Under the pieces are notes generated by a model that saw nothing but the letters and a program-made list of their open reading frames with translations, was not told the DNA's origin and did not search any database. A program made the translations under genes and the position numbers. A DNA stretch of 64,000 nucleotides, from the IMG/VR virus record IMGVR_UViG_3300028376_000003, positions 1 through 64,000 of that record. One strand, given 5' to 3'. This stretch comes from a virus. Positions 1-64,000 of the stretch are shown here, one piece after another (the stretch's first letter is position 1; each line of letters opens with the position of its first letter).

Positions 1-35
1 AATATATATGTTATATAAAAAATAGATAAAAAGCA

Positions 36-416
36 ATGAAGCACCTAAAAACATTTGAAAGTTTTGACCTTGGAAGATTTTCAGAAGAAGATGAAAACGA
101 ATGGATGGAAGATAGTGAAAATAACGAAGAGGGTGAAGAATCAGAACTAGAGGATGAACTTATGGATGATCAGTACTCAGATGAAGGTGAGGAAGATTTA
201 AATGACGAGAAAAGAGAAGAAATTAAAAAGAAGTTAAGTGATAAAGTAGTTGAATCTTTAACAGATAAACAAAAGAAGTTACCCAAGAAATTAAAGGCAG
301 AAATCATTAAAAAAGATGAAGATGAGTATTTAACTGCTAAACAAAAAAAATTACCAATACATTTGAAAGATTCTATAATCAAGAAAGCTAAGAAAAATAA
401 AAAAGATAAAAAATAA
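36..416 (+). CDS. Small acidic/basic protein with MKHLKTFESF leader (putative internal head protein)
   Basis: Shared N-terminal leader; D/E-rich first half, K-rich second half with LTxKQKKLP twice; AATATATA at 1-8. Confidence 0.6.
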   Translation: MKHLKTFESFDLGRFSEEDENEWMEDSENNEEGEESELEDELMDDQYSDEGEEDLNDEKREEIKKKLSDKVVESLTDKQKKLPKKLKAEIIKKDEDEYLTAKQKKLPIHLKDSIIKKAKKNKKDKK

Positions 417-441
417 AAAATGCCCTCTAAGGGCATTTTTT
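415..441. terminator. Bidirectional intrinsic terminator
   Basis: AAAAAATGCCC-TCTAA-GGGCATTTTTT between convergent genes. Confidence 0.85.
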
Positions 442-2101
442 ATTTAACATTTATTGTTTTTATCGCATTTTGAAACCAATGTGGTAAGAATTTGCTAGAA
501 TATCTAATCACGTCTCCAAAAGAGGAATCTATTATTATAGTATCTCCATAATCTAACTTAGACCTAACTATTCTACCACAAGCTTGTTGTAGAAGTGCTG
601 ATGTCATCCATGAATACCAATCAGAGTTTTGCTTTTGTCTTAGTTTATTCTTTTTAGATGCCAATGATGGGTATGGTATTTTAGCAATTATCTGAAACCT
701 AGCATCATCATTATCAAACGAAACACCAGTACCAACAGATGGTGAAACTAATACAGTTGGTTCTTTTGATTCTTTGTGCATTTTAAGCATTTCATCCTTA
801 TTTGACGAGTCATGGAATATAAGTCTTGGATTTTCAATACTTTCTTGTATCCATCTTTGTAATTCAAAAGAATTTGTATGTATTATTCCTTTCTTACCTT
901 TATATTTATTAAGTATTTTTTTAATATAAGGTATGTAATTTTTAAAAGTTTGTTCTTTATTTTTAAATGACATTTTACCAAGTGGCATATAAAATATTGG
1001 CCTTGATTTAACATTGAATGGTGAAGGTATATTATAGTATGTAGCTCTTTTAACATCCAATCCATTTAGGTTGCAAAACAGTTCTTTATTTAAAATTGTC
1101 CCTGACATCAAAAACACCATATCATATTGACTAAATATGTATTTATCAAGGTAATCGTAAGCCCAGACAGGCTCTAATGATAATTCTCTCTTTTTAGTCT
1201 TCTCATTAAAAATTGCTTCAACTACCCAGTTATCAGGATTTATTTTATATTCTTTTAAAAAAAGTTCTATCTTTATAGCCAATTGTTTAAGATCTGTTAT
1301 TAAGTTCATTAATTTAACATCTGGGTTTTTATTACTGTTAAGAACTTTATCTAGTCTAAGATTTCTTTTTTCTTTTTTCTGGTCTCTTTTAACAGATGAT
1401 AAGTTCATTTCCATTCCCTCAATAGTATCTACTATTTCATTACTTAGGTATTGTAGAAAATCAACATATTTTTCAATACCTTTAACATATTCTAGTTCTC
1501 TTAATAGCTCTTTTTCTCGTGAAAACTTATATCGCTTGATCATAGCATGTGTCACTTTTACAGAGATAAAACTAGACATCACATCGTCAAACTGATGGCT
1601 TTCGTCAACAATCAAAACTTTAGAATTTCTCCTTTCCATTACTTTTGTGTTGTTCATAGCATAAAGAATATAAAGGTAAAAATTACTTAAAGATATGCCA
1701 CCATTTATAAAGTTTTCTCTTGCAGATGTATAAGGACATTCTTCACACTTGGTCTTGTTAAGTTTATTAAATTCAGATCCCTGTGCACATGAACAAGCAT
1801 AACTGGCACACTCATAATTATCTTTTCCTTTTAAGTTTGCTATTGATTCGTAAGTGTCTGAATACTGATCTTGTAATATTTTAGTATTTGTTATGACATC
1901 TACTCTAGTTGCTTTATTTACATTTTTCCTATACCAGTCAGTAATCATAAATGTTAGGTGTGATTTACCAGTACCAACTGGTAAATCTAATAGGAAAAAC
2001 TTCTTCAATGGATTAGACTTATACTCCGAATCTATAAACTCCATAGTTTCTCGTTGCTCTTTCCTTGGTTTAAATTTGGTTAAGTCTTTTTTAAATGACA
2101 T
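440..2101 (-). CDS. DinG/YoaA/XPD-family SF2 helicase
   Basis: Walker A DLPVGTGKS, DESH, SGT, QQACGRIVRS; Cys cluster NYECASYACSC...KCEECPY at the Fe-S position. Confidence 0.85.
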   Translation of the reverse strand: MSFKKDLTKFKPRKEQRETMEFIDSEYKSNPLKKFFLLDLPVGTGKSHLTFMITDWYRKNVNKATRVDVITNTKILQDQYSDTYESIANLKGKDNYECASYACSCAQGSEFNKLNKTKCEECPYTSARENFINGGISLSNFYLYILYAMNNTKVMERRNSKVLIVDESHQFDDVMSSFISVKVTHAMIKRYKFSREKELLRELEYVKGIEKYVDFLQYLSNEIVDTIEGMEMNLSSVKRDQKKEKRNLRLDKVLNSNKNPDVKLMNLITDLKQLAIKIELFLKEYKINPDNWVVEAIFNEKTKKRELSLEPVWAYDYLDKYIFSQYDMVFLMSGTILNKELFCNLNGLDVKRATYYNIPSPFNVKSRPIFYMPLGKMSFKNKEQTFKNYIPYIKKILNKYKGKKGIIHTNSFELQRWIQESIENPRLIFHDSSNKDEMLKMHKESKEPTVLVSPSVGTGVSFDNDDARFQIIAKIPYPSLASKKNKLRQKQNSDWYSWMTSALLQQACGRIVRSKLDYGDTIIIDSSFGDVIRYSSKFLPHWFQNAIKTINVK

Positions 2102-2118
2102 ATTTTTTATTATTTATA

Positions 2119-2145
2119 TTTATAGTTATGTAAATTATTTAGTTT
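2119..2145 (-). promoter_or_regulatory. AAAC-N17-TATAAA promoter (putative middle class)
   Basis: Same spacing recurs upstream of several non-structural genes. Confidence 0.6.
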
Positions 2146-2158
2146 ATTATTTTATCTA

Positions 2159-3781
2159 TTATTTTAAACTTAAATCTATATCTCTTGGTATGTCAAGTAA
2201 GTCTCTAAAATAGTTATTGTCTAGTTCTTTCCCATCTTTTATTATTTCTTTAATATTTATATCTGGGACCCACATAAAAACCTTTGAGTTTATGTGTTGC
2301 TTTATTTTACGAAGTCTTACTAAGTAAGAGAATATATCTGATTCTAAGTATTTCTTAAAAACCAATAATTCTTCTTCTGTATCAAAATCAAAGAATGTAA
2401 ATGATTGACTACAAATTTCTCCTGGTTTAGCTATCACGCTTCGGTTATAAAATTCTTGATCCATTCCTCCTTTTTTACTAGTTGCAGGTAGAAGTAACTT
2501 CCATCTACCAATCTTCTTTAAACGAACATCAACACCTGATATATATTTAATATTACCCTTATACCTAGAAACGTGGCATTTGTACTGCCCTACGTGATAC
2601 AACCTCTTATCATTAGTTATTATTCCAAAATGTATTTCAGAATTTAACCTATATGTTATATTTTTTTTATTTATTACTTTTTCTATTATTAAGAATGAAT
2701 TCTTAGAAGTATCATTTGGTATTATATCATATTTAGACAAATCAACATACTCACCATTTACAAGCACATCATCTTTTGGATTACTTTCACTATCAATCAT
2801 AGAAATAATTGCACCCCCTTTTAAATCAAAGTCTTCAAATACCTTGTTATCATCTACTTTGTATATTTCTCTAAGACCAAGCTTATTTATCATTCTATTT
2901 CTAAAATCACTTCTACCAACTTTACCAAGCCACTTACCAGGTGATGTACTAGTAGATAGTTTTGATATAGTGGTTGCTTTTTCTATAAAGTTATGATAAA
3001 CATCTTTAAATGAGTCTGTCTTTTCGTTTACTTTTTTAAACGGTGGGTCTTGTATTATAAGATCAAACCTTTTTATTCCCCAAACTTCTTCCATATGGTA
3101 TTCGAAGTTATCATCTATAAAATCTCCCCAATAAATATTTAGTCTATATTCACTTTTTATATCAACACAACAGAGCCAGACAAAACATGTTTTTAAATCT
3201 TTATCCCCAAAATATATACAGTTTTCAATAATCCATTTAAACCTATCTCTCTCGTTTGTAATAATATTTTTTAGACCTTCCATAAATTTCTTTATAGCTA
3301 GTATAAGCAGACTACCACTACCACCACATGGATCTAGTATTTTATGATATGGATTTTCCCAAAATGAATTATTGTATCTGCTTACCATATCAATCATAGG
3401 TATACCTAGCTTATCTAAAGGTGTTACTACTTTTGTATCTATCCTTTTCTCTAGGTCTGAAATATGAATATAAGAAGATAATATATTATATATTTTATCT
3501 AGCTTTTCTATTATTGATGTTTTCTCATACGAGATATTATTTATTAATGACCATTTATATCTATCATCGCCTAGAGTGCTTAGAATACCATGTCTTTTAT
3601 CTACAACGTCTTGTGTCTTTATATAGTCATTTAATTCTATATCATCAGAAAATCTATCTAATGCAACATCTTCTATACATGTAATAAATAAAGATGATTG
3701 TCTAGAAAGTAAGTAACTTTGGTAAACATCTGAGGAACATCTAAAATCTTCACTATGTGTGTTTTTAATATCTAATATCAT
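2159..3781 (-). CDS. Gamma-class (Eco57I-like) N6-adenine DNA methyltransferase with C-terminal target recognition region
   Basis: Motif I ILDPCGGSGS followed by motif IV IIQDPPF; long C-terminal TRD-like region. Confidence 0.75.
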   Translation of the reverse strand: MILDIKNTHSEDFRCSSDVYQSYLLSRQSSLFITCIEDVALDRFSDDIELNDYIKTQDVVDKRHGILSTLGDDRYKWSLINNISYEKTSIIEKLDKIYNILSSYIHISDLEKRIDTKVVTPLDKLGIPMIDMVSRYNNSFWENPYHKILDPCGGSGSLLILAIKKFMEGLKNIITNERDRFKWIIENCIYFGDKDLKTCFVWLCCVDIKSEYRLNIYWGDFIDDNFEYHMEEVWGIKRFDLIIQDPPFKKVNEKTDSFKDVYHNFIEKATTISKLSTSTSPGKWLGKVGRSDFRNRMINKLGLREIYKVDDNKVFEDFDLKGGAIISMIDSESNPKDDVLVNGEYVDLSKYDIIPNDTSKNSFLIIEKVINKKNITYRLNSEIHFGIITNDKRLYHVGQYKCHVSRYKGNIKYISGVDVRLKKIGRWKLLLPATSKKGGMDQEFYNRSVIAKPGEICSQSFTFFDFDTEEELLVFKKYLESDIFSYLVRLRKIKQHINSKVFMWVPDINIKEIIKDGKELDNNYFRDLLDIPRDIDLSLK

Positions 3782-3793
3782 TTGTTTATTTGT

Positions 3794-5470
3794 TTATTTG
3801 TTTTTATAGTTAGATATCCTATTTTGTTTAAGTAATTCTATTGGCGATAGAGAATTTAATAAAGCACGTTTCTTAGATTCGTTAGTTTGTTTGTCAATAA
3901 TTTCTATCTTATGTAAAATGGATTCTATAAAATAGGCTTTTTTATTTTTCCTATCAAGTCGGTTTAGTCCATCGTCTTGGTAGACTAGTTCTGACTCTGC
4001 CATATCTTCTCCTATTGAAACTTCAAATCTAGGATCAAATCCCCACCTATCTCTCATATCTTGTATAGTAAAAGCAAGTTGGTCTTTAGTAAATTCACTT
4101 CTACTATCCCAATATGGTAGAATTACTGCACAGTATGGCTTTACCCATTTAGACAAATCATTATTATTTATCAAGCCTTTTCTGATATTACTTCTATCCA
4201 TTTTATGAAGTCTAGTAGAACGACCAACGTTTTGTATTATTTTTGCCCTAGTTGGCATTTTGCCTTGTAAAAACATAACACCAGTTATACCTGGTACATT
4301 TATACCTTCGCTAAATATATCATACTGTAGTATAATTACTTTTTCATCATCTTTTATCTTTTGTATCTTATCCACAAATTCATCTCTACTCTTAATCCAT
4401 TCATTATTTATAGCATGGTTGCATTCTTTATCTTTGTTGTATGATGCACCAGCACATATAGTGACATCAGGCATAATTTCAGTTAGTACTTTATGCATAT
4501 CCCACATTCTGGGTACAGACTCACACCTAATTAATATTTTGGGTGATATGGTTTTTGGTTCGTTAGAATTCTTCTTTAACCATTCTTTATGTGATTTGAA
4601 TGTATCTTTTACAAACTTAGATTTATTTTCAATAGAGTCGTAGTTTTTATCCTCCAATATCTCGGAAGGTAGTGATATATGTATAATTGGCGTTGATATA
4701 TATGATTTCTGAATACATTTTTTGAAAGGAACTTGGTAGATGTCACCAAATATGTCCTTGTTGTTCATTAGGAATATTTCTGATGACTCATCCTCTTTTA
4801 TAAGTTCCTTGTCAACATCTTTTGGAGTGGCAGTGAAGAAGAAACGCCTCTTAGTATTTATTATTTCATAGGACTTTTTAAAATCAGAGTCTTCTTTTTC
4901 AGATGCTAATATATGAGCCTCGTCACAATATATAATATCTAGGTCTATGTCTTTTAATTTATTAAGGCTATTATAGGTTGATATAATAACTGTTTTAAAG
5001 CCATTATAGTCATTATCTCTAACTATCTGATTTATCTCTCCTGTGCTTAAAGATGATCTAAATATTCTATCTACTGTAAGCCTAGAACTTATATCTTGTG
5101 TTGTATTATAATCGAATAGTGAGTTATTAAAATTTCTAGCTAGTACTTTATCTTTTTGTAAGACTTTATTAATATCAAGCGACATAGATCCAACTGTTAG
5201 AAACTTTACTTTGCCTATTAGTTTTAACTCACAAAAAAAGTCTATCAAATCCTTTAGGTGTTGGTTATTTAAACTAAGACGATGGCTTGCTATTGCAACT
5301 TTTGTATCTCTTGTCTTTATCAACCTCCAAAGTATGTGCAAAATCATAACATAACCCTTTCCAACACCAGTAGGTACTCTGAATTGGTGTCTTGTATTAT
5401 TCTGTAAGAGTTTAAACATTTCCCTTTGATCATCATTAAGTGTTAATAGTATTTCTTTTATATCTCTCAT
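3794..5470 (-). CDS. SF2 DEAH helicase/ATPase, restriction (ResIII/Type ISP) type
   Basis: PTGVGKG, STYNSL, DEAH, TATPK, SEGINVPG, IIQNVGRSTR. Confidence 0.85.
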   Translation of the reverse strand: MRDIKEILLTLNDDQREMFKLLQNNTRHQFRVPTGVGKGYVMILHILWRLIKTRDTKVAIASHRLSLNNQHLKDLIDFFCELKLIGKVKFLTVGSMSLDINKVLQKDKVLARNFNNSLFDYNTTQDISSRLTVDRIFRSSLSTGEINQIVRDNDYNGFKTVIISTYNSLNKLKDIDLDIIYCDEAHILASEKEDSDFKKSYEIINTKRRFFFTATPKDVDKELIKEDESSEIFLMNNKDIFGDIYQVPFKKCIQKSYISTPIIHISLPSEILEDKNYDSIENKSKFVKDTFKSHKEWLKKNSNEPKTISPKILIRCESVPRMWDMHKVLTEIMPDVTICAGASYNKDKECNHAINNEWIKSRDEFVDKIQKIKDDEKVIILQYDIFSEGINVPGITGVMFLQGKMPTRAKIIQNVGRSTRLHKMDRSNIRKGLINNNDLSKWVKPYCAVILPYWDSRSEFTKDQLAFTIQDMRDRWGFDPRFEVSIGEDMAESELVYQDDGLNRLDRKNKKAYFIESILHKIEIIDKQTNESKKRALLNSLSPIELLKQNRISNYKNK

Positions 5471-6159
5471 ATTTTATAGCTATAATTCTTTTTGGAATAC
5501 ATCTCAGTTAGTCTATCAGTTTCCATACTTTTTATGCTTTCATAAACAACCTCTTCATATGAATCCCAAAATGCTTGGTTGTTATCAATTAGCTTACATA
5601 TAGATTCTTGATTTATTATTCGGTAAAGACCATTGAATACTTGTGAGTTTGTATACCAGTGGAGACCTGCACAGTTTGTAAATATAACCATAGAGTCTTT
5701 CCTAGCATAGTCAACATTGAAATCTGTTATGCTTTTAAGACCAAATTGTTTTACATCTCTCTCTTTGAGTTCATACGTTGGATTATTTCTAAACTTTACT
5801 TGTACAGTACATGGACCACCTTCAATATTCTTACCATATCCGTCTACCCCATTATCATCTTCTGCTGGTACTGGTAAGTAGTCATATACACCTATTCTAT
5901 TGTCTTTGCCGTAAATTATGAAGAACACCTCTGCAAATATTTCAAATAAATCCCCTGCAAACTTCATAGTACCTAGTTTTAGAGCTTCTTCTATTTCTAA
6001 ATCACTATATCCATACTCTAATGAAGATTTACTAATTAAGCTTATTTGTTTACAAATATTTGAAAAATTACCAGCAGATGCCATCATTGAGAAGTATTGT
6101 CCAAAATCTTTCTGAACAATATTGTAAAAAGCTTCATGTTTTATTATATTATCTTTCAT
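5467..6159 (-). CDS. Mrr-like PD-(D/E)xK endonuclease
   Basis: GDLFEIFAE...DNGVDG...VQVKF; stop overlaps the helicase start (ATGA). Confidence 0.7.
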   Translation of the reverse strand: MKDNIIKHEAFYNIVQKDFGQYFSMMASAGNFSNICKQISLISKSSLEYGYSDLEIEEALKLGTMKFAGDLFEIFAEVFFIIYGKDNRIGVYDYLPVPAEDDNGVDGYGKNIEGGPCTVQVKFRNNPTYELKERDVKQFGLKSITDFNVDYARKDSMVIFTNCAGLHWYTNSQVFNGLYRIINQESICKLIDNNQAFWDSYEEVVYESIKSMETDRLTEMYSKKNYSYKI

Positions 6160-7933
6160 AAGTAAATTTTAGTGATCCTATATCCCATATTCTATAATGG
6201 TGTTGTTCGTGCATTATGTCAACTTCAGTTTTATTTATATCATATCCATTCGAAACTAATATGTCTTTTCTAAAGTTGAACCTATTCTTTCTATTATAAT
6301 CTATTATATAGAAGTAATTTGATATTGTTTTGTTTAAATACTTGAAATTTAACTTTTTGTATAAATTACCCTCGCTCCAACGATAGTCAGCATAGCTTAG
6401 AATATAATTGGGATTGTATTTTTTTAAAAAATACTTAAATAATTTTGATGCACCACCCATTATAGAAAATCCTCTTTTGTTACAGAACCTAAGAAGTTCA
6501 TAATAGTCTTTTTTGCTCTTCTGTCCTAAATTCTTTCTAAGAGAACCAAATGTTATAAGCGATACTAATTCATCCTCATAGAATAATCCTATCTTTACTT
6601 TAGATCCAACAAATCCTTGTAGATGGTTATCGTTTAAAAATGTTCTAATTAGACTATTGTCCTTTATTTCTCGTATATCACATTTCCTTGCACCAATTTT
6701 TTTAGACTTCCCATACAAGTTAATTAATCTATATTTTATTATTTCTTTTTTATCTTTCCACTCATCGCTGAATATTATAACATCAAAGTCTTCCTTGGTC
6801 ATTTTATCTGAGCTAAATATTTCGCTATATTTTATGATATCACAATATTTTATCTTTAATTTTTTAGATGTTATGACATCATTTAATAATATTGCAGTAT
6901 TGTCCATGCTTCTAATAAACATAAATAGCTCAGTTATATTTGAGTTGTTTTCTGCCTTTTCGAATATATATTTAAAATCTTTTATATGTATAACTATCTC
7001 TTGGTTATCACTATCAAGGCAGATACATGTTTTTTTGTTTCTTTTTACAAGCTTATACTTTTCTTTTTTATAGTAGAAATACTCATTTTTATTTATCAGA
7101 AACTTGTTTTGTTTAATATTGTCAGAATCATTCTTATATTTAAAATAATACCTAGTGGGGTCTTTGATATCGCCTCTGCAACACTTAGATATTATAGACT
7201 CATTTATGTTAGTTTCTAGTGATGCAGATTTGACTGAATCAAATAGATTTATATAATTCATATCTAGGTCAAACATTTCAACTTCTTTATTAAATACTTG
7301 ACAAGCCTTTCTTATACTCTCATTTGAAACCTTATTTGCTCTGTGTTTTTTAAGTTTAGCTTTTACATCATCACTATGTGTCTTTCCATACATAGGGTGG
7401 TTATTTCCACTTATTAAATTAGAATGGTTGTCTTTGGTTTCTTCACTATGTTTCTTGCCATAAAAACCATTTCCCTTTCCCTTTTGCATGTCTGACATTT
7501 TGTTTAAAATTTCTTTTTTATGATTCCACTTTAGATTCTTAGCTAAATAGGTTTTTGATATTTTATTTTTTGTTATTTGAGAAGGTTTACTACTAAGCCT
7601 ACCATCACCACCATCAGTTAAATTTATTAATGTACCAGCTGATTTGTCTCTTCTTCCAATAACCTTAATATATTCCTTTTCATACAGAATAGCATCTTCG
7701 TTAGATAATTCTATTTTTATTTTAAAACTTATAATCTCAATACCTTCTTCTTTGAGCTTTGATATCTTGTTTCTTTTAAAGGGGGATTTATCATGTAGTG
7801 TTTCTTTTATTCTATTACCAATCCCCTTACCTATGTAAAAGGGTTCATAATTGAAAGTTATATTTTTATAAGCATAGTCACCAGGTTTAGACGAATCTAA
7901 TAGTGCATAAACATAGTAATTATCTTTCATCAT
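6149..7933 (-). CDS. Free-standing homing endonuclease: GIY-YIG-like domain, NUMOD3/NUMOD1-type DNA-binding repeats, C-terminal Hef-like domain
   Basis: YYVYAL...FYIGKG...R; FYGKKHSEETK and MYGKTHSDDVK; FDSVKSAS...ISKCC; C-terminal FLNDNHLQG...ELLRFC...GGASKL...SYADYRWSEG. Confidence 0.75.
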   Translation of the reverse strand: MMKDNYYVYALLDSSKPGDYAYKNITFNYEPFYIGKGIGNRIKETLHDKSPFKRNKISKLKEEGIEIISFKIKIELSNEDAILYEKEYIKVIGRRDKSAGTLINLTDGGDGRLSSKPSQITKNKISKTYLAKNLKWNHKKEILNKMSDMQKGKGNGFYGKKHSEETKDNHSNLISGNNHPMYGKTHSDDVKAKLKKHRANKVSNESIRKACQVFNKEVEMFDLDMNYINLFDSVKSASLETNINESIISKCCRGDIKDPTRYYFKYKNDSDNIKQNKFLINKNEYFYYKKEKYKLVKRNKKTCICLDSDNQEIVIHIKDFKYIFEKAENNSNITELFMFIRSMDNTAILLNDVITSKKLKIKYCDIIKYSEIFSSDKMTKEDFDVIIFSDEWKDKKEIIKYRLINLYGKSKKIGARKCDIREIKDNSLIRTFLNDNHLQGFVGSKVKIGLFYEDELVSLITFGSLRKNLGQKSKKDYYELLRFCNKRGFSIMGGASKLFKYFLKKYNPNYILSYADYRWSEGNLYKKLNFKYLNKTISNYFYIIDYNRKNRFNFRKDILVSNGYDINKTEVDIMHEQHHYRIWDIGSLKFTYER

Positions 7934-7971
7934 CTGAATTATTTACTTATATATTATATGACTTCGCCTAC

Positions 7972-9498
7972 CTATATTTCAGATTCTAGCCTAGATATCT
8001 TATTAGTAAGGCGTTTAAGTTCTTCTTTTTTCTGCATCATAATTTTTTTATTCTTCTTTCTATCTGCATATACATCTTCTAACATTCTAAGTGTTGGTGA
8101 TAAACGCTTGTTAAACACTGTTCCATTGGCACACACGACATGATTTACACTATCTATTGGTTTTTCGTTGGTACATCTTGTTTTATCATTTGGTTTTTGG
8201 ATACCAACGAAGTTTTCTGGTGATATGAAAAATTGCCTTTGTGTTGTTGGATATAGAGAAGCAAAATCATAACAAACAACCCACTGATTAAGCCCCACAA
8301 CAGGATCTCTAACCCATCCACCTTTTATTGTGGACTGTACAGGTCCTCTATCTTCTTTAAACAAAACAGTATTATCTTGTTCCCTGAATCTGTTTCTAAG
8401 GACACCTTCTGTTATTGCTAATGATGCTAACGAGTTGTTCATATGAGATATAACATCCACAATTCTTATTCTTGATAATGATGATATAGCAAATATTATT
8501 GATATATAATTTCTAGATTCGTGTATTTTTTGTACTAAGACTGAATCAACTGCATTATAATACATAAAAGTTTCGAAGTCATCTTCATATAGCTTTTGTA
8601 AAGAACCATTGTATTTTATTTTCTCCACATCAACTAGCTTACTAGCTACAAAATCTAGAGAAGAACTTTCTTTAACTTTGATAGATGTGTCTGCTATTTC
8701 ATATAGTTGCATATAGTCAAATACCATTCTATGTGCAGGTAGTTCAAATTCAGCACCCCATTGTTTAGTTATTTTATTAGTAAGTGACGATACTTTAGGA
8801 TCTATGACATATTCTTTTCCGTTAATTGTTTTAGAAAGTTTTCTAGATCTATTTACTAGGTATAACCAGTCATACTTTAAAAAGTTCCAACCAGTTAAGA
8901 CTGGCATTTTTGGAATCATTTTATGAAAGAAGTTATACATCATATCAAACTCGTCATCGTATTTAACATATCTTAATTTGTATTCAACACCAAATTTTTC
9001 AAAATACTTGTTAGTGTTGTTTCTTATACGATCTTGCATGGCTTTAGGCATATCTTTAAGACCTAATAGGATAATTTTATCATCGTATACAATTGATATT
9101 GATAAGACTTTTGTTGCTGCTCCTTCTTTTACTAGATTTTCGTCATTATCATATACATCTGCTGCTTCTGGAAATCCATCTACAATTTCTGTCTCAATGT
9201 CAATAAAGAATATTTTAGGAGTATTGAATGCAAATATTTCATCCTTTTCTTCTTCTGGGAGAGCATCTAAAAATTCATATACAGTGTATCTATCGGGATA
9301 TGATACCTCTACTTGTTTAACTCTCTTATCATCCCACGATTTGTACTTTGGGTGTTGGTACGGGTCATCATCTTGACAAGTCTCATACTTCATTGGATTA
9401 TCCCAATTATAGTATTTTAATTTTATATCACCTGATTTATCAACATAACTAACAACTAATTTCTTTTTGTGTTTCAGATATTGTGTTTCTACTAGCAT
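7972..9498 (-). CDS. Family B DNA polymerase, N-terminal part (exonuclease plus motif A); gp43A-like split subunit
   Basis: ExoI FIDIETE, ExoII TGWNFLKYD, ExoIII YNAVDS, motif A YDFASLYP; ends before KxxxNSxYG and YGDTDS; ATG 9498 preferred because a promoter lies at 9520-9547. Confidence 0.85.
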   Translation of the reverse strand: MLVETQYLKHKKKLVVSYVDKSGDIKLKYYNWDNPMKYETCQDDDPYQHPKYKSWDDKRVKQVEVSYPDRYTVYEFLDALPEEEKDEIFAFNTPKIFFIDIETEIVDGFPEAADVYDNDENLVKEGAATKVLSISIVYDDKIILLGLKDMPKAMQDRIRNNTNKYFEKFGVEYKLRYVKYDDEFDMMYNFFHKMIPKMPVLTGWNFLKYDWLYLVNRSRKLSKTINGKEYVIDPKVSSLTNKITKQWGAEFELPAHRMVFDYMQLYEIADTSIKVKESSSLDFVASKLVDVEKIKYNGSLQKLYEDDFETFMYYNAVDSVLVQKIHESRNYISIIFAISSLSRIRIVDVISHMNNSLASLAITEGVLRNRFREQDNTVLFKEDRGPVQSTIKGGWVRDPVVGLNQWVVCYDFASLYPTTQRQFFISPENFVGIQKPNDKTRCTNEKPIDSVNHVVCANGTVFNKRLSPTLRMLEDVYADRKKNKKIMMQKKEELKRLTNKISRLESEI

Positions 9499-9564
9499 AA
9501 CTAAATTTTTTATATATCTCTTATAGTAGAAGTAAACCAAAAAGTTATAAATTATTTTAAAAAT

Positions 9565-9598
9565 AAAAAATCACTCCATTTACATAGAGTGATTTTTT
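9565..9598 (-). terminator. Intrinsic terminator
   Basis: AAAAAATCACTC-N10-GAGTGATTTTTT downstream of 9629..9991. Confidence 0.8.
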
Positions 9599-9628
9599 GT
9601 TTAATTTAATATAGACTATGTGTCCGTT

Positions 9629-9991
9629 TTACCTTCTTACACCACTAGCATCACTTGCTAATCTTTTAAAATCTGTTGTTCCCTTGTCATATACAACATA
9701 AGTGATTTTCTTATTACGGCCACCCTTTCTCATATCTAATTTTCCTAGATAATCATTCTCTTTAGCTTGCTCTTGTAAGCCTTTCTTATCAAATGAAAAA
9801 GAATCCTCATCTTTTTTGACTTTGGCTTCAGCATCAGATAGTTCTTTCATAAAAGCTTTTTTTGCTTTATTAAAATCTTCCTTACTTTCATGGCCTTTAA
9901 AGAATTTTTTAACAGCTTTTTTACCTTTGTTAAAACTATCTTTCATACCTTCATTAGTAGAGAAGCTTTCAAATGTTTTTAAATTTTTCAT
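9629..9991 (-). CDS. Basic small protein with MKNLKTFESF leader (putative internal head protein)
   Basis: Shared leader; AATATATA box at 10024-10031 (-). Confidence 0.6.
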   Translation of the reverse strand: MKNLKTFESFSTNEGMKDSFNKGKKAVKKFFKGHESKEDFNKAKKAFMKELSDAEAKVKKDEDSFSFDKKGLQEQAKENDYLGKLDMRKGGRNKKITYVVYDKGTTDFKRLASDASGVRR

Positions 9992-10058
9992 ACAATATTT
10001 TATTTTGTTTTGTTTTTATAATGTATATATTAAATAAAAAACTCTTTTTTTACCTTTT

Positions 10059-10574
10059 CTAGAAATCTATATCATAATAATCAATTAGTATATCTTCCTC
10101 ATCTTTGTAGAAGATGAGTTCGTCCCTTTTTATAAGTTGGTCTTCATAGTGATACCCAGTTCTAAATAAAGTTCTTATGAATGGGATATCTTTGCTATAA
10201 TTAATCTTTTCACTATCGACCATTAGACACAGTATTCTATTATCATCTTCTTTACTTTCTGTTATACCATCTTCATCTTTCTCCAATCCTTTTTTACCAT
10301 AGGCAGTAAATATAGTATCTAGGCTTTCGCCACTTCTTAACCACTTTATATTGATTTTATTACCAATCTTTATATCATTATTTTCTTCTTTCATGTAGAG
10401 GCGTATCCAAAAATATACTTTTTGTTTATTTACTATCTCTACTTTTGTATCTTGATTAACATCGTCATCTAAATCTTCTGTGTCAATTTTTCTAATACTT
10501 TCAACTAGAGTTGTTTTATAATCCCTTTCTTCTATGTTATTATCCATGTTGTTGTTATTATTTTTAGATTGCAA
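10059..10574 (-). CDS. Hypothetical protein (start possibly ATG 10547)
   Basis: Long ORF directly after thyA. Confidence 0.6.
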   Translation of the reverse strand: MQSKNNNNNMDNNIEERDYKTTLVESIRKIDTEDLDDDVNQDTKVEIVNKQKVYFWIRLYMKEENNDIKIGNKINIKWLRSGESLDTIFTAYGKKGLEKDEDGITESKEDDNRILCLMVDSEKINYSKDIPFIRTLFRTGYHYEDQLIKRDELIFYKDEEDILIDYYDIDF

Positions 10575-11400
10575 TTTCTAGATTACTCTTTATTTTCTTA
10601 GTACCTGTTGTGTTTAATACTTTGAAGTGTTGTAATGAAAAGCTATAAAAATCTGTGTTTTCTTCTGTATTAAGTTCTAGGATTGGATGGTTATCTAGGG
10701 GAGTTCTATCTAGTATTTCTTTTAAAGCATCCATATGTCTATCATATACATGTAAATTTTGAACCAAATGACAGAATTTGCCCACTCTATATCCACAATG
10801 TTTAGCAACCATCATTTGAAAGGCTACATATTGTATCTTATTTATATACCCAGCCATTATGTAATCATTAGAACGTTGGTTTAGTGTCATATCTAAGTAA
10901 TAAAATCCTTGATAATTTCTTACTGACCAAGAGGTTGAATAGGCACAAGGAAATAATCCCTCTGTTTCGTTCAAGTCTTGATATTGGAACATATCTATTA
11001 TGTGCCTTCTTGAAAATGGATTATTTTTTAGGTTATAGAGTAGATTATCCATTAAATTATACTTTTTAATAGTAGCACCATATCTCTGGCCTATAGTGCC
11101 ATCACCAACATCCCATTCGTCCCACCATTTTATACCCAATTCTCTAGCTACTTCTAATGAACTAGTCTGTTTTTGGTATATCCATAATATTTCTTTAATA
11201 CCAGTTTTTGTTGCAGTATTTCTTAATGTTGTTATCGGAAATTCATTCTTAGATAGGTCATATTCTTCGAATACTCCTGTAATAAATTTACAATAGGCAG
11301 GTGTACTATCTTTATATCTAGGTCTAGGATTTTCATCCCAAGTCCCTTCGTTAATTATTTTATTTAAATTGTCTAAATAATATTTATCTGCTTTTATCAT
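10564..11400 (-). CDS. thyA: Thymidylate synthase
   Basis: FPITTLR, WDEW, SRRH, LFPC (catalytic Cys), QRSND, N, HVYDRH. Confidence 0.95.
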   Translation of the reverse strand: MIKADKYYLDNLNKIINEGTWDENPRPRYKDSTPAYCKFITGVFEEYDLSKNEFPITTLRNTATKTGIKEILWIYQKQTSSLEVARELGIKWWDEWDVGDGTIGQRYGATIKKYNLMDNLLYNLKNNPFSRRHIIDMFQYQDLNETEGLFPCAYSTSWSVRNYQGFYYLDMTLNQRSNDYIMAGYINKIQYVAFQMMVAKHCGYRVGKFCHLVQNLHVYDRHMDALKEILDRTPLDNHPILELNTEENTDFYSFSLQHFKVLNTTGTKKIKSNLEIAI

Positions 11401-11419
11401 ATTAACATCTTATTTGGAC

Positions 11420-11446
11420 ATTATATATGATTTAGCAGAAAAGTTG
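11420..11446 (-). promoter_or_regulatory. CAAC-N17-TATAAT promoter of thyA
   Basis: Matches the recurrent AAAC-N17-TAYAA class. Confidence 0.55.
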
Positions 11447-11493
11447 ATGTTGTATATTTTTAAATCGACAAAAACATGCAACATCATGATATA
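11445..11493. repeat. Imperfect 17-bp inverted repeat containing a 24-bp element repeated at 53854-53877
   Basis: TGATGTTGTATATTTTT-N8-AAAAACATGCAACATCA; 11470-11493 is the exact reverse complement of 53854-53877. Confidence 0.8.
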
Positions 11494-11536
11494 TAAATAA
11501 ATAATATATAATTTTTTTTAATTTAGGATAAAAATA

Positions 11537-12004
11537 CTAGATATTATGCCTCATAATTACCTTTCTTATATAGTTAGAGTGTTCTAATTGTAAATGTGTT
11601 GCTCTACCCAAAGTCAGATGTAATCCAAAATAAGGTTTTCCTAACCCCATTGCACTTCTTATGTTATCAATATCATTTGAATAAACTTTTATCCACCAAT
11701 GACCCTTATCATTGCATCTTATGAATGTGGGATCATACTCTATACTTATTTCCTTCTTATGGAATATAGACCTAGACTGCTCATATATGCTACTATCTAT
11801 AACATCATTAATAACGGTAACATGTGAACCTCTAAGGGGTTTGTTGAGTTGTAAATTAAACCTATTCTTCAGAAACCAAGAATAATACTCTGGTAAGTCA
11901 TCATCTATCTTCATAACAGCCACACTCTTCCACGAAGATTGTTTTAAATGTTTTTTAGTAACATTTATTGGATTAAAATATAATATACCTTTTGATTTAA
12001 ACAT
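11537..12004 (-). CDS. 2H phosphoesterase-family protein
   Basis: Two HxT motifs, GSHVTVI and GLHLTLG, in a 155-aa protein. Confidence 0.7.
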   Translation of the reverse strand: MFKSKGILYFNPINVTKKHLKQSSWKSVAVMKIDDDLPEYYSWFLKNRFNLQLNKPLRGSHVTVINDVIDSSIYEQSRSIFHKKEISIEYDPTFIRCNDKGHWWIKVYSNDIDNIRSAMGLGKPYFGLHLTLGRATHLQLEHSNYIRKVIMRHNI

Positions 12005-12007
12005 TTA

Positions 12008-12015
12008 CAAAGGTA
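12008..12015 (-). promoter_or_regulatory. Bacteroidota-type -7 box TACCTTTG
   Basis: TAnnTTTG 3 nt before the ATG of 11537..12004. Confidence 0.55.
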
Positions 12016-12055
12016 CAAAAATATTTTAATATATAGATTAACAATAAAAAATAAT

Positions 12056-12451
12056 ATGAACTACTTGTTAATCATACTTTTAGCTAATATATTTTGGCTC
12101 GCTTACTGCTTTTTTGAAGGAGTAAGGGAAGGTATGGTTCAAGTTTACGAAGAAAACACAAGGAGAGAGATATCAATTGATTATCGAAAAATATTCAAAA
12201 TACAAGCTATATTATTTCTCACTCTAATGGCTTATATTACATTTAAATACATAGATTTTTATGCTATACCACTTATCATATCATACATTCTATTGTTCAG
12301 GTATTTAACAACGTTATCTTCTGATTGTGCTGTTAAAAATATAAAGTACTCAACTACAAAATATACTCAAAAAAAAAATATTAATAGTATGGTAATCGGA
12401 ATCTCAGTTCAAATCTTATTAATAGTAATAATAATATTTACAAAATTATGA
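12056..12451 (+). CDS. Membrane protein, about 3-4 TM segments
   Basis: Hydrophobic stretches; AATATATA at 12028-12035. Confidence 0.6.
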   Translation: MNYLLIILLANIFWLAYCFFEGVREGMVQVYEENTRREISIDYRKIFKIQAILFLTLMAYITFKYIDFYAIPLIISYILLFRYLTTLSSDCAVKNIKYSTTKYTQKKNINSMVIGISVQILLIVIIIFTKL

Positions 12452-12576
12452 AAAATATAAATATATACAAGAAAGAAGTAGCAATAAATAAAATTTGCAA
12501 AGAGAAGAATTGGAATCCCAACAACCTAACACCACAACAGAGGCTATTCATAGTCAAATCGACAGAATTTAAATAG
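12448..12576 (+). CDS. 42-aa small protein absent from the ORF track
   Basis: MKNINIYKKEVAINKICKEKNWNPNNLTPQQRLFIVKSTEFK*; ATGA overlap with the upstream stop; fills the gap exactly. Confidence 0.55.
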   Translation: MKNINIYKKEVAINKICKEKNWNPNNLTPQQRLFIVKSTEFK

Positions 12577-13110
12577 TTATCCTAATATATTTTTAATTTT
12601 AACACCCCTTTTATAGGCTTTTAAATATTCATCAAACGAATAACTATTTTTGTTAATAAGATCTGTCACAACGTATGTAGTATCTGTATTATAATCAATA
12701 TTATTCGACTTTATATACACCCTTCTAGATATATTATACACGTTTATATTATCATTATGGGAGTAAGAGTAATCCCTTGATAGTATTACAAACTTAATAT
12801 TTGTACTAGTAAGACATTCCTTTATGTATAAAATTTGGTCAATAGAGTAATTAAATAGATTTATAACAATTAAATCTATTCTAAATAAGTTTGATTCATC
12901 ACTTAAAATTTTACATACGTCATCTTCTGATTTAAAATCTATTTGAGAAATTTTATATACTTGCTTAGAAGATAAATTAATATCATTCATATACAAGCAA
13001 TTGAGTCCAGATAACTCAAAAAAGTCAAATATTTTGTAGAATGACATTTCTATATCGAAACGGAATCCAGTTATAAAGTTCTTTTGATTTAATTGTACCA
13101 TAAGTATCAA
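12577..13110 (-). CDS. Hypothetical protein with C-terminal RxxKIxxIL motif
   Basis: Ends KRGVKIKNILG; AAAC-N18-TATAAC upstream at 13129-13156. Confidence 0.6.
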   Translation of the reverse strand: MILMVQLNQKNFITGFRFDIEMSFYKIFDFFELSGLNCLYMNDINLSSKQVYKISQIDFKSEDDVCKILSDESNLFRIDLIVINLFNYSIDQILYIKECLTSTNIKFVILSRDYSYSHNDNINVYNISRRVYIKSNNIDYNTDTTYVVTDLINKNSYSFDEYLKAYKRGVKIKNILG

Positions 13111-13230
13111 GTCTTAATATAATTTGTAGTTATAGATTTTATATATTTAAATGTTTGAAAGTAAATATAAATAATGTTAGTTTCAGCACCAATACCAATA
13201 CCAATACCATTTAATATATGATATGAATAG

Positions 13231-13989
13231 CTAATCAAAGAAAGGACAAGCATCAGCAAGTTTTTCCAAATCTATATTAACAGAATAAGGTATATATTTA
13301 TTTAAAACTTGCTTTATGGTTGTATCTCTCTTAACAACTAAAGGTTGTTTAATCCCTTGACCAATCGACAAAAAATAATCATTAAATTTAAAGCTACCAC
13401 CTTCTATATCATTAGATATTTTTATCCATATACTTTTAACACCATATGTATCTGCACATATTATACCATGTAGAGAACTAGTTATTATATAATCACATGA
13501 TTTAACTTGGTTAATAACTTTTTCTAAACCACCTTTTATATCAATAAATAAAACATCTTTCTCAGTTTTATTTTTAACTACCCAATATGACTCCTTGTCC
13601 ACATAGTGTGGTAAAATACCGACTTTGAATTTTTTATCTATATTAACGTCATAAAAATGTGACATAAGAAGTGCTGGATCTCCATAAACTTCTGGGCATT
13701 TATATCCTTGTTTTAGTATTAAATCTCTAGTCAATGGTCCTCTTACTGCTCTTATATCAGGCTGAGATATAATATTACTATTGCTAGATATCAATCCTGA
13801 TCCCCACACGATTGTTTTATCATTTGAATGTGATAATATACTTCCTATACAACTATATTTATCTTCGTACTTATTAGGAGCAGAGTATACAACATTTTTA
13901 CCACTTATGAACCTAACCATGTGTGGACTCAATGCATCTCCCCAGTTATCACTAGGAAACCACAATAATTTTATATTATTCATGTACAA
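13231..13989 (-). CDS. Polysaccharide pyruvyl transferase (ExoV-like)
   Basis: NWGD, IGSIL, VWGSG, AVRGPLTR, GDPALL, ILPHY, SSLHGII.ADTYG. Confidence 0.9.
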   Translation of the reverse strand: MYMNNIKLLWFPSDNWGDALSPHMVRFISGKNVVYSAPNKYEDKYSCIGSILSHSNDKTIVWGSGLISSNSNIISQPDIRAVRGPLTRDLILKQGYKCPEVYGDPALLMSHFYDVNIDKKFKVGILPHYVDKESYWVVKNKTEKDVLFIDIKGGLEKVINQVKSCDYIITSSLHGIICADTYGVKSIWIKISNDIEGGSFKFNDYFLSIGQGIKQPLVVKRDTTIKQVLNKYIPYSVNIDLEKLADACPFFD

Positions 13990-14000
13990 TAGCTTTATTT

Positions 14001-14040
14001 ATTATATAATTTTAAACATTTAAGTTTAATTTAATACAAA
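14001..14040. promoter_or_regulatory. Overlapping divergent AAAC-N17-TAYAA promoters
   Basis: Plus: AAAC 14014-17, TACAAA 14035-40. Minus: AAAC 14027-24, TATAAT 14006-01. Confidence 0.6.
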
Positions 14041-14055
14041 CATAAATATATCAAC

Positions 14056-14811
14056 ATGAAAAACAATTACAAATTTTCGTTTATAATATGCTACAGACAC
14101 AGAACTGATAGGTTAAATCCATTAAAAAAGGTTATTGATTGGATTAATTCATTTGCGGGTGCAGAAATTATTCTAGTCGAACAAGACACTAATTCAAAAA
14201 TATCAGAATTAAACTTAGATGCTAAGCATATCTTTATAGAATCTAGTGAATTATTTAATAAATCATGGGGATTTAACGTTGGTCTTAAATATTCTACTAC
14301 CAATAAAATTATATTTTCTGATACTGATATAGTTATGAATCCCAATAAGTTTATAGAAAGTATAAACCTATTGGATAAATATGATATGGTTAGTCCATAC
14401 AATAAAGTCATAGACTTAAACGAGTGTGAATCAAATTTACCAATGAAAAACATTATGAGTATAAACAGACTAGGTAGAGGTGATGAAGATATACAGAAAA
14501 TAAATATATGCGGTGGGATAGCTATGTTTACTAGAAGTGCTATTGAAAAAATACATGGATGGAATGAACTATTTGTTGGATGGGGTGCAGAAGATGACTT
14601 CCAATCGATAAAAAGTAAACACTTCTTAAACCATATTGAACTAACAGGGAATTGCTATCACTTATATCATACAAGGGGTCTTACAGATGTTGATGCTTAT
14701 AAGAGGAATCTAAATCTATTCAACAAATACAGATTAATGAGTAAAGGTGAATTAAGTGTAAATATTAAACATTTAAATAATAAAGGTTTAAAAAACAAAT
14801 ACCAATTATGA
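14056..14811 (+). CDS. Glycosyltransferase (GT-A fold, GT2/GT7-like C-terminus)
   Basis: IILVEQD, FNKSWGFNVG, DTD (DxD), GWNELFVGWGAEDD, HLYH. Confidence 0.9.
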   Translation: MKNNYKFSFIICYRHRTDRLNPLKKVIDWINSFAGAEIILVEQDTNSKISELNLDAKHIFIESSELFNKSWGFNVGLKYSTTNKIIFSDTDIVMNPNKFIESINLLDKYDMVSPYNKVIDLNECESNLPMKNIMSINRLGRGDEDIQKINICGGIAMFTRSAIEKIHGWNELFVGWGAEDDFQSIKSKHFLNHIELTGNCYHLYHTRGLTDVDAYKRNLNLFNKYRLMSKGELSVNIKHLNNKGLKNKYQL

Positions 14812-15578
14812 TAGAAAAAGCAAAATTATTAACAATGTATAAAGAAGTTAATAATGAAGGTAGAGACTTAAGAATAAGTTATGTTCAACATAAAAAACTA
14901 TCAAGAGAAGAAAGCATTAATAAAGCAAAAAAAGAATTAAGAGAAATCAGTATTTTCTATATAAATGATGAGTGTTGTGAAGAGGCTTATAAAGCAAAAA
15001 AAAGGGAAGTAGATATGTTATACACAGATACAAGATTTTGGACAGAAACTTCTTACTTTGAAACTATTGAAAAAGTGATTAGACCTAATAGGATAATAAA
15101 TGATTTAGTTACTTACGAAGATATTGTAAGCACTATAGATAACAAGACTAAATATAAAAAAACTATAGGGAAAACACAGCTCAATGATATTTCTTTGAAG
15201 AATGATATAAGAAACACAAACTATGATAATATGATAGATAATGCTAACAAAATATATTTTTCAATACAAAATTATGATATGCAAATGAGTTATGATATTG
15301 ATTGGTCATCAATTGGGGACAATGAACACTTTACTGGTAAAAAAACTTTATTAGTAGGAACACGTGTTATGGATATATTATCCCTTCTAAACTTAGAATA
15401 TCCTATAGATAAAAATTATAATTTTATTTATGACCAAAGAATTAATCCCAATAAAATAATAATAGTTAATAATAGTAATAATGGTTTGAAGTTAATGATT
15501 GACAAAACTAATAATTGCTACTATTTAGATGAAGGGTTATCTTTAGAGAACAATCTTTGTTGGTTTAATATTATTTAA
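14808..15578 (+). CDS. Hypothetical protein
   Basis: 256-aa ORF coupled (ATGA) to the glycosyltransferase. Confidence 0.6.
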   Translation: MIEKAKLLTMYKEVNNEGRDLRISYVQHKKLSREESINKAKKELREISIFYINDECCEEAYKAKKREVDMLYTDTRFWTETSYFETIEKVIRPNRIINDLVTYEDIVSTIDNKTKYKKTIGKTQLNDISLKNDIRNTNYDNMIDNANKIYFSIQNYDMQMSYDIDWSSIGDNEHFTGKKTLLVGTRVMDILSLLNLEYPIDKNYNFIYDQRINPNKIIIVNNSNNGLKLMIDKTNNCYYLDEGLSLENNLCWFNII

Positions 15579-16114
15579 GGCCTTGATTTCACTCTGACCT
15601 TATCATATTTCATAAGAAGCTTAAAAAAGTTATCATAATCCTCATTTACATTAGTTATTTTCTTCTCATACCAAATACTATTGTTCATATATTCAACTAT
15701 CATACCATCTCTTAAATCATCCTTATTAACAGGATTCCAGTATCTATCTATATCTACAAAAGAAAATGAGACACCGTTTAGTAAATAACATGTTCTGTCG
15801 TTATCAGTATTAAACATAGATACTTCTAATAGGCTCTCTGAGCCATCAAATCTTATTTGTTTTACAACTTCCTCCCCCAAGTATTTAATAACCATTGAAG
15901 GCTCTTTAAAGTGGTCTAGTATAAAAATAGCATCATCTCTAAGGCAGTCATTACCAGTGTTGCTATATGCAATAATACTAGGCTTATGATGGCCCCTATA
16001 ATATTGCTTCAATTCTATTATTTTATACTCCTTAGCGTATAAAACAGATATTATATCTTCTATTTTATCACATGTTATAAGTATAAAAGACGATTTCTTG
16101 TTTTCTAAGTCCAT
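15575..16114 (-). CDS. Hypothetical protein
   Basis: 179-aa ORF; AATATATA at 16120-16127 (-). Confidence 0.6.
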   Translation of the reverse strand: MDLENKKSSFILITCDKIEDIISVLYAKEYKIIELKQYYRGHHKPSIIAYSNTGNDCLRDDAIFILDHFKEPSMVIKYLGEEVVKQIRFDGSESLLEVSMFNTDNDRTCYLLNGVSFSFVDIDRYWNPVNKDDLRDGMIVEYMNNSIWYEKKITNVNEDYDNFFKLLMKYDKVRVKSRP

Positions 16115-16125
16115 TTTACTATATA

Positions 16126-17364
16126 TTAAAAAGAGAACTCTGATAATAAGATTTTTTGGAAGATATCATTAACATAGTCATAATGCTCTATTGGAACAAT
16201 GATACTATCGTGTACTGTTATCATTTTGATACTAGGATTACGCTCCATTACTGTTTTAACTATTCTATTAAATATAACATTAGATTCCATTCTCTGTAAG
16301 TCACATGATAATTTTTTATAATTACCACAATCCCTTTTATATAGATTTATAAAATTAAATATAGTTGGAAATAATTTTTGAAACATTTTATCACTTTTTG
16401 ACTTATAAATATGATTTCCAAATAAAACACTATATGTCATAGTTTTTGCTTTTTTTCTATCTCTAATATCTAGTTTAGTCATAAGGTATTTATAGAAATT
16501 ACCATTTTTTGTCAACGCCTTAAAAATATCAAATTCTTCTTTATTAACCCATTTAGTCCCAGATTCTTCAATAAGCTTAGTCAAAAATAAAGGTTGGGAA
16601 TTTGATATATCAATCTCTCTAACATCACTACCATTAATTTTCAAGCAGTTTTTTCTTATAAATGACTTAAGTATTGTAAAGTTAGTATGCATCCTACCAT
16701 ACTTATCAAAGTGGTAGAATATATGATTATTTCTAACACATTCAACTGCATAGCTATTCTTATTATAAGATTCCGTTCCATCTCCTTTGATTGTGTTTAG
16801 GAAAGACATAGACATTTGTTCATCTATTTCAACCGAAAATAAGTCTTCTATAAGTTTTTCCCTAACAAAAAACTCTATAAGGCTTCCATCTTTTTTACAT
16901 ATTTCATAATCTTCCAAAACACGTTTTGCATACTTTTTTAATATAAAACTATCTTTGTTCTCATAGCGTGTCATCTTCTTCTTAAATACAACAGGCTTTA
17001 AAGAATATATTCTAGAAGATACAGTTTTTAGATAATCCTTATCTAAGTTAATAACTTTTATATCAACTAAGTAATCGATATAATAATTATAATTCATACC
17101 ATACCTCTCTTTTAAAACACTCGAATTTAATGGAAATCCATTAGTTTTATTTATATAATATTTAAGTATAAGGTTATTAATTATATCAACTAAGTAATCT
17201 ACTTTTAAATTCTTTTCTTTATAACGTATCTTTCTCTGATCTATCACATCATTAAAGAAATGGGGTAGGAATTGATATACGAATTTTTTATTATTTAAGT
17301 TTTTTTGTAATCCAGATAGCTTCTTCTCGCTTTTAGCATAAATACTAGATTCTTTTTTTACCAT
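16126..17364 (-). CDS. Compact family A-type (Pol I/T7-like palm) polymerase-like protein
   Basis: GRMHT, motif A EIDISNSQP, motif B RKKAKTMTYSVLFG, LQRMES, motif C TVHDSIIV. Confidence 0.65.
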   Translation of the reverse strand: MVKKESSIYAKSEKKLSGLQKNLNNKKFVYQFLPHFFNDVIDQRKIRYKEKNLKVDYLVDIINNLILKYYINKTNGFPLNSSVLKERYGMNYNYYIDYLVDIKVINLDKDYLKTVSSRIYSLKPVVFKKKMTRYENKDSFILKKYAKRVLEDYEICKKDGSLIEFFVREKLIEDLFSVEIDEQMSMSFLNTIKGDGTESYNKNSYAVECVRNNHIFYHFDKYGRMHTNFTILKSFIRKNCLKINGSDVREIDISNSQPLFLTKLIEESGTKWVNKEEFDIFKALTKNGNFYKYLMTKLDIRDRKKAKTMTYSVLFGNHIYKSKSDKMFQKLFPTIFNFINLYKRDCGNYKKLSCDLQRMESNVIFNRIVKTVMERNPSIKMITVHDSIIVPIEHYDYVNDIFQKILLSEFSF

Positions 17365-17405
17365 AGCTATATAATGTGGTTGATTTTTTAAATTTTGTTA
17401 GATTT

Positions 17406-18734
17406 CTATTTAAGGTCATCTTTAGAAGGCATATCAAACTTACCACCTTTACCTTTCTTACCTTTCTTACTATTATCTTGTCCCTTCTCGAATTCATTAT
17501 AAACATCTGGGTATACTTGACCTTCTGCATCTGTATCATATTTTATATCAAAGAAATCCCCAAAATCTAGAAGACCTGACTTATTCAATTCAACTTCATG
17601 TATTTTACCAAGGTGCCTCTCTATTATTTTACCAATGTCGTCAACAAATTTATTGAATAATATGACGGTATTCTCAGTAAATATACCAATTGGTTTCTTC
17701 CTCTTTGATTTAAAAGATCCAAGTATAACTTTGAAGATATACTCTAATTTACGGTCTTGACTTATATAATCTTTGGTCAATTTGTTGTCAATTAATTCAG
17801 TATTTATTTTAAATTTATCTTTATCAAAGAATTCTGGAACAATAAAATCGAATTTTAATAAATCTTCTTTAACTTGAGAAACATATATGTTAAATAGTTT
17901 GGACATAAGATATATATAAGCTTCGTCCTTACTATCCTCTTTAATTTTAATTTCCTCAATATTTACCGACTGACAAAAATTAAGGAAATTAACAAGTATA
18001 AGTGTATATATTTCAACAAACTCAGTATTATTAGTATTATCAACCCTTGTGTATAATGGATTTAAAAGTTCAAATGATATATCATTATTTATTGTATTTA
18101 TTATAAGCTTTTCTATATTTTCTTGAAAGTAATCACTATCCATCAGAAAAGAATTATTCAAAGATGGATTTAATATCTTATAAAAAAAGTATGCAAAAGA
18201 TTTCTCACCAAATATATATTCTAAATCATCCTCACTTGTATTTAAAAAGTACTTTATTGCTTCCTTCATACTTTCAGTTAACTTACCTTGAAATATAACA
18301 GGTATTACATCAACATTAAATAGCCTGGCATATTCTTCTAATTCTTCAATGTTAAAGTCATATTTACCAGATTTGTTAATTGAAGTAAGAACCATATTAT
18401 TTCTAGGTGTATCATTATACTCAATATTAGCTGGTTGGTTATCTGGGAAATATTCAAAACAAAACCACCATTTTTTATTAAGAAGGGATTGAACTCTTTT
18501 ATCTAGTGTATTAAAATAATCAATAGCAGCATTATAATAATTTTGCATTGCTAAATCTATAAGATTTATAGGTTCGCTAGATATAGATTTTGGCTTTATG
18601 GTAAATTCTTTACCATCCCAATTAACCCATATTTTACTACCTTGCACATCCTCATATACTAGTATTTCCGTACTAAGCATATCGCTTATTAAATCAGCCT
18701 CGTCCAATCCATTTAGTGTTATTAATTTACTCAT
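17406..18734 (-). CDS. RNA-ligase-like nucleotidyltransferase fold, lacking the motif I lysine
   Basis: LVYEDVQGSKI in place of EKxDGS; FCFEY; VIPVIFQG. Confidence 0.5.
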   Translation of the reverse strand: MSKLITLNGLDEADLISDMLSTEILVYEDVQGSKIWVNWDGKEFTIKPKSISSEPINLIDLAMQNYYNAAIDYFNTLDKRVQSLLNKKWWFCFEYFPDNQPANIEYNDTPRNNMVLTSINKSGKYDFNIEELEEYARLFNVDVIPVIFQGKLTESMKEAIKYFLNTSEDDLEYIFGEKSFAYFFYKILNPSLNNSFLMDSDYFQENIEKLIINTINNDISFELLNPLYTRVDNTNNTEFVEIYTLILVNFLNFCQSVNIEEIKIKEDSKDEAYIYLMSKLFNIYVSQVKEDLLKFDFIVPEFFDKDKFKINTELIDNKLTKDYISQDRKLEYIFKVILGSFKSKRKKPIGIFTENTVILFNKFVDDIGKIIERHLGKIHEVELNKSGLLDFGDFFDIKYDTDAEGQVYPDVYNEFEKGQDNSKKGKKGKGGKFDMPSKDDLK

Positions 18735-18762
18735 TTATTCTTGATTTTTGTTTTTATCAATG

Positions 18763-19035
18763 TTATTCACTTTCTAAAAATGAAATTATAGTATGTATAT
18801 TTTCTAAGTTAAATCCATATAATGGACTCCCACCCTCTTTTAAATAATCTGCATATAAATTATTATACTCATCAATAGTGTAAAAGTTATTATTTATATC
18901 ACAAAATATTACATTAGTATCATGTGAATTAACAGTTTTATTCTGTAATCCAGTCTCTCCATAAGCTGGTCCAATTGGTCCAACTAACTCTGTACCAGAT
19001 ATTTCTTCGTTGAATTGTTTAAACTTTTTAATCAT
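18763..19035 (-). CDS. Small protein with MIKKFKQFNEE leader
   Basis: Shared leader family. Confidence 0.6.
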   Translation of the reverse strand: MIKKFKQFNEEISGTELVGPIGPAYGETGLQNKTVNSHDTNVIFCDINNNFYTIDEYNNLYADYLKEGGSPLYGFNLENIHTIISFLESE

Positions 19036-19438
19036 TATTTATTTTTATTTTTTCAAAATACTCACTATGCTCTTCCAAGGAATAATATTTCTTCTTCTCA
19101 TTATATTTTATATTATAAAGAAAACGGTCTTCTAATTTACAAGGCGTATTTTTTGATAATAATAAATCATAACTAGTATCTATATTAGATATTATATTCA
19201 AAACTCTTTCACCTATCTTACCATTTCTGTCTTTTAAGTTACAAACTATCTTAACTTTCTTATCAAGCATATCTTTTAACCTATAAAACGTAATATTTTT
19301 AGATAACATCATATAGTTCTTTTCATTACTATATATTGTACTATATAACTCATTCTTCTCGTTTCTAGATATTCTGTCCTTTATTTTATTAAATCTGACT
19401 AAACTTTTTAATATCTCTTTGTTTATAATAGTTTTCAT
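19028..19438 (-). CDS. Hypothetical protein
   Basis: AATATATA 4 nt before the ATG (19443-19450). Confidence 0.55.
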   Translation of the reverse strand: MKTIINKEILKSLVRFNKIKDRISRNEKNELYSTIYSNEKNYMMLSKNITFYRLKDMLDKKVKIVCNLKDRNGKIGERVLNIISNIDTSYDLLLSKNTPCKLEDRFLYNIKYNEKKKYYSLEEHSEYFEKIKINND

Positions 19439-19499
19439 ATGGTATATATTTAATAAGAATACTTACATTTTTATATATAGTTATAACTAAAAGTTTTAT

Positions 19500-22388
19500 A
19501 TGGATAAGAGATTATTAGATGCACTAGATAATATAAGTTATGGCTTAGAGGAATTAGCAAGATCCTTAGAAAGTAAGGATACTCCTAAATCTGCTACTGC
19601 ACAAGCCATACAAAGTGGTGATTTTGGTAAACAATTACAAACCATATCTATTAGTATAAATGAGATAAAGGCTAATACACAAGACATACTAAAAAATCAA
19701 GAGACTATTATAGAACTCTCTAAACAAAAAGAGGGTGAAAAAACAGAAGGTATCCAAGTTGGTGAAGATAAAAAGGAAAAAATAGAGAGGGGTGTTGGTA
19801 CAATCCTTATGATTGCAGTTGCTGTCTTAGCCATTGGATCAGCATTTAATTTAGTTGGTTCAGTAGATGTTATGTCAGTTATTGGACTTTCTCTAGCAAT
19901 CACAATATTATCTATTGCCTTTGAAAAGGTCGCTAGTTTAAATCTAAGTCTAGAAAGTGCCGCAATAGCATCTGGTGCGTTAGTACTAGCATCTATTGCA
20001 CTTACTATATCTAGCTATTTTTTATCACAGTCTAAGCCAATATCAGGCGAACAGTTCGCAAGCCTTATAGTAATGTCATCAGCATTTGCAATACTGTCAT
20101 ATGGTGTTAAGAATATGATAGATGCGTTTAGAGGTGCATCATTTACAGATATAATAACTGCATCTTTATTCATACCAATTATATTACCAGTAATATCTTG
20201 GGCAGTATCAAAATCCTCGGAATATTTAGCAAATACTCAACCGTTAGGCTTAGTGTCATTCTTTGGTGCTATAATGACTATGGGAATATTTGTAGTAATG
20301 TCATATGGTCTTAGGAATATAATATCAGCATTTAAAGGAATGGACTTAGGAACTGCTGCTTTGGCAGCTGGTTTGTCATCAGTTATCTTCATTGGGTTTT
20401 CTATGGCTATTATGGCTTCCTCTCACTTTTTAAAAGATGTACAACCTCTAGGTCTAACACAATTCTTTTCAGCGGCTATGGTAAGTGGTATATTTGTTTT
20501 ACTGTCATTTGGTCTAAGACAAATAATCACATCGTTTAAAGGAATGGACTTTAAAACTGCTATTGTTGCATCATTGGCAGCACCTGCTATATTTACTGGA
20601 CTATCCCTAGCTATTATGGCTTCTTCGCATTTTTTGAAAGAAACTGCTGATATAGATTCTTCTAAAATGCTTAATATATTATTATTAGGATCAACAATGG
20701 CTATAGTTGTCTCTCTTATGGTATTACCTATAAAATTGATTGATAAATTAAAACTATCACCTGGTGCTATTGCAAAAGGTGGCTTGTCTATTATAGCACT
20801 TGCTGGTGTGATTGCGGCATCTTCTCAATTACTTAACCTAGGTAATTATGAAGATTTCCCAGATATGGATTGGATAACTGGTGTTGGTTTGTCACTCTTG
20901 GGTTTTGGTGCTGCCGCAATTGGACTAGGATTGTTTGTTGCTGGTCCACAAGCACTTGTTTTTGCAGCAGGTTTAGTTGCTATACTTGGTGTGGCTGGAA
21001 CTATAGTGGCTACATCTAAAATACTTAGAGAGGGTAATTATAACATTCCCAATATGACAGAATGGGCAAAATCAACTGCATTGTTATTCTCCACGTTTGC
21101 ACCAATAATGGTTGCATTAGGTGCAGTTGGATTAGCATCATCTGTTGTTAAGTTTTTTGGTGCAGAAAGCCCTTGGGATAAAGCTAAAGCAATGATGTTA
21201 AGCATTGGAGATACAATTGTTGCATTGTCTTTTAAATTACAAAAAGGGAGTTATGCTGGTGGTCCAGATGAAAGTTGGGCAAAGGGAACTGCATTAGCAA
21301 TTGGTGCATTCTCAATAGTTTATGAGGCTATCTCTAAGAATAACAGTTTTTTTGGTGGAGGTGTTTCTCTTTCTGATATGAATGATGCTATTACTACCAT
21401 TTCTAAGAGTATAGTCAGTTCTGCTGATTTTTTTGCTAGCAACGCATCTAAATTTACTGGATCTTATCCTAGTGAGCAATGGTCGGCTGGTGTTGGGGCG
21501 GCAATTGGTGCATTTGCACCAGTCTATGATTTATTAATGGAAAAGTCTGGATTTTGGAAATCAGGGAAGTCTGTTATAAACGATATAAAAGCTGGTATAA
21601 GTGGCATAGCAGAAACCATTGTTAGTGTTGCTAAGATATTTTCAAGTGATGGTGTAACATGGGAAAGCTACCCAGATAAAAAGTGGAGTAGTAGTATTGA
21701 GAACGTTGTAAAGGATTTTACAATGTTAGCAAATTATATAGACGAAGAAGATGTTAATTATAAAAAAGTATTATACACTGCTAACAAAATATCATCGGTT
21801 GCAAAAATATTACATGATAAAGATGGTATGTTCACAACTAGTATAAGTCCAGACTATATGCAGAGTTTATCTAAAAACATGATAGATTTTAACGAAATGG
21901 TCAAAGAACTAACATCAGATGATGAAGGTGGGATGTTTAGTGGGTTAAGAGATAGTGCTAGTGCTATATTTGAAACCGATCCTATTGTACAGATAGCTAA
22001 GAGAATATCTGTATTGTCAGAAAGTTATGATAAATTAGCATCTTCACTTATAAATCTTAGTTCATCAATGAAATCATTAAACATAACTGATTTCAGAGAT
22101 ATGGTTAGATTTACTGGACAAATGAGTAATCCAGAGTCTTTTCAATTACAAAATGAACAAACTGTTGGTGGTGATTCAACTAACCAATCGGGTATTATCG
22201 AGACAAGAACACAAATCCAATCAGTTGATAATAGCCAACTAGAGGAAAAATTAGATAGAGTTATAGAATTACTTACTAATATAGATAGGTCTACATCTTC
22301 TTTGAATAGTGTTTTAATGGAATTTTCAGGTGATTCAGAGGATGATCCAGAGGGAACTTATAATAAAATGATAAATAAAGCAAAATAA
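19500..22388 (+). CDS. Probable tail tape measure / membrane-inserting virion protein
   Basis: 962 aa, Ala/Gly/Ser-rich hydrophobic helices, three 68-aa internal repeats, coiled-coil ends. Confidence 0.6.
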   Translation: MDKRLLDALDNISYGLEELARSLESKDTPKSATAQAIQSGDFGKQLQTISISINEIKANTQDILKNQETIIELSKQKEGEKTEGIQVGEDKKEKIERGVGTILMIAVAVLAIGSAFNLVGSVDVMSVIGLSLAITILSIAFEKVASLNLSLESAAIASGALVLASIALTISSYFLSQSKPISGEQFASLIVMSSAFAILSYGVKNMIDAFRGASFTDIITASLFIPIILPVISWAVSKSSEYLANTQPLGLVSFFGAIMTMGIFVVMSYGLRNIISAFKGMDLGTAALAAGLSSVIFIGFSMAIMASSHFLKDVQPLGLTQFFSAAMVSGIFVLLSFGLRQIITSFKGMDFKTAIVASLAAPAIFTGLSLAIMASSHFLKETADIDSSKMLNILLLGSTMAIVVSLMVLPIKLIDKLKLSPGAIAKGGLSIIALAGVIAASSQLLNLGNYEDFPDMDWITGVGLSLLGFGAAAIGLGLFVAGPQALVFAAGLVAILGVAGTIVATSKILREGNYNIPNMTEWAKSTALLFSTFAPIMVALGAVGLASSVVKFFGAESPWDKAKAMMLSIGDTIVALSFKLQKGSYAGGPDESWAKGTALAIGAFSIVYEAISKNNSFFGGGVSLSDMNDAITTISKSIVSSADFFASNASKFTGSYPSEQWSAGVGAAIGAFAPVYDLLMEKSGFWKSGKSVINDIKAGISGIAETIVSVAKIFSSDGVTWESYPDKKWSSSIENVVKDFTMLANYIDEEDVNYKKVLYTANKISSVAKILHDKDGMFTTSISPDYMQSLSKNMIDFNEMVKELTSDDEGGMFSGLRDSASAIFETDPIVQIAKRISVLSESYDKLASSLINLSSSMKSLNITDFRDMVRFTGQMSNPESFQLQNEQTVGGDSTNQSGIIETRTQIQSVDNSQLEEKLDRVIELLTNIDRSTSSLNSVLMEFSGDSEDDPEGTYNKMINKAK

Positions 22389-22423
22389 TTTAAAACATTT
22401 TACTTTATAACAGTATAATGTTT

Positions 22424-22846
22424 ATGAGTAATGTATTTAAAAATATAAAACTATTTAATTTCTATAAAAAGAGAATTAAGACTGTACAAGACACCTTAAA
22501 GCTAAAATACAATGTACGCATTGATAAAGCCGATAGAATGTATACTGTTCTAAATATACCAGAAAATTTAATTGGTGAAGCATATTCTTTAAAGAGGTCT
22601 GATATTGAAAGAATATCACAGACTTATCTTAAAGAGTATGTTACAGAATTAGGCATTTATCTAGATTCAATAGAATTAAAAGAATTACACAAGACATACA
22701 CAGTAGAAAAGGTTGGTAAATATTCTTTCTTATTAGTATTTGGATTTTCTTTGTTCAAAAGCCACAAGTACTATAACTTCATGTATTATGTGTTTACACC
22801 TTTAGTTATTTTAGGAACAGCTACATTATTTTACATTTATATTTAA
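22424..22846 (+). CDS. Hypothetical protein with C-terminal TM helix
   Basis: AAAC-N17-TATAAT at 22393-22419 favours ATG 22424. Confidence 0.6.
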   Translation: MSNVFKNIKLFNFYKKRIKTVQDTLKLKYNVRIDKADRMYTVLNIPENLIGEAYSLKRSDIERISQTYLKEYVTELGIYLDSIELKELHKTYTVEKVGKYSFLLVFGFSLFKSHKYYNFMYYVFTPLVILGTATLFYIYI

Positions 22847-22885
22847 ACTTTTACAGAATTAATAATACAAATAAAAACAAAAATT

Positions 22886-23311
22886 ATGGACAGATACACA
22901 GAATTATCAGAAGACACTATTAAAGACTTTTATGACGTTTTTAATAAGAAATCATTTCCTATTGACATCAAATTTCAATTCATAGGAGATTACAAACAAA
23001 AAACAATTATCAAAATCTCTAGAATCCCCGAAGATATTTCTTTTATATTGGATAAAGAAGTAAAGATAATTATGAATGAAGAATTAATGGATGTGTTTGA
23101 TGAAGAATCAATTCAAATATTAATTGAACAAGAGCTAGATAAGTTAGAATGTAACTTAGAAACTGGTAAAATTAAGTTGAGAAAAACAGACTTAAATACA
23201 TTTTCATCAATAGTTAATAAGTATGGTGTTGAAAAAGTAGCTAAGGCTAATCAAGTTGAAGATTTATATCAAGAACAAAAAGCAGATGGACAAACCGCAG
23301 ATTTAATATAA
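22886..23311 (+). CDS. Hypothetical protein, phage metallopeptidase-like fold without HExxH
   Basis: ILIEQELDKL where LxxHELxH would be; AAAC-N17-TACAAA at 22845-22871. Confidence 0.4.
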   Translation: MDRYTELSEDTIKDFYDVFNKKSFPIDIKFQFIGDYKQKTIIKISRIPEDISFILDKEVKIIMNEELMDVFDEESIQILIEQELDKLECNLETGKIKLRKTDLNTFSSIVNKYGVEKVAKANQVEDLYQEQKADGQTADLI

Positions 23312-23312
23312 T

Positions 23313-23561
23313 ATGGGAAAGATAAAGGCAGAAGGAGTTGGGAAAGAGTATTTAGATGCTCTAGTACTAAGATACGAATCAGAGATTAAAACAGCAGTAG
23401 CAACATTAAGATTATACACATCTGATAGATTAACTGCAATTGGGGAACACTCTGATTTACAAGATGAGCAAGATAAGTGGTTACAAAAATACCAAGACTC
23501 TAAGGGAAAACTAGAATCTATCAAAGAGATTTTTGATAGAGAAGATAAAATTAATGGATAA
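23313..23561 (+). CDS. Small coiled-coil hypothetical protein
   Basis: 82 aa, AIGEHSDL motif, operonic. Confidence 0.6.
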   Translation: MGKIKAEGVGKEYLDALVLRYESEIKTAVATLRLYTSDRLTAIGEHSDLQDEQDKWLQKYQDSKGKLESIKEIFDREDKING

Positions 23562-23580
23562 ATAAAAAAAACATAAACAA

Positions 23581-24234
23581 ATGAATAATAAAGAGAATAT
23601 ACAAACAAATGTAGTAAAACCAAGATTAAGCTTTAATGAAAATAAATTAGAGCATGTAATTTTAGATAAAAAGTATGAGGTCGCATTAGATAAAAGCGAG
23701 GCTACAATTCTAAAATATATGTCAGAAAATGAGGGTTTTGGAAAAACTTCTGATGAAAAAGATGAACTTTATAAACAAGCACAAATCCTATGGGGTGATT
23801 ATGCAACAGAACTAAGAAATGCTAAATATGTTTTCTATTTAAACAGACAACAATATAACTTTTTAACAGACACTATAACAAAGAAAATGGAATATGATGT
23901 AAATACTGTATTTCTAGCTATTGAACTTACTAACACTATGGGTAATATGAAGCTAAAAAGCAACTTCCCTGATGATAAAGTACTAGAAGGGTTTGAAGTT
24001 GATGCAACAGAAATTACCTATATCTACCATTTGATATCTAAATACAAAGTAAAGGGTCTTGATAAAAGTGCTTATAACTTTGGTAATGTATTAAAAAGAA
24101 TTGGTGATATTAGTAAAATTGTAAACTATTATGATAATACTGGTAAAACACTTTCTGGTGACATTCAAGACTGGGTGGCCAAATTTGAGCCTAATGTTAC
24201 AAAGGATACTGATGCTAAAGTAGAACAGGCATAA
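23581..24234 (+). CDS. Hypothetical protein
   Basis: 217-aa ORF followed by a strong terminator. Confidence 0.7.
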   Translation: MNNKENIQTNVVKPRLSFNENKLEHVILDKKYEVALDKSEATILKYMSENEGFGKTSDEKDELYKQAQILWGDYATELRNAKYVFYLNRQQYNFLTDTITKKMEYDVNTVFLAIELTNTMGNMKLKSNFPDDKVLEGFEVDATEITYIYHLISKYKVKGLDKSAYNFGNVLKRIGDISKIVNYYDNTGKTLSGDIQDWVAKFEPNVTKDTDAKVEQA

Positions 24235-24250
24235 TCTATTTTATAAAAAA

Positions 24251-24288
24251 ATAAAAACCCCCTCTTATTTATAAGAGGGGGTTTTTAT
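24251..24288 (+). terminator. Intrinsic terminator merged with the next promoter
   Basis: ATAAAAACCCCCTCTTAT-TT-ATAAGAGGGGGTTTTTAT; T-tract runs into TATATATAG. Confidence 0.9.
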
Positions 24289-24305
24289 ATATAGCTTAAA
24301 AACTT

Positions 24306-24635
24306 ATGAGTATTATATCAATAGTAGGAATAGTTGCAGCATCAATGACCGTCATGGGTTTCATTATAGCATTCTATAGAAAATTAAGAAATTACCTAAA
24401 AGATTTATCTACCAGAATTGATTTTATAGAACTAAGCCTTAACTCAAAGCAAAGGTTTAATTTGTTAAAAGGAACGAAAGTCAATATCATGAACTCTGAT
24501 AGAGTTATAATATTAGACCGAGACGAAGAAATTATAGTACATACCATCGACAGAAGTCTAGTTATTGGTAATATATTTAACAACACAACAAAAGTGTCAC
24601 TTACGTTAAATATACTAGGTGAAGAAATTATTTAA
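24306..24635 (+). CDS. Small protein with N-terminal TM helix
   Basis: IISIVGIVAASMTVMGFIIAF. Confidence 0.55.
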   Translation: MSIISIVGIVAASMTVMGFIIAFYRKLRNYLKDLSTRIDFIELSLNSKQRFNLLKGTKVNIMNSDRVIILDRDEEIIVHTIDRSLVIGNIFNNTTKVSLTLNILGEEII

Positions 24636-24650
24636 AATATAATAAATATT

Positions 24651-27600
24651 TTAAGTATTATCAGTTGGGACATCAAATATTGGTGTAAGTGGAGACCTAA
24701 GAGTTGGTAAATTTACTTGATTAACGCTCATTAAACCTAAGTCATTAGCACCTTTTAATTCATAATTTTTTCTATCCCTATAAATCTCACCATACCCATT
24801 ATCAGATGTAACCTCAATAGTTATAAAAGGATCAATGTTGGAATCAATTGTGAAACTATATGGCAATAAGTTACTACCTTTTCTAAATTCTTGTACTGTT
24901 TGAACTGGTTCTAAGCTTATCCTAATCCATTGTGAAATCTTTAACCAGTTAACAGAATCAGATAAAGGGGGTGTTGATGACATCAAAGCACTAGTTCTTA
25001 AAGAATAATAGTTATTATTGTATAATACTATACTTCCTACTTTATAATTTATGTTTGGTGACCATGGTAAAGCAGTATTATATTTAGAAGGATTATTAGT
25101 CCTATTAAAATCTATTACTGATTCATACAAAAAATCTAAATATCTAACTTTATCACCTCTATTATATGTTGAAAATGGCTCCCATTCTTTATAAGTTTTA
25201 TATGTTCGAATTTCTATGTCAAAACTATCGGGGATTTCTAGTTTAAACCCATCATATGCTTTAACACCCTCTGTTGTATAATCACTTTTTCCAATACCCT
25301 CTACTATTGAATAGAAGTCAATTGCACAATTATATACAGTCGATCCAGAATTTATAGGCATCAGATATGCCTCATTCATTTTACACGAAATAGGTGTCAT
25401 ATTTTCCTTAATATTTATTATCCTTATATCATGCAATCTGTGTTGTATATAGTTCGAAGTTTTTACATAAGCAAGTCCTGTTATATCTTCTATTTTATGA
25501 GTAAGTGGTATAATATTATTTTTAAGCCAATACTTCAATCCTTGTAATTTTATAATTACTTCATCAAGTGTATAGTTTATAACTCTATTACCTTCTTTAT
25601 CAGTTATCTTATAGGTTAGGTTGAATAACTTAGTTTCTTCAAAGTTAGTATTGGGATATGTGTTTTTAATGAAATCATTATCATCCCATCCTTCTGTTGA
25701 ATTATCAAAAATATCTGGTATTTCTACCTTAAATAATTTAGAAAAACTCTCGGACTCTGGATTTACGTTTCTATAATACTCGTTTAATTGTAAGTCGTTA
25801 TATCCAAAAAAATTGATAGCATTTATTATTGATTTATAAGCACCTATATAAGGATATATAAGTTGTTTCATCATAAGCATCTCCTTTCTCTTTTTATTTA
25901 AAAATGTCCAATCAATACCACCTTCTTGTATATCATATTGTTTGAATATAAATACCTCATCTGGTCCAATAAGCTTACCTTCGTTTGCTAGGTTTATCTT
26001 AAACCTCTCGTCTTCATCTTCAGTTTGTCCATAAACATTAAATCTACCTATTTCCTTATCAATAATTTTGAAGGTTGTTGATAGATAAGTAGTATCACCA
26101 ACGCTTGGGTAATTATCAATAACTGTATTTTCGTCAGAAATAAAATCATTTGAGTTTATAAAGTCTATTATTATACTTTTACTAAAAACTTGTCTTATCT
26201 TAAACACCGAGGCATTGTTTACTGATGTATATTGATTAGATTCATTAGATATGTCATTTAGATATAAAACAAGTAATTGTTCAGGTTTTAAGCCTCTATT
26301 TGATAAACTAACTGGAGAAGTATTATTTAGATATATTATACCTCTTCTATCACTACCCTCTATTATTTCTAATGTTATATCTGTCATAGAATCTGATTCG
26401 ATATCAAATCTAACACTTTCTTTTTTATATAATTTTAAAATAGATTGATATGCCCCCTCTAGCGTAGACTTATATCCTAAAAAGAGTTCCAAAGGCTCAA
26501 CATCAGTAGATACGTTTCTTTGGTCATCTATAAATGGTAATTCATATGATATCTTATCAAATATAGTTTGTTGAAACTCTGGTTGATTAATTCTATTTAT
26601 ATCTTTATTAGGCGATTTATTAAGAACAATCTTATCAAATGGTTTAATACCCGTGTATGAATAAGAGCCATTATTTTCTAGCTGATCACCAGTAAAATCA
26701 TATATGAAAAATTCTGGTGTTTGATTATCTTCCCATTTCCAGTACAAGCTAACTTGTGTATCTCCTTCAAAATTTTCCCTAGGCTTTCTTATATAATCCT
26801 TGGTCTTTAACCACATAGATTCTCTTTTAACATAATCAGGATTTAGTGTACCATAAAGGTTCTCGCCTACTACTTCTGGCTCTTGTTCGAATGGTGTGAT
26901 CGTAGTGTTCACTTCAACTGACATTTCTATTATTCGTTTATTACTAGGTTGTATAGCCCACATCGAATTTCGTTCGGGGTTATTGATTATTTGAGTTGCC
27001 CCACTAGTTAAGTTCTGTGTGTGTAGTATAGTTCCGTTGATAGGATTTATAACATAAACAACATCTAGTGTTTGTGATGTTAAATAAACATCACCATCAA
27101 ACTGATTTATGCCCAAAAATCCATAAGTATCTATATCATAGCTTTCTACGGAATCACTTATTATATCGACTTTTAAGAAATCTCCATCATTAGAACTACC
27201 AGTAGATATATTCATATTACCCGTTAAGTTATTAAATAAAATTTCATTAAAGTCATTACTATATTCTTCTATATCCTCTAACACACCATTATCTATCTTA
27301 CTCAAATGTGTATCTGTGAAAAAATAAATAGATTCCTCGACTGGTTCATAGAATAGTTCTGATTTTAACACACCAGCATCATATACATTTTGTATAGTTC
27401 TGTTGGAGTTTATTCTAATTATAAATCCATTATCTGTTGATACATACATATCTCCTTCAAAGTCGTTAAATACTATGTTTTTAGTATTACTAACATTTAA
27501 TGGAAATTCATTTATATTGCTATCTATTGTCCTAGATGGTATGTTTGATAAGTTTATACTCCCCCATATTGATATTTCTGGTAGATTATAAAATGTTACA

Positions 27601-30452
27601 TAAACATCACCATTCAATGGATTAAAGTCTATATCAAAAGCTTCTCCATTATTTTGAAATTCTACAATCCCAATTACCATATTTGTTAAGGGATTTATAA
27701 TATACATGCTATTAATAGTTAGTGCATACAAATAATTATTAATATTATTATATTTAAGTTTTATACTTCCGTTGTTATTTATTAGGTCAATTATTGTAAC
27801 AATATTTGATGTTGATGCATTGTGAACTATAAGAGAGTCTGCTAGTGTGTATATAGAGTTAGAGTTCTGTATATAGATTATATCAACCATATTATCAGCA
27901 CCAGAAAATCTATTTAAATCAAATTCGATAACTTCATAGTCATTAGCATTAAAATCAATCTTAAACTGACTATTACTTTTATCTAGATTTAAATTATTAT
28001 CTGGCTCTAAGTTTCTAAATTCAGTATTAAACGGACTTGTAATTGTTCTATCTGGGGATAACGGTTCACCACATCCAGTTAAACCATAACCATTATCAAA
28101 TGCCAATGTTACAAATGCAGATGAATTACAAATACTAGATGTAAGACCCCAAAATGGGCCTTCATAACTTATATTCATTATGAGTGGGTCTAGGTATTGG
28201 ATAGTATATTCTTGATTAACTAAAGAATATATAGTATTGTTTATACTCAAAGCCATACCAGTTGCAAATCCATATTCTTCAAAATCTTCTAAACTCTCAT
28301 CTCTATCTCTTGGTAATAGGATTTCATTTGATGATATTATAACACCCTCATTGCCCTTTATTAAGTTATTTATCTCAAAGTCTTTTAACCCAGGTATATT
28401 AACCTTACCAGTTGTTATAGTATAATCTAATCTTCTCTTTAGGTCTTTTATATCAAATATCAAAAGTTGATTTATGTTTTTGACAATTATACCAAAATCA
28501 TTCAATCTATTATTGTGTTCTCTAACCCATTTGCTTATTGTTGATATCACATCTGGTGTGTTAGTACTACTATTATAAATAGTTTGTACACCATATGATA
28601 TACCATTTATTCTTATATCTAGATACCCACCCAAGTCTCTAAATAATACTCTTGAATGTTCTATATAATAATTAGCAGTTGTCCCAACTAATACATCATC
28701 CACGCTAACAGGTACATTTGGATATTGTGATAATACTCTGATTGAATTATAGAAAAGAGAAGTAGTGTTTCCAGAAAATCTAAGTTGAATATCTATACCT
28801 AGTTTAAATAATTCGATATAATTTCTACTCAACCAGTTTCTAAGTGTTCTATCTATTGTTCTTTCTACATCAATAGAGTTTTTTCCCGAAAATATAAAGC
28901 TAACTTCTTCTTCATATATCATACCATTTATATTTACCTTTATACCAAATTCATCTATGTCTGTAAAAACTATTTTAAAATCAAAAAGTTCTGAATTATT
29001 ATAATTAAGTTCGTAATCTAAATCTTCTCCAACACCAACTAGTCTTTCTATGGCTTTAAAAAACCCTCCAATTTTATTGGTATTTATAGCCTCAGTGTGA
29101 TAAAAATTGACATTAGCATACTGGCTTGGATAAACCAAATCAGCATTAACCTGATTATTCTCATAATATAGGTCTATGTTAAATAAATTTAAATCATCTT
29201 TATATTTTTCTATTGCAGATGCTAGTGTTATTTCTTTGTTAGTATCCCAACTATAAGTGAAATAAAATCTATCTGTAGTAAGGTATAACTGACCTAATGA
29301 TATATTATCTGGTTGTAATATTTGTTCTATTTTTATATAATCGGGTCTACCCCATTTTTCGCTATTACTAGGTGTGATTGATGATGTTTCAATATTTGAA
29401 AAAGATTGTACATAATTCTCTTTACACTGAAATATTCTGTTGTTGAATGTAACTTGGTCACCCACTATAAAATCGGTTGTTGTTAATATCCCATCCCAAT
29501 TTCTCAAATCAGATACTCTTAAAAACACATCACTGTTTATACTTCCCTCTATTTTGAACTCAGTACCAGGTTTTATGATAGCTGGATAAAAGTTTGGATC
29601 TATGTTTATCCTACTATCACTATCTATAACTATTCCCCCATTATATATCCTTGGTAAATCGGTTTTTGATATCACCTCAATAATAAAGTCTTTATCATCT
29701 GGTAATTCATCCTTATGTAATAAATATTCATAGTGGATTAAGTCAATAAGTTTTGTGTTATCAACAGTAACTACTTTGTCGTTTAATTTAGAATTTATTA
29801 TATTCAATTTTTTGCCTATAAAATATTTATCATAAAATTCTGGTTCGCTCCAATCTGATAACTTTTCTTTATAAGTTTCTATATCTATATAATCATAAAC
29901 ACCAATACAATTGACACCAGATAATTTTTGGTTTATATAAGAGTTTTCATTTTCATAGAGTTGTTGATAATCTATTTCAAAGCTTTTATTATCTACTTGT
30001 GATAGTATAAGTATAGCATTGCTTTTATTACCAGAAACTACGTAGGTCTTATTAGGGTTATTGAACTCCAAGAAAGGATTATCGAATGATACAATAGTTC
30101 CAATTGGAAACTTAGCTTGGAAATCATCACCATATATCCATTTAGAATAAAATCCGACATCGTTGTTTACTGGTTCTATTTTAGTTATGTCTTGGCTTTT
30201 TAAGTCAGTGCCATAAAAGTGTATTCCCCTCTCATTAAACAACTGAAACTTTCTTGTAGTTAATTCATTAGGTCTTTCAAAGTCAAATGATGGTACGTCT
30301 TCAAACATATAAAGTCCGTATGTTTTATATATATCAGTAGAGCTCTCATGGAAGAGTATATCTCCCTCGAATCTATTAACTGATTCATTATAATTGAAAT
30401 TAAGGAAATCTCCTTCTTTATTAAACCAAATTAGATTTTCGTGATTAGACAT
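24651..30452 (-). CDS. Very large virion structural protein (baseplate/tail), with beta-propeller region and CBM5/12-like modules
   Basis: 1933 aa; FNPLNGDVYV-type blade repeats; W..xxxYxxGDxVxY motifs; YIGAYKSIINAINFFGY; AATATATA at 30473-30480. Confidence 0.65.
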   Translation of the reverse strand: MSNHENLIWFNKEGDFLNFNYNESVNRFEGDILFHESSTDIYKTYGLYMFEDVPSFDFERPNELTTRKFQLFNERGIHFYGTDLKSQDITKIEPVNNDVGFYSKWIYGDDFQAKFPIGTIVSFDNPFLEFNNPNKTYVVSGNKSNAILILSQVDNKSFEIDYQQLYENENSYINQKLSGVNCIGVYDYIDIETYKEKLSDWSEPEFYDKYFIGKKLNIINSKLNDKVVTVDNTKLIDLIHYEYLLHKDELPDDKDFIIEVISKTDLPRIYNGGIVIDSDSRINIDPNFYPAIIKPGTEFKIEGSINSDVFLRVSDLRNWDGILTTTDFIVGDQVTFNNRIFQCKENYVQSFSNIETSSITPSNSEKWGRPDYIKIEQILQPDNISLGQLYLTTDRFYFTYSWDTNKEITLASAIEKYKDDLNLFNIDLYYENNQVNADLVYPSQYANVNFYHTEAINTNKIGGFFKAIERLVGVGEDLDYELNYNNSELFDFKIVFTDIDEFGIKVNINGMIYEEEVSFIFSGKNSIDVERTIDRTLRNWLSRNYIELFKLGIDIQLRFSGNTTSLFYNSIRVLSQYPNVPVSVDDVLVGTTANYYIEHSRVLFRDLGGYLDIRINGISYGVQTIYNSSTNTPDVISTISKWVREHNNRLNDFGIIVKNINQLLIFDIKDLKRRLDYTITTGKVNIPGLKDFEINNLIKGNEGVIISSNEILLPRDRDESLEDFEEYGFATGMALSINNTIYSLVNQEYTIQYLDPLIMNISYEGPFWGLTSSICNSSAFVTLAFDNGYGLTGCGEPLSPDRTITSPFNTEFRNLEPDNNLNLDKSNSQFKIDFNANDYEVIEFDLNRFSGADNMVDIIYIQNSNSIYTLADSLIVHNASTSNIVTIIDLINNNGSIKLKYNNINNYLYALTINSMYIINPLTNMVIGIVEFQNNGEAFDIDFNPLNGDVYVTFYNLPEISIWGSINLSNIPSRTIDSNINEFPLNVSNTKNIVFNDFEGDMYVSTDNGFIIRINSNRTIQNVYDAGVLKSELFYEPVEESIYFFTDTHLSKIDNGVLEDIEEYSNDFNEILFNNLTGNMNISTGSSNDGDFLKVDIISDSVESYDIDTYGFLGINQFDGDVYLTSQTLDVVYVINPINGTILHTQNLTSGATQIINNPERNSMWAIQPSNKRIIEMSVEVNTTITPFEQEPEVVGENLYGTLNPDYVKRESMWLKTKDYIRKPRENFEGDTQVSLYWKWEDNQTPEFFIYDFTGDQLENNGSYSYTGIKPFDKIVLNKSPNKDINRINQPEFQQTIFDKISYELPFIDDQRNVSTDVEPLELFLGYKSTLEGAYQSILKLYKKESVRFDIESDSMTDITLEIIEGSDRRGIIYLNNTSPVSLSNRGLKPEQLLVLYLNDISNESNQYTSVNNASVFKIRQVFSKSIIIDFINSNDFISDENTVIDNYPSVGDTTYLSTTFKIIDKEIGRFNVYGQTEDEDERFKINLANEGKLIGPDEVFIFKQYDIQEGGIDWTFLNKKRKEMLMMKQLIYPYIGAYKSIINAINFFGYNDLQLNEYYRNVNPESESFSKLFKVEIPDIFDNSTEGWDDNDFIKNTYPNTNFEETKLFNLTYKITDKEGNRVINYTLDEVIIKLQGLKYWLKNNIIPLTHKIEDITGLAYVKTSNYIQHRLHDIRIINIKENMTPISCKMNEAYLMPINSGSTVYNCAIDFYSIVEGIGKSDYTTEGVKAYDGFKLEIPDSFDIEIRTYKTYKEWEPFSTYNRGDKVRYLDFLYESVIDFNRTNNPSKYNTALPWSPNINYKVGSIVLYNNNYYSLRTSALMSSTPPLSDSVNWLKISQWIRISLEPVQTVQEFRKGSNLLPYSFTIDSNIDPFITIEVTSDNGYGEIYRDRKNYELKGANDLGLMSVNQVNLPTLRSPLTPIFDVPTDNT

Positions 30453-30521
30453 TCAAGATATTATATTTGATTTATATATTAATTTTAGTCTTTCTTGCTA
30501 GTGTGTTTTAATATATATAGT

Positions 30522-30893
30522 ATGAATATTAGGAGATACATCAAATATTTAAATGATAGTTTTCTACGGAGAGTGTTTAGTAAAAAATATAAAAGATGTG
30601 TTAGGTCTAAACTAATATCTAAAGAAATACTTAAATTAATAAAAGATAAAGGAATAAATGATTGGAACTCTTATAATAACATGAAAGATATAGACCAAGA
30701 TATAGTCAATTCTATAATATTTACTAAATCCGAAGATATAGACCAGATAATGGAAATAAAGTTCTTAATAAGGTATATGTTATCTGATAAAAGGGAATTA
30801 ATGGTATATTTGAAAACATTGGAATTAAACGAAGAATATGAAAAATGTCAAATGGTTTTTGATAAAATAATAAACAAACATGGGGATAATTAA
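30522..30893 (+). CDS. Hypothetical protein with leader-like N-terminus and UVR-like C-terminus
   Basis: ATG 30522 lies 4 nt after AATATATA; MNIRRYIKYLND; ends NEEYEKCQ. Confidence 0.55.
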   Translation: MNIRRYIKYLNDSFLRRVFSKKYKRCVRSKLISKEILKLIKDKGINDWNSYNNMKDIDQDIVNSIIFTKSEDIDQIMEIKFLIRYMLSDKRELMVYLKTLELNEEYEKCQMVFDKIINKHGDN

Positions 30894-31473
30894 AAAATTT
30901 AGTGATTATAGATTAGTATCAGAAAATATAAAATATCACATTGATAATAGTATAAGTTTTACAAATAATATATTTAGAACTGGTTCTGAGTCATTTTACA
31001 TACTTCTAGAAGAAGTTAGAAATCTATACGAAGATGGTGTTATAGAATTGGTTGATTTAGATATGGAACTCTATGAAAATACTGATATAGGCAGATATGG
31101 GATTTATAAAGGTATAAAAGTACCATTAGATATACCTTCTGAATCAGATGAGTACATAATAGAAGAGAAGAAACACGAATATAAAGGTGGTAAAAAAGTA
31201 GAAATAAACAAACCAACTCGGTCAAGTGGTCCAAAGAAATATAAAGTATATGTTAAAAATCCAGATACTGGGAATATAATAAAGATAAACTTTGGTGATA
31301 AAAAAGGTGGACTTAGTGTTAAATTAGATGATAAAGAAGCTAGTAAAAACTTTGCGGCTAGACATGACTGTAAGAATAAAAAAGATAAGACAACTGCTGG
31401 ATATTGGTCATGTAGGTTGCCAAGATATGCAGATTCTTTAGGTATTAGTGGTCAATCAAATAGCTATTGGTGA
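30880..31473 (+). CDS. Conserved phage-type protein with leader
   Basis: MGIIKKFSDY..VSE; KKYKVYVKNP...FGD...FAARHDC...AGYWSCR. Confidence 0.65.
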   Translation: MGIIKKFSDYRLVSENIKYHIDNSISFTNNIFRTGSESFYILLEEVRNLYEDGVIELVDLDMELYENTDIGRYGIYKGIKVPLDIPSESDEYIIEEKKHEYKGGKKVEINKPTRSSGPKKYKVYVKNPDTGNIIKINFGDKKGGLSVKLDDKEASKNFAARHDCKNKKDKTTAGYWSCRLPRYADSLGISGQSNSYW

Positions 31474-31475
31474 AT

Positions 31476-31739
31476 ATGGAGAATCCTTATACAGAAAATA
31501 AGATAAGTAAAAACACTTTCATAAGAGAGTTTTCACAAGCTATTCCATCTAATGAAATGGTTTGGCATCGTGATGAAGAGGATAGATATATTACATGTAT
31601 AAATGAGTGTAATTGGAAAATACAATTGGATAACGAATTACCTAAAAGCATAACAGAAAATACATTTATACCTAAAGAGACCTACCATAGGATAATAAAG
31701 GGTAATGGTAATCTAATAATAAGAATAATTAAAAAATAA
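31476..31739 (+). CDS. Small cupin-like protein
   Basis: WHRDEEDR...FIPKETYHRIIKG. Confidence 0.65.
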   Translation: MENPYTENKISKNTFIREFSQAIPSNEMVWHRDEEDRYITCINECNWKIQLDNELPKSITENTFIPKETYHRIIKGNGNLIIRIIKK

Positions 31740-31991
31740 CTATTTCAAAACTCTCTTAATATTATAGTTTCGCTTAGCAACCTTATCAACAGGCTCTATT
31801 ATTAGTTCACCATCATATATCTTTATACACCATTCACTTCCATCTTTTTCATCTTTGAGGGTTATTGAAGTAGCAGTGACACAATTAGTGAAAGTATTAT
31901 TATCACTAAATACTAAACTCGTATTGTTTGTAAGATTAGATGATATAAGATTAGATGATATAAGATTGGTTGATGTAGGAATTTTGCTCAT
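31740..31991 (-). CDS. Small protein with SNLIS repeats and C-terminal RNYNIKRVL motif
   Basis: 15-bp coding tandem repeat near 31930-31968. Confidence 0.55.
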   Translation of the reverse strand: MSKIPTSTNLISSNLISSNLTNNTSLVFSDNNTFTNCVTATSITLKDEKDGSEWCIKIYDGELIIEPVDKVAKRNYNIKRVLK

Positions 31992-32017
31992 TTTACTATT
32001 ATATACTAAAATATTAA

Positions 32018-32311
32018 TTAGTTTATATATTTATCATATATAAACTCACAAATTAATTTAATTCTTTTATCTTGTCTATGCATATCCATAGCCTCTTGTA
32101 CTAATTCTTTAGTAATCAATTTATCTACTTGTTCTATAACTTCATCAATTTCTTTAAAAGCTTTTTCTGAAATCTCTCCTTCTTCCATCATAATATGGGT
32201 AATGCCAGATTTTAACATTTTGATAAAATCTTTTTCTGGACTCACTTTATTACCAAAGAAATCTGTATAACCCAACTCCTTACCTTCTAATACTTTTGTA
32301 AATTTTTTCAT
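32018..32311 (-). CDS. Small protein with MKKFTKVLE leader
   Basis: AATATATA 4 nt before the ATG. Confidence 0.6.
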   Translation of the reverse strand: MKKFTKVLEGKELGYTDFFGNKVSPEKDFIKMLKSGITHIMMEEGEISEKAFKEIDEVIEQVDKLITKELVQEAMDMHRQDKRIKLICEFIYDKYIN

Positions 32312-32341
32312 AGATTATATATTATATTGAACCATTTACCC

Positions 32342-32349
32342 TATATTTG
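32342..32349 (+). promoter_or_regulatory. Bacteroidota-type -7 box TATATTTG
   Basis: Upstream of the metallophosphoesterase gene. Confidence 0.55.
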
Positions 32350-32365
32350 TACAAAAACTAAATAG

Positions 32366-32968
32366 ATGAAACATTTTAAACAAAATATATTTTTTATAAG
32401 TGATTTACATTTTTGTCACAAAAAAATATTAGATTTTGACAAGAGACCATTTCCAAACATTGATGATATGAATGAATGTTTAATAAATAACTGGAACTCA
32501 GTGGTAAAAGATGGTGATATAGTATACTTTTTAGGTGATTTTAGCTTTAGTGGCACAGCTATAAGAAAAGAAATAGCAGATTCCTTAAATGGTACTATTT
32601 ATTTTATACTAGGAAACCACGATAGTTATAAAAACATCTTAAAAACTAATAGATTTGAAGATATAATAAGTTATGGTACTGAGATTTATGTAAAGGATGA
32701 AAGTATTGTAGATACTGAAAGAAATGGTGGCTTTCAAATGATTGTATTATCGCATTATCCTATTATAGTATGGAACAAATGCCATGTAGGGTCTTGGATG
32801 CTACACGGACATACACATGGGTCTTTATATGCTACACAGAAAGATATTCTATATAGAAGAAAAATTGAAGATGTAGGCTGTAATGTTATTAACTATACAC
32901 CAAAATCATATGTTGAAATAAGAGAAATAATGAATAATAGGATAATTACAGAAAATTATAAAAATTAA
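32366..32968 (+). CDS. Calcineurin-like metallophosphoesterase
   Basis: SDLH, LGD, GNHD, SHYP, HGHTH. Confidence 0.9.
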   Translation: MKHFKQNIFFISDLHFCHKKILDFDKRPFPNIDDMNECLINNWNSVVKDGDIVYFLGDFSFSGTAIRKEIADSLNGTIYFILGNHDSYKNILKTNRFEDIISYGTEIYVKDESIVDTERNGGFQMIVLSHYPIIVWNKCHVGSWMLHGHTHGSLYATQKDILYRRKIEDVGCNVINYTPKSYVEIREIMNNRIITENYKN

Positions 32969-33013
32969 TATATTTATCATATAAAAACTTTTATATATAA
33001 CTATAAAAAAGTT

Positions 33014-33472
33014 ATGAAGCATTTAAAAACATTTAATGAAAGCGTAGAAAGTGATATAGACACACTATGTGAAAAATTTGGCATAAAGAATTACACAGTA
33101 AATAGCAATGGTAGTATCGATGTAAAAGGCGATGTTAATTTAGCTAATAAAAATTTAGCCAAATTACCAATCACCTTTTCAATGGTCGGTGGGAGTTTCT
33201 ATTGTCAAGACAATAAATTAGAGTCATTAGTTGGGTCTCCTAAAGAGGTTGTAAAGGACTTTGACTGTAGTAAAAATAAATTGAAAAATTTGAAAGGATC
33301 CCCTTCACATGTTCGTGATTTTGATTGTTCATATAATAAATTAGAGACTTTGGTAGGATCTCCTTCACACGCTCGTAATTTCGATTGTAGAAATAATCAG
33401 TTAACTTCATTAAAAGGATTGAATCAAAAACAAATGAAAAAGGTACAATCTGATGGTAATAACATTAAATAA
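33014..33472 (+). CDS. LRR-like repeat protein with MKHLKTFNES leader (orphan paralog of 39135-41588)
   Basis: Same N-cap (YTVNSNGSIDVKGDVNL...LPITF) and four FxCxxNxLxxLxGSP repeats. Confidence 0.75.
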   Translation: MKHLKTFNESVESDIDTLCEKFGIKNYTVNSNGSIDVKGDVNLANKNLAKLPITFSMVGGSFYCQDNKLESLVGSPKEVVKDFDCSKNKLKNLKGSPSHVRDFDCSYNKLETLVGSPSHARNFDCRNNQLTSLKGLNQKQMKKVQSDGNNIK

Positions 33473-33500
33473 AATTTAATTAATTAAGTTCTCTTATCAT

Positions 33501-33546
33501 AATAATTTAACCCCATATCTATAAAGAAATATGGGGTTAAATTATT
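33501..33546. terminator. Long hairpin, probable terminator
   Basis: AATAATTTAACCCCATAT-N10-ATATGGGGTTAAATTATT (18-bp stem). Confidence 0.75.
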
Positions 33547-33567
33547 GCTAGTGTATTATAAATACAC

Positions 33568-33575
33568 TATATTTG
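33568..33575 (+). promoter_or_regulatory. Bacteroidota-type -7 box TATATTTG with TTG 20 nt upstream
   Basis: Follows the terminator and precedes the 33635 gene cluster. Confidence 0.5.
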
Positions 33576-33634
33576 CTTATCAAAAAAATAAAACATAATA
33601 ACTAAATTTCAATTTAAAACTGATAAAAATTAAT

Positions 33635-33904
33635 ATGGTTAATATAGAAATGTATATAGAGAAGTGTAAAGATTCAAACAATCACATATTATTCAGTCAG
33701 AATATTATTAGATACAATACTAATAATTTAATGAATATGGATGATGCTAGATTGTTTATAATGTCTTATCTACCTAATAAATTAAAAGATATAGAATATA
33801 GCCTTGTTATTACATCAAATGGTGATGTAGTAAACATTAAGGTTATATTTAACTATAATAAAGGAATAACCAGAGAATGTAAAATAAAAGAGATAGTCGG
33901 ATGA
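33635..33904 (+). CDS. Hypothetical protein with C-terminal RECKIKEIV motif
   Basis: ORF track; shared motif. Confidence 0.55.
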   Translation: MVNIEMYIEKCKDSNNHILFSQNIIRYNTNNLMNMDDARLFIMSYLPNKLKDIEYSLVITSNGDVVNIKVIFNYNKGITRECKIKEIVG

Positions 33905-33920
33905 ATTTAATAGATAGATT

Positions 33921-34268
33921 ATGTGTTATGTATATAAAGTTTCGGATGAGAAAAGACACCAATCTTGTTTATCAGATGAGGTGTATTACAATAATTTAGA
34001 TTGTGATGATGACGCATTTTATAGATTCTTTTATAATGATGATTACTATGATGAACTTACCTATTTAGAAGAATTTAATTATGTAGAGTATGGCAAGCAT
34101 GAAAAAGCTTTAATTAAGGAATATAACATTAATGCAATACAAATAGATTTAAATTCTTTTAAGTCTTTATCAATGGAACGTCAGCGAAAAATGGATATTA
34201 TATTCAAAGGTGAGGTTGGTGTAAAAAGACCAACATTTTCAGATTTACCAAAACAAAAAATTAAATAA
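33921..34268 (+). CDS. Hypothetical acidic protein
   Basis: ORF track; RQRKMDIIF near the C-terminus. Confidence 0.5.
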   Translation: MCYVYKVSDEKRHQSCLSDEVYYNNLDCDDDAFYRFFYNDDYYDELTYLEEFNYVEYGKHEKALIKEYNINAIQIDLNSFKSLSMERQRKMDIIFKGEVGVKRPTFSDLPKQKIK

Positions 34269-35209
34269 TGAAGATAAAAATATTTGAGGGGAATTGGCAG
34301 AGGAAGGATGTACTTGGTAGTCGTGATATTTTTGTATTTGGTGATAATAACGCTAGGGTTGGGAAAGGTGGACAAGCTGTGATAAGAGGTCTGGATAATA
34401 CCTTTGGAATCAGAACTAAAATAGGACCTAATAATAAGCCACTATCTTTCTATAATGATAAAGATTTAAAATCTAATACTCAAAAAATTGATGATGATGT
34501 ATTAAGATTAAAAAAACTTGCACTAGAGGGAAACACAATCGTATTTTCTAGTGGTGGCTATGGTACTGGGTTGTCAAAGTTACCAGAGGTAGCCCCACAG
34601 ACATTTAACCACCTATGTAATATCTTGTTAAGGCATTTCAAATTTGATAATAGAAAAGGTACTAAATACAATAGAGTTCCTGGTTATGACGAACTTATGG
34701 ATGGTAAGTATTTAAACTTAATAAATAGTAATAAAGAAATAATACAACCTGTAAATAATGGCTTATTTATACCAGAGCATCTGAACGCTAAAATATACAC
34801 AGTAGAAAAGTTAATCCAGACAGAAAGAAAGACTGCATTTACCTCAAAAGTAAAATATAAAGAGGGAGAGGTTTTAAAGATTAAAACGTTCGGAAGCAAT
34901 AAATATATAGTAGCTAGAGTTATTAGTAATTATAGAATGGTTGATATAAGCAGAGAATTGTGGTCATTTTTTGATGGTTATAGACACGAACTACTGAATG
35001 GTGTTAATCTAAATCAATACTATCAAGTTCATTTTGAATACATATCAACTTTATCACAGGATGGGACTATTAACTTTAAAGGGGATTTATTTAGTACTAA
35101 CGCTAGTGAACTAAAAAGCAAAGAATCTAATAAAAATATTAACATAGATTCTGATGATAAAATTAAGAAGTTATTAAAAGAGATAGAAGATTTAAAAAAA
35201 AATGAATGA
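34268..35209 (+). CDS. Protein with N-terminal macro/SLOG-like nucleotide-binding domain
   Basis: IFVFGDN...GKGGQA.IR...FGIRTK...GYGTGL.KLPE.AP. Confidence 0.5.
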   Translation: MKIKIFEGNWQRKDVLGSRDIFVFGDNNARVGKGGQAVIRGLDNTFGIRTKIGPNNKPLSFYNDKDLKSNTQKIDDDVLRLKKLALEGNTIVFSSGGYGTGLSKLPEVAPQTFNHLCNILLRHFKFDNRKGTKYNRVPGYDELMDGKYLNLINSNKEIIQPVNNGLFIPEHLNAKIYTVEKLIQTERKTAFTSKVKYKEGEVLKIKTFGSNKYIVARVISNYRMVDISRELWSFFDGYRHELLNGVNLNQYYQVHFEYISTLSQDGTINFKGDLFSTNASELKSKESNKNINIDSDDKIKKLLKEIEDLKKNE

Positions 35210-35290
35210 TGTTTGTGTAGTTCATTTAACAGAGTTGATATACTAATTAGTTTAGAAAATACCTAGATAACACATATTAAAAATAAAATT

Positions 35291-35869
35291 ATGAGTAATA
35301 TTAAAGAGTGCTTCAGGAATTATAAAATATCTATAATTAATGACAAAACTATTTTAAAGCCTTCCTTGGATAGATTTAATATTCTTAAGGATAAATATAA
35401 TTCTATCGATGAAGAAATAGAAGATTATATAATAACTGGATCAGCTTGCTTATATATTTACGGAGTTATAGACAGACTTCCAAATGATTATGATATAATC
35501 ATTAAAAAAAGTTGTTCGCATAAATATAAAACCTTTGTTCTAAGAGATTGCTATGACAATGATATAGAGGTAAATAGACTAGGATATATTGAAATACCAC
35601 ATAAGCAAAAGGTTGTTAGGGGATTTATATCTAAATTAATAGGTAGAATAAGGGACAAGGAAGAGATATTATTAATTGATATTTTTACGAGAGATGATAA
35701 GCAAATAGGTTGTGAAAATGGTGAGATATGTGGTTATATTCTAGACAACCCACTCAATATAATAAATGAAAAAATAAGGATGGGTGGTTTAAAAAACCAT
35801 CAAGATTTAGGGCATATTTTTGGTGTTGATTACATCCATTTGTTCAGAGATCCTCCTTTTGAGTGTTAA
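35291..35869 (+). CDS. Minimal Pol-beta-type nucleotidyltransferase-like protein
   Basis: IITGSACL.IYG...PNDYDII...IDIF...K..DL. Confidence 0.6.
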   Translation: MSNIKECFRNYKISIINDKTILKPSLDRFNILKDKYNSIDEEIEDYIITGSACLYIYGVIDRLPNDYDIIIKKSCSHKYKTFVLRDCYDNDIEVNRLGYIEIPHKQKVVRGFISKLIGRIRDKEEILLIDIFTRDDKQIGCENGEICGYILDNPLNIINEKIRMGGLKNHQDLGHIFGVDYIHLFRDPPFEC

Positions 35870-35913
35870 GCAATGTATTGTTTTTAATATATAAGTAAAA
35901 TTAATATCTAATA

Positions 35914-36483
35914 ATGGACAAATTTTCTAGCTTAAAAAAGAAACCTAAAGAAAAGAAAGATAATATTCTCTTTGATAACGAATATATTAAAGTAATTGAT
36001 TACGAAGGTTGGTCTATAATTGAAGAAAAGGATTTAGTTGTCTGTATACCTTATTTCATAGAGTCTAATCAATTTTTAATACGCCATGAGTACATACCGA
36101 CATATAAGTATAGAGAAGGGCAGGAGTACCATATAACAGTCCTTAGTGGTGGTGTAGAAGAGGGGGAGTCTAAAGAAGAAGCAGTGTTAAGAGAATTAGA
36201 AGAAGAAGCTGGTATAATAATAAAAGATGGTTACTTATTTGATGAACTAAAACCACTCTTTATAAATAAAGGTCATACTAATAAATATTATGGCTATATA
36301 ATTCCTTTGAGTGAGAGAGATTATGATGAAGGATTAGCTAGTGGTGATGGTTCTAAGGCTGAGTCTATGAGTAAATCTGTCAAGGTTGATGCTAAATTCG
36401 TAGATTCACTAAATACATCTGATTTGATAACTGACTATATGATTTTAAAGCTTAAAGAGTATTTAAATGTATCTGATTATTAG
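35914..36483 (+). CDS. Nudix hydrolase
   Basis: Nudix box GGVEEGESKEEAVLRELEEEAG. Confidence 0.9.
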   Translation: MDKFSSLKKKPKEKKDNILFDNEYIKVIDYEGWSIIEEKDLVVCIPYFIESNQFLIRHEYIPTYKYREGQEYHITVLSGGVEEGESKEEAVLRELEEEAGIIIKDGYLFDELKPLFINKGHTNKYYGYIIPLSERDYDEGLASGDGSKAESMSKSVKVDAKFVDSLNTSDLITDYMILKLKEYLNVSDY

Positions 36484-37718
36484 CTAATACCTTTCAAGAA
36501 TTCATTAATACCTTGGTTTAGTTCATCATTATTAATTGATGAAGATTCTGGTGCTGATATTTTTAAATCATATGACCAAGAATTTGACATATATTCCTCA
36601 AAAATTTCATCGATATCACGCTGTGTCATATCATTAACATCAAAATCTGATCCCTCTACCCATTCTTGCTTATATGGTACTCTAAAAAATTTATCACTAG
36701 ATTCTTTATTTTCTTTGGTAATAACTTCACCACCTATTGATTCTAAAATCTTTTTTTCAAATGCATTTTCTACTATCTTGAAATAATCAAATTCTAATCT
36801 TCTTAATTCCAAATCTCTAATAGTGTAATTTAAAGATATTATGGTATCATAATTATCAAATACTTCATCTGATGTATTATGGAATCTTTCATTATATAAG
36901 AAGCTTTTAAATTTATCAATAGAATCTATACCTTCTTCTATATTTAGTTCTTTAAACTCATTTTCATAATATGATTCCCATCCATTTTGCTCTTTTAAAA
37001 ATATATCTATTAACAAATAAAAGTTTTCTTGATTTAATAAAGAAAGTAAATCATGTAAATTCATATCATAGTCTCCATAATCTTCATATTCTGTATATCC
37101 ATTATTTAAAATATTCTCATAATCCTCATCATTCACATATTTTATAAGTTCGGTATATGCTATATCCACAAATACATTACCATCTTTCTCATAATCATAT
37201 TTAAAGTCATAATGTTGGAAGAGCTGCTTAGCTGTTATACTCCCTATTAAGTGATCAACTATTGTGATAATACACTCTTTTCCTAAATTAGATCCTGTTC
37301 TTTTATGTATAAATTCATTATTTTCATTAATGAATATCTCATCTACATCAACTATACCATTGTCTATTTTTATATCTATTTCATAACCAGTCTCTGACTT
37401 TGTATAGTTAGCAATAAACTCTATTGCAGATATTAAAGAAACATTATCACTTGATGTGTTTGAATTAGCACTAAACTCCACATCATATACTAGGTAATAT
37501 TCTTCATCTAATCCTATCATTAAGTCTCTTATATGATATTCTTCTCTTAGAAGAGCTGTCTCTATAATATCTTTATTTATATACATATCCCATTCATTAT
37601 CAGTAAAATCTAAGAAAAATTCCTCTATATCTTGTCTTGTGAATTTTTTCGGTATGTCTAATTTGACATTCGCCTCATTTGCCTCTTTTATGAATTCTAT
37701 ATATTTCTTAATGAACAT
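36480..37718 (-). CDS. Highly acidic protein with MFIKKYIEFIKE leader
   Basis: Shared leader; AATATATA at 37737-37744 (-). Confidence 0.6.
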   Translation of the reverse strand: MFIKKYIEFIKEANEANVKLDIPKKFTRQDIEEFFLDFTDNEWDMYINKDIIETALLREEYHIRDLMIGLDEEYYLVYDVEFSANSNTSSDNVSLISAIEFIANYTKSETGYEIDIKIDNGIVDVDEIFINENNEFIHKRTGSNLGKECIITIVDHLIGSITAKQLFQHYDFKYDYEKDGNVFVDIAYTELIKYVNDEDYENILNNGYTEYEDYGDYDMNLHDLLSLLNQENFYLLIDIFLKEQNGWESYYENEFKELNIEEGIDSIDKFKSFLYNERFHNTSDEVFDNYDTIISLNYTIRDLELRRLEFDYFKIVENAFEKKILESIGGEVITKENKESSDKFFRVPYKQEWVEGSDFDVNDMTQRDIDEIFEEYMSNSWSYDLKISAPESSSINNDELNQGINEFLKGIS

Positions 37719-37745
37719 ATTTATGGTTATTTTTATTATATATTA

Positions 37746-37775
37746 AAAAACCACTATGTGTTCATAGTGGTTTTT
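37746..37775 (-). terminator. Intrinsic terminator merged with the next promoter
   Basis: AAAAACCACTATG-TGTT-CATAGTGGTTTTT. Confidence 0.85.
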
Positions 37776-37796
37776 AATACCTGTTCGATTATTAAT

Positions 37797-38663
37797 TTAT
37801 ATTCTATTGAGGAGTTCTTTCTTTTTATTAGAAAATTCTTCTTCTGTTATAACATCACTTTCAAGTAAATTATGTAATTTGTTTATTAATTCTATAACAC
37901 CATCTGAATTTTTTGATTTACCTTTCTTTTTAATTATTTCAATAGGCTTTATACTCTCTGGTAATAGCATAATAGAAACAGAAGATATACAATAGCTTTC
38001 GAAATCCATTTCTACACTTTGAAAGTTTTGATTTGAAACATCACCCCTTTCAACTCTTCCAGTTTCAATACTACTACTTACATCTAATCCAAGAACATCA
38101 CTAGTTAACGTTGAACTATAAAAACTATTATTAGTTAATGTTGAATTAGATGAACTATTATTAGTTAATGTATAATTACCACTATTTAAATTAAAACTCG
38201 TTCCAGTATTAGTAGTGTATGTACACCAAGGATAGGGATGGGTGTAAGTAATTGGGTAGTTCTGATATCCACCATACCAATATTGGTTCAATGGTATGTT
38301 AAATTGCTTCACTTCTTCTTTATAGAAATATACATCAACCACACCATTATTAGAAATAGCTTCTTTGGCTTCTGGTGATTCCCCAATATTATATGTTTCA
38401 AATATAAACTTTTTTAAGTCGTCAATAAAGCAGTCTAAATATACTCTTTGTCCTGGTTTTACAATGAGTCCATTTTCTGAAATAGAAGTCTTATTTATCT
38501 TAATATCTGCTAAGATATTTTCACTTAGCGGATTAAATAATTCTATTTCAAAGTTTTCTTTATTTTTTAGATAAACTTTTCCATTTTTAATCGATTTTCT
38601 TCCTTTGTCTTTAGAAGATACGACCCAAGCATTAGGCTTAGGCTTTAAAATTTGTTTTTTCAT
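37797..38663 (-). CDS. Hypothetical protein with C-terminal SHOCT-like domain
   Basis: Ends LHNLLESDVITEEEFSNKKKELL; low-complexity TLTNNS repeats. Confidence 0.65.
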   Translation of the reverse strand: MKKQILKPKPNAWVVSSKDKGRKSIKNGKVYLKNKENFEIELFNPLSENILADIKINKTSISENGLIVKPGQRVYLDCFIDDLKKFIFETYNIGESPEAKEAISNNGVVDVYFYKEEVKQFNIPLNQYWYGGYQNYPITYTHPYPWCTYTTNTGTSFNLNSGNYTLTNNSSSNSTLTNNSFYSSTLTSDVLGLDVSSSIETGRVERGDVSNQNFQSVEMDFESYCISSVSIMLLPESIKPIEIIKKKGKSKNSDGVIELINKLHNLLESDVITEEEFSNKKKELLNRI

Positions 38664-38858
38664 AGTTATTCTTTTTATTTTTAAACCTATATCTTTGATT
38701 CTTAATCAAATCTTTAAGACACCATAATGATATCCGACATAAGCAGTGAACAGCTAACGTATATATTAATATAAACACCTCCCTTTATATAATTATTATC
38801 TATATTTATTAGGTTTTCATATTATATGTTGTATATTTGTAGTGTAAACTTTTATATT

Positions 38859-39131
38859 ATGGAAAATTTTAAGAGAATAATCGAAGGACATTCAGATGTA
38901 GAGTATGATTTTGAATGTTATGAAAACACTGATGTCATAGAAATTGGGGATGCTTATATATTTTTCTTTGCTGGTATTGCTGATGTCCAAAGATGTTCTA
39001 GTGATACTGAAAAGAATGAAATAAATAAAAATGATAGAATTAAATCAGATACTGTTATAGATTTTGTAACTGGGTTTTGGACAAATTGTTATAAAATAAA
39101 AACAACAAGTTTTGATTTAAGTGATATTTAA
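38859..39131 (+). CDS. Hypothetical early protein
   Basis: TATATTTG at 38832-38839 favours ATG 38859. Confidence 0.55.
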   Translation: MENFKRIIEGHSDVEYDFECYENTDVIEIGDAYIFFFAGIADVQRCSSDTEKNEINKNDRIKSDTVIDFVTGFWTNCYKIKTTSFDLSDI

Positions 39132-39134
39132 TCA

Positions 39135-39929
39135 TTATTCTATTATTTTATAGTGTTTTTTAATACCTTCTAAGTCAGGCATTTTTAAATCATTATCATT
39201 AATTAAAGTTCGAAGCCTATCTAACATAACAGTATCGCCATTTCTAACTATTTCATAATCTATGAAATCTTCTATGAGAAAACTATCTGCGTTTTTGATA
39301 AAGGTAAATATTAAAGAGTTTACTGGATTCCCATCTATGATTATAGGACCATTTACTTCTGGGAAGTATTCCATATCAGTTAATTTATTATTATCGCATC
39401 CAAAATAACCACCTACTGTTTGTGGACCATCCTCTAATGATATTAATTTATTATATGAACAATCAAAGCTACCATCTACTGTTTGTGGACAACCTTTTAA
39501 TAGTTTCAAATAATTATCAGAGCAATTAAAACTACCACTAATCGTTTGTGGACTACCTTCTAATGATACTAACTCATTAAAATAACATTTAAAATCCCCC
39601 TCTACTGTTTGTGGACAACTCTCCAATGACTTTAATCCATTAGAAGAACATTTAAAATCCCCCTCTACTGTTTGTGGACTACCTTCTAACGATTTTAATT
39701 TATTATGATGACAATAAAAATTACCACTCACATAATTAAATTTAAGTGGTAAATATTCTAAGTATCTTCTGTTTAAATATACACCACCATCAACATCAAT
39801 GCTCAAATCATCATTAATAGTATAATCTATTATTTTATACTTTTTACACACTTGTATAACTTCCTCTCTTGTAGTTGGAAATTTAGGACCATTGCTTTCG
39901 AATATCTTATAAGGTTTTATATGTTTCAT
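39135..39929 (-). CDS. LRR-like 21-aa repeat protein (6 repeats) with MKHIKPYKIFES leader
   Basis: VxGxFxCxxNxLxxLEGxPQT repeats between conserved N- and C-caps. Confidence 0.8.
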   Translation of the reverse strand: MKHIKPYKIFESNGPKFPTTREEVIQVCKKYKIIDYTINDDLSIDVDGGVYLNRRYLEYLPLKFNYVSGNFYCHHNKLKSLEGSPQTVEGDFKCSSNGLKSLESCPQTVEGDFKCYFNELVSLEGSPQTISGSFNCSDNYLKLLKGCPQTVDGSFDCSYNKLISLEDGPQTVGGYFGCDNNKLTDMEYFPEVNGPIIIDGNPVNSLIFTFIKNADSFLIEDFIDYEIVRNGDTVMLDRLRTLINDNDLKMPDLEGIKKHYKIIE

Positions 39930-39931
39930 GT

Positions 39932-40663
39932 CTATTCTATTATTTTATATTTTTTTTTAATTTCTTCTAAGTCAGGCATTTCTAAATCGTTATCTCTAAT
40001 GAATGTTTGAAGCCTATCTAACATAACAGTATCTCTATTTCTAACTATTTCATAATCTATAAAATCTTCTATCATAAAGATATCAGCATTTTCAATAAAA
40101 GTATATACTAATAGATTTACTAGATTTGCCCCCATATCTATAGTTCCATTTACTTCTGGGAAATGTTCTAAGTCCTTTAATTCATTACTATAACAATCAA
40201 AATTACCATTTACTGTTTGTGAACCACCCTCTAGTGTTTCTAATTCATTATAGGAACAATCAAAATCACCATCTACTGTTTGTGGACTACCTTCTAATGA
40301 TACTAACTCATTAAAATAACAAATAAAACGCCCACCTACTGTTTGTGGACAACTCTCCAATGACTTTAATCCATTAGAAGAACATTTAAAATCCCCCTCT
40401 ACTGTTTGTGGACTACCTTCTAACGATTTTAATTTATTATCATAACAATAAAAATTACCACTCACATAATTAAATTTAAGTGGTAAGTATTCTAATTTTT
40501 CCTTCTCTAAATATACACTACCATCAACACCAATACTTAAATCATCGTTTATGGTATAATTTTCTATTTCATACTTTTCACACACTTGTATAACTTCCTC
40601 TCTTGTAGTTGGGAAGTTAGGACTTTTATTCTCGAATATTTTATAAGGTTTTATATGTTTCAT
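39932..40663 (-). CDS. LRR-like 21-aa repeat protein (5 repeats)
   Basis: Paralog; 105 bp identical to its neighbour (40336-40440 = 39602-39706). Confidence 0.8.
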   Translation of the reverse strand: MKHIKPYKIFENKSPNFPTTREEVIQVCEKYEIENYTINDDLSIGVDGSVYLEKEKLEYLPLKFNYVSGNFYCYDNKLKSLEGSPQTVEGDFKCSSNGLKSLESCPQTVGGRFICYFNELVSLEGSPQTVDGDFDCSYNELETLEGGSQTVNGNFDCYSNELKDLEHFPEVNGTIDMGANLVNLLVYTFIENADIFMIEDFIDYEIVRNRDTVMLDRLQTFIRDNDLEMPDLEEIKKKYKIIE

Positions 40664-40664
40664 T

Positions 40665-41588
40665 TTATTCTATTATTTTATATTTTTTTTTAATTTTATC
40701 CAAATTAGGCATCTCTAAATCGTTATCTCTAATGAATGTTTGAAGTCTATCTAACATAACAGTATCTCTGTTTCTAACTATTTCATAGTCTATAAAATCT
40801 TCTATCATAAAAGTATCCGCTTTATTAATAAAAGTGTTTAGTAATAGATGTACTGGATTCCTGTATATATATATTGTTCCATTTACTTCTGATATGTGTT
40901 CTAAATCTTTTAATTTATTAAAAGAACAATTAAAATTACCACCCACTGTCTGTGGGCCACTTTCTAATGTTTTTAAGTTATTTCCACTACAATTAAAATC
41001 CCCCTCTACTTTTTGTGGGCTACCATTCAATGATTTTAATTTTTTATTATAAGAGCAATCAAAATACTTACCTGCTGTTTGTGGACAACCTTCTAATGTT
41101 GTTAATTCATTGCTAGAACAACCAAAACCCCCAGTTACTGTTTGTGGACAACCTTCTAATGATTGTAGTTCATTATGGCTACAATTAAAATTCCCCTCTA
41201 TTGTTTGTGGACAACCTTCTAATGATTGTAGTTCATTATGGCTACAATTAAAATTCCCCTCTATTGTTTGTGGACAACCTTCTAATGATACTAGTTTATT
41301 ATATTCACAATCAAAAACACCACCTACTGTATGTGGACAACCTTCTAATGTCTTTAATTTATTATGAGAACAATCAAAATTACCACTCACATAATTAAAT
41401 TTAAGAGGTAGATATTTTAAGCCTTTTTTATCTAAATATACATAACTACCAACATCAATACTTAAATCATCATTAATGGTATATCTTGTTATATGATACT
41501 TTTCACACACTTGCATAACTTCTTCCCTAGTAGTTGGAAATTTAGGACTATTGCTCTCGAATATTTTATAAGTTTTTATATGTTTCAT
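40665..41588 (-). CDS. LRR-like 21-aa repeat protein (8 repeats)
   Basis: Paralog; perfect 63-bp tandem duplication. Confidence 0.8.
   Translation of the reverse strand: MKHIKTYKIFESNSPKFPTTREEVMQVCEKYHITRYTINDDLSIDVGSYVYLDKKGLKYLPLKFNYVSGNFDCSHNKLKTLEGCPHTVGGVFDCEYNKLVSLEGCPQTIEGNFNCSHNELQSLEGCPQTIEGNFNCSHNELQSLEGCPQTVTGGFGCSSNELTTLEGCPQTAGKYFDCSYNKKLKSLNGSPQKVEGDFNCSGNNLKTLESGPQTVGGNFNCSFNKLKDLEHISEVNGTIYIYRNPVHLLLNTFINKADTFMIEDFIDYEIVRNRDTVMLDRLQTFIRDNDLEMPNLDKIKKKYKIIE
41139..41289. repeat. Perfect 63-bp coding tandem repeat (about 2.4 copies)
   Basis: Units start at 41139, 41202 and 41265. Confidence 0.9.
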
Positions 41589-41590
41589 GT

Positions 41591-41812
41591 TTATTTGGTT
41601 GTTTTATACAAATCTATTACTTGAGTTGATTTAACAACCTCATCAGGAGCATTCCTTATTTTTGATTCTTTTATATCATGTGAAATCCTAAGTTTTCTTT
41701 TAGTTATTTCCTCTAATATTTTAACTGGTGTTACCATATCATTGTACCAATATTCAATCAGTACAATGTCTCCAACTTTATAGAATGATTTGTATTCTAA
41801 GATATATTTCAT
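41591..41812 (-). CDS. Small SH3-like protein with MKYILEYKSF leader
   Basis: YKVGDIVLIEY; heads the LRR operon; TATATATA box 4 nt before the ATG. Confidence 0.55.
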   Translation of the reverse strand: MKYILEYKSFYKVGDIVLIEYWYNDMVTPVKILEEITKRKLRISHDIKESKIRNAPDEVVKSTQVIDLYKTTK

Positions 41813-41825
41813 GTACTATATATAA

Positions 41826-41851
41826 AAATCCCAATACAATGATTGGGATTT
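41826..41851 (-). terminator. phoH terminator merged with the next promoter
   Basis: AAATCCCAAT-N6-ATTGGGATTT; on minus the T-run continues into ATATATAG. Confidence 0.75.
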
Positions 41852-41855
41852 CCTA

Positions 41856-43631
41856 CTAAATGTCTTTTTTAAATCTATACTTATCATAGCGATTAGTTAG
41901 TTCAATTAAGAATTTATTCCTAACAATATCTTCGTTTAAAAATTCGAATGGGAATAGGTTACTCATACCACTAATCATTTCCATAAAATCATTATATCCA
42001 GAATCTCTTTTCCTAACATCATACTGTGAAGTATCTCCCATCATAACTGCCTTAGAATCAGTTCCTAATCTAGTTACCCATAGCATAAGTTGTTTTATCG
42101 TAACATTCTGACACTCATCTAATAACATTATACAATTATCATATGTTGATCCTCTCATATATGCTAATGGTTCAAATATAATCTCATCATTTTCAAATAA
42201 TTCATCTGTTGTTTCTTTACCTATTATCTTGACGAATGTTGTATAATAAGATTGCTTATAAGGTTGTAGCTTCTCATCCTTATCACCAGGCAAAGCACCT
42301 AAGTTTTCACCACTCTCTTGTATGGGTTTAGTGATTATAATGGTCTCTATTTTCTTATCAGCTAGAAGTCCTAATGCTGCATAACAGGTGGTAAATGTAT
42401 TGTGTGTGACTATATAATCATTGGTTAGATATAGACTTGACTCGCTATCGACCTTTATACACTGTGCTTCTTTTTTGCCTATTAACTTAGCACCAACGAT
42501 GTGCCTACGTGGTATGTATTTAGTTTTAGGAACTACCAAATCCTTCTTTCTTTTAAGTTTAAAAGGATTTATATTTGGATTCATTTTTATTGAAATTGTA
42601 TAAGCCAATCTACCTGTTTTTAGTTCCCCATTGTATGTATATTTATTATAAACTGGTGTGTGGTAAGTCCCTGTACCACCTAGTGATTGAACTAATTCAA
42701 TAACATCAGCGGTTAACTTTTTAGATGTTGATGTAAATGATACATAAAATCCATCTTTACTCACTGTTCCATCAGTATCCATAAGACCTCTTAATAGTTC
42801 TATTCTATTGGTTATAGAGTTAAATTTATAGCAATTAGGTATAAATTTTTGATAACTTAATTTACCAAATAATCCTATCTTAATGAGATACTGCTTATAT
42901 CTATTCTTATATTCAGATATGTTTTTAGTAATACAATAATCAATATCATTTCTCTTAACTAAATTCATGCCATCATCAATAGAATTTTTTATAGTTTCTA
43001 TTATTTCTGAATCCACAGAAGTAAATCCTATACTTCCTCTTAGACAACCATCTCCAATTAAACATCCAATAACATATGGATCAATATCAATATCTATCTT
43101 GTTAAATTCTACTGGCTCAGTTATAGGTATAGTGTGGTTTATTCTATTTCTCTTTGTATATAATGTCTCCACAATTTCAGTTGTCGTTTTTACAGTACCA
43201 TCTAACGGTGATTTATACCTTTTCCTTATACCATTTGTTGTTTTTGTCCACTTCCTATAGCTTCTATCTTTTTCAGTTTGGGTTAACCATAAATGATCTC
43301 CACAACATTCAGTTTTAGTTCCATCAGAAAATGATATTTCCCATATTTCCTTTTTACCTTGTGGGAATATACCAATAACTCTAGTAGGTTTCCCATCCTT
43401 AGAAATAACATTATCATTTAATTTTAAATCTCCCATTCTAGACCACCCATTTGGTGTTAGTACAGGAGTTTCCATAGGTTGTGCTTTACTAGTACCTGCT
43501 GGACCGTGTACTGTAGTAAGTATATTATTTCTAATACCTTTGTATAATTTGTCTTGTTTAATACTTAACTCTACACCACTTTTAGTAAACTGTTGTTTGT
43601 TTAATGAATTCTTTTTTTTAGATTTTCCCAT
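41856..43631 (-). CDS. phoH: PhoH-family ATPase interrupted by an intein
   Basis: GPAGTSK|T, LGALPGD, PLAYMRG, DECQN, TRLG, GDTSQYD, DIVRN. Confidence 0.9.
   Translation of the reverse strand: MGKSKKKNSLNKQQFTKSGVELSIKQDKLYKGIRNNILTTVHGPAGTSKAQPMETPVLTPNGWSRMGDLKLNDNVISKDGKPTRVIGIFPQGKKEIWEISFSDGTKTECCGDHLWLTQTEKDRSYRKWTKTTNGIRKRYKSPLDGTVKTTTEIVETLYTKRNRINHTIPITEPVEFNKIDIDIDPYVIGCLIGDGCLRGSIGFTSVDSEIIETIKNSIDDGMNLVKRNDIDYCITKNISEYKNRYKQYLIKIGLFGKLSYQKFIPNCYKFNSITNRIELLRGLMDTDGTVSKDGFYVSFTSTSKKLTADVIELVQSLGGTGTYHTPVYNKYTYNGELKTGRLAYTISIKMNPNINPFKLKRKKDLVVPKTKYIPRRHIVGAKLIGKKEAQCIKVDSESSLYLTNDYIVTHNTFTTCYAALGLLADKKIETIIITKPIQESGENLGALPGDKDEKLQPYKQSYYTTFVKIIGKETTDELFENDEIIFEPLAYMRGSTYDNCIMLLDECQNVTIKQLMLWVTRLGTDSKAVMMGDTSQYDVRKRDSGYNDFMEMISGMSNLFPFEFLNEDIVRNKFLIELTNRYDKYRFKKDI
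42399..43484 (-). mobile_element. Class 3 intein (362 aa) with LAGLIDADG homing endonuclease
   Basis: Starts AQP, ends THN|T; W in block B (DHLW), C in block F (AQCI), T in block G; IGCLIGDG and LRGLMDTDG. Confidence 0.9.
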
Positions 43632-43731
43632 TCACCTTTTATTTTTATATATTAAAAATGTTACTCATCACTAACCTAGAACTAACTCTATTTAATATAT
43701 AATAACAATAAAAGTACTATAAATTCTATAA

Positions 43732-43956
43732 ATGGAAACAACAGAACAAATAGAAGATTTAATTTATGATTTGGTTTTCTCTAGAAATCAAGAATATAAA
43801 ATTGATGTGTCCGAATATATTTATGATATATACGAATATGATATTTTTATAAAAAGTATCAAAGAAATATTAAAAAAATCTAAAGTTTCTATTATAAATA
43901 GTAATATCAACCTTAATAGCAAAACAGTTATATGGGAATTAAAAGTTAAAAGATAA
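43732..43956 (+). CDS. Small hypothetical late protein
   Basis: AATATATA at 43694-43701; coupled to the next gene. Confidence 0.55.
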   Translation: METTEQIEDLIYDLVFSRNQEYKIDVSEYIYDIYEYDIFIKSIKEILKKSKVSIINSNINLNSKTVIWELKVKR

Positions 43957-43957
43957 T

Positions 43958-46900
43958 ATGTGGGAATATAACAAAATAGAAGATAAATGGTTTAGTAAGA
44001 AAGATACTTTAATTCATGACAATTATGAATTTTTAAAACAAGAACAAGAAAGTGTTAGGTTTTATTCAAATTGTCTAAGTGGTGCTACTTATATACCATT
44101 TAATGATGAAGATAATATATATGATATACTATCAAATAGAAGATATAAGACATGGTATATTGATCCAAGTGTTTCTGATTATGTTAGCACATTAGTACCA
44201 CCTAGGTATCCCATGCCTATAAATAGGGATACTGCATATGAATTTTATACAAAGAATTTATCAGAATATGGACTTACTCTAAAAAACCTTTTCACACCAG
44301 AGAAAATAATAGGAGAATCTTTTAATAGCTTCATATATGTTGACTTGGCAACAACAGATGATATACTAGACTTAAGTGCAAATCTTGGAGATACTAAAAT
44401 AGATGGTGTTAGAGTTTTAGAAGGACATAGAGTACTTGTAAAAGACCAAAAGAAAACTATTATATTACAAATAACAACAAATCCAGATGATTTCTTCGAA
44501 GGAAATTATACTGTAGTAGATACATTGGGTACTAATACTACTTATGAGTATTTTGATGAAAGGAATGGTATATATTTGGTAAAAAATGATAGGCTTGTTA
44601 AAGAAGATGATTTAGACGATTATCAGAAGTGTATTAGATATAGTGTAAGTGTTAAATTAGGTTTAGTGAATAAAGATAAACAGTTTCATCTGTCTAGGTT
44701 ATCTAATGGATATTATCCAACAACTAGATTTAATGAGCCTATTGAATTTGTTCAAAAAGAAAATAAACTACTTAGAAATCAATTAGATTATAATAACATA
44801 GCCGATTTAAATTATTACGACCTTTTAAAACACGGAACACAATCGTATGAGTTTAACGAAACCAATTACTCAATACCAGAGAGGATAATATCTGTTGGAG
44901 AATTTGGATCTATTATAAATAATCAAGACGGTAGAAGCAATATAATAAGAAATAAGTTTAAAGTAGATTTGAAAAGTATATCACAGACTACATTATATTA
45001 TTGGATAGTGGGTAATAAGGGTAATCTATTAAGAACTAGGAAACACGATTTTGAAGTAGATAAAATAGAGTTAATAAAATCTAATACACAAGTCGTGAGT
45101 AATTTAAATTCTATATCATTCTTTAATGATCTTAATGGTGTTTTGGTTGGTGATAATAATACAATATTTATAACATCTAATGGTGGCAAGGATTGGATAC
45201 CATTTGATGTTAAGGCTTTTCAATCATTTAATTTTAACAAAGTTATCTTTTATAATACAAATAAGATATTTATAGGTGGGGATAATGGCGTGTTTTTAGA
45301 GATTAAGAACGATGGTGATAAATGGACGGCATTCAAGAGGAGGATATCCAAATTTTTAGATGAAGATGATGAGTTTTTATTAGTTGATAATATAAATGAT
45401 ATAATCATAACAACCGTTGATAATTGGAATCCATTTTATACATCGTTCAATGCTTCTGAGTCTAATATAACTATAACTGATAGTCCGAAGGAACTAGTTA
45501 TAATAGTTACCAATGATAGTAATATAATATTTTATGATATAAATGAATCTATACCACTTGATACTGATTTTTTATTTATGGAGTTTAAGGACAAAAACTA
45601 CGGGGATATAGTAAATATTGAGAGAAAGGAAGGTACTAATACTTTTTATTTTGTTGGTTTTAATCAAGAAACAGATAGTAATGGTATATTTTCATTCAGT
45701 TTAGATGATTTCAATTCTATAGGAGTTGGAACACGCTTTGATAATAGGTCTATAACTGCAACTAATGCTAACTTTGTTTCTGAACTATATCCAAATAAGT
45801 TATTTGACTTTGGGGGTAACGAAATAGTTATATGTGGTAATAATTCTTTACTTAGTAGTTCTGATTATAATACCTTAGTATTTGAGGATATAGATGATAC
45901 ATTCTTGAACAAGTTAAAGTCAAAGATGTTATTCCTAGATTATGATATTGCTAGTAAATTAAACTTTTTCACAGACGATGGTGAATACAGACTACCAGAA
46001 TCTATAGAAATAAGCTATGATTCTATCAGTGGTAGTATAGAGTTTTCGTCCTTTGAAAATGAGACTAACTGGATAGATTATTGGAAAGATAGTACATCAA
46101 CATTCGAACACTATACTAACTCACCAATGACAGACACAACCAAAGTGGAATTTTCGTCTAAATTTACTAAAACAGAAGAAAATGTACAAAGGTTTATAAA
46201 AGGGATTTCTACATCAGATGATGATTTATTAAAATTATCACCAAGTCTATACAATGATAAATTTAGTAGATTTAGTTCAATTTCACAACCACAAGTGTCT
46301 AGACCACTTGATTCTGCTATAAACATATATCTTGGTAGTTATTTAATGGTTATAAAATATAGTAATTTAAGTGATATACCAAGTAAGGGCGATATCATAA
46401 ATGTAGAAACAAATTTTCTAAATGAAAACTTTATGGTTAATAAAACTGTTGTGTTTTTAGATAATACATTTGTATATCTATATACAGAGTTTAACCAATC
46501 TATTATTAATATGTTTAAAAATTCAGAGATTAAAATAACTAATTTAAACAGATTTAATTCTAGAGATTCACTTGTATCTAATTTTAAAAAACATCCATTA
46601 TATAAGGGATATGATATAATACTTAACAATAATGGTGTAATAAATTTTAGACCTAAATTCAATAACATAACATCATATTATAATATGACTACATCACTTA
46701 ATCTTAATGATGGTGAGGAAACATTTACAATGGAATATAAAAATTCATTTTTGAAATTTGGTTACACACCAACTTATAATTTATTAGACTATTTAGAGTC
46801 TATTAATGATATAAATACAGTAAATCCTAGATTCTTCCCAACAAAGGAATATTACTCTATGCCCGTTTATAGTAACATACCAGTCTCTGCAAATGATATA

Positions 46901-49060
46901 AATTCTATTTATATTGACTATAATATAAAGAAGAATAATAAATTAGTTTTTGGCTCTAATTTAGAATTTGAATGGAAGAGTATTTTTTTAAATACCTTTG
47001 TTAATATAAATTTATACCAAGACGAAGATTTATCTTCAAATGAACAGATGTTGGTTTTTGATAAATATTATGAACAAAGCACGGATACGTATATTATAGA
47101 GTTCCACAAAGAATTTATTTACCCAAATGAAAACCAAGTTAATCCACTAACCTCAATTGATATAGAGTCAAGAAGATCACTAGAGGTTATAAGTAGTGAT
47201 TTACAGTTATTGAATAATATACAAAGGTCATATTCTACTAAGAAGTATAAATCTGGGACTTTTGATTCTGGTCAGATTTGGGATGTAGAATATGAAAATC
47301 TAAATAAAAAATTAAATTTCAAAGTAAATACTGATTCCTATGCTAAAATATTATTATCAGACTTTACGACTAATAATTCTATAAGTGGTATAGTCTATAC
47401 TGATTTTAAAAATGAATTAGCACTCAATATAACTAGATTAGAGGAAAGAGTAACTGTTCCAATATTGAATACAAGTGAGTTTCAGAATAAATTATATGTT
47501 TCTTGTTCACAAAAGCACGAACTTTCAAATGGGGATGGTGTTATATTAGATTTTAATGGTGGTGATGGATCATCAGAAGAACTTAATCCTCAGTATTTTG
47601 GATATAGAGTTGTTAATGTAATAAACGAATTTGACTTAGTCACTGATATAAATTATGGAAATAGGCCTTTAATTGGAACAGATACTGGGACTGTTAGATA
47701 TATTAGGAAAGATCCCTTTTTAAATTATCAACCAACAGACCTTATAGATGTTGGTGTTGATAAACTAGGTAAGGTGTCTATAGAATTGAATCCACAGAAC
47801 ACCACACTAGTTGGTAGTTTATATTCTCTATCAAACGTAGATTATAATAGATTCAGATTTAGATTAGTTGATGGTCTTGATGTTGAGACTTTAGCAAGAA
47901 ACTATTCATGGATTTATGAGAGTGAGATAAGCGATGCTGTTATTGGTCTTGATAATAATGGTCTAGTATGGTATAAAGGAAGATGGGAATGTGGTAGATG
48001 GTTTGGTGGTACGTGGATAAGTGGTACTTGGTTATCTGGAGATTGGTTTGATGGTATATGGAAGTCAAAAAATATAAAGGATAATTTTATAAATGTAACC
48101 ATTGATGCAAACTCTGATAACAATATTAGTTCGGTATGGAATACTGGTAGATGGTTTGGTGGTACTTGGGAAAATGGTACTTGGAATACTGGTAGATGGT
48201 ATGATGGAAAGTGGATAAACGGACAATGGTTTGACGGTCTCTGGAATGGTGGTACTTGGGAAAATGGTATATTTACAAGTGGTATATGGATAGATGGTAC
48301 TTGGAATAATGGAAGGTTTAGCACAGATAACGGACCAGCTTATTGGTTAGGTGGTACTTGGAATGGTGGAGATTTTGATAATGGAATTTGGTTTAATGGT
48401 GTTTTTGATGAAAAAAACGGTGTTGAGTCAAGATTTGGTGTTAAATCATATAATAGTAGAGCCTCTATTTGGAAGTCTGGTAAATTTATCAATGGAACCT
48501 TTCATTCTAGATTAAATATTGACACTAATGGTAATTATGATGTATCAGAAGTACATAAATACTCTATATGGGAGACAGGAACTTGGTTTAGTGGGGGATT
48601 TTATGGTGGCGTTGCTTATAATATAGACTTTAGGTCTGGTGTGTGGTATGGTGGAATTGTAGAGGATATTAACATTGTTGGTATTAATATAGAAAATAAC
48701 TACATAACTATTGATAAGCCTTATAGTTATAATATAGGGGATCAAATAACTATTATTGCAGATAAAACATCATCTTTTAGTAGTATATCTAGAAAAATTG
48801 ATATATATAATCTAGGAACTAATGAAGAGCCTGGTATATATTCTGTTGTAAATACTATTCAAAATGAAAATACCAGTGATATATATCTTGATATAAATAT
48901 ACAAGACACTGTAAATGAACAAAACTTAGATTTTAGGTCGGTTAGTAGGTTTAGGAATGCAGATTGGAGAAGTGGTCTTTGGTTTAATGGATTATTTGAG
49001 AACGGTATATGGAAAGGTGGTGTGTGGTATGATGGTGTATTTAGTGCAGACTGGTCATAA
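43958..49060 (+). CDS. Large virion (tail/baseplate) protein with BNR/Ycf48-like propeller and Trp-Gly pentapeptide repeats
   Basis: IDGVRVLEGHRVLVKDQ...NGIY; TSNGGKDW; many GxWxx repeats near the C-terminus. Confidence 0.65.
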   Translation: MWEYNKIEDKWFSKKDTLIHDNYEFLKQEQESVRFYSNCLSGATYIPFNDEDNIYDILSNRRYKTWYIDPSVSDYVSTLVPPRYPMPINRDTAYEFYTKNLSEYGLTLKNLFTPEKIIGESFNSFIYVDLATTDDILDLSANLGDTKIDGVRVLEGHRVLVKDQKKTIILQITTNPDDFFEGNYTVVDTLGTNTTYEYFDERNGIYLVKNDRLVKEDDLDDYQKCIRYSVSVKLGLVNKDKQFHLSRLSNGYYPTTRFNEPIEFVQKENKLLRNQLDYNNIADLNYYDLLKHGTQSYEFNETNYSIPERIISVGEFGSIINNQDGRSNIIRNKFKVDLKSISQTTLYYWIVGNKGNLLRTRKHDFEVDKIELIKSNTQVVSNLNSISFFNDLNGVLVGDNNTIFITSNGGKDWIPFDVKAFQSFNFNKVIFYNTNKIFIGGDNGVFLEIKNDGDKWTAFKRRISKFLDEDDEFLLVDNINDIIITTVDNWNPFYTSFNASESNITITDSPKELVIIVTNDSNIIFYDINESIPLDTDFLFMEFKDKNYGDIVNIERKEGTNTFYFVGFNQETDSNGIFSFSLDDFNSIGVGTRFDNRSITATNANFVSELYPNKLFDFGGNEIVICGNNSLLSSSDYNTLVFEDIDDTFLNKLKSKMLFLDYDIASKLNFFTDDGEYRLPESIEISYDSISGSIEFSSFENETNWIDYWKDSTSTFEHYTNSPMTDTTKVEFSSKFTKTEENVQRFIKGISTSDDDLLKLSPSLYNDKFSRFSSISQPQVSRPLDSAINIYLGSYLMVIKYSNLSDIPSKGDIINVETNFLNENFMVNKTVVFLDNTFVYLYTEFNQSIINMFKNSEIKITNLNRFNSRDSLVSNFKKHPLYKGYDIILNNNGVINFRPKFNNITSYYNMTTSLNLNDGEETFTMEYKNSFLKFGYTPTYNLLDYLESINDINTVNPRFFPTKEYYSMPVYSNIPVSANDINSIYIDYNIKKNNKLVFGSNLEFEWKSIFLNTFVNINLYQDEDLSSNEQMLVFDKYYEQSTDTYIIEFHKEFIYPNENQVNPLTSIDIESRRSLEVISSDLQLLNNIQRSYSTKKYKSGTFDSGQIWDVEYENLNKKLNFKVNTDSYAKILLSDFTTNNSISGIVYTDFKNELALNITRLEERVTVPILNTSEFQNKLYVSCSQKHELSNGDGVILDFNGGDGSSEELNPQYFGYRVVNVINEFDLVTDINYGNRPLIGTDTGTVRYIRKDPFLNYQPTDLIDVGVDKLGKVSIELNPQNTTLVGSLYSLSNVDYNRFRFRLVDGLDVETLARNYSWIYESEISDAVIGLDNNGLVWYKGRWECGRWFGGTWISGTWLSGDWFDGIWKSKNIKDNFINVTIDANSDNNISSVWNTGRWFGGTWENGTWNTGRWYDGKWINGQWFDGLWNGGTWENGIFTSGIWIDGTWNNGRFSTDNGPAYWLGGTWNGGDFDNGIWFNGVFDEKNGVESRFGVKSYNSRASIWKSGKFINGTFHSRLNIDTNGNYDVSEVHKYSIWETGTWFSGGFYGGVAYNIDFRSGVWYGGIVEDINIVGINIENNYITIDKPYSYNIGDQITIIADKTSSFSSISRKIDIYNLGTNEEPGIYSVVNTIQNENTSDIYLDINIQDTVNEQNLDFRSVSRFRNADWRSGLWFNGLFENGIWKGGVWYDGVFSADWS

Positions 49061-49088
49061 ACTAATTTTAAAAAATAATATATAGTAT

Positions 49089-49460
49089 ATGATAAAAAAA
49101 TGGACAGACTACATAAAGGAAGACATCAAACCAGACTTTGTTGCTGAAGATGATAAGTATTTAGAATTGATTGATAAAATAAAGGATATGATAGAGATAA
49201 CTGTTGAAAACAATGGTGGTGAGTATAGTACTTTTGTAGATTCGTACAATAAATCTCCCGAAGATTTTCAAATAGAAGGACTTATTAATGATTCTGATAT
49301 ATATGATTTTTATTTAATGTATAGAAATGATATAGATGAGGTTCTTAATGATATAAAATACTTTGATGAGATACCTACTGAAAATAACTCTTTCGGGTTG
49401 TATGAATATACATTAAATGGAACTAAAAGGACGATAACGGAAATAATTAAAATGTTGTAA
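49089..49460 (+). CDS. Small acidic protein with MIKKWTDYIKE leader
   Basis: AATATATA 4 nt before the ATG. Confidence 0.6.
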   Translation: MIKKWTDYIKEDIKPDFVAEDDKYLELIDKIKDMIEITVENNGGEYSTFVDSYNKSPEDFQIEGLINDSDIYDFYLMYRNDIDEVLNDIKYFDEIPTENNSFGLYEYTLNGTKRTITEIIKML

Positions 49461-49559
49461 GTGAATATTTTTATGAGCAGTGTCGTAAGTATGTAAAGTT
49501 TTGTGAGTAAAGAGGTACTAAAGAAATATATATACATTATAAAAACACAATTTAACTAA

Positions 49560-52244
49560 ATGGCTAAAACACCTCTTTATAAATCATTAAAACAAAATGG
49601 TACAACATTTTATGCTTTTCCTGGAGCAGCAGAAGACATAAGTGCTGCATACCAAAACAGTAATTATAAAATGTACTTTTCTAAGTATACTTTGCTTAAT
49701 CTACCAAAACAAGATACTACATCCACATCTAGTCCTAATTATTTTGACTTTGATGTGTTTTCAAAATCCACTGGTGCTAACCCACCTGCCACATATGGTG
49801 AGTCAATTGTTGAATCTCTAAGAAATTATGTTGCTAATCAAGAGGTAACTATAAGAGAGTCAAGACTCAATAATACAGAATACTATTATAATAATGAATC
49901 ATTGGAGACTACCTCTGAAAAGATATTCTGGAAATGGTGTAAAAAATTGAATATACTACAATTAGAACCAGCCTTACCAAGTGATGAATATTTTAGTAAT
50001 TTAACAGAATTTGAATCTAGGGATATAAATAATGATGAATACTTTCCAGAGTATTTGTGGAAAGAAAGAGAAATAATAGATTGGGACACAGTCACATATA
50101 GACAAACAGAAGATACAGATTTTAACTTACCACCAAGGTTAGAAATACAATTTAATGGTACGACTAATTTAATAGAAGGTGATGTTATAAACATATACAA
50201 TGTGTCTAATTCTGAAATACTAAATGAAGTAAGCCTATCTGATGCTGACACAGAGCAAGGTGTTAATACAAAAATATTAAAAAGTTTTCCTAGCACTGGT
50301 ACTGTTGGACAAAGAATAATTGTTGATTTAGAGTCTACTTTAAGTGATACATTAGAAACTACTGGTCAAGCTAGATTAGTTTATAATAGGCTTGTTCAAT
50401 ATGTTGGAGAAATAAATGGAGTATCCAATGTACAAGAAGCTAATAGGTCTTATACAGAGGTTTATGCTCATATACCAGACCACACAGGAAAGACTCCCGA
50501 TGTTTTATTCAGAACTCTATCTGATGAGAATTATAAACCAAATGTAACTTTTCCAATAATACCTAATCAGTACCAACCAGAGATAAGAGGTGCCGAACTT
50601 TTCAACTCACCAATAGTAAGTTCTAACCAAAACTACCCAGGTGGATATTTTGGACAATTTGATACACTAGATTTTACATACAGAACATCAAATGGTGATT
50701 CTCTAAGAAGGAATGGAGATTACTATGGTGTTAAGGGTGATATAAATAATCCAGTTATTGATAATACTAAAATTGACGGTGTTACTTTGGACTTTGACAC
50801 TAGTCATTATGTCAAAATGAATATACCCAACAGAACTGTTAGTAATTTTGATCAGTTTAATGCACTTAATGTTAATAACGAACCACCTAGAGATTTTGAA
50901 TTTAATGCAATTTTATGGTACTATTCAGTAGAGGATAATAATGGTAATACAACTACCAACTTATACGGTATATCATTTTTAGATAATCCTAGCAATAGCT
51001 TGAGTGGTGATAAGGATATTAAGTTCCCTGCTATTAAAAAATTAGTAGCTAATGGGGAGCAAGATGGTACATCATATGCATTTAACTTAAGTCTTAATTT
51101 TAATATAATAAATGATAACCCAACCGAAACTTATAATCCAGAAGCTATAAATTCTATGTTTAGTATGAATTTATTCAATAAAGCTATGCAATCCTTATCA
51201 TCTACTAATGATAGCTTCTTAAAGACAATTGCAGAACAATCTTTTGTTAGAGATGAACTAAATTCATTGAAAGGTCTTTTATATACACAGACTGATTTGA
51301 ATACTATAAATACAAAAATAAGTAGTTTAGAAAAGTTATTAAGTTTATATACTACGAACCAAATCGAAAACAGTAGTAGTATTGAGGTTGTTGAGATGCC
51401 TGGTAATCCCCCAACGTTTCAATTAATAAATGTTGATAATAAATACGATAAAGTAGACAATATATTATCTAGTGAATTATACACACAAGATGGTATAGTT
51501 TCAACAAGTTTATTAGTTCCTAGAAATAGAGACTTTCTTATAAATATTAAAAATGATGACAAAATACAACTAAACCTAGATAATAATGATAAACTTACTA
51601 TTATCTTAGATAAAGATTTATCACTTATGCAAACTTTAGATATTAATATTACAGGGACTGTAGAATCTACACAAAATAAAAAGCTAGATATATTTATGGT
51701 ATCAAATGCTGGATCTAATAATAATGAACAAACTGAGACACTTTTAATTGGGGGTATTAATTTACCAGTATATTATAATTCTAATACAGAACTTCCGAAT
51801 TCTTCTTATCTATGGGATGGATTTGATTTTAATATAGATTTTAGTAAACCCATAACACTTATATCAGATAACCTTATTCAACTATCATTAGAAGAAAATC
51901 CTATATTAGTGAAAAATTCTTTAAATACTGGTGATTCATTACTTCTTAATAATTTATTTTTTGGAGAGGAATCTATTTTTGATTACTCTGGTCAGTATAT
52001 TTTAAATTCAATATCTGGTAATGAAATAGTTATTGATATTAGTTCTAATAATGATTTAGTAAGTACTTATATAGGTCAATCACCATTTGTAATACATAAT
52101 CCAACTCACGTTCCACCTTCTACTTTATTGAGTAATAAACCTTATTTTTCACTAAATAAAGGTTCTAGTATAAAAGTTACTAGAGTCAGTAACTCAGATG
52201 AATTAAATGAAAGGTATCAAATTAGCATCAATAGATTAAATTAA
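49560..52244 (+). CDS. Large virion structural protein
   Basis: 894 aa, N/S/T-rich beta composition, central coiled coil, late box at 49525-49532. Confidence 0.6.
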   Translation: MAKTPLYKSLKQNGTTFYAFPGAAEDISAAYQNSNYKMYFSKYTLLNLPKQDTTSTSSPNYFDFDVFSKSTGANPPATYGESIVESLRNYVANQEVTIRESRLNNTEYYYNNESLETTSEKIFWKWCKKLNILQLEPALPSDEYFSNLTEFESRDINNDEYFPEYLWKEREIIDWDTVTYRQTEDTDFNLPPRLEIQFNGTTNLIEGDVINIYNVSNSEILNEVSLSDADTEQGVNTKILKSFPSTGTVGQRIIVDLESTLSDTLETTGQARLVYNRLVQYVGEINGVSNVQEANRSYTEVYAHIPDHTGKTPDVLFRTLSDENYKPNVTFPIIPNQYQPEIRGAELFNSPIVSSNQNYPGGYFGQFDTLDFTYRTSNGDSLRRNGDYYGVKGDINNPVIDNTKIDGVTLDFDTSHYVKMNIPNRTVSNFDQFNALNVNNEPPRDFEFNAILWYYSVEDNNGNTTTNLYGISFLDNPSNSLSGDKDIKFPAIKKLVANGEQDGTSYAFNLSLNFNIINDNPTETYNPEAINSMFSMNLFNKAMQSLSSTNDSFLKTIAEQSFVRDELNSLKGLLYTQTDLNTINTKISSLEKLLSLYTTNQIENSSSIEVVEMPGNPPTFQLINVDNKYDKVDNILSSELYTQDGIVSTSLLVPRNRDFLINIKNDDKIQLNLDNNDKLTIILDKDLSLMQTLDINITGTVESTQNKKLDIFMVSNAGSNNNEQTETLLIGGINLPVYYNSNTELPNSSYLWDGFDFNIDFSKPITLISDNLIQLSLEENPILVKNSLNTGDSLLLNNLFFGEESIFDYSGQYILNSISGNEIVIDISSNNDLVSTYIGQSPFVIHNPTHVPPSTLLSNKPYFSLNKGSSIKVTRVSNSDELNERYQISINRLN

Positions 52245-52283
52245 GTTTCTGATTTTAATATATAAATAAACAAAAGTGATATT

Positions 52284-53108
52284 ATGAGTGTATGTGGAAA
52301 TTCTTTATTTGATAATGGCTTTAATTATATAAAGCTTAATAAAAGCGACTTTGTTGCTGTTGAAGAATCTAATACTATGGAACGCCTTATGTTATCTGGG
52401 TTAAGAATACCATATACACAAATATTGAAAGGTAAAATAATACTGAAAAAAGGAGAACAGAATTATTTACTCAATCATTTAGGATTGGGTGATAATGTTA
52501 CATTTTTAGCTATGAAAGTTATCTATGACTTCAAATCTGTAATAAAAGAAGATAACTACTTAACATGGAGTCCTTACGATAATTTGGAATATGAAGGTGT
52601 TGTTTCAGAGATGATGGTACTTACTGGTAATACAACTAAACGTATACCACAATTATTTATATCAAATCCAAATGAAAAATATAGTGTTAGGTTAGAAGTT
52701 ATGTTAGCCATTATTGATGATGAATCTTCTTTCTTTGATTATAGACCAGTTGTGTATTTCACAAATATAGTAGATGTTATAAACATGGAATATATAGATG
52801 CTAATAGTCCAGATGTTGTAAAACCTTATAATACAGCTGTTGCTGATGAATTCCAATATATTGACTCTTTTATTAGTGATGTCACTAAAGGAACATTAGT
52901 TAGTAATATTGTGAATGATGTTAGAGATTCTAATAACAATTCCTTTATCTACACAGATGATAATTTTATTCTTAAAAATAACATTGGAGAAGAAATAGAT
53001 ACAATAGATTCTGCTGGTGAATATTACCTTACATTTAATATTACTGATAGTCTAGGAAATTCTTTAAAACCAGTAAAGAGTGTAAAAATAACTTTTACTG
53101 ATGATTAA
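52284..53108 (+). CDS. Putative structural protein with C-terminal Ig-like domain
   Basis: Ends GEYYLTFNITDSLGN; late box at 52257-52264. Confidence 0.55.
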   Translation: MSVCGNSLFDNGFNYIKLNKSDFVAVEESNTMERLMLSGLRIPYTQILKGKIILKKGEQNYLLNHLGLGDNVTFLAMKVIYDFKSVIKEDNYLTWSPYDNLEYEGVVSEMMVLTGNTTKRIPQLFISNPNEKYSVRLEVMLAIIDDESSFFDYRPVVYFTNIVDVINMEYIDANSPDVVKPYNTAVADEFQYIDSFISDVTKGTLVSNIVNDVRDSNNNSFIYTDDNFILKNNIGEEIDTIDSAGEYYLTFNITDSLGNSLKPVKSVKITFTDD

Positions 53109-53841
53109 AAAGTTTAACGAATATTATAAGTACAAAGGATTATCAGAATCTTTAGTACAGACAGAAATAAGTAAAGCTGGTAAAGGCGTTTTTAAGTCGT
53201 TTTTAAAGACTTTAACTGCTTTAGGTTACAAAGACATATCTCAAGACTATAAACACTCTAAGGATGGCTTTATAGCCTATTTTGAACAAGAAGAAGTAAG
53301 TTCTTTTGAGGCAAGGACTATATTTAAAAGATTTAAGTCATTAACACAGTATATCGGTTTAATTGATGGTTCTAAGGATAAATTAAAAATGTTCTTTGGT
53401 ATTAAAAATTCGGCTAAATTGGAATACGGCATATCTTATGAGGATAAACTATTACCAATAGGTAGTTTTAAATTGTCTAATTCCACTATAAAATGGGTGC
53501 TTGGTCTAGACTCCAAGTCTTCAAGTTCTTTTAAAAAACTAATTGTTAATATATCATATAATGATTTACTTACTTTTGGTAGAATAAAAGAAGATATGAG
53601 GGATTATAAGCCTGGATTCTATAGCAAAAGGTCTTATCCAACTATAAGTGATAATGTTATAACATTTGGATATAAAGGTTTTGGTGAATGGGTTAATGGT
53701 AATTTTAGTGATGAACAGTTGAAAGAATTAAAGTCTAATCTAAAAAAATGGATGTCTAATAAAAAATGGAAGAGCAAGGTAATGATTAAATTAGATACTA
53801 GTAATTTCTGGATTAACATTCATTTTAAGACAAAAAATTAA
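53101..53841 (+). CDS. Basic protein with MIKKFNEY leader
   Basis: Shared leader; overlaps the upstream stop. Confidence 0.6.
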   Translation: MIKKFNEYYKYKGLSESLVQTEISKAGKGVFKSFLKTLTALGYKDISQDYKHSKDGFIAYFEQEEVSSFEARTIFKRFKSLTQYIGLIDGSKDKLKMFFGIKNSAKLEYGISYEDKLLPIGSFKLSNSTIKWVLGLDSKSSSSFKKLIVNISYNDLLTFGRIKEDMRDYKPGFYSKRSYPTISDNVITFGYKGFGEWVNGNFSDEQLKELKSNLKKWMSNKKWKSKVMIKLDTSNFWINIHFKTKN

Positions 53842-53853
53842 TTATATTATTAT

Positions 53854-53877
53854 TATATCATGATGTTGCATGTTTTT
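53854..53877 (+). repeat. 24-bp intergenic element TATATCATGATGTTGCATGTTTTT
   Basis: Exact inverted copy at 11470-11493. Confidence 0.8.
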
Positions 53878-53932
53878 AAACTATTTCTAACTAAAACATT
53901 AAAAGGAGATGTGTATAGAAAATATATAATAC

Positions 53933-54259
53933 ATGTACGTATATTTAATATCATCCGAAATAAATAATGAAAAATTATATAAAATAGGAATCACTCGTAG
54001 AGAAGTCAAAAAAAGGTTGAAAGAACTAAAAACTGGTAATCCAGCTAGTTTAAAAATAGTTGAAATATTTGAATCAGAGTATGGTACTAAGATAGAATCG
54101 CAAATACATAGATTATACTCATTTAAAAAAATAGGTGGGGAATGGTTTGAACTAGAAAATGAAGACATTGTTAATTTTATATCTATTTGTAAGAAAATTG
54201 AACATAATTTAAAACTTTTAAGTAATAATACATATATAGTAGACAGAGGATATATTTAA
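53933..54259 (+). CDS. GIY-YIG (T5orf172-like) nuclease domain protein
   Basis: YVYLI...YKIGIT...RLKELKTGNP...IE..IH...GEWF. Confidence 0.85.
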   Translation: MYVYLISSEINNEKLYKIGITRREVKKRLKELKTGNPASLKIVEIFESEYGTKIESQIHRLYSFKKIGGEWFELENEDIVNFISICKKIEHNLKLLSNNTYIVDRGYI

Positions 54260-54273
54260 AAACAAATGTAAAT

Positions 54274-54534
54274 ATGCAAACAATTAAAGAAAATGCAATA
54301 AGGAATTACGTATCCGACATAGATTTCAAGTCAGAAAACTGGTCTTTGAAATCTATAAAAGAAGATTTAAGAAAATTTCTAGGAGAAGAACCTGCTATAG
54401 ATGTAATATACGTAAAAGATGTAATGATTAACGAAGCTACAAACAAATCAGTTGAGTTCTTGAATGTAGATAAGGTAGAAATAATATTCTATGATACGGA
54501 TGAAAAGTTTAAAAAAATAACAATAAAACCTTAA
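54274..54534 (+). CDS. Hypothetical protein
   Basis: Operonic ORF. Confidence 0.6.
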   Translation: MQTIKENAIRNYVSDIDFKSENWSLKSIKEDLRKFLGEEPAIDVIYVKDVMINEATNKSVEFLNVDKVEIIFYDTDEKFKKITIKP

Positions 54535-54538
54535 ATAC

Positions 54539-54778
54539 ATGACATCATTCAATAACAACCATAGCGACTATTATCTAGATATTAAAAAAGTATTAAAAAT
54601 AAGAAATATTAAAAAGTTTGAAATGATAAACACTTATTATAGAGATGCTTTAATGTGTTATGACCAAGGCCTTAATAAACAGGCAGACTCCTTGTTTAAA
54701 ACTTTGATTATAGGGGGCTATCTAAGAAGTTATGATAAAGATGTTAGGGATGAAAAATTAAAAACATTAAAAGAGTGA
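54539..54778 (+). CDS. Hypothetical protein with C-terminal RDEKLKTL motif
   Basis: Operonic ORF; shared motif. Confidence 0.55.
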   Translation: MTSFNNNHSDYYLDIKKVLKIRNIKKFEMINTYYRDALMCYDQGLNKQADSLFKTLIIGGYLRSYDKDVRDEKLKTLKE

Positions 54779-55110
54779 GTGATATAAAAAATAAAATATC
54801 AATAAATATAATAGATTATCTAGGAAAACATGAGGGTGGAGTAATAACTTTGCTATCTTTGGGTCTTGATGGAACATTCTATGAAGCTACCTTTTTCTAT
54901 ACAGAAGATTTATTAGTATTAACACCAGATAAAGAATTAGAGAAAGAGCTTGAATGTGATATAGAAGATTATGAAGGCTACACTGAACTTATGATTAGTA
55001 TTATTAAGAAAGTAGTACCGTATGATGAGATAATAAATATAGTTGATGATTTCGAACCTAACAAATACGACATCTATTTAGATAAAAACAACAAAGAAGA
55101 TAAAAAGTAA
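54775..55110 (+). CDS. Hypothetical acidic protein
   Basis: GTG start overlapping the upstream stop. Confidence 0.55.
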   Translation: MSDIKNKISINIIDYLGKHEGGVITLLSLGLDGTFYEATFFYTEDLLVLTPDKELEKELECDIEDYEGYTELMISIIKKVVPYDEIINIVDDFEPNKYDIYLDKNNKEDKK

Positions 55111-55129
55111 TAATTTAAAATTTTAAAAA

Positions 55130-56827
55130 ATGCTTATAAGCGAAATTGGTATAAAGGGTTATAAATCTTTTGGTAATAATGAACAAGTTCTAAATCTATC
55201 AACTGATGAGGGAAAATTAATCCTATTGACAGGGAACAACGGACATGGTAAATCATCTCTTTTGGAGAGTTTTGAATATACATTATATGGAAAAGTTAAA
55301 TCAAACAAAGCTAAGAAATGGTACAAGTTAGGGACATTACCAAATAGAATAAATGGTGAGTTATTGAACAGAATAAAATTCAAATCAGAAGGAGTTGATG
55401 TTGAAGTCAAAAGAGGTATATCACCAAATAAATTAGAGTTGTGGGAAAATGGTGTCTTAAATGAGAGGGCTGGAAAGGGAAATATAAACGATAAAATAGA
55501 AGAATATGTTGGGGTTGATATAGAAACTTTTAAATCATTTATTTCAATGTCTATCAATGATTTTAAAAACTTCATATCTTTAACAAAGGAAGAAAAGCAA
55601 CTATTATTAGATAAACTATTTAACCTAGAAGTTATTAATATCCTAAATGGTATCCTAAAGGAACTAAATAAGGTTAATAAAAATAAAATAACGTCCTTAG
55701 ATTCTGAAATATCTACATTAGAACAGTCTATAGATTCCATAAAAAAGTCAATAAAAAAATCATTGGAACGAGAGAAAGAAAATTTACAATCAGATATTGA
55801 TAGCATCACAAATGAAGCAAACTCTAAGAAGGAAGAATATACTTTATTAAAATCTAAAGTATCTAAAATACAAGATAAAGATTCTATTTTGTCTAAAGAA
55901 TTAGATTCTGAAAATAGACAACTTATAAATACAAACAATGACATCAGAAACGTCCAGAAAGAAATAAACTTATATAACTCTGGAAAATGCCCAACATGTG
56001 CCACTGATTTTAACTCTGAGAAATTTCTAGATCTTAAATCATCTTTATTAGAGAAAAAGAAAGGATATGATGCCATTGCTATTGAAATAAAAGAAAATAT
56101 ACAATCTTTAAAAAATAAGAAAACTAAATTAGATGGCATATCCAATTCAACTAGTGAGTCTTTTAATGATTTGAAATACCTTCTTAAAAATTATAAAACA
56201 AAGATTGATGATTTTAAATCTAAACAAAAGGCAAACTTAAAAGAAGAAGACACATCTAACATATCTGAGTTTAAAGAAACCATTAAGGAACTTAGTAAGA
56301 AGAAAGAAAAGAGTTCAGAAGAAATAACTAGTAATAAAGAAAAAGAACTTTATTACAAAGAGTTAAATAGAATACTTAGCGAAGATGGTGTTAAGAAATC
56401 TATAATAACAAATATAATAAAACCTATAAATCATTTCATAGGAGAGAATATTAAAAAAATGAATCTAAACTTTGAAGTTAGATTAGATGAAACATTTACA
56501 GCAGAGATAAAATCATTGGGAGCAATTGTTGATCACGATTCTCTATCTACTGGGGAAACAAAGAAAATAAATATATGTATTTTAATTGCTTACTTAAAAC
56601 TTATAAGAACTAAAAAACATATTAACATTCTTTTCCTAGATGAGGTGTTCTCTTCATTAGACTTAGAGGGCATAGATTCTATACTACTATTGCTTAAATC
56701 GTTTGCAAATGACTATAACATTAATATATTCGTAGTCCACCATGCTATACTAAGCCAAGAAATGTTTGATAATATAATACAAATAAATAAAGACATTTTT
56801 TCTAGTATAGAAGAACTAGAATATTAA
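55130..56827 (+). CDS. SbcC/Rad50/T4 gp46-like recombination ATPase
   Basis: Walker A GNNGHGKS, coiled coils, zinc hook CPTC, signature LSTGE, Walker B FLDEVF. Confidence 0.92.
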   Translation: MLISEIGIKGYKSFGNNEQVLNLSTDEGKLILLTGNNGHGKSSLLESFEYTLYGKVKSNKAKKWYKLGTLPNRINGELLNRIKFKSEGVDVEVKRGISPNKLELWENGVLNERAGKGNINDKIEEYVGVDIETFKSFISMSINDFKNFISLTKEEKQLLLDKLFNLEVINILNGILKELNKVNKNKITSLDSEISTLEQSIDSIKKSIKKSLEREKENLQSDIDSITNEANSKKEEYTLLKSKVSKIQDKDSILSKELDSENRQLINTNNDIRNVQKEINLYNSGKCPTCATDFNSEKFLDLKSSLLEKKKGYDAIAIEIKENIQSLKNKKTKLDGISNSTSESFNDLKYLLKNYKTKIDDFKSKQKANLKEEDTSNISEFKETIKELSKKKEKSSEEITSNKEKELYYKELNRILSEDGVKKSIITNIIKPINHFIGENIKKMNLNFEVRLDETFTAEIKSLGAIVDHDSLSTGETKKINICILIAYLKLIRTKKHINILFLDEVFSSLDLEGIDSILLLLKSFANDYNINIFVVHHAILSQEMFDNIIQINKDIFSSIEELEY

Positions 56828-56851
56828 ATAGATAAGTATTGAGTAACTATA
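56818..56851 (+). repeat. 34-bp direct repeat, left copy
   Basis: AGAATATTAAATAGATAAGTATTGAGTAACTATA; 31/34 identical to 57662-57695. Confidence 0.9.
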
Positions 56852-56895
56852 CATTGTTGTATGTCTAGTATGATTTAATAATAAAAAAACTTTGG

Positions 56896-57675
56896 ATGAA
56901 GACGAATAATAATATCTTCTTGAATGATGACAAAATGGTTGATGATGGGAAGACAAATAACCTATTATGGTTTGGTAACTGCTTGGAAGAAATGAAACGA
57001 ATACCAGACAAGAGTATTGATTTTATTTGTTGTGATTTACCTTATGGTATGACCGCACCTAAATGGGATGAGATAATACCCTCTGATAAACTTTGGGAGC
57101 AATACAATAGAATTATATCCAAAAACGGTACAATAGCCTTATTTGCTTCCCAGCCCTTTACAACGAAAATAATAAGTAGCAACGAAAAGGATTATAGATA
57201 TGTTTGGTATTGGGTAAAAAATCAAGCAACAAACTTTTTTCACGCAAAACGTATGCCTACAAGAAAAGTTGAAGAGATTGTTATTTTCAAAAAGGGAAAA
57301 TATTACCCACAAATAACAGAAGGACACGAACCGACAAATAGTGCGAAAGGATGCTCTAATGGAACAGCCTATCACGGGACTAATAAGAGAGATTATAAAG
57401 GTGGAAAAACAACAAGATATCCAACTAATTTACTTGAATTTAAGTGTGTTGATAATTATAGTAGAATACACTCTTCCCAAAAACCAATAGACTTGATAAA
57501 ATACTTAATTGAAACATATACTGATAAAAAAGATACTGTTTTAGACAATACTTGTGGAAGTGATACAACAGGAATTGCAAGCTTTGAACTTGGTAGGAAT
57601 AGTATAAGTATTGAGAATAATTTGTCTATTTATAACCTTGCTATAAAAAGAAGGAAAGAAAAGAATATTAAATAG
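56896..57675 (+). CDS. Beta-class N6A/N4C DNA methyltransferase (orphan)
   Basis: Motif IV CDLPYG, then HSSQKP and motif I VLDNTCGSDTT. Confidence 0.85.
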   Translation: MKTNNNIFLNDDKMVDDGKTNNLLWFGNCLEEMKRIPDKSIDFICCDLPYGMTAPKWDEIIPSDKLWEQYNRIISKNGTIALFASQPFTTKIISSNEKDYRYVWYWVKNQATNFFHAKRMPTRKVEEIVIFKKGKYYPQITEGHEPTNSAKGCSNGTAYHGTNKRDYKGGKTTRYPTNLLEFKCVDNYSRIHSSQKPIDLIKYLIETYTDKKDTVLDNTCGSDTTGIASFELGRNSISIENNLSIYNLAIKRRKEKNIK

Positions 57676-57695
57676 ATAAGTAATGAGTGACTACA
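57662..57695 (+). repeat. 34-bp direct repeat, right copy
   Basis: AGAATATTAAATAGATAAGTAATGAGTGACTACA. Confidence 0.9.
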
Positions 57696-58093
57696 AATAT
57701 ATAAATAAGATAATGATTACAGATAATCTATATAATCTAGATTATCTCAATACTTTACACACAGGAGAAGGTATATCTATGGACTTTTGGTCAAAATCGT
57801 TTTATAATAATTATAATAACAAATATAAACAATATAACTTATTAAGAGACAAGGTTATAAGAGAAACAAATGATTCATCTGATAAGACAATTATTATTCA
57901 GAACAAAAATACAAAAGGATTAAAATATATAAGCAATTTGTATATTAATCTTAAAAAAAATCCTAGATGGGTAGATAATATTGTTAGTATAGAGATGTTA
58001 TCGTTAAATGTTCCTAGTGAAGTATTAAGTGATTTTGTTGCTTTAACTAATTATACAATTAAGAAAATAGAAAACTATTTATATCAGGCATGA
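57683..58093 (+). CDS. Hypothetical protein
   Basis: Starts inside the right repeat; coupled to the DnaJ gene. Confidence 0.6.
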   Translation: MSDYKYINKIMITDNLYNLDYLNTLHTGEGISMDFWSKSFYNNYNNKYKQYNLLRDKVIRETNDSSDKTIIIQNKNTKGLKYISNLYINLKKNPRWVDNIVSIEMLSLNVPSEVLSDFVALTNYTIKKIENYLYQA

Positions 58094-58800
58094 ATAAACA
58101 CTTAAACTATTATTCTGTATTAGAAGTAAGTCATTTATCGAGTGATAAGGAAATAAAAAAAAGCTATCATAAACTTTCATTTAAATATCATCCTGATAGG
58201 AACAAGGATATTGATCCCACTCTTTTTAATGCAATAACAGATGCTTATAAAGTACTTTCTGATAATAACAAGAGAGTGGAATATGATAATCAATCAATAT
58301 ATGGCAAAGACTATAATGAGGAACTTGAAATGTTCGATGTTGATTATGACTTTGATTATGACAAGAGTAAGCAGAAATTAGAAGATTTTAAAAACAACCA
58401 AGTAAATAATATACAAATAGAGGTTGATGATAGTTTTAGTGGTAATCTAAAATATGAGAGATGGATTAGATGTAAGACTTGTGATGGTAATGGCAAAGAT
58501 TTGAATTCTAAGATAGAAATAAAAGATAATAAAGGAAAGGTCATTAGAACATTCGATCCTGATGATGGTTGTGATTTCTGTGAAGGTACTGGGAAAGAAT
58601 ATAATGGACAACCATGTTCTTTTTGTTTTGGTAAAGGTCAAGTTGGTCTAAATAGATGTGGAAAGTGTAAAGGTGAAGGAAGAATTTTTGGTCTACAAAA
58701 AGCCAATATTAAACTAAGTGGTGAAATAACTAAATTTAACTCTATGGGTCATTTTTCTAAATCTGGTAAAGTTGGATATTTATTAGTTATCAAAAAGTAA
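58090..58800 (+). CDS. DnaJ-like co-chaperone (J domain plus zinc finger)
   Basis: KYHPD; four CxxCxGxG repeats. Confidence 0.9.
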   Translation: MNKHLNYYSVLEVSHLSSDKEIKKSYHKLSFKYHPDRNKDIDPTLFNAITDAYKVLSDNNKRVEYDNQSIYGKDYNEELEMFDVDYDFDYDKSKQKLEDFKNNQVNNIQIEVDDSFSGNLKYERWIRCKTCDGNGKDLNSKIEIKDNKGKVIRTFDPDDGCDFCEGTGKEYNGQPCSFCFGKGQVGLNRCGKCKGEGRIFGLQKANIKLSGEITKFNSMGHFSKSGKVGYLLVIKK

Positions 58801-58805
58801 TAAAA

Positions 58806-61800
58806 TTATCTTCCACAAGGTAATACACCACTAATTACAGTACCATTATCTACTTCTAATGATCCAAATCCATTAGACACAAATCCATTAGCACCTATAC
58901 TTCCAATAAAGTTAGCATATACTTTTGTAGAACGTTCAAATATATCATTATTTGTATAATAGGATAATGTAGACTGGCTTTGACATGCCAAAGCTGATGT
59001 ACTACCTGAACTTAAATTATGAAGAAATAATGTCTCTTCATCATTTCCACTAGATGTTTGTGTTACTTCTTGTGTAACACTTAAATTTCCATTATCCTCA
59101 CTAGCCGTTATAATACCTACTCTAGGACCAGATGTGGTGTTCTGTAAGCGTGAAACAACCACATCTTTAGTACCAAATGAACTGAGTGGTGATACACTTA
59201 ACCAAGAAGGAGCATTAGTATCAATAGACCAATTAGTATTACTAGCTACTTCAATAGTATAATTTCCCCCATTAGAACTAACTTCTCTGGTAGCACTAGA
59301 GACTTGACCTTCGTTAGAAATAACCAAATAAGGTTGATCACCAGGTTGTGTAAGTGTATAAGTTGCTTGGAGGTTACCACCAACTTGTGACACAGTAATA
59401 GTACCATCTCTCTCACCAACTCTAGAATTTCCTTGATAACTAAAGCTATAATTAGCATTGCCCTCTCCACTCTCTACTGTTAAATCATTAATCCAAGGTG
59501 CTGACTTACTAACTGTCCAAGTTCCATTAGAAACTATTATAAAACTACCATTACCACTATTATTATTAGGTAGTGTAAGACTTTCTGGTGTCACACTTAA
59601 CGAAGGTTCATTCGGCTCATTTGGTATATTTCCATAGACCTCTACTGATGCTGTAGTATCTGTATTTATATAAGAATATCTTTCTGTTATGCCATCAGTA
59701 GTAGTAAATCTTGTATTAGGTAAAAATAATATAATTGAATTATTTATAACACGATCAATTTCAAAAGAGTTTGGTCCTATTGTATAAGTATCAGAATATT
59801 CATCAACTGAATTACTAAAGACAGAATCTCTAAAGCTGATTAAACCATTCACAAATGAATCAGAATCTGCTATTCCCTGTGCATCTATTACACCAGTCCC
59901 ATTAAAGTTTATAGATAGTGTTTCTGAAAATGTTATATTTTCACCATTGACACCTAATTCAAAATTTATATTTAATCTAATAGGCATATACGCATTTTCT
60001 AAGAATTCTATTCCTGAAAAGTCTAGTCTTATACGATGATTATCACTTCCTAAAATTCTAGGAACAAACAAAACAGGTATTTCTATAATCAAATTAGGAT
60101 CATCTCCTGGTGATGGATCATCTGGCTCATCATCACTTGGTGGTTCGGGTACATCAATTATTCCTATATCTATCCCAGAGTTACCAAAATCTATATCACC
60201 CGTGTTCAAACTTATAGTTCCTAAATTTATATCGATATTATCAATAAAATCAAAGTCATTATCTGTATAATCTATATATGGTGAAACACCAGTAAATGGT
60301 ATCTGAATGCTTTTATTTATATTATCATCTCTAAAATACTTGAAGAAAGGTACCATGTTTATTTCAAGTAACTTCAAGTTATCTATTATAGTGGAAGTTT
60401 CTAACTCTCCTAATAATCCACTACCCCTTATATTCATAGATAAATGCCTTTTGTTGAAAAAGTATTCAACCTTTCTCTTTCTGGGTGTTATTATGTGGTT
60501 TATGTTCTTATAAATTGGTAAGTAGGTAGATGGTCTTAATTGTATAATTTCTTGCGTTTCACCACTTTGTAACTCAACATTTTCTAACCTAGATGTTTTG
60601 TTTATGTTATCAAAATGTATTGTAGGCTCAGGTGATAAACTAGAAGAGAAAGTATTTCCACCAAATTGAGAATCTATCGGAAACCTATATTCATTTTCCC
60701 CAGAGTTATATTCAACCAAATCGAATTCAACAAGAGTATATCTATTTCTAGCTATATCTGCCCTATCCCTTCCTAATACATCAACAAGTGGTTCGTCTAA
60801 GTCCAAAACACCACCTTGTCCACTAGACATCATTTTAAGTTCTTCGCCTTGTATAACTGTAAATCCACCTAAACTTTCTGTCCTATCAAATGTTAGACTA
60901 GGGGTAATAGAACTTGTTGAGTTCTGTGGTATAGAGAATGACCATCCTTTTTCTAAAAATAAGTCTAAATCATCACCTGATGGTCCAAAGAAATCCTTAA
61001 ATTCGGAAGATTCACCAATGTAATCACTAAATATCTTAAACTTTGTACCAAGACTATATAGTCTTTTGTTTAAAGAGAAAGAATCCCTAAAATTAGAACT
61101 ACTAGATAATACATCATTCGTTGGATAACCATATAAGTTATTCTCTGAAAAATACTTTCTAGACACCTTATTCAATACTGTTTGTGGTTTGCCGATATTA
61201 ACAGCAGTATCTTCATAGTAGGTAACATCCAACCAAGAGTTATAGTTAAAAACTGCTAGAGAGTTAAGCGTTTTATTGGAAGTTAGTCTAGATACATTAT
61301 TGCTTTTAAAATCCATATTTTGTATAAGACCAGTTGAATAACCAGTTTTGTAAGTCCCACTTTCATCAGTAACACTCTGCCCCCATTCTTGATCTAATAT
61401 AACTTCAAAAGAATTTTTTATCTTTATTACACGATGTTCTCCATTATATTCAGTGTTAACTGTTATATCATCGTCTAATATAATTTCTATTATATCATTT
61501 ACCGCTAGATTGTGTTTTAAATCTGTTTTAATAGATAGTAAACCATCTTCATAAGATGTAGATATAAAATTTCCTGTCAAATACTCAACGCCCTTAAAGT
61601 GTCCACCATCGTAAATACCATCAATCCAATGTGTGTCTAACATTTCAGTTATAAGTGGATATCCTTTAAATAGTCCATAATTCCATATACCTTTAAAATA
61701 CCCATTTAGAAAACCACCTGATAGCCACACATTTCTAGTTATCATAATTCTATGATTTTTGGAATCTCTTTCTATTCTTCTCAGTGGGAATGTTGTTTCT

Positions 61801-63284
61801 ATATCTATATCTATAAACTCATCACCAATTCTAATTATTGTATACAATCCCCTTAGTATCTTCCTATTGTCGTTTATGTCTACACCAACTATATTACTTA
61901 TTGATATCTTATCACCAATTTTTAAACTTTCTTTTGTTGATAGAGCCTCGCCAACTAAACCCAAACCTATACCAGATATACTTGATGCGTTTATTGATTC
62001 ACTCGGACCAGATATTCTAACTACCCACTTTATATCAGAAAATGTTTTTACAGAAAATAACACATCGTGCATCTCTCTCATATCATCATCATTCCTATAT
62101 CCACTATTCCATACACCATTCTCCCATATTCCTGACTTAAAATAGGAATTTCCTATTTTAGATGTTAATTCACTCGGTATTAAATTGCTACCAGGAAGGG
62201 TTTTTATGTTATCAGGATCTGTATTATTTCGTATTATTTTACCAGTTCCCACAATTGTTGAAAACAAACTATTTCCCAAGTCACTAACCACTATGTTTGG
62301 TAATGTTACATCAAATAATTTATTATTATTATCTGAATATCCACCTCTTATTTCTATGTTAGATATTGCAATTACTACGTCTTTGTTGAGAGCTGCCGTG
62401 TCGCCTACAAAAACCACATACTTATTACCAACTAAACCTATATAATCAGCACTGTAGCTACCTTCACCACTTAAATAAGCTATTAGTGTAGAACTATCTA
62501 AGTATCTATCAAACCCATCCACTAGTGGTCTTTGTGGTGGTTCTATATCAGATAAATAAACTCTAATACCAGCATTTTCATCAGTTGTTATACCATTATC
62601 AACTCCTTTAGTATATTGGAATGATAAATTAAAGTCTTGAAAGCCAATATATCTAGACAAGTGATTAACATAATTATATTCCCTTTTTTCCTCCTTGGGT
62701 ATTCCTCCAGCTGGTGAAAACGCTTTATTAACATTGGCTTCCCTCTGATGATACCATATAAATGCAGAACTGTTATTATCATACCTCCATCCGTTACAAT
62801 ATAAATTTTTATTACCTAATCCTCTGCTATTTAACAGACTAATATCTGGATTATCATTTATCCAAGATAAACCACACATAATCCACTCTAGTTCAAAGAG
62901 TTCCAAATCTTTTATCCCAAAATCACTACCAAAGCTATTATTTGCAACTATATTTATATAATTATTAGTTGTTGCATTATTTATTGGTGAAGAGTTGAAA
63001 TATATATATCCATCTTGGTTACCAAAGCTAGACTGTCCATTTGTCTCATCGAATTTTAATCTAAAGCTATCCTCCCATAGAACACTCATTATTACATTTT
63101 GTGAAATAGACATATCTGTTAAGTTAGAAATGTGTATCTTGTAGTAGTAAGATTTGTTTTGCTTAAGTTCGCTGGGTTTGTTTAAGTATATTAAAGGACT
63201 AGCACCAGATACCTTAAATATCTTATCAGTATTAAAATCCCAACCTGGTCCAAACCATATAACATCTTGTTGCTGTATTGTCAT
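58806..63284 (-). CDS. Large virion protein with Pro/Asp linker, two BACON-like domains and a Cys-containing tip
   Basis: SNGTWTV...PWI...SGEGN...R.GTITV; SNTNWSI...SWLSVSP...R.GIIT; late box 4 nt before the ATG. Confidence 0.65.
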   Translation of the reverse strand: MTIQQQDVIWFGPGWDFNTDKIFKVSGASPLIYLNKPSELKQNKSYYYKIHISNLTDMSISQNVIMSVLWEDSFRLKFDETNGQSSFGNQDGYIYFNSSPINNATTNNYINIVANNSFGSDFGIKDLELFELEWIMCGLSWINDNPDISLLNSRGLGNKNLYCNGWRYDNNSSAFIWYHQREANVNKAFSPAGGIPKEEKREYNYVNHLSRYIGFQDFNLSFQYTKGVDNGITTDENAGIRVYLSDIEPPQRPLVDGFDRYLDSSTLIAYLSGEGSYSADYIGLVGNKYVVFVGDTAALNKDVVIAISNIEIRGGYSDNNNKLFDVTLPNIVVSDLGNSLFSTIVGTGKIIRNNTDPDNIKTLPGSNLIPSELTSKIGNSYFKSGIWENGVWNSGYRNDDDMREMHDVLFSVKTFSDIKWVVRISGPSESINASSISGIGLGLVGEALSTKESLKIGDKISISNIVGVDINDNRKILRGLYTIIRIGDEFIDIDIETTFPLRRIERDSKNHRIMITRNVWLSGGFLNGYFKGIWNYGLFKGYPLITEMLDTHWIDGIYDGGHFKGVEYLTGNFISTSYEDGLLSIKTDLKHNLAVNDIIEIILDDDITVNTEYNGEHRVIKIKNSFEVILDQEWGQSVTDESGTYKTGYSTGLIQNMDFKSNNVSRLTSNKTLNSLAVFNYNSWLDVTYYEDTAVNIGKPQTVLNKVSRKYFSENNLYGYPTNDVLSSSSNFRDSFSLNKRLYSLGTKFKIFSDYIGESSEFKDFFGPSGDDLDLFLEKGWSFSIPQNSTSSITPSLTFDRTESLGGFTVIQGEELKMMSSGQGGVLDLDEPLVDVLGRDRADIARNRYTLVEFDLVEYNSGENEYRFPIDSQFGGNTFSSSLSPEPTIHFDNINKTSRLENVELQSGETQEIIQLRPSTYLPIYKNINHIITPRKRKVEYFFNKRHLSMNIRGSGLLGELETSTIIDNLKLLEINMVPFFKYFRDDNINKSIQIPFTGVSPYIDYTDNDFDFIDNIDINLGTISLNTGDIDFGNSGIDIGIIDVPEPPSDDEPDDPSPGDDPNLIIEIPVLFVPRILGSDNHRIRLDFSGIEFLENAYMPIRLNINFELGVNGENITFSETLSINFNGTGVIDAQGIADSDSFVNGLISFRDSVFSNSVDEYSDTYTIGPNSFEIDRVINNSIILFLPNTRFTTTDGITERYSYINTDTTASVEVYGNIPNEPNEPSLSVTPESLTLPNNNSGNGSFIIVSNGTWTVSKSAPWINDLTVESGEGNANYSFSYQGNSRVGERDGTITVSQVGGNLQATYTLTQPGDQPYLVISNEGQVSSATREVSSNGGNYTIEVASNTNWSIDTNAPSWLSVSPLSSFGTKDVVVSRLQNTTSGPRVGIITASEDNGNLSVTQEVTQTSSGNDEETLFLHNLSSGSTSALACQSQSTLSYYTNNDIFERSTKVYANFIGSIGANGFVSNGFGSLEVDNGTVISGVLPCGR

Positions 63285-63333
63285 GCTCTATATATTATTT
63301 ATCTACAGTTGGTTATCTATATTCTCAAATTAA

Positions 63334-64000
63334 TTATTGAGGGTTTGTTAAATCACATAGACCAGCTACACCATTGAATTGTCCGTCCACGACCCTTTTC
63401 CAATAAAATTCTTTAATGTAGATACCAGTTAGTGCAGGTGTGTTTCCAAATTCATCTGTAAATATTACATTACCAAATGTCCAAGTTTGATTATCTGTCC
63501 AAACATTAATAGTTGTTCCACCATTTCCAGCACAGGCGTTGTTAGATGTGTCATAACGACCCACTAAATGTGGGAACAGTTCTATATTATTACCACTCTC
63601 TTGTGTTAGTCTTTGTATTCTTTCTATATTTGTTCCAATTATATTAATATCAGTAAATCTTTCAGCACCACTATTAGACCCATACTCAACCAATATTGTA
63701 CCACTTCCATTACCATTAGTAGGTGATATATTTTCAACCCAACTACTACCAGCTGAAACATTCCAAGAAACATTACTTGTTAATACTAGATTATAACTAC
63801 CAGGGTTACTACCGACTGTCTTGTTACCTTCTATTAGTATGAAAGGTGGTTGTGTACCATTTTGATTCAAAGTAAATGTTCTTACAATACCAAAGCCACT
63901 TATCACTATCGTTGCTGTTCTAGGTGAACTTTGTGTGTTTCTTACAAATTCAATATTTACACTTTCATTCAATCTTCCAGATGATGGATTTGTACTAACC
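63334..64000 (-). CDS. C-terminal part of a BACON-like repeat virion protein (5' end outside the window)
   Basis: Frame open to the window edge; SNVSWNV...SWV..ISPTNGNG...R; same tip domain as its neighbour. Confidence 0.65.
   Translation of the reverse strand, partial: VSTNPSSGRLNESVNIEFVRNTQSSPRTATIVISGFGIVRTFTLNQNGTQPPFILIEGNKTVGSNPGSYNLVLTSNVSWNVSAGSSWVENISPTNGNGSGTILVEYGSNSGAERFTDINIIGTNIERIQRLTQESGNNIELFPHLVGRYDTSNNACAGNGGTTINVWTDNQTWTFGNVIFTDEFGNTPALTGIYIKEFYWKRVVDGQFNGVAGLCDLTNPQ

What the first reader, a model, noticed from the sequence alone, without database searches (positions are those of the whole stretch)
36..53841. About 14 unrelated late genes share an N-terminal leader resembling a capsid-targeting sequence
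Seen, leaders: MKHLKTFESF (36), MKNLKTFESF (9991-), MIKKFKQFNEE (19035-), MNIRRYIKYLND (30522), MGIIKKFSDY..VSE (30880), MKKFTKVLE (32311-), MKHLKTFNES (33014), MFIKKYIEFIKE (37718-), MKHIK(P/T)YKIFE three times (39929-, 40663-, 41588-), MKYILEYKSF (41812-), MIKKWTDYIKE (49089), MIKKFNEY..LSE (53101). Apart from the LRR paralogs the protein bodies are unrelated. All lie behind, or in operons behind, the AATATATA/TATATATA box, and no replication enzyme carries the leader. Known: T4 internal proteins use a ~10-aa capsid targeting sequence (MKTYQEFIAE in IPIII) that gp21 cleaves after Glu. Inference: a much expanded packaging tag that lets any gene gaining the leader be loaded into the head and injected at infection.
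Basis: partly seen in the sequence, partly recalled or inferred. Interest (0 to 1): 0.82.

Follow-up and report, generated by a model that had tools for sequence, protein, structure and literature searches.

The report
Capsid-loading-like leader tags, giant phage
About one gene in eight of this fragment of an uncultured, T4-related giant phage starts with the same short peptide tag, which closely resembles the signal phage T4 uses to load proteins into its head and then clip them. The phage and its relatives therefore probably address over a hundred unrelated, fast-changing proteins to the capsid, though no experiment has shown this.

Summary
The window is the first 64 kb of a 141.5-kb fragment (about 20% complete) of a huge phage related to LR745206 (634 kb). 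Two leader types occur: A, MK[YH][LI]Kx[FY]..E-S, and B, MIKK[WYF]xx[FY]IxE-S. They head 22 of 174 ORFs here and 125 of 965 in LR745206. Control rates are about 0.3-0.5% at internal Met, in T4 and in a Flavobacterium phage.

Conservation is at the peptide level, not the RNA level, and the protein bodies are unrelated (119 clusters for 125 proteins). 83% of leaders end in Glu at residues 8-12, mostly followed by Ser, Asn or Ala. Tagged genes sit in units headed by the TATATA box that also precedes the relatives' head genes.

The relatives carry a T4-type portal, a gp23-type capsid protein and a gp21-like protease. The protease is fused to a scaffold made of 13-14 repeats of ..YSEYIAE|N... A model trained only on type B tags ranks T4 IPIII and IPII 3rd and 6th of 272 T4 ORFs.

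Packaging, clipping and injection are all untested. The cargo is acidic, unlike T4's basic internal proteins. The scan has noted the same kind of tag system on other uncultured T4-type jumbo phages. I found no paper describing it.

The parts
36..416 (+). Tagged gene, 126 aa, type A leader MKHLKTFESF; very acidic body
   Evidence: 21.6 bits; TATATA box at 12-17; weak orthologue in LR745206 with the same leader
9629..9991 (-). Tagged gene, 120 aa, type A leader MKNLKTFESF
   Evidence: 16.2 bits; box at 10024-10029; orthologue in LR745206 starts MKYLKTFENY
18763..19035 (-). Tagged gene, 90 aa, type B leader MIKKFKQFNEE; core gene of the clade
   Evidence: 17.0 bits; 292 homologues, leader conserved, one member has 24 extra residues between leader and body; residues 1-33 modelled without confidence or structure, fold begins at about residue 37; second gene of a unit headed by the box at 19443-19448
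30522..30893 (+). Doubtful leader MNIRRYIKYLND, 123 aa
   Evidence: ATG directly behind the box at 30514-30519; does not score
30880..31473 (+). Register-shifted variant MGIIKKFSDY..VSE, 197 aa
   Evidence: only 3.0 bits in fixed register; body matches phrog_7595, function unknown
32018..32311 (-). Doubtful leader MKKFTKVLE, 97 aa
   Evidence: box at 32316-32321; does not score
33014..33472 (+). Tagged gene, 152 aa, type A leader MKHLKTFNES; LRR-like body
   Evidence: 25.5 bits; clusters with the LRR-like paralogues; weak LRR hits; box at 32994-32999
36480..37718 (-). Tagged gene, 412 aa, leader MFIKKYIEFIKE|A, the closest in the window to T4 MKTYQEFIAE|A
   Evidence: box at 37737-37742; no Pfam, PHROG or Atlas lead for the body
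39135..41588 (-). Three tandem LRR-like paralogues (39135-39929, 39932-40663, 40665-41588), each with leader MKHIK[PT]YKIFE[SN]
   Evidence: 23-26 bits; one BLASTP cluster together with 33014 and two genes at 140015-141423 of the contig; the LR745206 homologue 19905-20588 has no leader
41591..41812 (-). 73-aa gene heading the LRR unit, MKYILEYKSF; motif may belong to the fold
   Evidence: 12.1 bits; box at 41817-41822, 4 nt before ATG; orthologue starts MKFLNEYKSF
49089..49460 (+). Tagged gene, 123 aa, type B leader MIKKWTDYIKE|D, followed by an acidic linker
   Evidence: 13.5 bits; box at 49079-49084, 4 nt before ATG; syntenic orthologue in LR745206 starts MIKKYLQFIKE|A with a longer acidic linker
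53101..53841 (+). Tagged gene, 246 aa, type B leader MIKKFNEYYKYKGLSE|S
   Evidence: 10.2 bits; orthologue in LR745206 keeps leader and body but has about 76 extra residues between them; second gene of the unit headed by the box at 52259-52264
49079..49084 (+). Example of the (A/T)ATATATA promoter-like box that heads tagged units and, in relatives, the head genes
   Evidence: ATATATA is found upstream of 52 genes here against 5.7 expected, and 224 against 19 in LR745206; it precedes portal, protease-scaffold and capsid genes; association with tags

Best explanation
The leaders are a portable N-terminal address tag descended from, or mimicking, the T4-type capsid targeting sequence and the end of the capsid protein's own propeptide.

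The proposed mechanism has five steps:
1. Tagged genes are transcribed from the same TATATA-box (late-type) promoters as the head genes.
2. The 9-12-residue amphipathic tag docks the new protein onto the scaffold core of the assembling prohead.
3. The gp21-like prohead protease cuts after the Glu that ends the tag (hydrophobic-x-E, then S/N/A).
4. The freed cargo is enclosed in the head.
5. Some of it may then travel with the DNA into the next host.

Type B (MIKK[WYF]xx[FY]IxE) marks conserved proteins. Type A (MK[YH]LKx[FY]xE-S and MK[YH]LKxYK[IL]FE-S) marks a large, fast-turning-over set of small acidic proteins of unknown function.

Shown: the tag itself, its peptide-level selection, its portability, its terminal Glu motif, its promoter link, and T4-type head genes in relatives. 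Inferred: docking, cutting, enclosure and injection.
For: (1) Specific to N-termini and to this clade. 22/174 ORFs here and 125/965 in LR745206, against 0.3-0.4% of internal Met positions. T4 gives 1/272 and Flavobacterium phage MaF61 1/198. The tag is also present in LR756504 and the 735-kb LR756501.

(2) Selection acts on the peptide. Synonymous codons at conserved positions follow genome-wide usage, for example Lys2 AAA 54 / AAG 19 against 53.9 / 19.1 expected.

(3) Portable. 125 tagged proteins form 119 BLASTP clusters. Pfam finds unrelated domains in the few that match: NUDIX, PolyA_pol, Peptidase_M15_4, RNaseH-like, 2H/Acb1-like, RNase_T, MazE-like. Orthologues keep tag and body with linkers of different length. 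The tag and the following 20 residues are unstructured in a model.

(4) Cutting motif. The first Glu falls at residues 8-12 in 83% of tagged proteins against 24% of untagged. Hydrophobic-x-E occurs in 72% against 18%. The next residue is S 58, N 18 or A 11 of 145.

(5) T4-type head machinery in three relatives. Portal PF07230 at 2.7e-57 and capsid PF07068 at 1.8e-26. The protease N-domain matches T4 gp21 by hhalign at 89% probability, E 2.4e-6, with His (EFDHP) and Ser (VSSRAAG) aligned to the T4 motifs. It is fused to 13-14 fourteen-residue repeats ending ..Y[IVL]AE|N. Many other T4 core genes are shared.

(6) Likeness to the T4 signal. T4 IPII and IPIII start MKTYQEFIAE|A. A type B model trained only on megaphage tags ranks IPIII 3rd and IPII 6th of 272 T4 ORFs. 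The T4 gp23 propeptide ends FGSFLTE|A.

(7) A tagged 84-aa protein of LR745206 aligns to the capsid protein so that the tag overlies the conserved propeptide helix WMSEYAEF. The tag's terminal E|N falls on the capsid protein's ..INE|N junction (BLASTP E 9e-10).

(8) Promoter. 88% of tagged genes against 54% of untagged lie in box-headed units (p 3.6e-14). In this contig the figures are 95% against 65% (p 0.004). The box precedes the portal, protease and capsid genes and is absent before the window's helicases, methylase and polymerase.

(9) Type A cargo turns over fast. 6% have a homologue in relatives, against 27% of untagged genes. T-even internal proteins are similarly diverse behind a conserved signal (PMC3012670).
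Against: - No proteomic or biochemical datum exists for any phage of this clade.
- This 141.5-kb fragment has no head genes or protease, so the link rests on relatives at about 60% identity and below.
- The Pfam match of the protease is below the curated cut-off (20.1 and 16.8 bits against 27), and the PDB sequence hit is weak (E 0.22).
- Tagged proteins are acidic: median pI 4.8 and 4.6 against 5.8, and about 60% are below pI 5. T4 internal proteins that stay with the DNA are basic (my own knowledge; not checked here).
- One gene in eight is a very large load for one capsid.
- About a quarter of type A tags have the aromatic at P2, not a hydrophobic at P3 (..TFE|S), so a single cutting rule does not fit all.
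- The exact T4-like signature [FYW][ILV]xE is not enriched at N-termini in this contig alone (4 against 2.6 expected).
- The type B model does not pick out the scaffold repeats at 9 bits or more.
- The type A model does not retrieve T4 IPI.
- The top T4 hit is gp61.1, an uncharacterised protein encoded beside the primase gene, so the motif may not be exclusive to packaged proteins.
- The TATATA box also precedes ThyA, PhoH and a ribonucleotide reductase-like gene, so 'late' is not proven.
Confidence: 0.5

Rival explanations
1. The tag is a true address or docking peptide, but for a destination other than the capsid interior. Candidates are another virion part, a phage-made intracellular assembly, a shared chaperone or a membrane surface. 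Its likeness to the T4 signal would then reflect only a common amphipathic-helix design.
For: The tag is a short basic-hydrophobic amphipathic peptide, and many binding helices look like this. Two type B genes flank the conserved 894-aa protein of unknown role rather than head genes. The cargo is acidic. T4 gp61.1, not known to be packaged, carries the same motif.
Against: The terminal Glu plus small residue is unexplained by simple docking. The tag overlies the capsid propeptide helix and its cleavage-type junction in one protein. Tagged genes lie next to the capsid gene in LR745206. There is no hydrophobic stretch or lipobox, and the tag is followed by acidic linkers, which is unlike membrane anchors.
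Confidence: 0.22
2. The tag loads proteins into the prohead core only transiently. Like T4 gp67, gp68 and gp22, the acidic tagged proteins would act as assembly or space-filling core components that are cut up and expelled before or during DNA packaging, so nothing is injected.
For: Acidic composition and acidic linkers resemble T4 gp67 with its acidic tail. T4 core proteins are cleaved and leave the head (PMC5694885). The scaffold of the relatives is built to be cut every 14 residues.
Against: Some tagged proteins are enzymes (NUDIX, nucleotidyltransferase, peptidoglycan peptidase, nucleases, 2H/Acb1-like). Type A cargo turns over quickly between relatives. Both points fit effectors better than assembly parts. 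Core components would be expected to be conserved.
Confidence: 0.15
3. The motif is not an address at all. It would be a general N-terminal feature favoured in this AT-rich genome without Shine-Dalgarno sites, serving translation start efficiency, mRNA structure avoidance or protein stability (a degron).
For: Lys and Ile are enriched at positions 2-6 of all ORFs. Many box-driven mRNAs would be nearly leaderless, with the box ending 4-6 nt before ATG, so the first codons could matter for initiation.
Against: Synonymous codon use at the conserved positions equals the genome average. Conserved aromatic, Glu and Ser positions with F/Y, L/I and K/R exchanges are peptide features. Column shuffling that keeps position-specific composition gives 10.9 against 119 observed. 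Replication genes and most other genes lack the motif. A Flavobacterium phage lacks it.
Confidence: 0.06

Closest known systems
Capsid targeting sequence (CTS) of phage T4 internal proteins IPII and IPIII (MKTYQEFIAE|A) and IPI (MKTFKEF..), removed by prohead protease gp21
   Same: N-terminal, about 10 residues, basic then aromatic-x-x-aromatic-I-x-E followed by a small residue. Placed on unrelated, fast-evolving bodies. The phage lineage has gp20, gp21 and gp23-type head genes. A type B model retrieves IPIII and IPII in T4 (PMC3012670, PMC5694885).
   Different: The scale differs: 22 genes on this fragment and at least 125 (13% of ORFs) in a complete relative, against three internal proteins plus Alt in T4. 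There are at least three leader subtypes, and type A has a different spacing to the Glu. The residue after the Glu is mostly Ser or Asn rather than Ala. The cargo is acidic rather than basic. Function is untested.
N-terminal propeptides of T4 gp23 (65 residues, ends FLTE|A) and gp24 (10 residues)
   Same: The megaphage capsid protein keeps the gp23-type propeptide (KKWxP[VIL]LE near the start; conserved WMSEYAE.H..NE|N at the end). One tagged protein aligns with its tag over that last helix and junction.
   Different: The tags are far shorter than the capsid propeptide and sit on non-capsid proteins. The cleavage position in the megaphage capsid protein is predicted, not measured.
Long propeptides of ejection and inner-body proteins in giant phages phiKZ, 201phi2-1 and SPN3US, cut by a gp21-like protease at (A/S/G)-x-E
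   Same: Giant phages with a gp21-type protease cutting after Glu, and many head-internal proteins whose N-terminal pieces are thought to target them to the prohead (PMC5694885, PMC10052503).
   Different: There the propeptides are 80-130 residues long and not a shared short motif, and only about 8 of roughly 50 head proteins are processed. Here one short shared tag sits on over a hundred proteins, and the clade is a different branch (Bacteroidota-type, T4-core genes).
Cargo-loading peptides of encapsulins and encapsulation peptides of bacterial microcompartments
   Same: A short portable helix that addresses unrelated cargo to the inside of a protein shell; encapsulin shells are of the HK97 fold. 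This comparison rests on my own knowledge.
   Different: Those peptides usually bind the shell protein directly, are often C-terminal and are not removed. There is no homology.

Membership tests
T4-type capsid targeting sequence (CTS) | Short peptide directly at the N-terminus of the precursor | tested here: met
   Motif anchored at Met1: 22/174 and 125/965 ORFs, against 2/714 and 16/3646 internal Met positions, several of which are mis-called starts
T4-type capsid targeting sequence (CTS) | Sequence likeness to the T4 CTS | tested here: met
   A type B model trained only on megaphage tags ranks T4 IPIII 3rd and IPII 6th of 272 ORFs. This is met for type B only. Type A does not retrieve IPI, so it is inconclusive for type A
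T4-type capsid targeting sequence (CTS) | Ends at a prohead-protease site (cut after Glu, hydrophobic at P3) | tested here: inconclusive
   The motif is present: Glu at residues 8-12 in 83% against 24%; hydrophobic-x-E in 72% against 18%; P1' is S, N or A. About a quarter of tags do not fit the P3 rule, and cutting itself was not testable
T4-type capsid targeting sequence (CTS) | Same tag on unrelated cargo (portability) | tested here: met
   119 clusters for 125 tagged proteins; 17 for 22 here. Different Pfam domains. Variable linkers between orthologues
T4-type capsid targeting sequence (CTS) | Phage has a gp21-type protease, scaffold core and gp23-type shell | tested here: inconclusive
   Absent from this 20%-complete fragment. 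Present in three relatives: PF07230, PF07068, and a gp21-like domain with hhalign 89% and E 2.4e-6, catalytic His and Ser aligned, but Pfam score below cut-off
T4-type capsid targeting sequence (CTS) | Tagged proteins are found, processed, inside heads; the tag suffices to package a foreign protein | not testable with these tools
   No cultured member and no proteome. The nearest cultured phage checked (MaF61) has neither tags nor an S77 match
T4-type capsid targeting sequence (CTS) | Made together with head proteins (late) | tested here: inconclusive
   Tagged genes share the TATATA box of the head genes: 88% against 54% in box-headed units, p 3.6e-14. Timing is inferred from the motif only, and the box also precedes some nucleotide-metabolism genes
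Peptidase S77 (T4 gp21 prohead protease), for the relatives' protease-scaffold protein | gp21 fold and catalytic His and Ser | tested here: met
   hhalign against T4 gp21 gives 89% probability over 148 columns. GE(F/L)xHP and VSSR(A/G)xG motifs align. The best PDB sequence hit is 5JBL, though weak. Pfam score is below the gathering cut-off

The most novel reading that the evidence does not exclude
A whole clade of T4-related megaphages (460-735 kb) uses a CTS-derived address code to load more than a hundred different, rapidly exchanged, mostly acidic small proteins and enzymes into each capsid and deliver them with the DNA. That is about 13% of the proteome and includes RNA-repair, nucleotide-signal-degrading, nuclease and antitoxin-like domains. 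In effect this would be a virion-borne effector arsenal whose membership is set simply by gaining or losing a 10-residue tag. The tag itself would have evolved from the last helix of the capsid protein's propeptide.
Probability: 0.3. Interest if true: 0.85.

Novelty: new variant of a known kind. Interest (0 to 1): 0.66.

Why it matters
If the tags do load proteins into the head, huge phages would carry a large pre-made protein toolkit into the cell. That would help explain both what much of their 'dark' gene content is for and how they survive host defences before transcription starts.

The tag would then be a simple sequence rule for predicting virion cargo from metagenomes. It would also give a ready-made handle for packaging foreign proteins in non-model phages, as the T4 signal already does.

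Even if the destination is different, a 10-residue code marking one gene in eight is a major organising feature of these genomes. I could not find it described in print.

Tried and rejected
- Pfam and PHROGs on the window's tagged proteins gave only weak LRR hits and unknown-function PHROGs. ESM Atlas on the 412-aa cargo gave no lead.
- The 894-aa neighbour (49560-52244) has no Pfam, PHROG or PDB match. I first took it for the sheath, but T4 gp18 matches another gene in LR745206, so I dropped that label.
- No S77 match in this contig. No Alt-like ADP-ribosyltransferase in LR745206.
- The ORF between portal and protease in LR745206 is an HNH-type endonuclease, not a core protein.
- The cultured Flavobacterium phage MaF61 has no tags, so it gives no experimental handle.
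- RNA-level explanation rejected on codon usage. Paralogy rejected on clustering and Pfam diversity.
- The idea that scaffold repeats score as tags was not borne out at 9 bits or more. They share only the [FY][ILV]xE core.
- [FYW][ILV]xE enrichment at N-termini is clear in the relatives (39 against 7.8 in LR756501) but not in this contig.
- Literature searches for a description of such tags in huge or jumbo phages found none.


Full report
**What the DNA is.** The window is bases 1-64000 of a 141,527-bp viral contig with 28.7% G+C, estimated to be about 20% complete. Genes have A/T-rich upstream regions and no Shine-Dalgarno sites. The 894-aa protein at 49560-52244 is 60% identical to proteins of the uncultured huge phages LR745206 (634,780 bp) and LR756502. 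It is 33-39% identical to proteins of LR756504 and of the 735-kb LR756501. LR745206 shares many T4 core genes by BLASTP: DNA polymerase, helicase, clamp loader, gp46/47, UvsX, large terminase, sheath, portal, gp4 and the capsid protein. The window is therefore a piece of a T4-related megaphage. In the window itself I found two helicases, a methylase, a split family-B polymerase, ThyA, SbcC, PhoH and three 1500-1900-aa proteins with carbohydrate-binding, BNR and BACON domains.

**The observation.** I wrote two strict patterns:
- Type A: M[KR..][YH..][LIV]..[FYW].
- Type B: MIKK-like, then aromatic-x-x-[FY].

These hit 22 of 174 ORFs on the contig and 125 of 965 ORFs in the complete relative LR745206. 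The same patterns hit 2 of 714 and 16 of 3646 internal Met positions. Shuffling residues within N-terminal columns gives 1.9 and 10.9 hits. Several of the 'internal' hits are true starts that my ORF caller overran, so the real number is higher. The same patterns hit 1 of 272 ORFs in T4 and 1 of 198 in Flavobacterium phage MaF61. They also hit 32 of 610 and 27 of 570 ORFs in the first 400 kb of LR756504 and LR756501.

Models trained only on LR745206 place ten window genes above the 99.9th percentile of this genome's internal peptides. Two further leaders are register-shifted versions. 30522 and 32311- are weak, and 41812- may be part of a fold.

**Anatomy of the tag.** Three subtypes appear:
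- A1: M-K-[Y/H]-[L/I]-[K/R]-x-[F/Y]-[N/E]-E-S.
- A2: M-K-[Y/H]-[L/I]-K-x-Y-K-[I/L]-F-E-S.
- B: M-I-K-K-[W/Y/F]-x-x-[F/Y]-I-x-E-S.

The patterns I used did not include the Glu. Even so, the first Glu lies at residues 8-12 in 83% of tagged proteins against 24% of untagged. A hydrophobic-x-E triplet lies there in 72% against 18%. The residue after the Glu is Ser (58), Asn (18) or Ala (11) of 145. The next 30 residues are enriched in Asp and Glu.

Synonymous codons at the conserved positions follow the genome-wide proportions almost exactly, so selection acts on the peptide, not on the RNA.

**Portability.**
- With the first 16 residues removed, the 125 tagged proteins of LR745206 form 119 BLASTP clusters, and the 22 of this contig form 17. 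The one large cluster is the LRR-like family.
- Only about 13 of 124 match Pfam, each a different family: PolyA_pol, NFACT-R, Peptidase_M15_4, RNaseH-like, NUDIX, 2'-5' RNA ligase/Acb1-like, RNase_T, a zinc protease, Toprim, MazE-like and DUF5856.
- Orthologues between this contig and LR745206 keep the tag and the body while the linker changes length. 53101-53841 against its orthologue differs by about 76 residues there.
- In the 292-member family of the 90-aa protein at 18763-19035, one member has 24 extra residues between tag and body.
- In an AlphaFold model of that protein, residues 1-33 have pLDDT below 50 and no secondary structure, and the fold starts near residue 37.
- Type A cargo is rarely shared between relatives: 6% have a homologue, against 27% of untagged genes and 29% of type B.
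- Tagged proteins are acidic, with median pI 4.8 and 4.6 against 5.8.

**Link to head assembly.** This fragment has no head genes, but all three relatives I examined do.
- LR745206 has a T4-type portal (PF07230, 2.7e-57) and a gp23-type capsid protein (PF07068, 1.8e-26). Between them lies a 707-aa protein whose first ~190 residues resemble T4 gp21.
- The Pfam score of that protein is below the cut-off. However, a three-sequence profile aligns to T4 gp21 with 89% probability (E 2.4e-6). GEFDHP lies over T4's GELNHP and VSSRAAG over T4's VSSRGLG. The best PDB sequence hit is the gp21 structure 5JBL.
- Behind the protease domain lie 13-14 tandem 14-residue repeats of the form ..NI.YSEY[IVL]AE|N.D., conserved in all three phages. 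This looks like a coiled-coil scaffold built to be cut after every Glu, as T4 gp22 is degraded (PMC5694885).
- The capsid proteins keep a gp23-like propeptide. Its start resembles T4's (KKWSPVLE against NKWKPLLE). Its end is a strongly conserved WMSEYAE.H..NE|N.

**Link between tag and propeptide.** Searching LR745206 with its capsid protein found small proteins that carry pieces of the capsid N-terminus.
- One is an 84-aa type A2 tagged protein (93266-93520). BLASTP (E 9e-10) lays its tag over the WMSEYAEF helix. It lays the tag's final E|N on the capsid protein's ..INE|N junction, and what follows is homologous to the capsid's N-arm.
- Another (291407-291880) is a 157-aa mini-protein with the whole propeptide.
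- In T4 itself the gp23 propeptide ends FGSFLTE|A and the internal-protein signal reads YQEFIAE|A.

The tag therefore looks like a portable copy of the last helix and cut site of the capsid propeptide.

**Positive control in T4.** A type B model trained only on megaphage tags was run over all 272 T4 ORFs. It ranks IPIII 3rd and IPII 6th. The top hit is gp61.1, a 54-aa protein of unknown function that starts MKTFKEFIKED. This shows real likeness to the proven T4 signal. It also warns that the motif may occur on proteins not known to be packaged.

**Promoter.** ATATATA is about ten-fold enriched in the 50 nt upstream of genes, 224 against 19 expected in LR745206. Two spacings occur, 4-6 nt and 19-23 nt before the ATG. 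The box precedes the portal, protease-scaffold and capsid genes. It is missing before the window's helicases, methylase and polymerase. 88% of tagged genes against 54% of untagged lie in box-headed units (p 3.6e-14). In this contig the figures are 95% against 65% (p 0.004). The box also precedes ThyA, PhoH and a reductase-like gene, so calling it 'late' is an inference by analogy with T4's TATAAATA.

**Mechanism and confidence.** I am about 97% sure that the tag is real and about 85% sure that it is a portable address or processing peptide. I put about 50% on prohead addressing with removal by the gp21-like protease. Injection of the cargo is less likely than that, because the cargo is acidic and the load would be very large. 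The rivals are:
- another destination;
- transient core components that are expelled;
- a translation or stability feature, which the codon data largely exclude.

**Comparison with what is known.** The T4 signal and the diversity of T-even internal proteins are textbook (PMC3012670, PMC5694885). Giant phiKZ-like phages use long, unshared propeptides. I found no paper describing a short shared tag on about 13% of a huge phage's genes. Earlier notes of this scan report the same kind of tag system in at least eight other uncultured T4-type jumbo phages of Bacteroidota. I did not test those, and they did not change my reading.

Noticed in passing
L003:8547-10670 (LR745206 198546-200669); also LR756501 73913-76336 and LR756504 185342-187636: The prohead protease is fused to a scaffold-like region with 13-14 tandem 14-residue repeats (..YSEYIAE|N.D..), followed by an acidic stretch and a conserved C-terminal domain. 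This protease-scaffold fusion is conserved across three megaphages.
   Followed up: partly
LR745206 291407-291880 and 554784-555284; LR756504 233552-234145: Small proteins carry pieces of the capsid protein's N-terminus: the whole propeptide plus N-arm, or the GMG.V..QP..LAG.T motif. They may be capsid-lattice mimics or inner-surface binders.
   Followed up: partly
T4 NC_000866 18966-19130 (gene 61.1): The uncharacterised 54-aa T4 protein gp61.1 starts MKTFKEFIKED, a near-perfect capsid-targeting-like leader. I know of no report that it is packaged.
   Followed up: no
window 19443-19448, 32316-32321, 41817-41822, 49079-49084 and about 95 genes of LR745206: The TATATA box ends only 4-6 nt before the ATG in one large class of genes and 19-23 nt before it in another. 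The first class would give leaderless or nearly leaderless mRNAs.
   Followed up: partly
window 41856-43631 (-): The PhoH-like ATPase gene is interrupted by a LAGLIDADG homing-endonuclease/intein-like insert (PF14528, PF05204), and its N-terminal part matches terminase/DnaC-like PHROGs.
   Followed up: no
window 5467-9540 (-): The family-B DNA polymerase appears split. The N-terminal exonuclease part is at 7972-9540. A 594-aa GIY-YIG/NUMOD homing-endonuclease-like ORF is at 6149-7933, and a further 230-aa ORF is at 5467-6159. The LR745206 homologue of the N-part is also only 513 aa.
   Followed up: no
window 24651-30452 (-), 43958-49060 (+), 58806-63284 (-): Three giant proteins (1933, 1700 and 1492 aa) carry CBM_5_12, BNR-like and BACON domains. 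They are likely fibre or adhesin proteins and fit a Bacteroidota-type host.
   Followed up: no
window 36-416 (+); LR756504 47163, 62693, 312206, 330120: Some type A cargo is extremely acidic (long runs of Glu and Asp directly after the tag), recurs as a small family, and is reminiscent of DNA-mimic anti-restriction proteins.
   Followed up: no
LR745206 172579-174999: An 806-aa ORF carries a perfect type A motif (..KILKTFESF..) internally at residue 386 without a Met. It may be a fusion of two tagged genes or an internal processing site.
   Followed up: no
window 32366-32968 (+): A calcineurin-like phosphoesterase starts MKHFKQ.., which mimics the leader. It runs straight into the first beta-strand and metal-binding motif, so it is not a tag. 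This is a caution for pattern-only counting.
   Followed up: yes

Follow-up and report, generated by a model that had tools for sequence, protein, structure and literature searches.

The window analysed here is a stretch of 64,000 nucleotides, positions 1 to 64,000 of IMG/VR virus record IMGVR_UViG_3300028376_000003, which comes from lake samples, within a contig of 141.5 kb that has a GC content of 28% and is estimated to be 20% complete. Three paralogous genes lie side by side on the minus strand of the window, in the same orientation and with gaps of only 1-2 nt between their open reading frames. Paralog 1 (40665-41588) encodes a protein of 307 aa, consisting of a 12-aa leader, an N-terminal cap, 8 repeat units of 21 aa each (except one of 22), a C-terminal cap and a C-terminal domain of about 75 aa. 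Paralog 2 (39932-40663) encodes 243 aa with 5 units, and paralog 3 (39135-39929), the protein that was modelled, encodes 264 aa with 6 units. The leader codons of paralog 1, MKHIKTYKIFES, occupy positions 41553-41588 of the minus strand, and the leaders of the other two paralogs are found at 40628-40663 and 39894-39929 of that strand. A 63-bp period is detected in each of the three genes by Tandem Repeats Finder. A first-pass annotation of the window had described an array of paralogs with repeats and variable sites, and that observation is confirmed as a whole, including the counts of 8, 5 and 6 units, which were obtained again by anchoring on GxFxCxxN. The annotation extended the array over 39135-41812, which is accurate for the three genes but not for 41591-41812 (minus strand), a separate 73-aa open reading frame that lies directly upstream of paralog 1, is co-oriented with it, does not belong to the family, and keeps its position in the related strain locus L030.

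A short member of the same family is encoded on the plus strand at 33014-33472. Its 152 aa comprise the leader MKHLKTFNES, an N-terminal cap and 4 units of 20-21 aa. The claim that this gene is a fourth copy is borne out by a genuine family match (E 1.7e-28), although it is a more distant relative than the three paralogs are of one another, and the constant C-terminal domain is missing from it. At least three further copies are located at the far end of the contig, at 140015-141527, so that at least two arrays are present in this genome, and relatives number in the thousands in metagenomes. The family is carried by a clade of uncultured phages with genomes of approximately 0.6-0.7 Mb, for which Flavobacteriia and Sphingobacteriia are hinted at as candidate hosts. 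The 136 distinct proteins collected are 180-369 aa long, with 83% falling at 201+21n residues, plus or minus one, and their arrays contain up to 12 genes; these lengths imply a range of unit numbers wider than the 5-8 of the three window paralogs and the 4 of the copy at 33014. The common gene layout is a 12-residue leader, MKHIKxYKIFE-S/N, followed by an N-terminal cap, 21-residue units, a C-terminal cap and a constant alpha/beta domain of about 75 residues, and all 136 distinct copies are complete open reading frames with leader, caps, stop codon and reading frame intact.

The neighbours of the three-gene array are PhoH, a SHOCT-domain protein and small open reading frames, and recognisable tail or fibre genes are not adjacent. 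Many arrays are located at contig ends, indicating that they break assemblies. Scans for regulatory signals add little: sigma-70 promoter matches are below expectation (19, versus 25 expected from shuffles), the terminator scan yielded nothing useful for the array, and the motif TAATATATA is not enriched overall (17 occurrences, versus 11.6 expected). Most copies of TAATATATA are found just upstream of start codons. No named family in Pfam or PHROGs was found for the repeat proteins, the 73-aa open reading frame or the small proteins that carry the leader.

The repeat unit has the 21-residue core VxGxFxCxxNxL. Across 565 units, V1 is conserved at 90%, G3 at 100%, F5 at 99%, C7 at 99%, N10 at 100% and L12 at 98%, and L15 and P19 are likewise nearly fixed. 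The family profile finds its best match among solved structures in the leucine-rich repeats (LRRs) of InlJ (3bz5, E 7e-15), and also matches those of IpaH, SspH and YopM. Pfam thresholds for LRRs are not reached: LRR_4, whose cut-off is 27 bits, scores 16.8-18.4, and LRRNT also remains below its own cut-off. The family has diverged too far for these models. The AlphaFold2 model of the 264-aa paralog 3 has a mean pLDDT of 82.7, rising above 90 over a solenoid at residues 20-190, and DSSP assigns one strand per unit, at unit positions 5-6. When the model is searched with Foldseek, the top matches are the LRRs of IpaH9.8, SspH1 and IpaH7.8 at probability 1.0, together with viral LRR proteins. Thus the fold model and the fold search concur that the proteins are bacterial-type LRR solenoids, as the first-pass annotation had proposed, and in the model Phe5, Cys7 and Asn10 of each unit would be the builders of the core.

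The remaining parts of the protein are less readily classified. Folded alone from 52 sequences, the constant C-terminal domain reaches a pLDDT of 68.9, and the best match among 48,161 PDB representatives has a Z score of 3.0, so that no fold is assigned. Only viral look-alikes were found for the domain in the Atlas, other rows being below a TM of 0.5, and Pfam has no match in the C-terminal part of the LRR proteins. The C-terminus ends in ...YKIIE, while the N-terminus is the charged leader MKHIKxYKIFES, which is devoid of a hydrophobic stretch; the proteins have no signal peptide.

Variation within the units is concentrated at positions 4, 6, 8 and 9, where entropy amounts to 2.8-3.3 bits in the 565 units. 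These are x positions of xGxFxCxxN, where variation had been noted before, and they flank the buried Phe and Cys of the inner beta-strand. The predicted binding face therefore consists of positions 4, 6, 8 and 9, with lesser contributions from 2 and 11, pointing outward from the inner beta-sheet, where a single face is deduced from the strand positions and from the alternation of variable with buried residues. At the variable sites dN/dS is 2.64 (bootstrap 1.82-3.71, Fisher p 1e-5), as compared to 0.23 in the scaffold and 0.24-0.43 in the N-terminal cap and C-terminal domain; these are Nei-Gojobori estimates in which dN approaches saturation, made on paralog pairs that are partly non-independent and come from a genome of 28% GC. 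Synonymous divergence at the variable codons equals that at scaffold codons. The comparison supports diversifying selection on positions 4, 6, 8 and 9 of the unit.

The same genes bear traces of recombination. A tract of 105 nt at 39602-39706 in paralog 3 (minus strand) is identical to 40336-40440 in paralog 2, exactly as first reported, and the run is not due to chance because none of 20,000 permutations of the differences produced one equally long; it is the footprint of a gene conversion or crossover event. In paralog 1, positions 41139-41289 (minus strand) had been described as a perfect 63-bp duplication. The repeat is indeed perfect, but its extent is greater, consisting of an 88-nt match at an offset of 63 (41139-41226 equals 41202-41289). 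The match comprises a pair of identical 63-bp units with 25 nt in addition, and is attributed to in-register duplication or conversion of a unit. Close relatives of paralog 1 differ from it at the same scale: P0001 is 97% identical with a diverged unit 4, and P0002-P0004 (286 aa) possess one unit fewer.

Comparison of strains extends these observations from units to whole genes. Locus L030 has seven genes in the slot that holds three here, between flanks that are 95-97% identical. Paralog 1 is co-linear with and nearly identical to gene 1 of L030 apart from two differences: its unit 4 duplicates unit 3, and its 3' end resembles L030 gene 4. Paralog 2 is the counterpart of gene 6 of the seven-gene array, while paralog 3 is chimeric, with 39755-39590 matching units of L030 gene 6 and 39575-39135 matching L030 gene 7. 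The second array likewise diverges sharply from that of strain L007 immediately after a flank of 98.9% identity. Gene and unit numbers thus vary among strains whose flanking sequences are 95-99% identical, and the difference between three and seven genes, the chimeric genes and the alleles that differ by one unit bear out the earlier proposal of a repertoire diversified by recombination. The pattern supports a process in which modules and whole genes are shuffled by ordinary, inherited recombination, with the genes of the window being apparent chimeras of genes like those of L030.

A different set of observations concerns the leader, whose presence had been noticed from the outset. It is a strongly conserved peptide common to unrelated genes. 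It has a dN/dS of 0.02 with dS saturated at 1.2-1.4, and conservation of the peptide in spite of saturated synonymous sites argues against a purely nucleotide-level role. The motif begins 9 of about 160 genes (6 LRR genes and 3 unrelated genes), where 0.03 would be expected, and is found after none of 694 internal methionines. Residues 1-12 are disordered in the AlphaFold2 model (pLDDT below 50) and lie outside the fold. Leaders of the LRR family end in I-F-E; F10 and E11 never vary, and I9 hardly does. This I-x-E ending resembles the head-protease site of phage T4, whose internal proteins IPI, IPII and IPIII carry a capsid targeting sequence and counter host restriction (PMC3012670). Leader-like starts are also present on proteins of LR756502, the nearest complete relative, where a protease-scaffold open reading frame contains about 14 YSEYIAE repeats, again with I-x-E, and itself gives a sub-threshold S77 protease match (22.7 bits, against the Pfam cut-off of 27). 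T4-type protease and capsid families gave no match on the 141-kb fragment, approximately 20% of the genome, but these searches say little because no control genome gave a match either. By analogy with T4, packaging of the LRR proteins in the head is plausible, falling somewhat short of probable.

That the array encodes a family of LRR binders diversifying by recombination and positive selection is a conclusion in which we have high confidence. In the mechanism that we propose, amino-acid substitution under positive selection would renew the repertoire at the face positions, in-register recombination between 63-bp units would add, remove or copy units, and crossovers and gene conversion between paralogs in their constant parts would generate chimeric genes and cause arrays to grow or shrink. 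In the course of infection the resulting proteins may attach to host proteins that vary, defence proteins perhaps among them, and the constant C-terminal domain, whose fold is unmatched (best Z 3.0), might couple the different binders to one common partner, which is a guess. The leader would act as a T4-like capsid-targeting tag processed by the head protease, and the proteins would thereby enter the head and reach the host together with the DNA. Taken as a whole, an inherited family of small, signal-less LRR binders that is packaged and directed against host proteins is the explanation towards which we lean, by a modest degree; that the targets belong to anti-bacteriophage defence is, taken singly, doubtful. 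The interpretation offered in the first-pass annotation is accordingly upheld in part, namely for the LRR solenoid, the selected variable sites and the shuffling of modules.

How the diversity arises, and whether it serves any function, could be explained otherwise. Repetitiveness alone would be compatible with neutral or selfish tandem repeats that have no binding function, but purifying selection on scaffold, caps, leader and C-terminal domain (dN/dS 0.02-0.44), the excess of amino-acid change at four face positions per unit and the intact frames of the 136 distinct copies disfavour this idea to the point where it is hardly credible. Only marginally better placed is a dedicated mechanism, either a diversity-generating retroelement that rewrites AAY codons or somatic assembly of cassettes like that of lamprey variable lymphocyte receptors (VLRs), which we regard as extremely unlikely. 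NNY codons, mostly NNT, make up 83-94% of the variable positions versus 53% overall, and Lys, Glu and Gln are almost absent there, superficially like an outcome of adenine mutagenesis. Against this, NNR codons occur at 6-17% of the variable sites, synonymous divergence is normal, and no reverse transcriptase (RVT_1) was found in the contig (about 20% of the genome), in three related contigs or in a complete 642-kb relative, whereas control genomes were positive; a retroelement is therefore rejected. VLR-like assembly is rejected as well, since each copy is a whole gene that has its own start and stop, and strains differ from one another by fixed changes.

Where the proteins act is a more evenly balanced question. 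The same diversifying LRR binders could be synthesised after infection and engage host proteins inside the cell without ever being packaged, in the manner of the ankyrin and LRR host-range families of large eukaryotic viruses, in which case the leader would have another purpose, such as efficient translation start, stability or intracellular sorting. All of the evidence from structure and evolution is equally compatible with this possibility. A head protease and a capsid gene were not found on the fragment, the three unrelated proteins have leaders that finish in T-F-E or F-N-E instead of I/L-x-E, and a homologue from a cultured Vibrio phage has eight such units with no leader. We nevertheless judge it rather unlikely, in that the leader peptide is kept despite saturated synonymous sites, is disordered outside the fold, and resembles both the tag of T4 and the repeats in the LR756502 scaffold. 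Display on the virion surface is very unlikely by comparison; here the C-terminal domain would dock on capsid, tail or fibres and the LRR face would bind the host surface or environmental particles, widening or shifting host range. In its favour, the pairing of a constant domain with a variable binder suits docking, fibre proteins of phage Goslar bear LRR or beta-helix modules for which a function in host recognition has been proposed, and a variable LRR-like tail-module protein has been reported in a vibriophage. The array, however, is not beside recognisable tail or fibre genes, the C-terminal domain does not match a known fibre or decoration fold, and the up to 12 paralogs of an array would require equally many docking sites.

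The most elaborate version of the packaged reading is a strain-specific LRR set that is loaded into the capsid and injected, with each binder tuned to one host defence or sensor protein and the C-terminal domain handing the bound target to a common phage effector. We consider this version clearly unlikely, and the same applies to its suggested example of an effector, a Lon-type protease that is encoded on the same contig. If this version is nonetheless correct, the arrays would amount to counter-defence by an inherited repertoire in a virus that infects bacteria, and if the leader is a true head-loading tag, a varied protein cargo would be delivered at infection, changing the view of counter-defence in giant phages. 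In plants and jawless vertebrates, LRR repertoires whose concave face evolves fast typify immune recognition, and they likewise typify the way in which bacterial effectors target their hosts. Finding the same design in a virus of bacteria points to a large and unstudied arms-race class of phage proteins. Searches of the literature found no description of phage LRR arrays. For binder engineering, the family could be of interest as a set of small LRR scaffolds supplied by nature, with a cysteine ladder and four defined variable positions in every unit.

Among known systems, InlJ of Listeria (PDB 3bz5) is the closest in its repeats, sharing a 21-residue unit, a Cys at the sixth core position of nearly every unit and an Asn ladder; the alignment places Cys on Cys. 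InlJ, however, is a secreted, cell-wall-anchored surface protein of a pathogen, whereas the phage proteins have no signal peptide, give no Pfam match to the internalin N-terminal domain, and differ in their N-terminal cap, the Val-x-Gly before the core, the C-terminal domain of about 75 aa and the arrangement of genes in tandem arrays. The unit core itself belongs to an LRR class that is already published. As outlined in PMC8181103, the 'novel' VxGxLxLxxNxL class (Miyashita, Kuroki and Matsushima 2014, PMID 24164306) has Val at core position 1 and Gly at 3, followed by (L/F/C)x(L/F/C)xxNxL, and its description was based on proteins from bacteria and unicellular eukaryotes; the phage core agrees with this outline position by position. 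The effectors IpaH, SspH and YopM, the best fold matches, likewise combine short-unit LRRs for target recognition with a constant C-terminal part. The NEL ubiquitin-ligase domain of IpaH and SspH is absent from the phage proteins, which have the ~75-residue domain in its place, are not type III secretion substrates, and would have bacterial targets, if any.

The internal proteins of T4 are similar in another respect, carrying a short N-terminal tag that is common to unrelated proteins and ends in Glu preceded by I-x, and having diverse, fast-changing payloads encoded at a locus that is variable in T-even phages. Packaging and cleavage are proven in T4 and putative for the present proteins, and a single LRR family in arrays of up to 12 genes makes up the payload here, where T4 has a handful of small proteins unrelated to each other. 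Viruses of eukaryotes that have big genomes also possess large repeat-protein families that grow and shrink. Entomopoxvirus has an LRR gene family, and many giant-virus LRR proteins are among the Foldseek matches; Cafeteria roenbergensis virus has a family of FNIP/FGxxFN LRRs (PMC9525666). The phage family differs from these in its bacterial host, its LRR subtype, its leader resembling a head tag and the shuffling of units between near-identical strains.

The receptors of lampreys and plants (VLRs and NLRs) resemble the phage proteins in placing diversity on exposed residues of the concave beta-sheet and in obtaining new combinations by recombination of LRR modules. In lampreys, the VLR gene is incomplete in the germline and is completed somatically from cassettes. 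The parallel with VLRs that was drawn in the first-pass annotation thus applies to the variable concave face and not to programmed assembly, since every phage copy is a complete, inherited gene, and it is between strains and between paralogs that these copies vary.

The three LRR genes of the array encode proteins of 307 aa (40665-41588), 243 aa (39932-40663) and 264 aa (39135-39929), and are called as minus-strand ORFs lying head to tail with gaps of 1-2 nt and a 63-bp period in each (Tandem Repeats Finder). Anchoring on GxFxCxxN yields 8, 5 and 6 units, respectively, the same counts as in the first-pass annotation, and alignment bears out the near-constant N- and C-terminal parts described there: the N-terminal 66 and the last ~95 residues are nearly unchanged across the three paralogs, while the middle differs by whole units. 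The 105-bp tract reported as common to paralogs is exact (39602-39706 = 40336-40440), and 0 of 20,000 permutations of the differences gave an identical run of that length. Other details required revision. What had been described as a perfect 63-bp duplication (41139-41289) is a perfect repeat at offset 63, but the match extends over 88 nt (41139-41226 = 41202-41289), and two units of the 307-aa gene are therefore identical. The proposed array range of 39135-41812 holds the three LRR genes, but 41591-41812 contains a distinct 73-aa ORF, which neither Pfam nor PHROGs assigns to a family. Similarly, the fourth copy placed at 33014, a 152-aa ORF with four units, belongs to the family but is more distant and is missing the C-terminal domain.

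Pfam searches with the LRR proteins returned nothing above threshold, only sub-threshold LRR matches, and PHROGs placed them in two families whose function is not named. The fold was instead identified by profile search, AlphaFold2 modelling and Foldseek. A family profile of 27 full-length relatives, run against solved structures, matched best to Listeria InlJ (3bz5, E 7e-15), an LRR protein known for its 21-residue units and cysteine ladder; next came the LRR domains of IpaH, SspH and YopM. The LRR-like solenoid first suggested from sequence was recovered in the AlphaFold2 model of the 264-aa protein (mean pLDDT 82.7), where residues 20-190 (pLDDT >90) fold into a regular solenoid to which each unit contributes one short strand, at positions 5-6. 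The first Foldseek matches were the LRRs of IpaH9.8, SspH1 and IpaH7.8 (probability 1.0), and matches in a viral library were LRR proteins from giant viruses and uncultured tailed phages. The window family is thus an LRR family, and its core class is already published: VxGxFxCxxNxL fits the 'novel' LRR core VxGxLxLxxNxL, in which L is Leu, Phe or Cys (as given in review PMC8181103). Residues 1-12 are disordered in the model, and the last ~75 residues form a small alpha/beta domain, modelled moderately (pLDDT 68.9 with 52 sequences), for which no structural match was found (best Z 3.0) and whose look-alikes are viral only.

The 119 closest relatives supplied 565 units, in which V1, G3, F5, C7, N10, L12, L15 and P19 are 90-100% conserved, and entropy is 2.8-3.3 bits at positions 4, 6, 8 and 9 and ~2.3 bits at positions 2 and 11, in agreement with the variation originally noticed at the x positions of xGxFxCxxN. 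In the canonical LRR core, positions 4, 6, 8 and 9 are equivalent to x3, x5, x7 and x8, where ligands are classically contacted, and the variable positions are predicted to alternate with buried Phe5 and Cys7 along the inner strand. Residues found there are mostly Asn, Asp, Tyr, Ser, Gly, Phe, His and Arg, with NNY codons making up 83-94% at variable sites versus 53% overall; the variable sites have few Lys, Glu and Gln residues, which are common at positions 11 and 13.

The per-position dN/dS comparison proposed at first reading used the Nei-Gojobori method on 12 disjoint same-length pairs of 78-90% nucleotide identity. At the four variable positions dN/dS was 2.64 (bootstrap 1.82-3.71; Fisher p 1e-5; >1 in 10 of 12 pairs), as compared to 0.23 in the repeat scaffold, 0.36 in the N-cap, 0.24 in the C-domain and 0.02 in the leader (dS 1.2), values that are approximate counts with dN near saturation, drawn from non-independent paralogs in an AT-rich genome. 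Closer pairs (90-99.9% identity) gave the same pattern, 3.2 versus 0.33-0.44. Because the variable codons and the scaffold have diverged equally at synonymous sites, this contrast is not a codon-bias artefact, and on the gap between 2.64 and the 0.02-0.36 found elsewhere neutral repeats were rejected. The variable inner face is under diversifying selection, and the caps, leader and C-domain are constant and under purifying selection.

Module shuffling, as had been claimed, can be seen directly as unit copies and losses and as chimeric genes. In P0001, the database protein closest to the 307-aa protein (97% identical), unit 4 has diverged, while the window's unit 4 is a copy of unit 3. The 286-aa relatives P0002-P0004 have one unit fewer. 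A metagenome locus on a 90.6-kb contig, L030, matches the window's two flanks at 97.1% (toward PhoH) and 95% identity, and carries seven genes between them (307, 222, 346, 203, 264, 243 and 243 aa) versus three in the window. When the window array was mapped onto L030 by sliding best match, the 307-aa gene corresponded to L030 gene 1, apart from a 3' end like that of gene 4, and the 243-aa gene to L030 gene 6. The 264-aa gene is chimeric: its mosaic 5' part is followed by an L030 gene 6 tract that accounts for the 105-nt identity, the remainder being L030 gene 7. The chimera junctions between window and L030 are located in constant parts.

A second LRR array starts at contig 140015-141527 (L004:16015-17527), with three further copies, the last cut by the contig end. 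In the 1,026 nt ahead of this array, identity to a close strain, L007, is 98.9%, but it falls to ~87% inside the array's first gene, with unit indels, and the array there (L007:1027-10260) comprises 12 genes. Many LRR arrays are positioned at contig ends, and our contig probably stops at the second array since repeats break assembly. Over 45 loci, we found 136 distinct proteins of 180-369 aa, 83% of them at 201+21n +/-1 residues, and co-oriented arrays of up to 12 genes. Strain-level variation, one of the checks proposed at first reading, is directly evident both in the gene counts of L030 and in the unit indels of L007. The shuffling and the strain variation are explained by ordinary homologous recombination, among 63-bp units as well as among paralogs. 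A retroelement-driven mechanism was rejected because no reverse transcriptase turned up in the contig, three related contigs or the 642-kb relative, and a somatic one because every copy is a complete gene. Recombination at the unit and gene level thus renews the family, and arrays differ between close strains.

Genes for 550-640-aa proteins adjoin LRR arrays in most related loci, the window's three-gene array not among them; they occur at contig 130022-131761 (-) and 137471-139279 (+) and in loci L005, L006, L008-L012, L018 and L020. These neighbours match PHROG 3339/559 'homing/HNH endonuclease' and Pfam DUF7487, and a nuclease next to LRR arrays could stimulate recombination.

The window is the initial 64 kb of a 141.5-kb viral contig of 28% GC, which CheckV estimates to be ~20% complete, implying a genome of several hundred kb. 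Judged by gene content, the contig looks like a tailed-phage genome, with genes for NAD-dependent ligase, PhoH, a Lon-type protease, helicases and homing endonucleases, and most of its large proteins are without family. Its nearest complete relatives are phages LR756502 (642 kb) and LR745206 (635 kb), with 66% identity in the Lon-type protease. An intein carrying a LAGLIDADG homing endonuclease interrupts the PhoH-like gene (window 41856-43631, -), which has Pfam matches to PhoH (residues 411-582), LAGLIDADG_3 (residues 278-328) and, weakly, Hint near the N-terminus. Between PhoH and the 73-aa ORF is a hairpin (window 41813-41857, -) consisting of AATCCCAAT, a 6-nt loop and ATTGGGATT, then a T-run; it was not called in a terminator scan, and TATATATA follows it a few bases ahead of an ATG. 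Family B DNA polymerase motifs (exonuclease and early polymerase) mark an ORF (window 7972-9540, -) that adjoins a GIY-YIG/NUMOD3 endonuclease gene (window 6149-7933, -), and the polymerase of this region (window 6149-9540) may be split by a mobile endonuclease. A 1,700-aa protein (window 43958-49060, +) that matched no PHROG family has many GxW/GxWxxG repeats in its C-terminal region, and may be a fibre or beta-solenoid particle protein. The sequence TAATATATA has 17 sites in the window versus 11.6 expected, and hence no overall enrichment (examples at 7948, 10024, 16120, 30473, 32316, 35885, 37737, 43646, 43693, 52256 and 63289); it is a candidate promoter element because most copies precede a start codon on the same strand by 5-35 nt.

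The clustered database holds 3,036 near-length relatives, and the 264-aa query retrieved 17,532 representative clusters at E 1e-3 or better, among them proteins that have many units and a different N-terminal part. Other subfamilies likewise come in arrays of their own, whose leader-like starts differ, such as the seven MKLKQLFES genes of locus L013. Annotated phages with the repeat are two Vibrio phages of 196 kb, Lak phages and metagenomic phages of 635-735 kb; the Vibrio phage protein, with its eight highly regular units, lacks the window family's leader. Searching 185,579 species genomes with N-cap and leader patterns turned up just two loci, a Sphingobacteriales MAG contig and a Flavobacterium locus. 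The latter, a chromosomal Flavobacterium azizsancarii homologue of 194 aa (L096:2998-3582, +), has the same N-cap and 3-4 units without a leader, and is probably on a mobile element or prophage because a serine recombinase gene adjoins it. These two loci hint weakly at a Bacteroidota host. We infer that the family proteins bind variable host molecules and that the C-domain couples them to a common partner. LRR multigene families are known from giant eukaryotic viruses (PMC9525666); our literature search found no description of tandem, recombining LRR arrays in phages, nor of their leader.

The leader, initially read as a packaging signal, is not confined to LRR proteins. The motif MK[H/N][L/I]KxF/Y starts 9 of ~160 contig genes (0.03 expected from composition) and none of 694 internal Met positions. 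Six of these genes are LRR genes and three are unrelated, encoding an acidic-then-basic 126-aa protein (window 36-416, +) and a Lys-rich 120-aa protein (window 9629-9991, -), both without a Pfam family, and a 211-aa protein with an HExxH motif (contig 103583-104218, -). The peptide lies outside the fold and is conserved while its own synonymous sites are saturated. No T4-type protease or capsid match was found on the 141.5-kb fragment, in searches that hit nothing in control genomes either. In LRR proteins the leader ends I-F-E, with F10 and E11 invariant, in agreement with the (L/I)-x-Glu rule of the T4 head protease; the three unrelated leaders end T-F-E or F-N-E. In phage LR756502, the single LRR protein and a neighbouring gene both begin with leader-like peptides, and a protease-scaffold fusion ORF (L029:1447-3360, +) has a weak sub-threshold S77 match followed by ~14 tandem NIxYSEYIAENLDK-type repeats, which contain I-x-E and resemble the T4 capsid targeting sequence. 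Leader conservation, the likeness to T4 and these scaffold repeats make head loading by way of the leader plausible, by analogy. The diverse internal proteins with which T4 counters host restriction have only a short capsid targeting sequence in common (PMC3012670).
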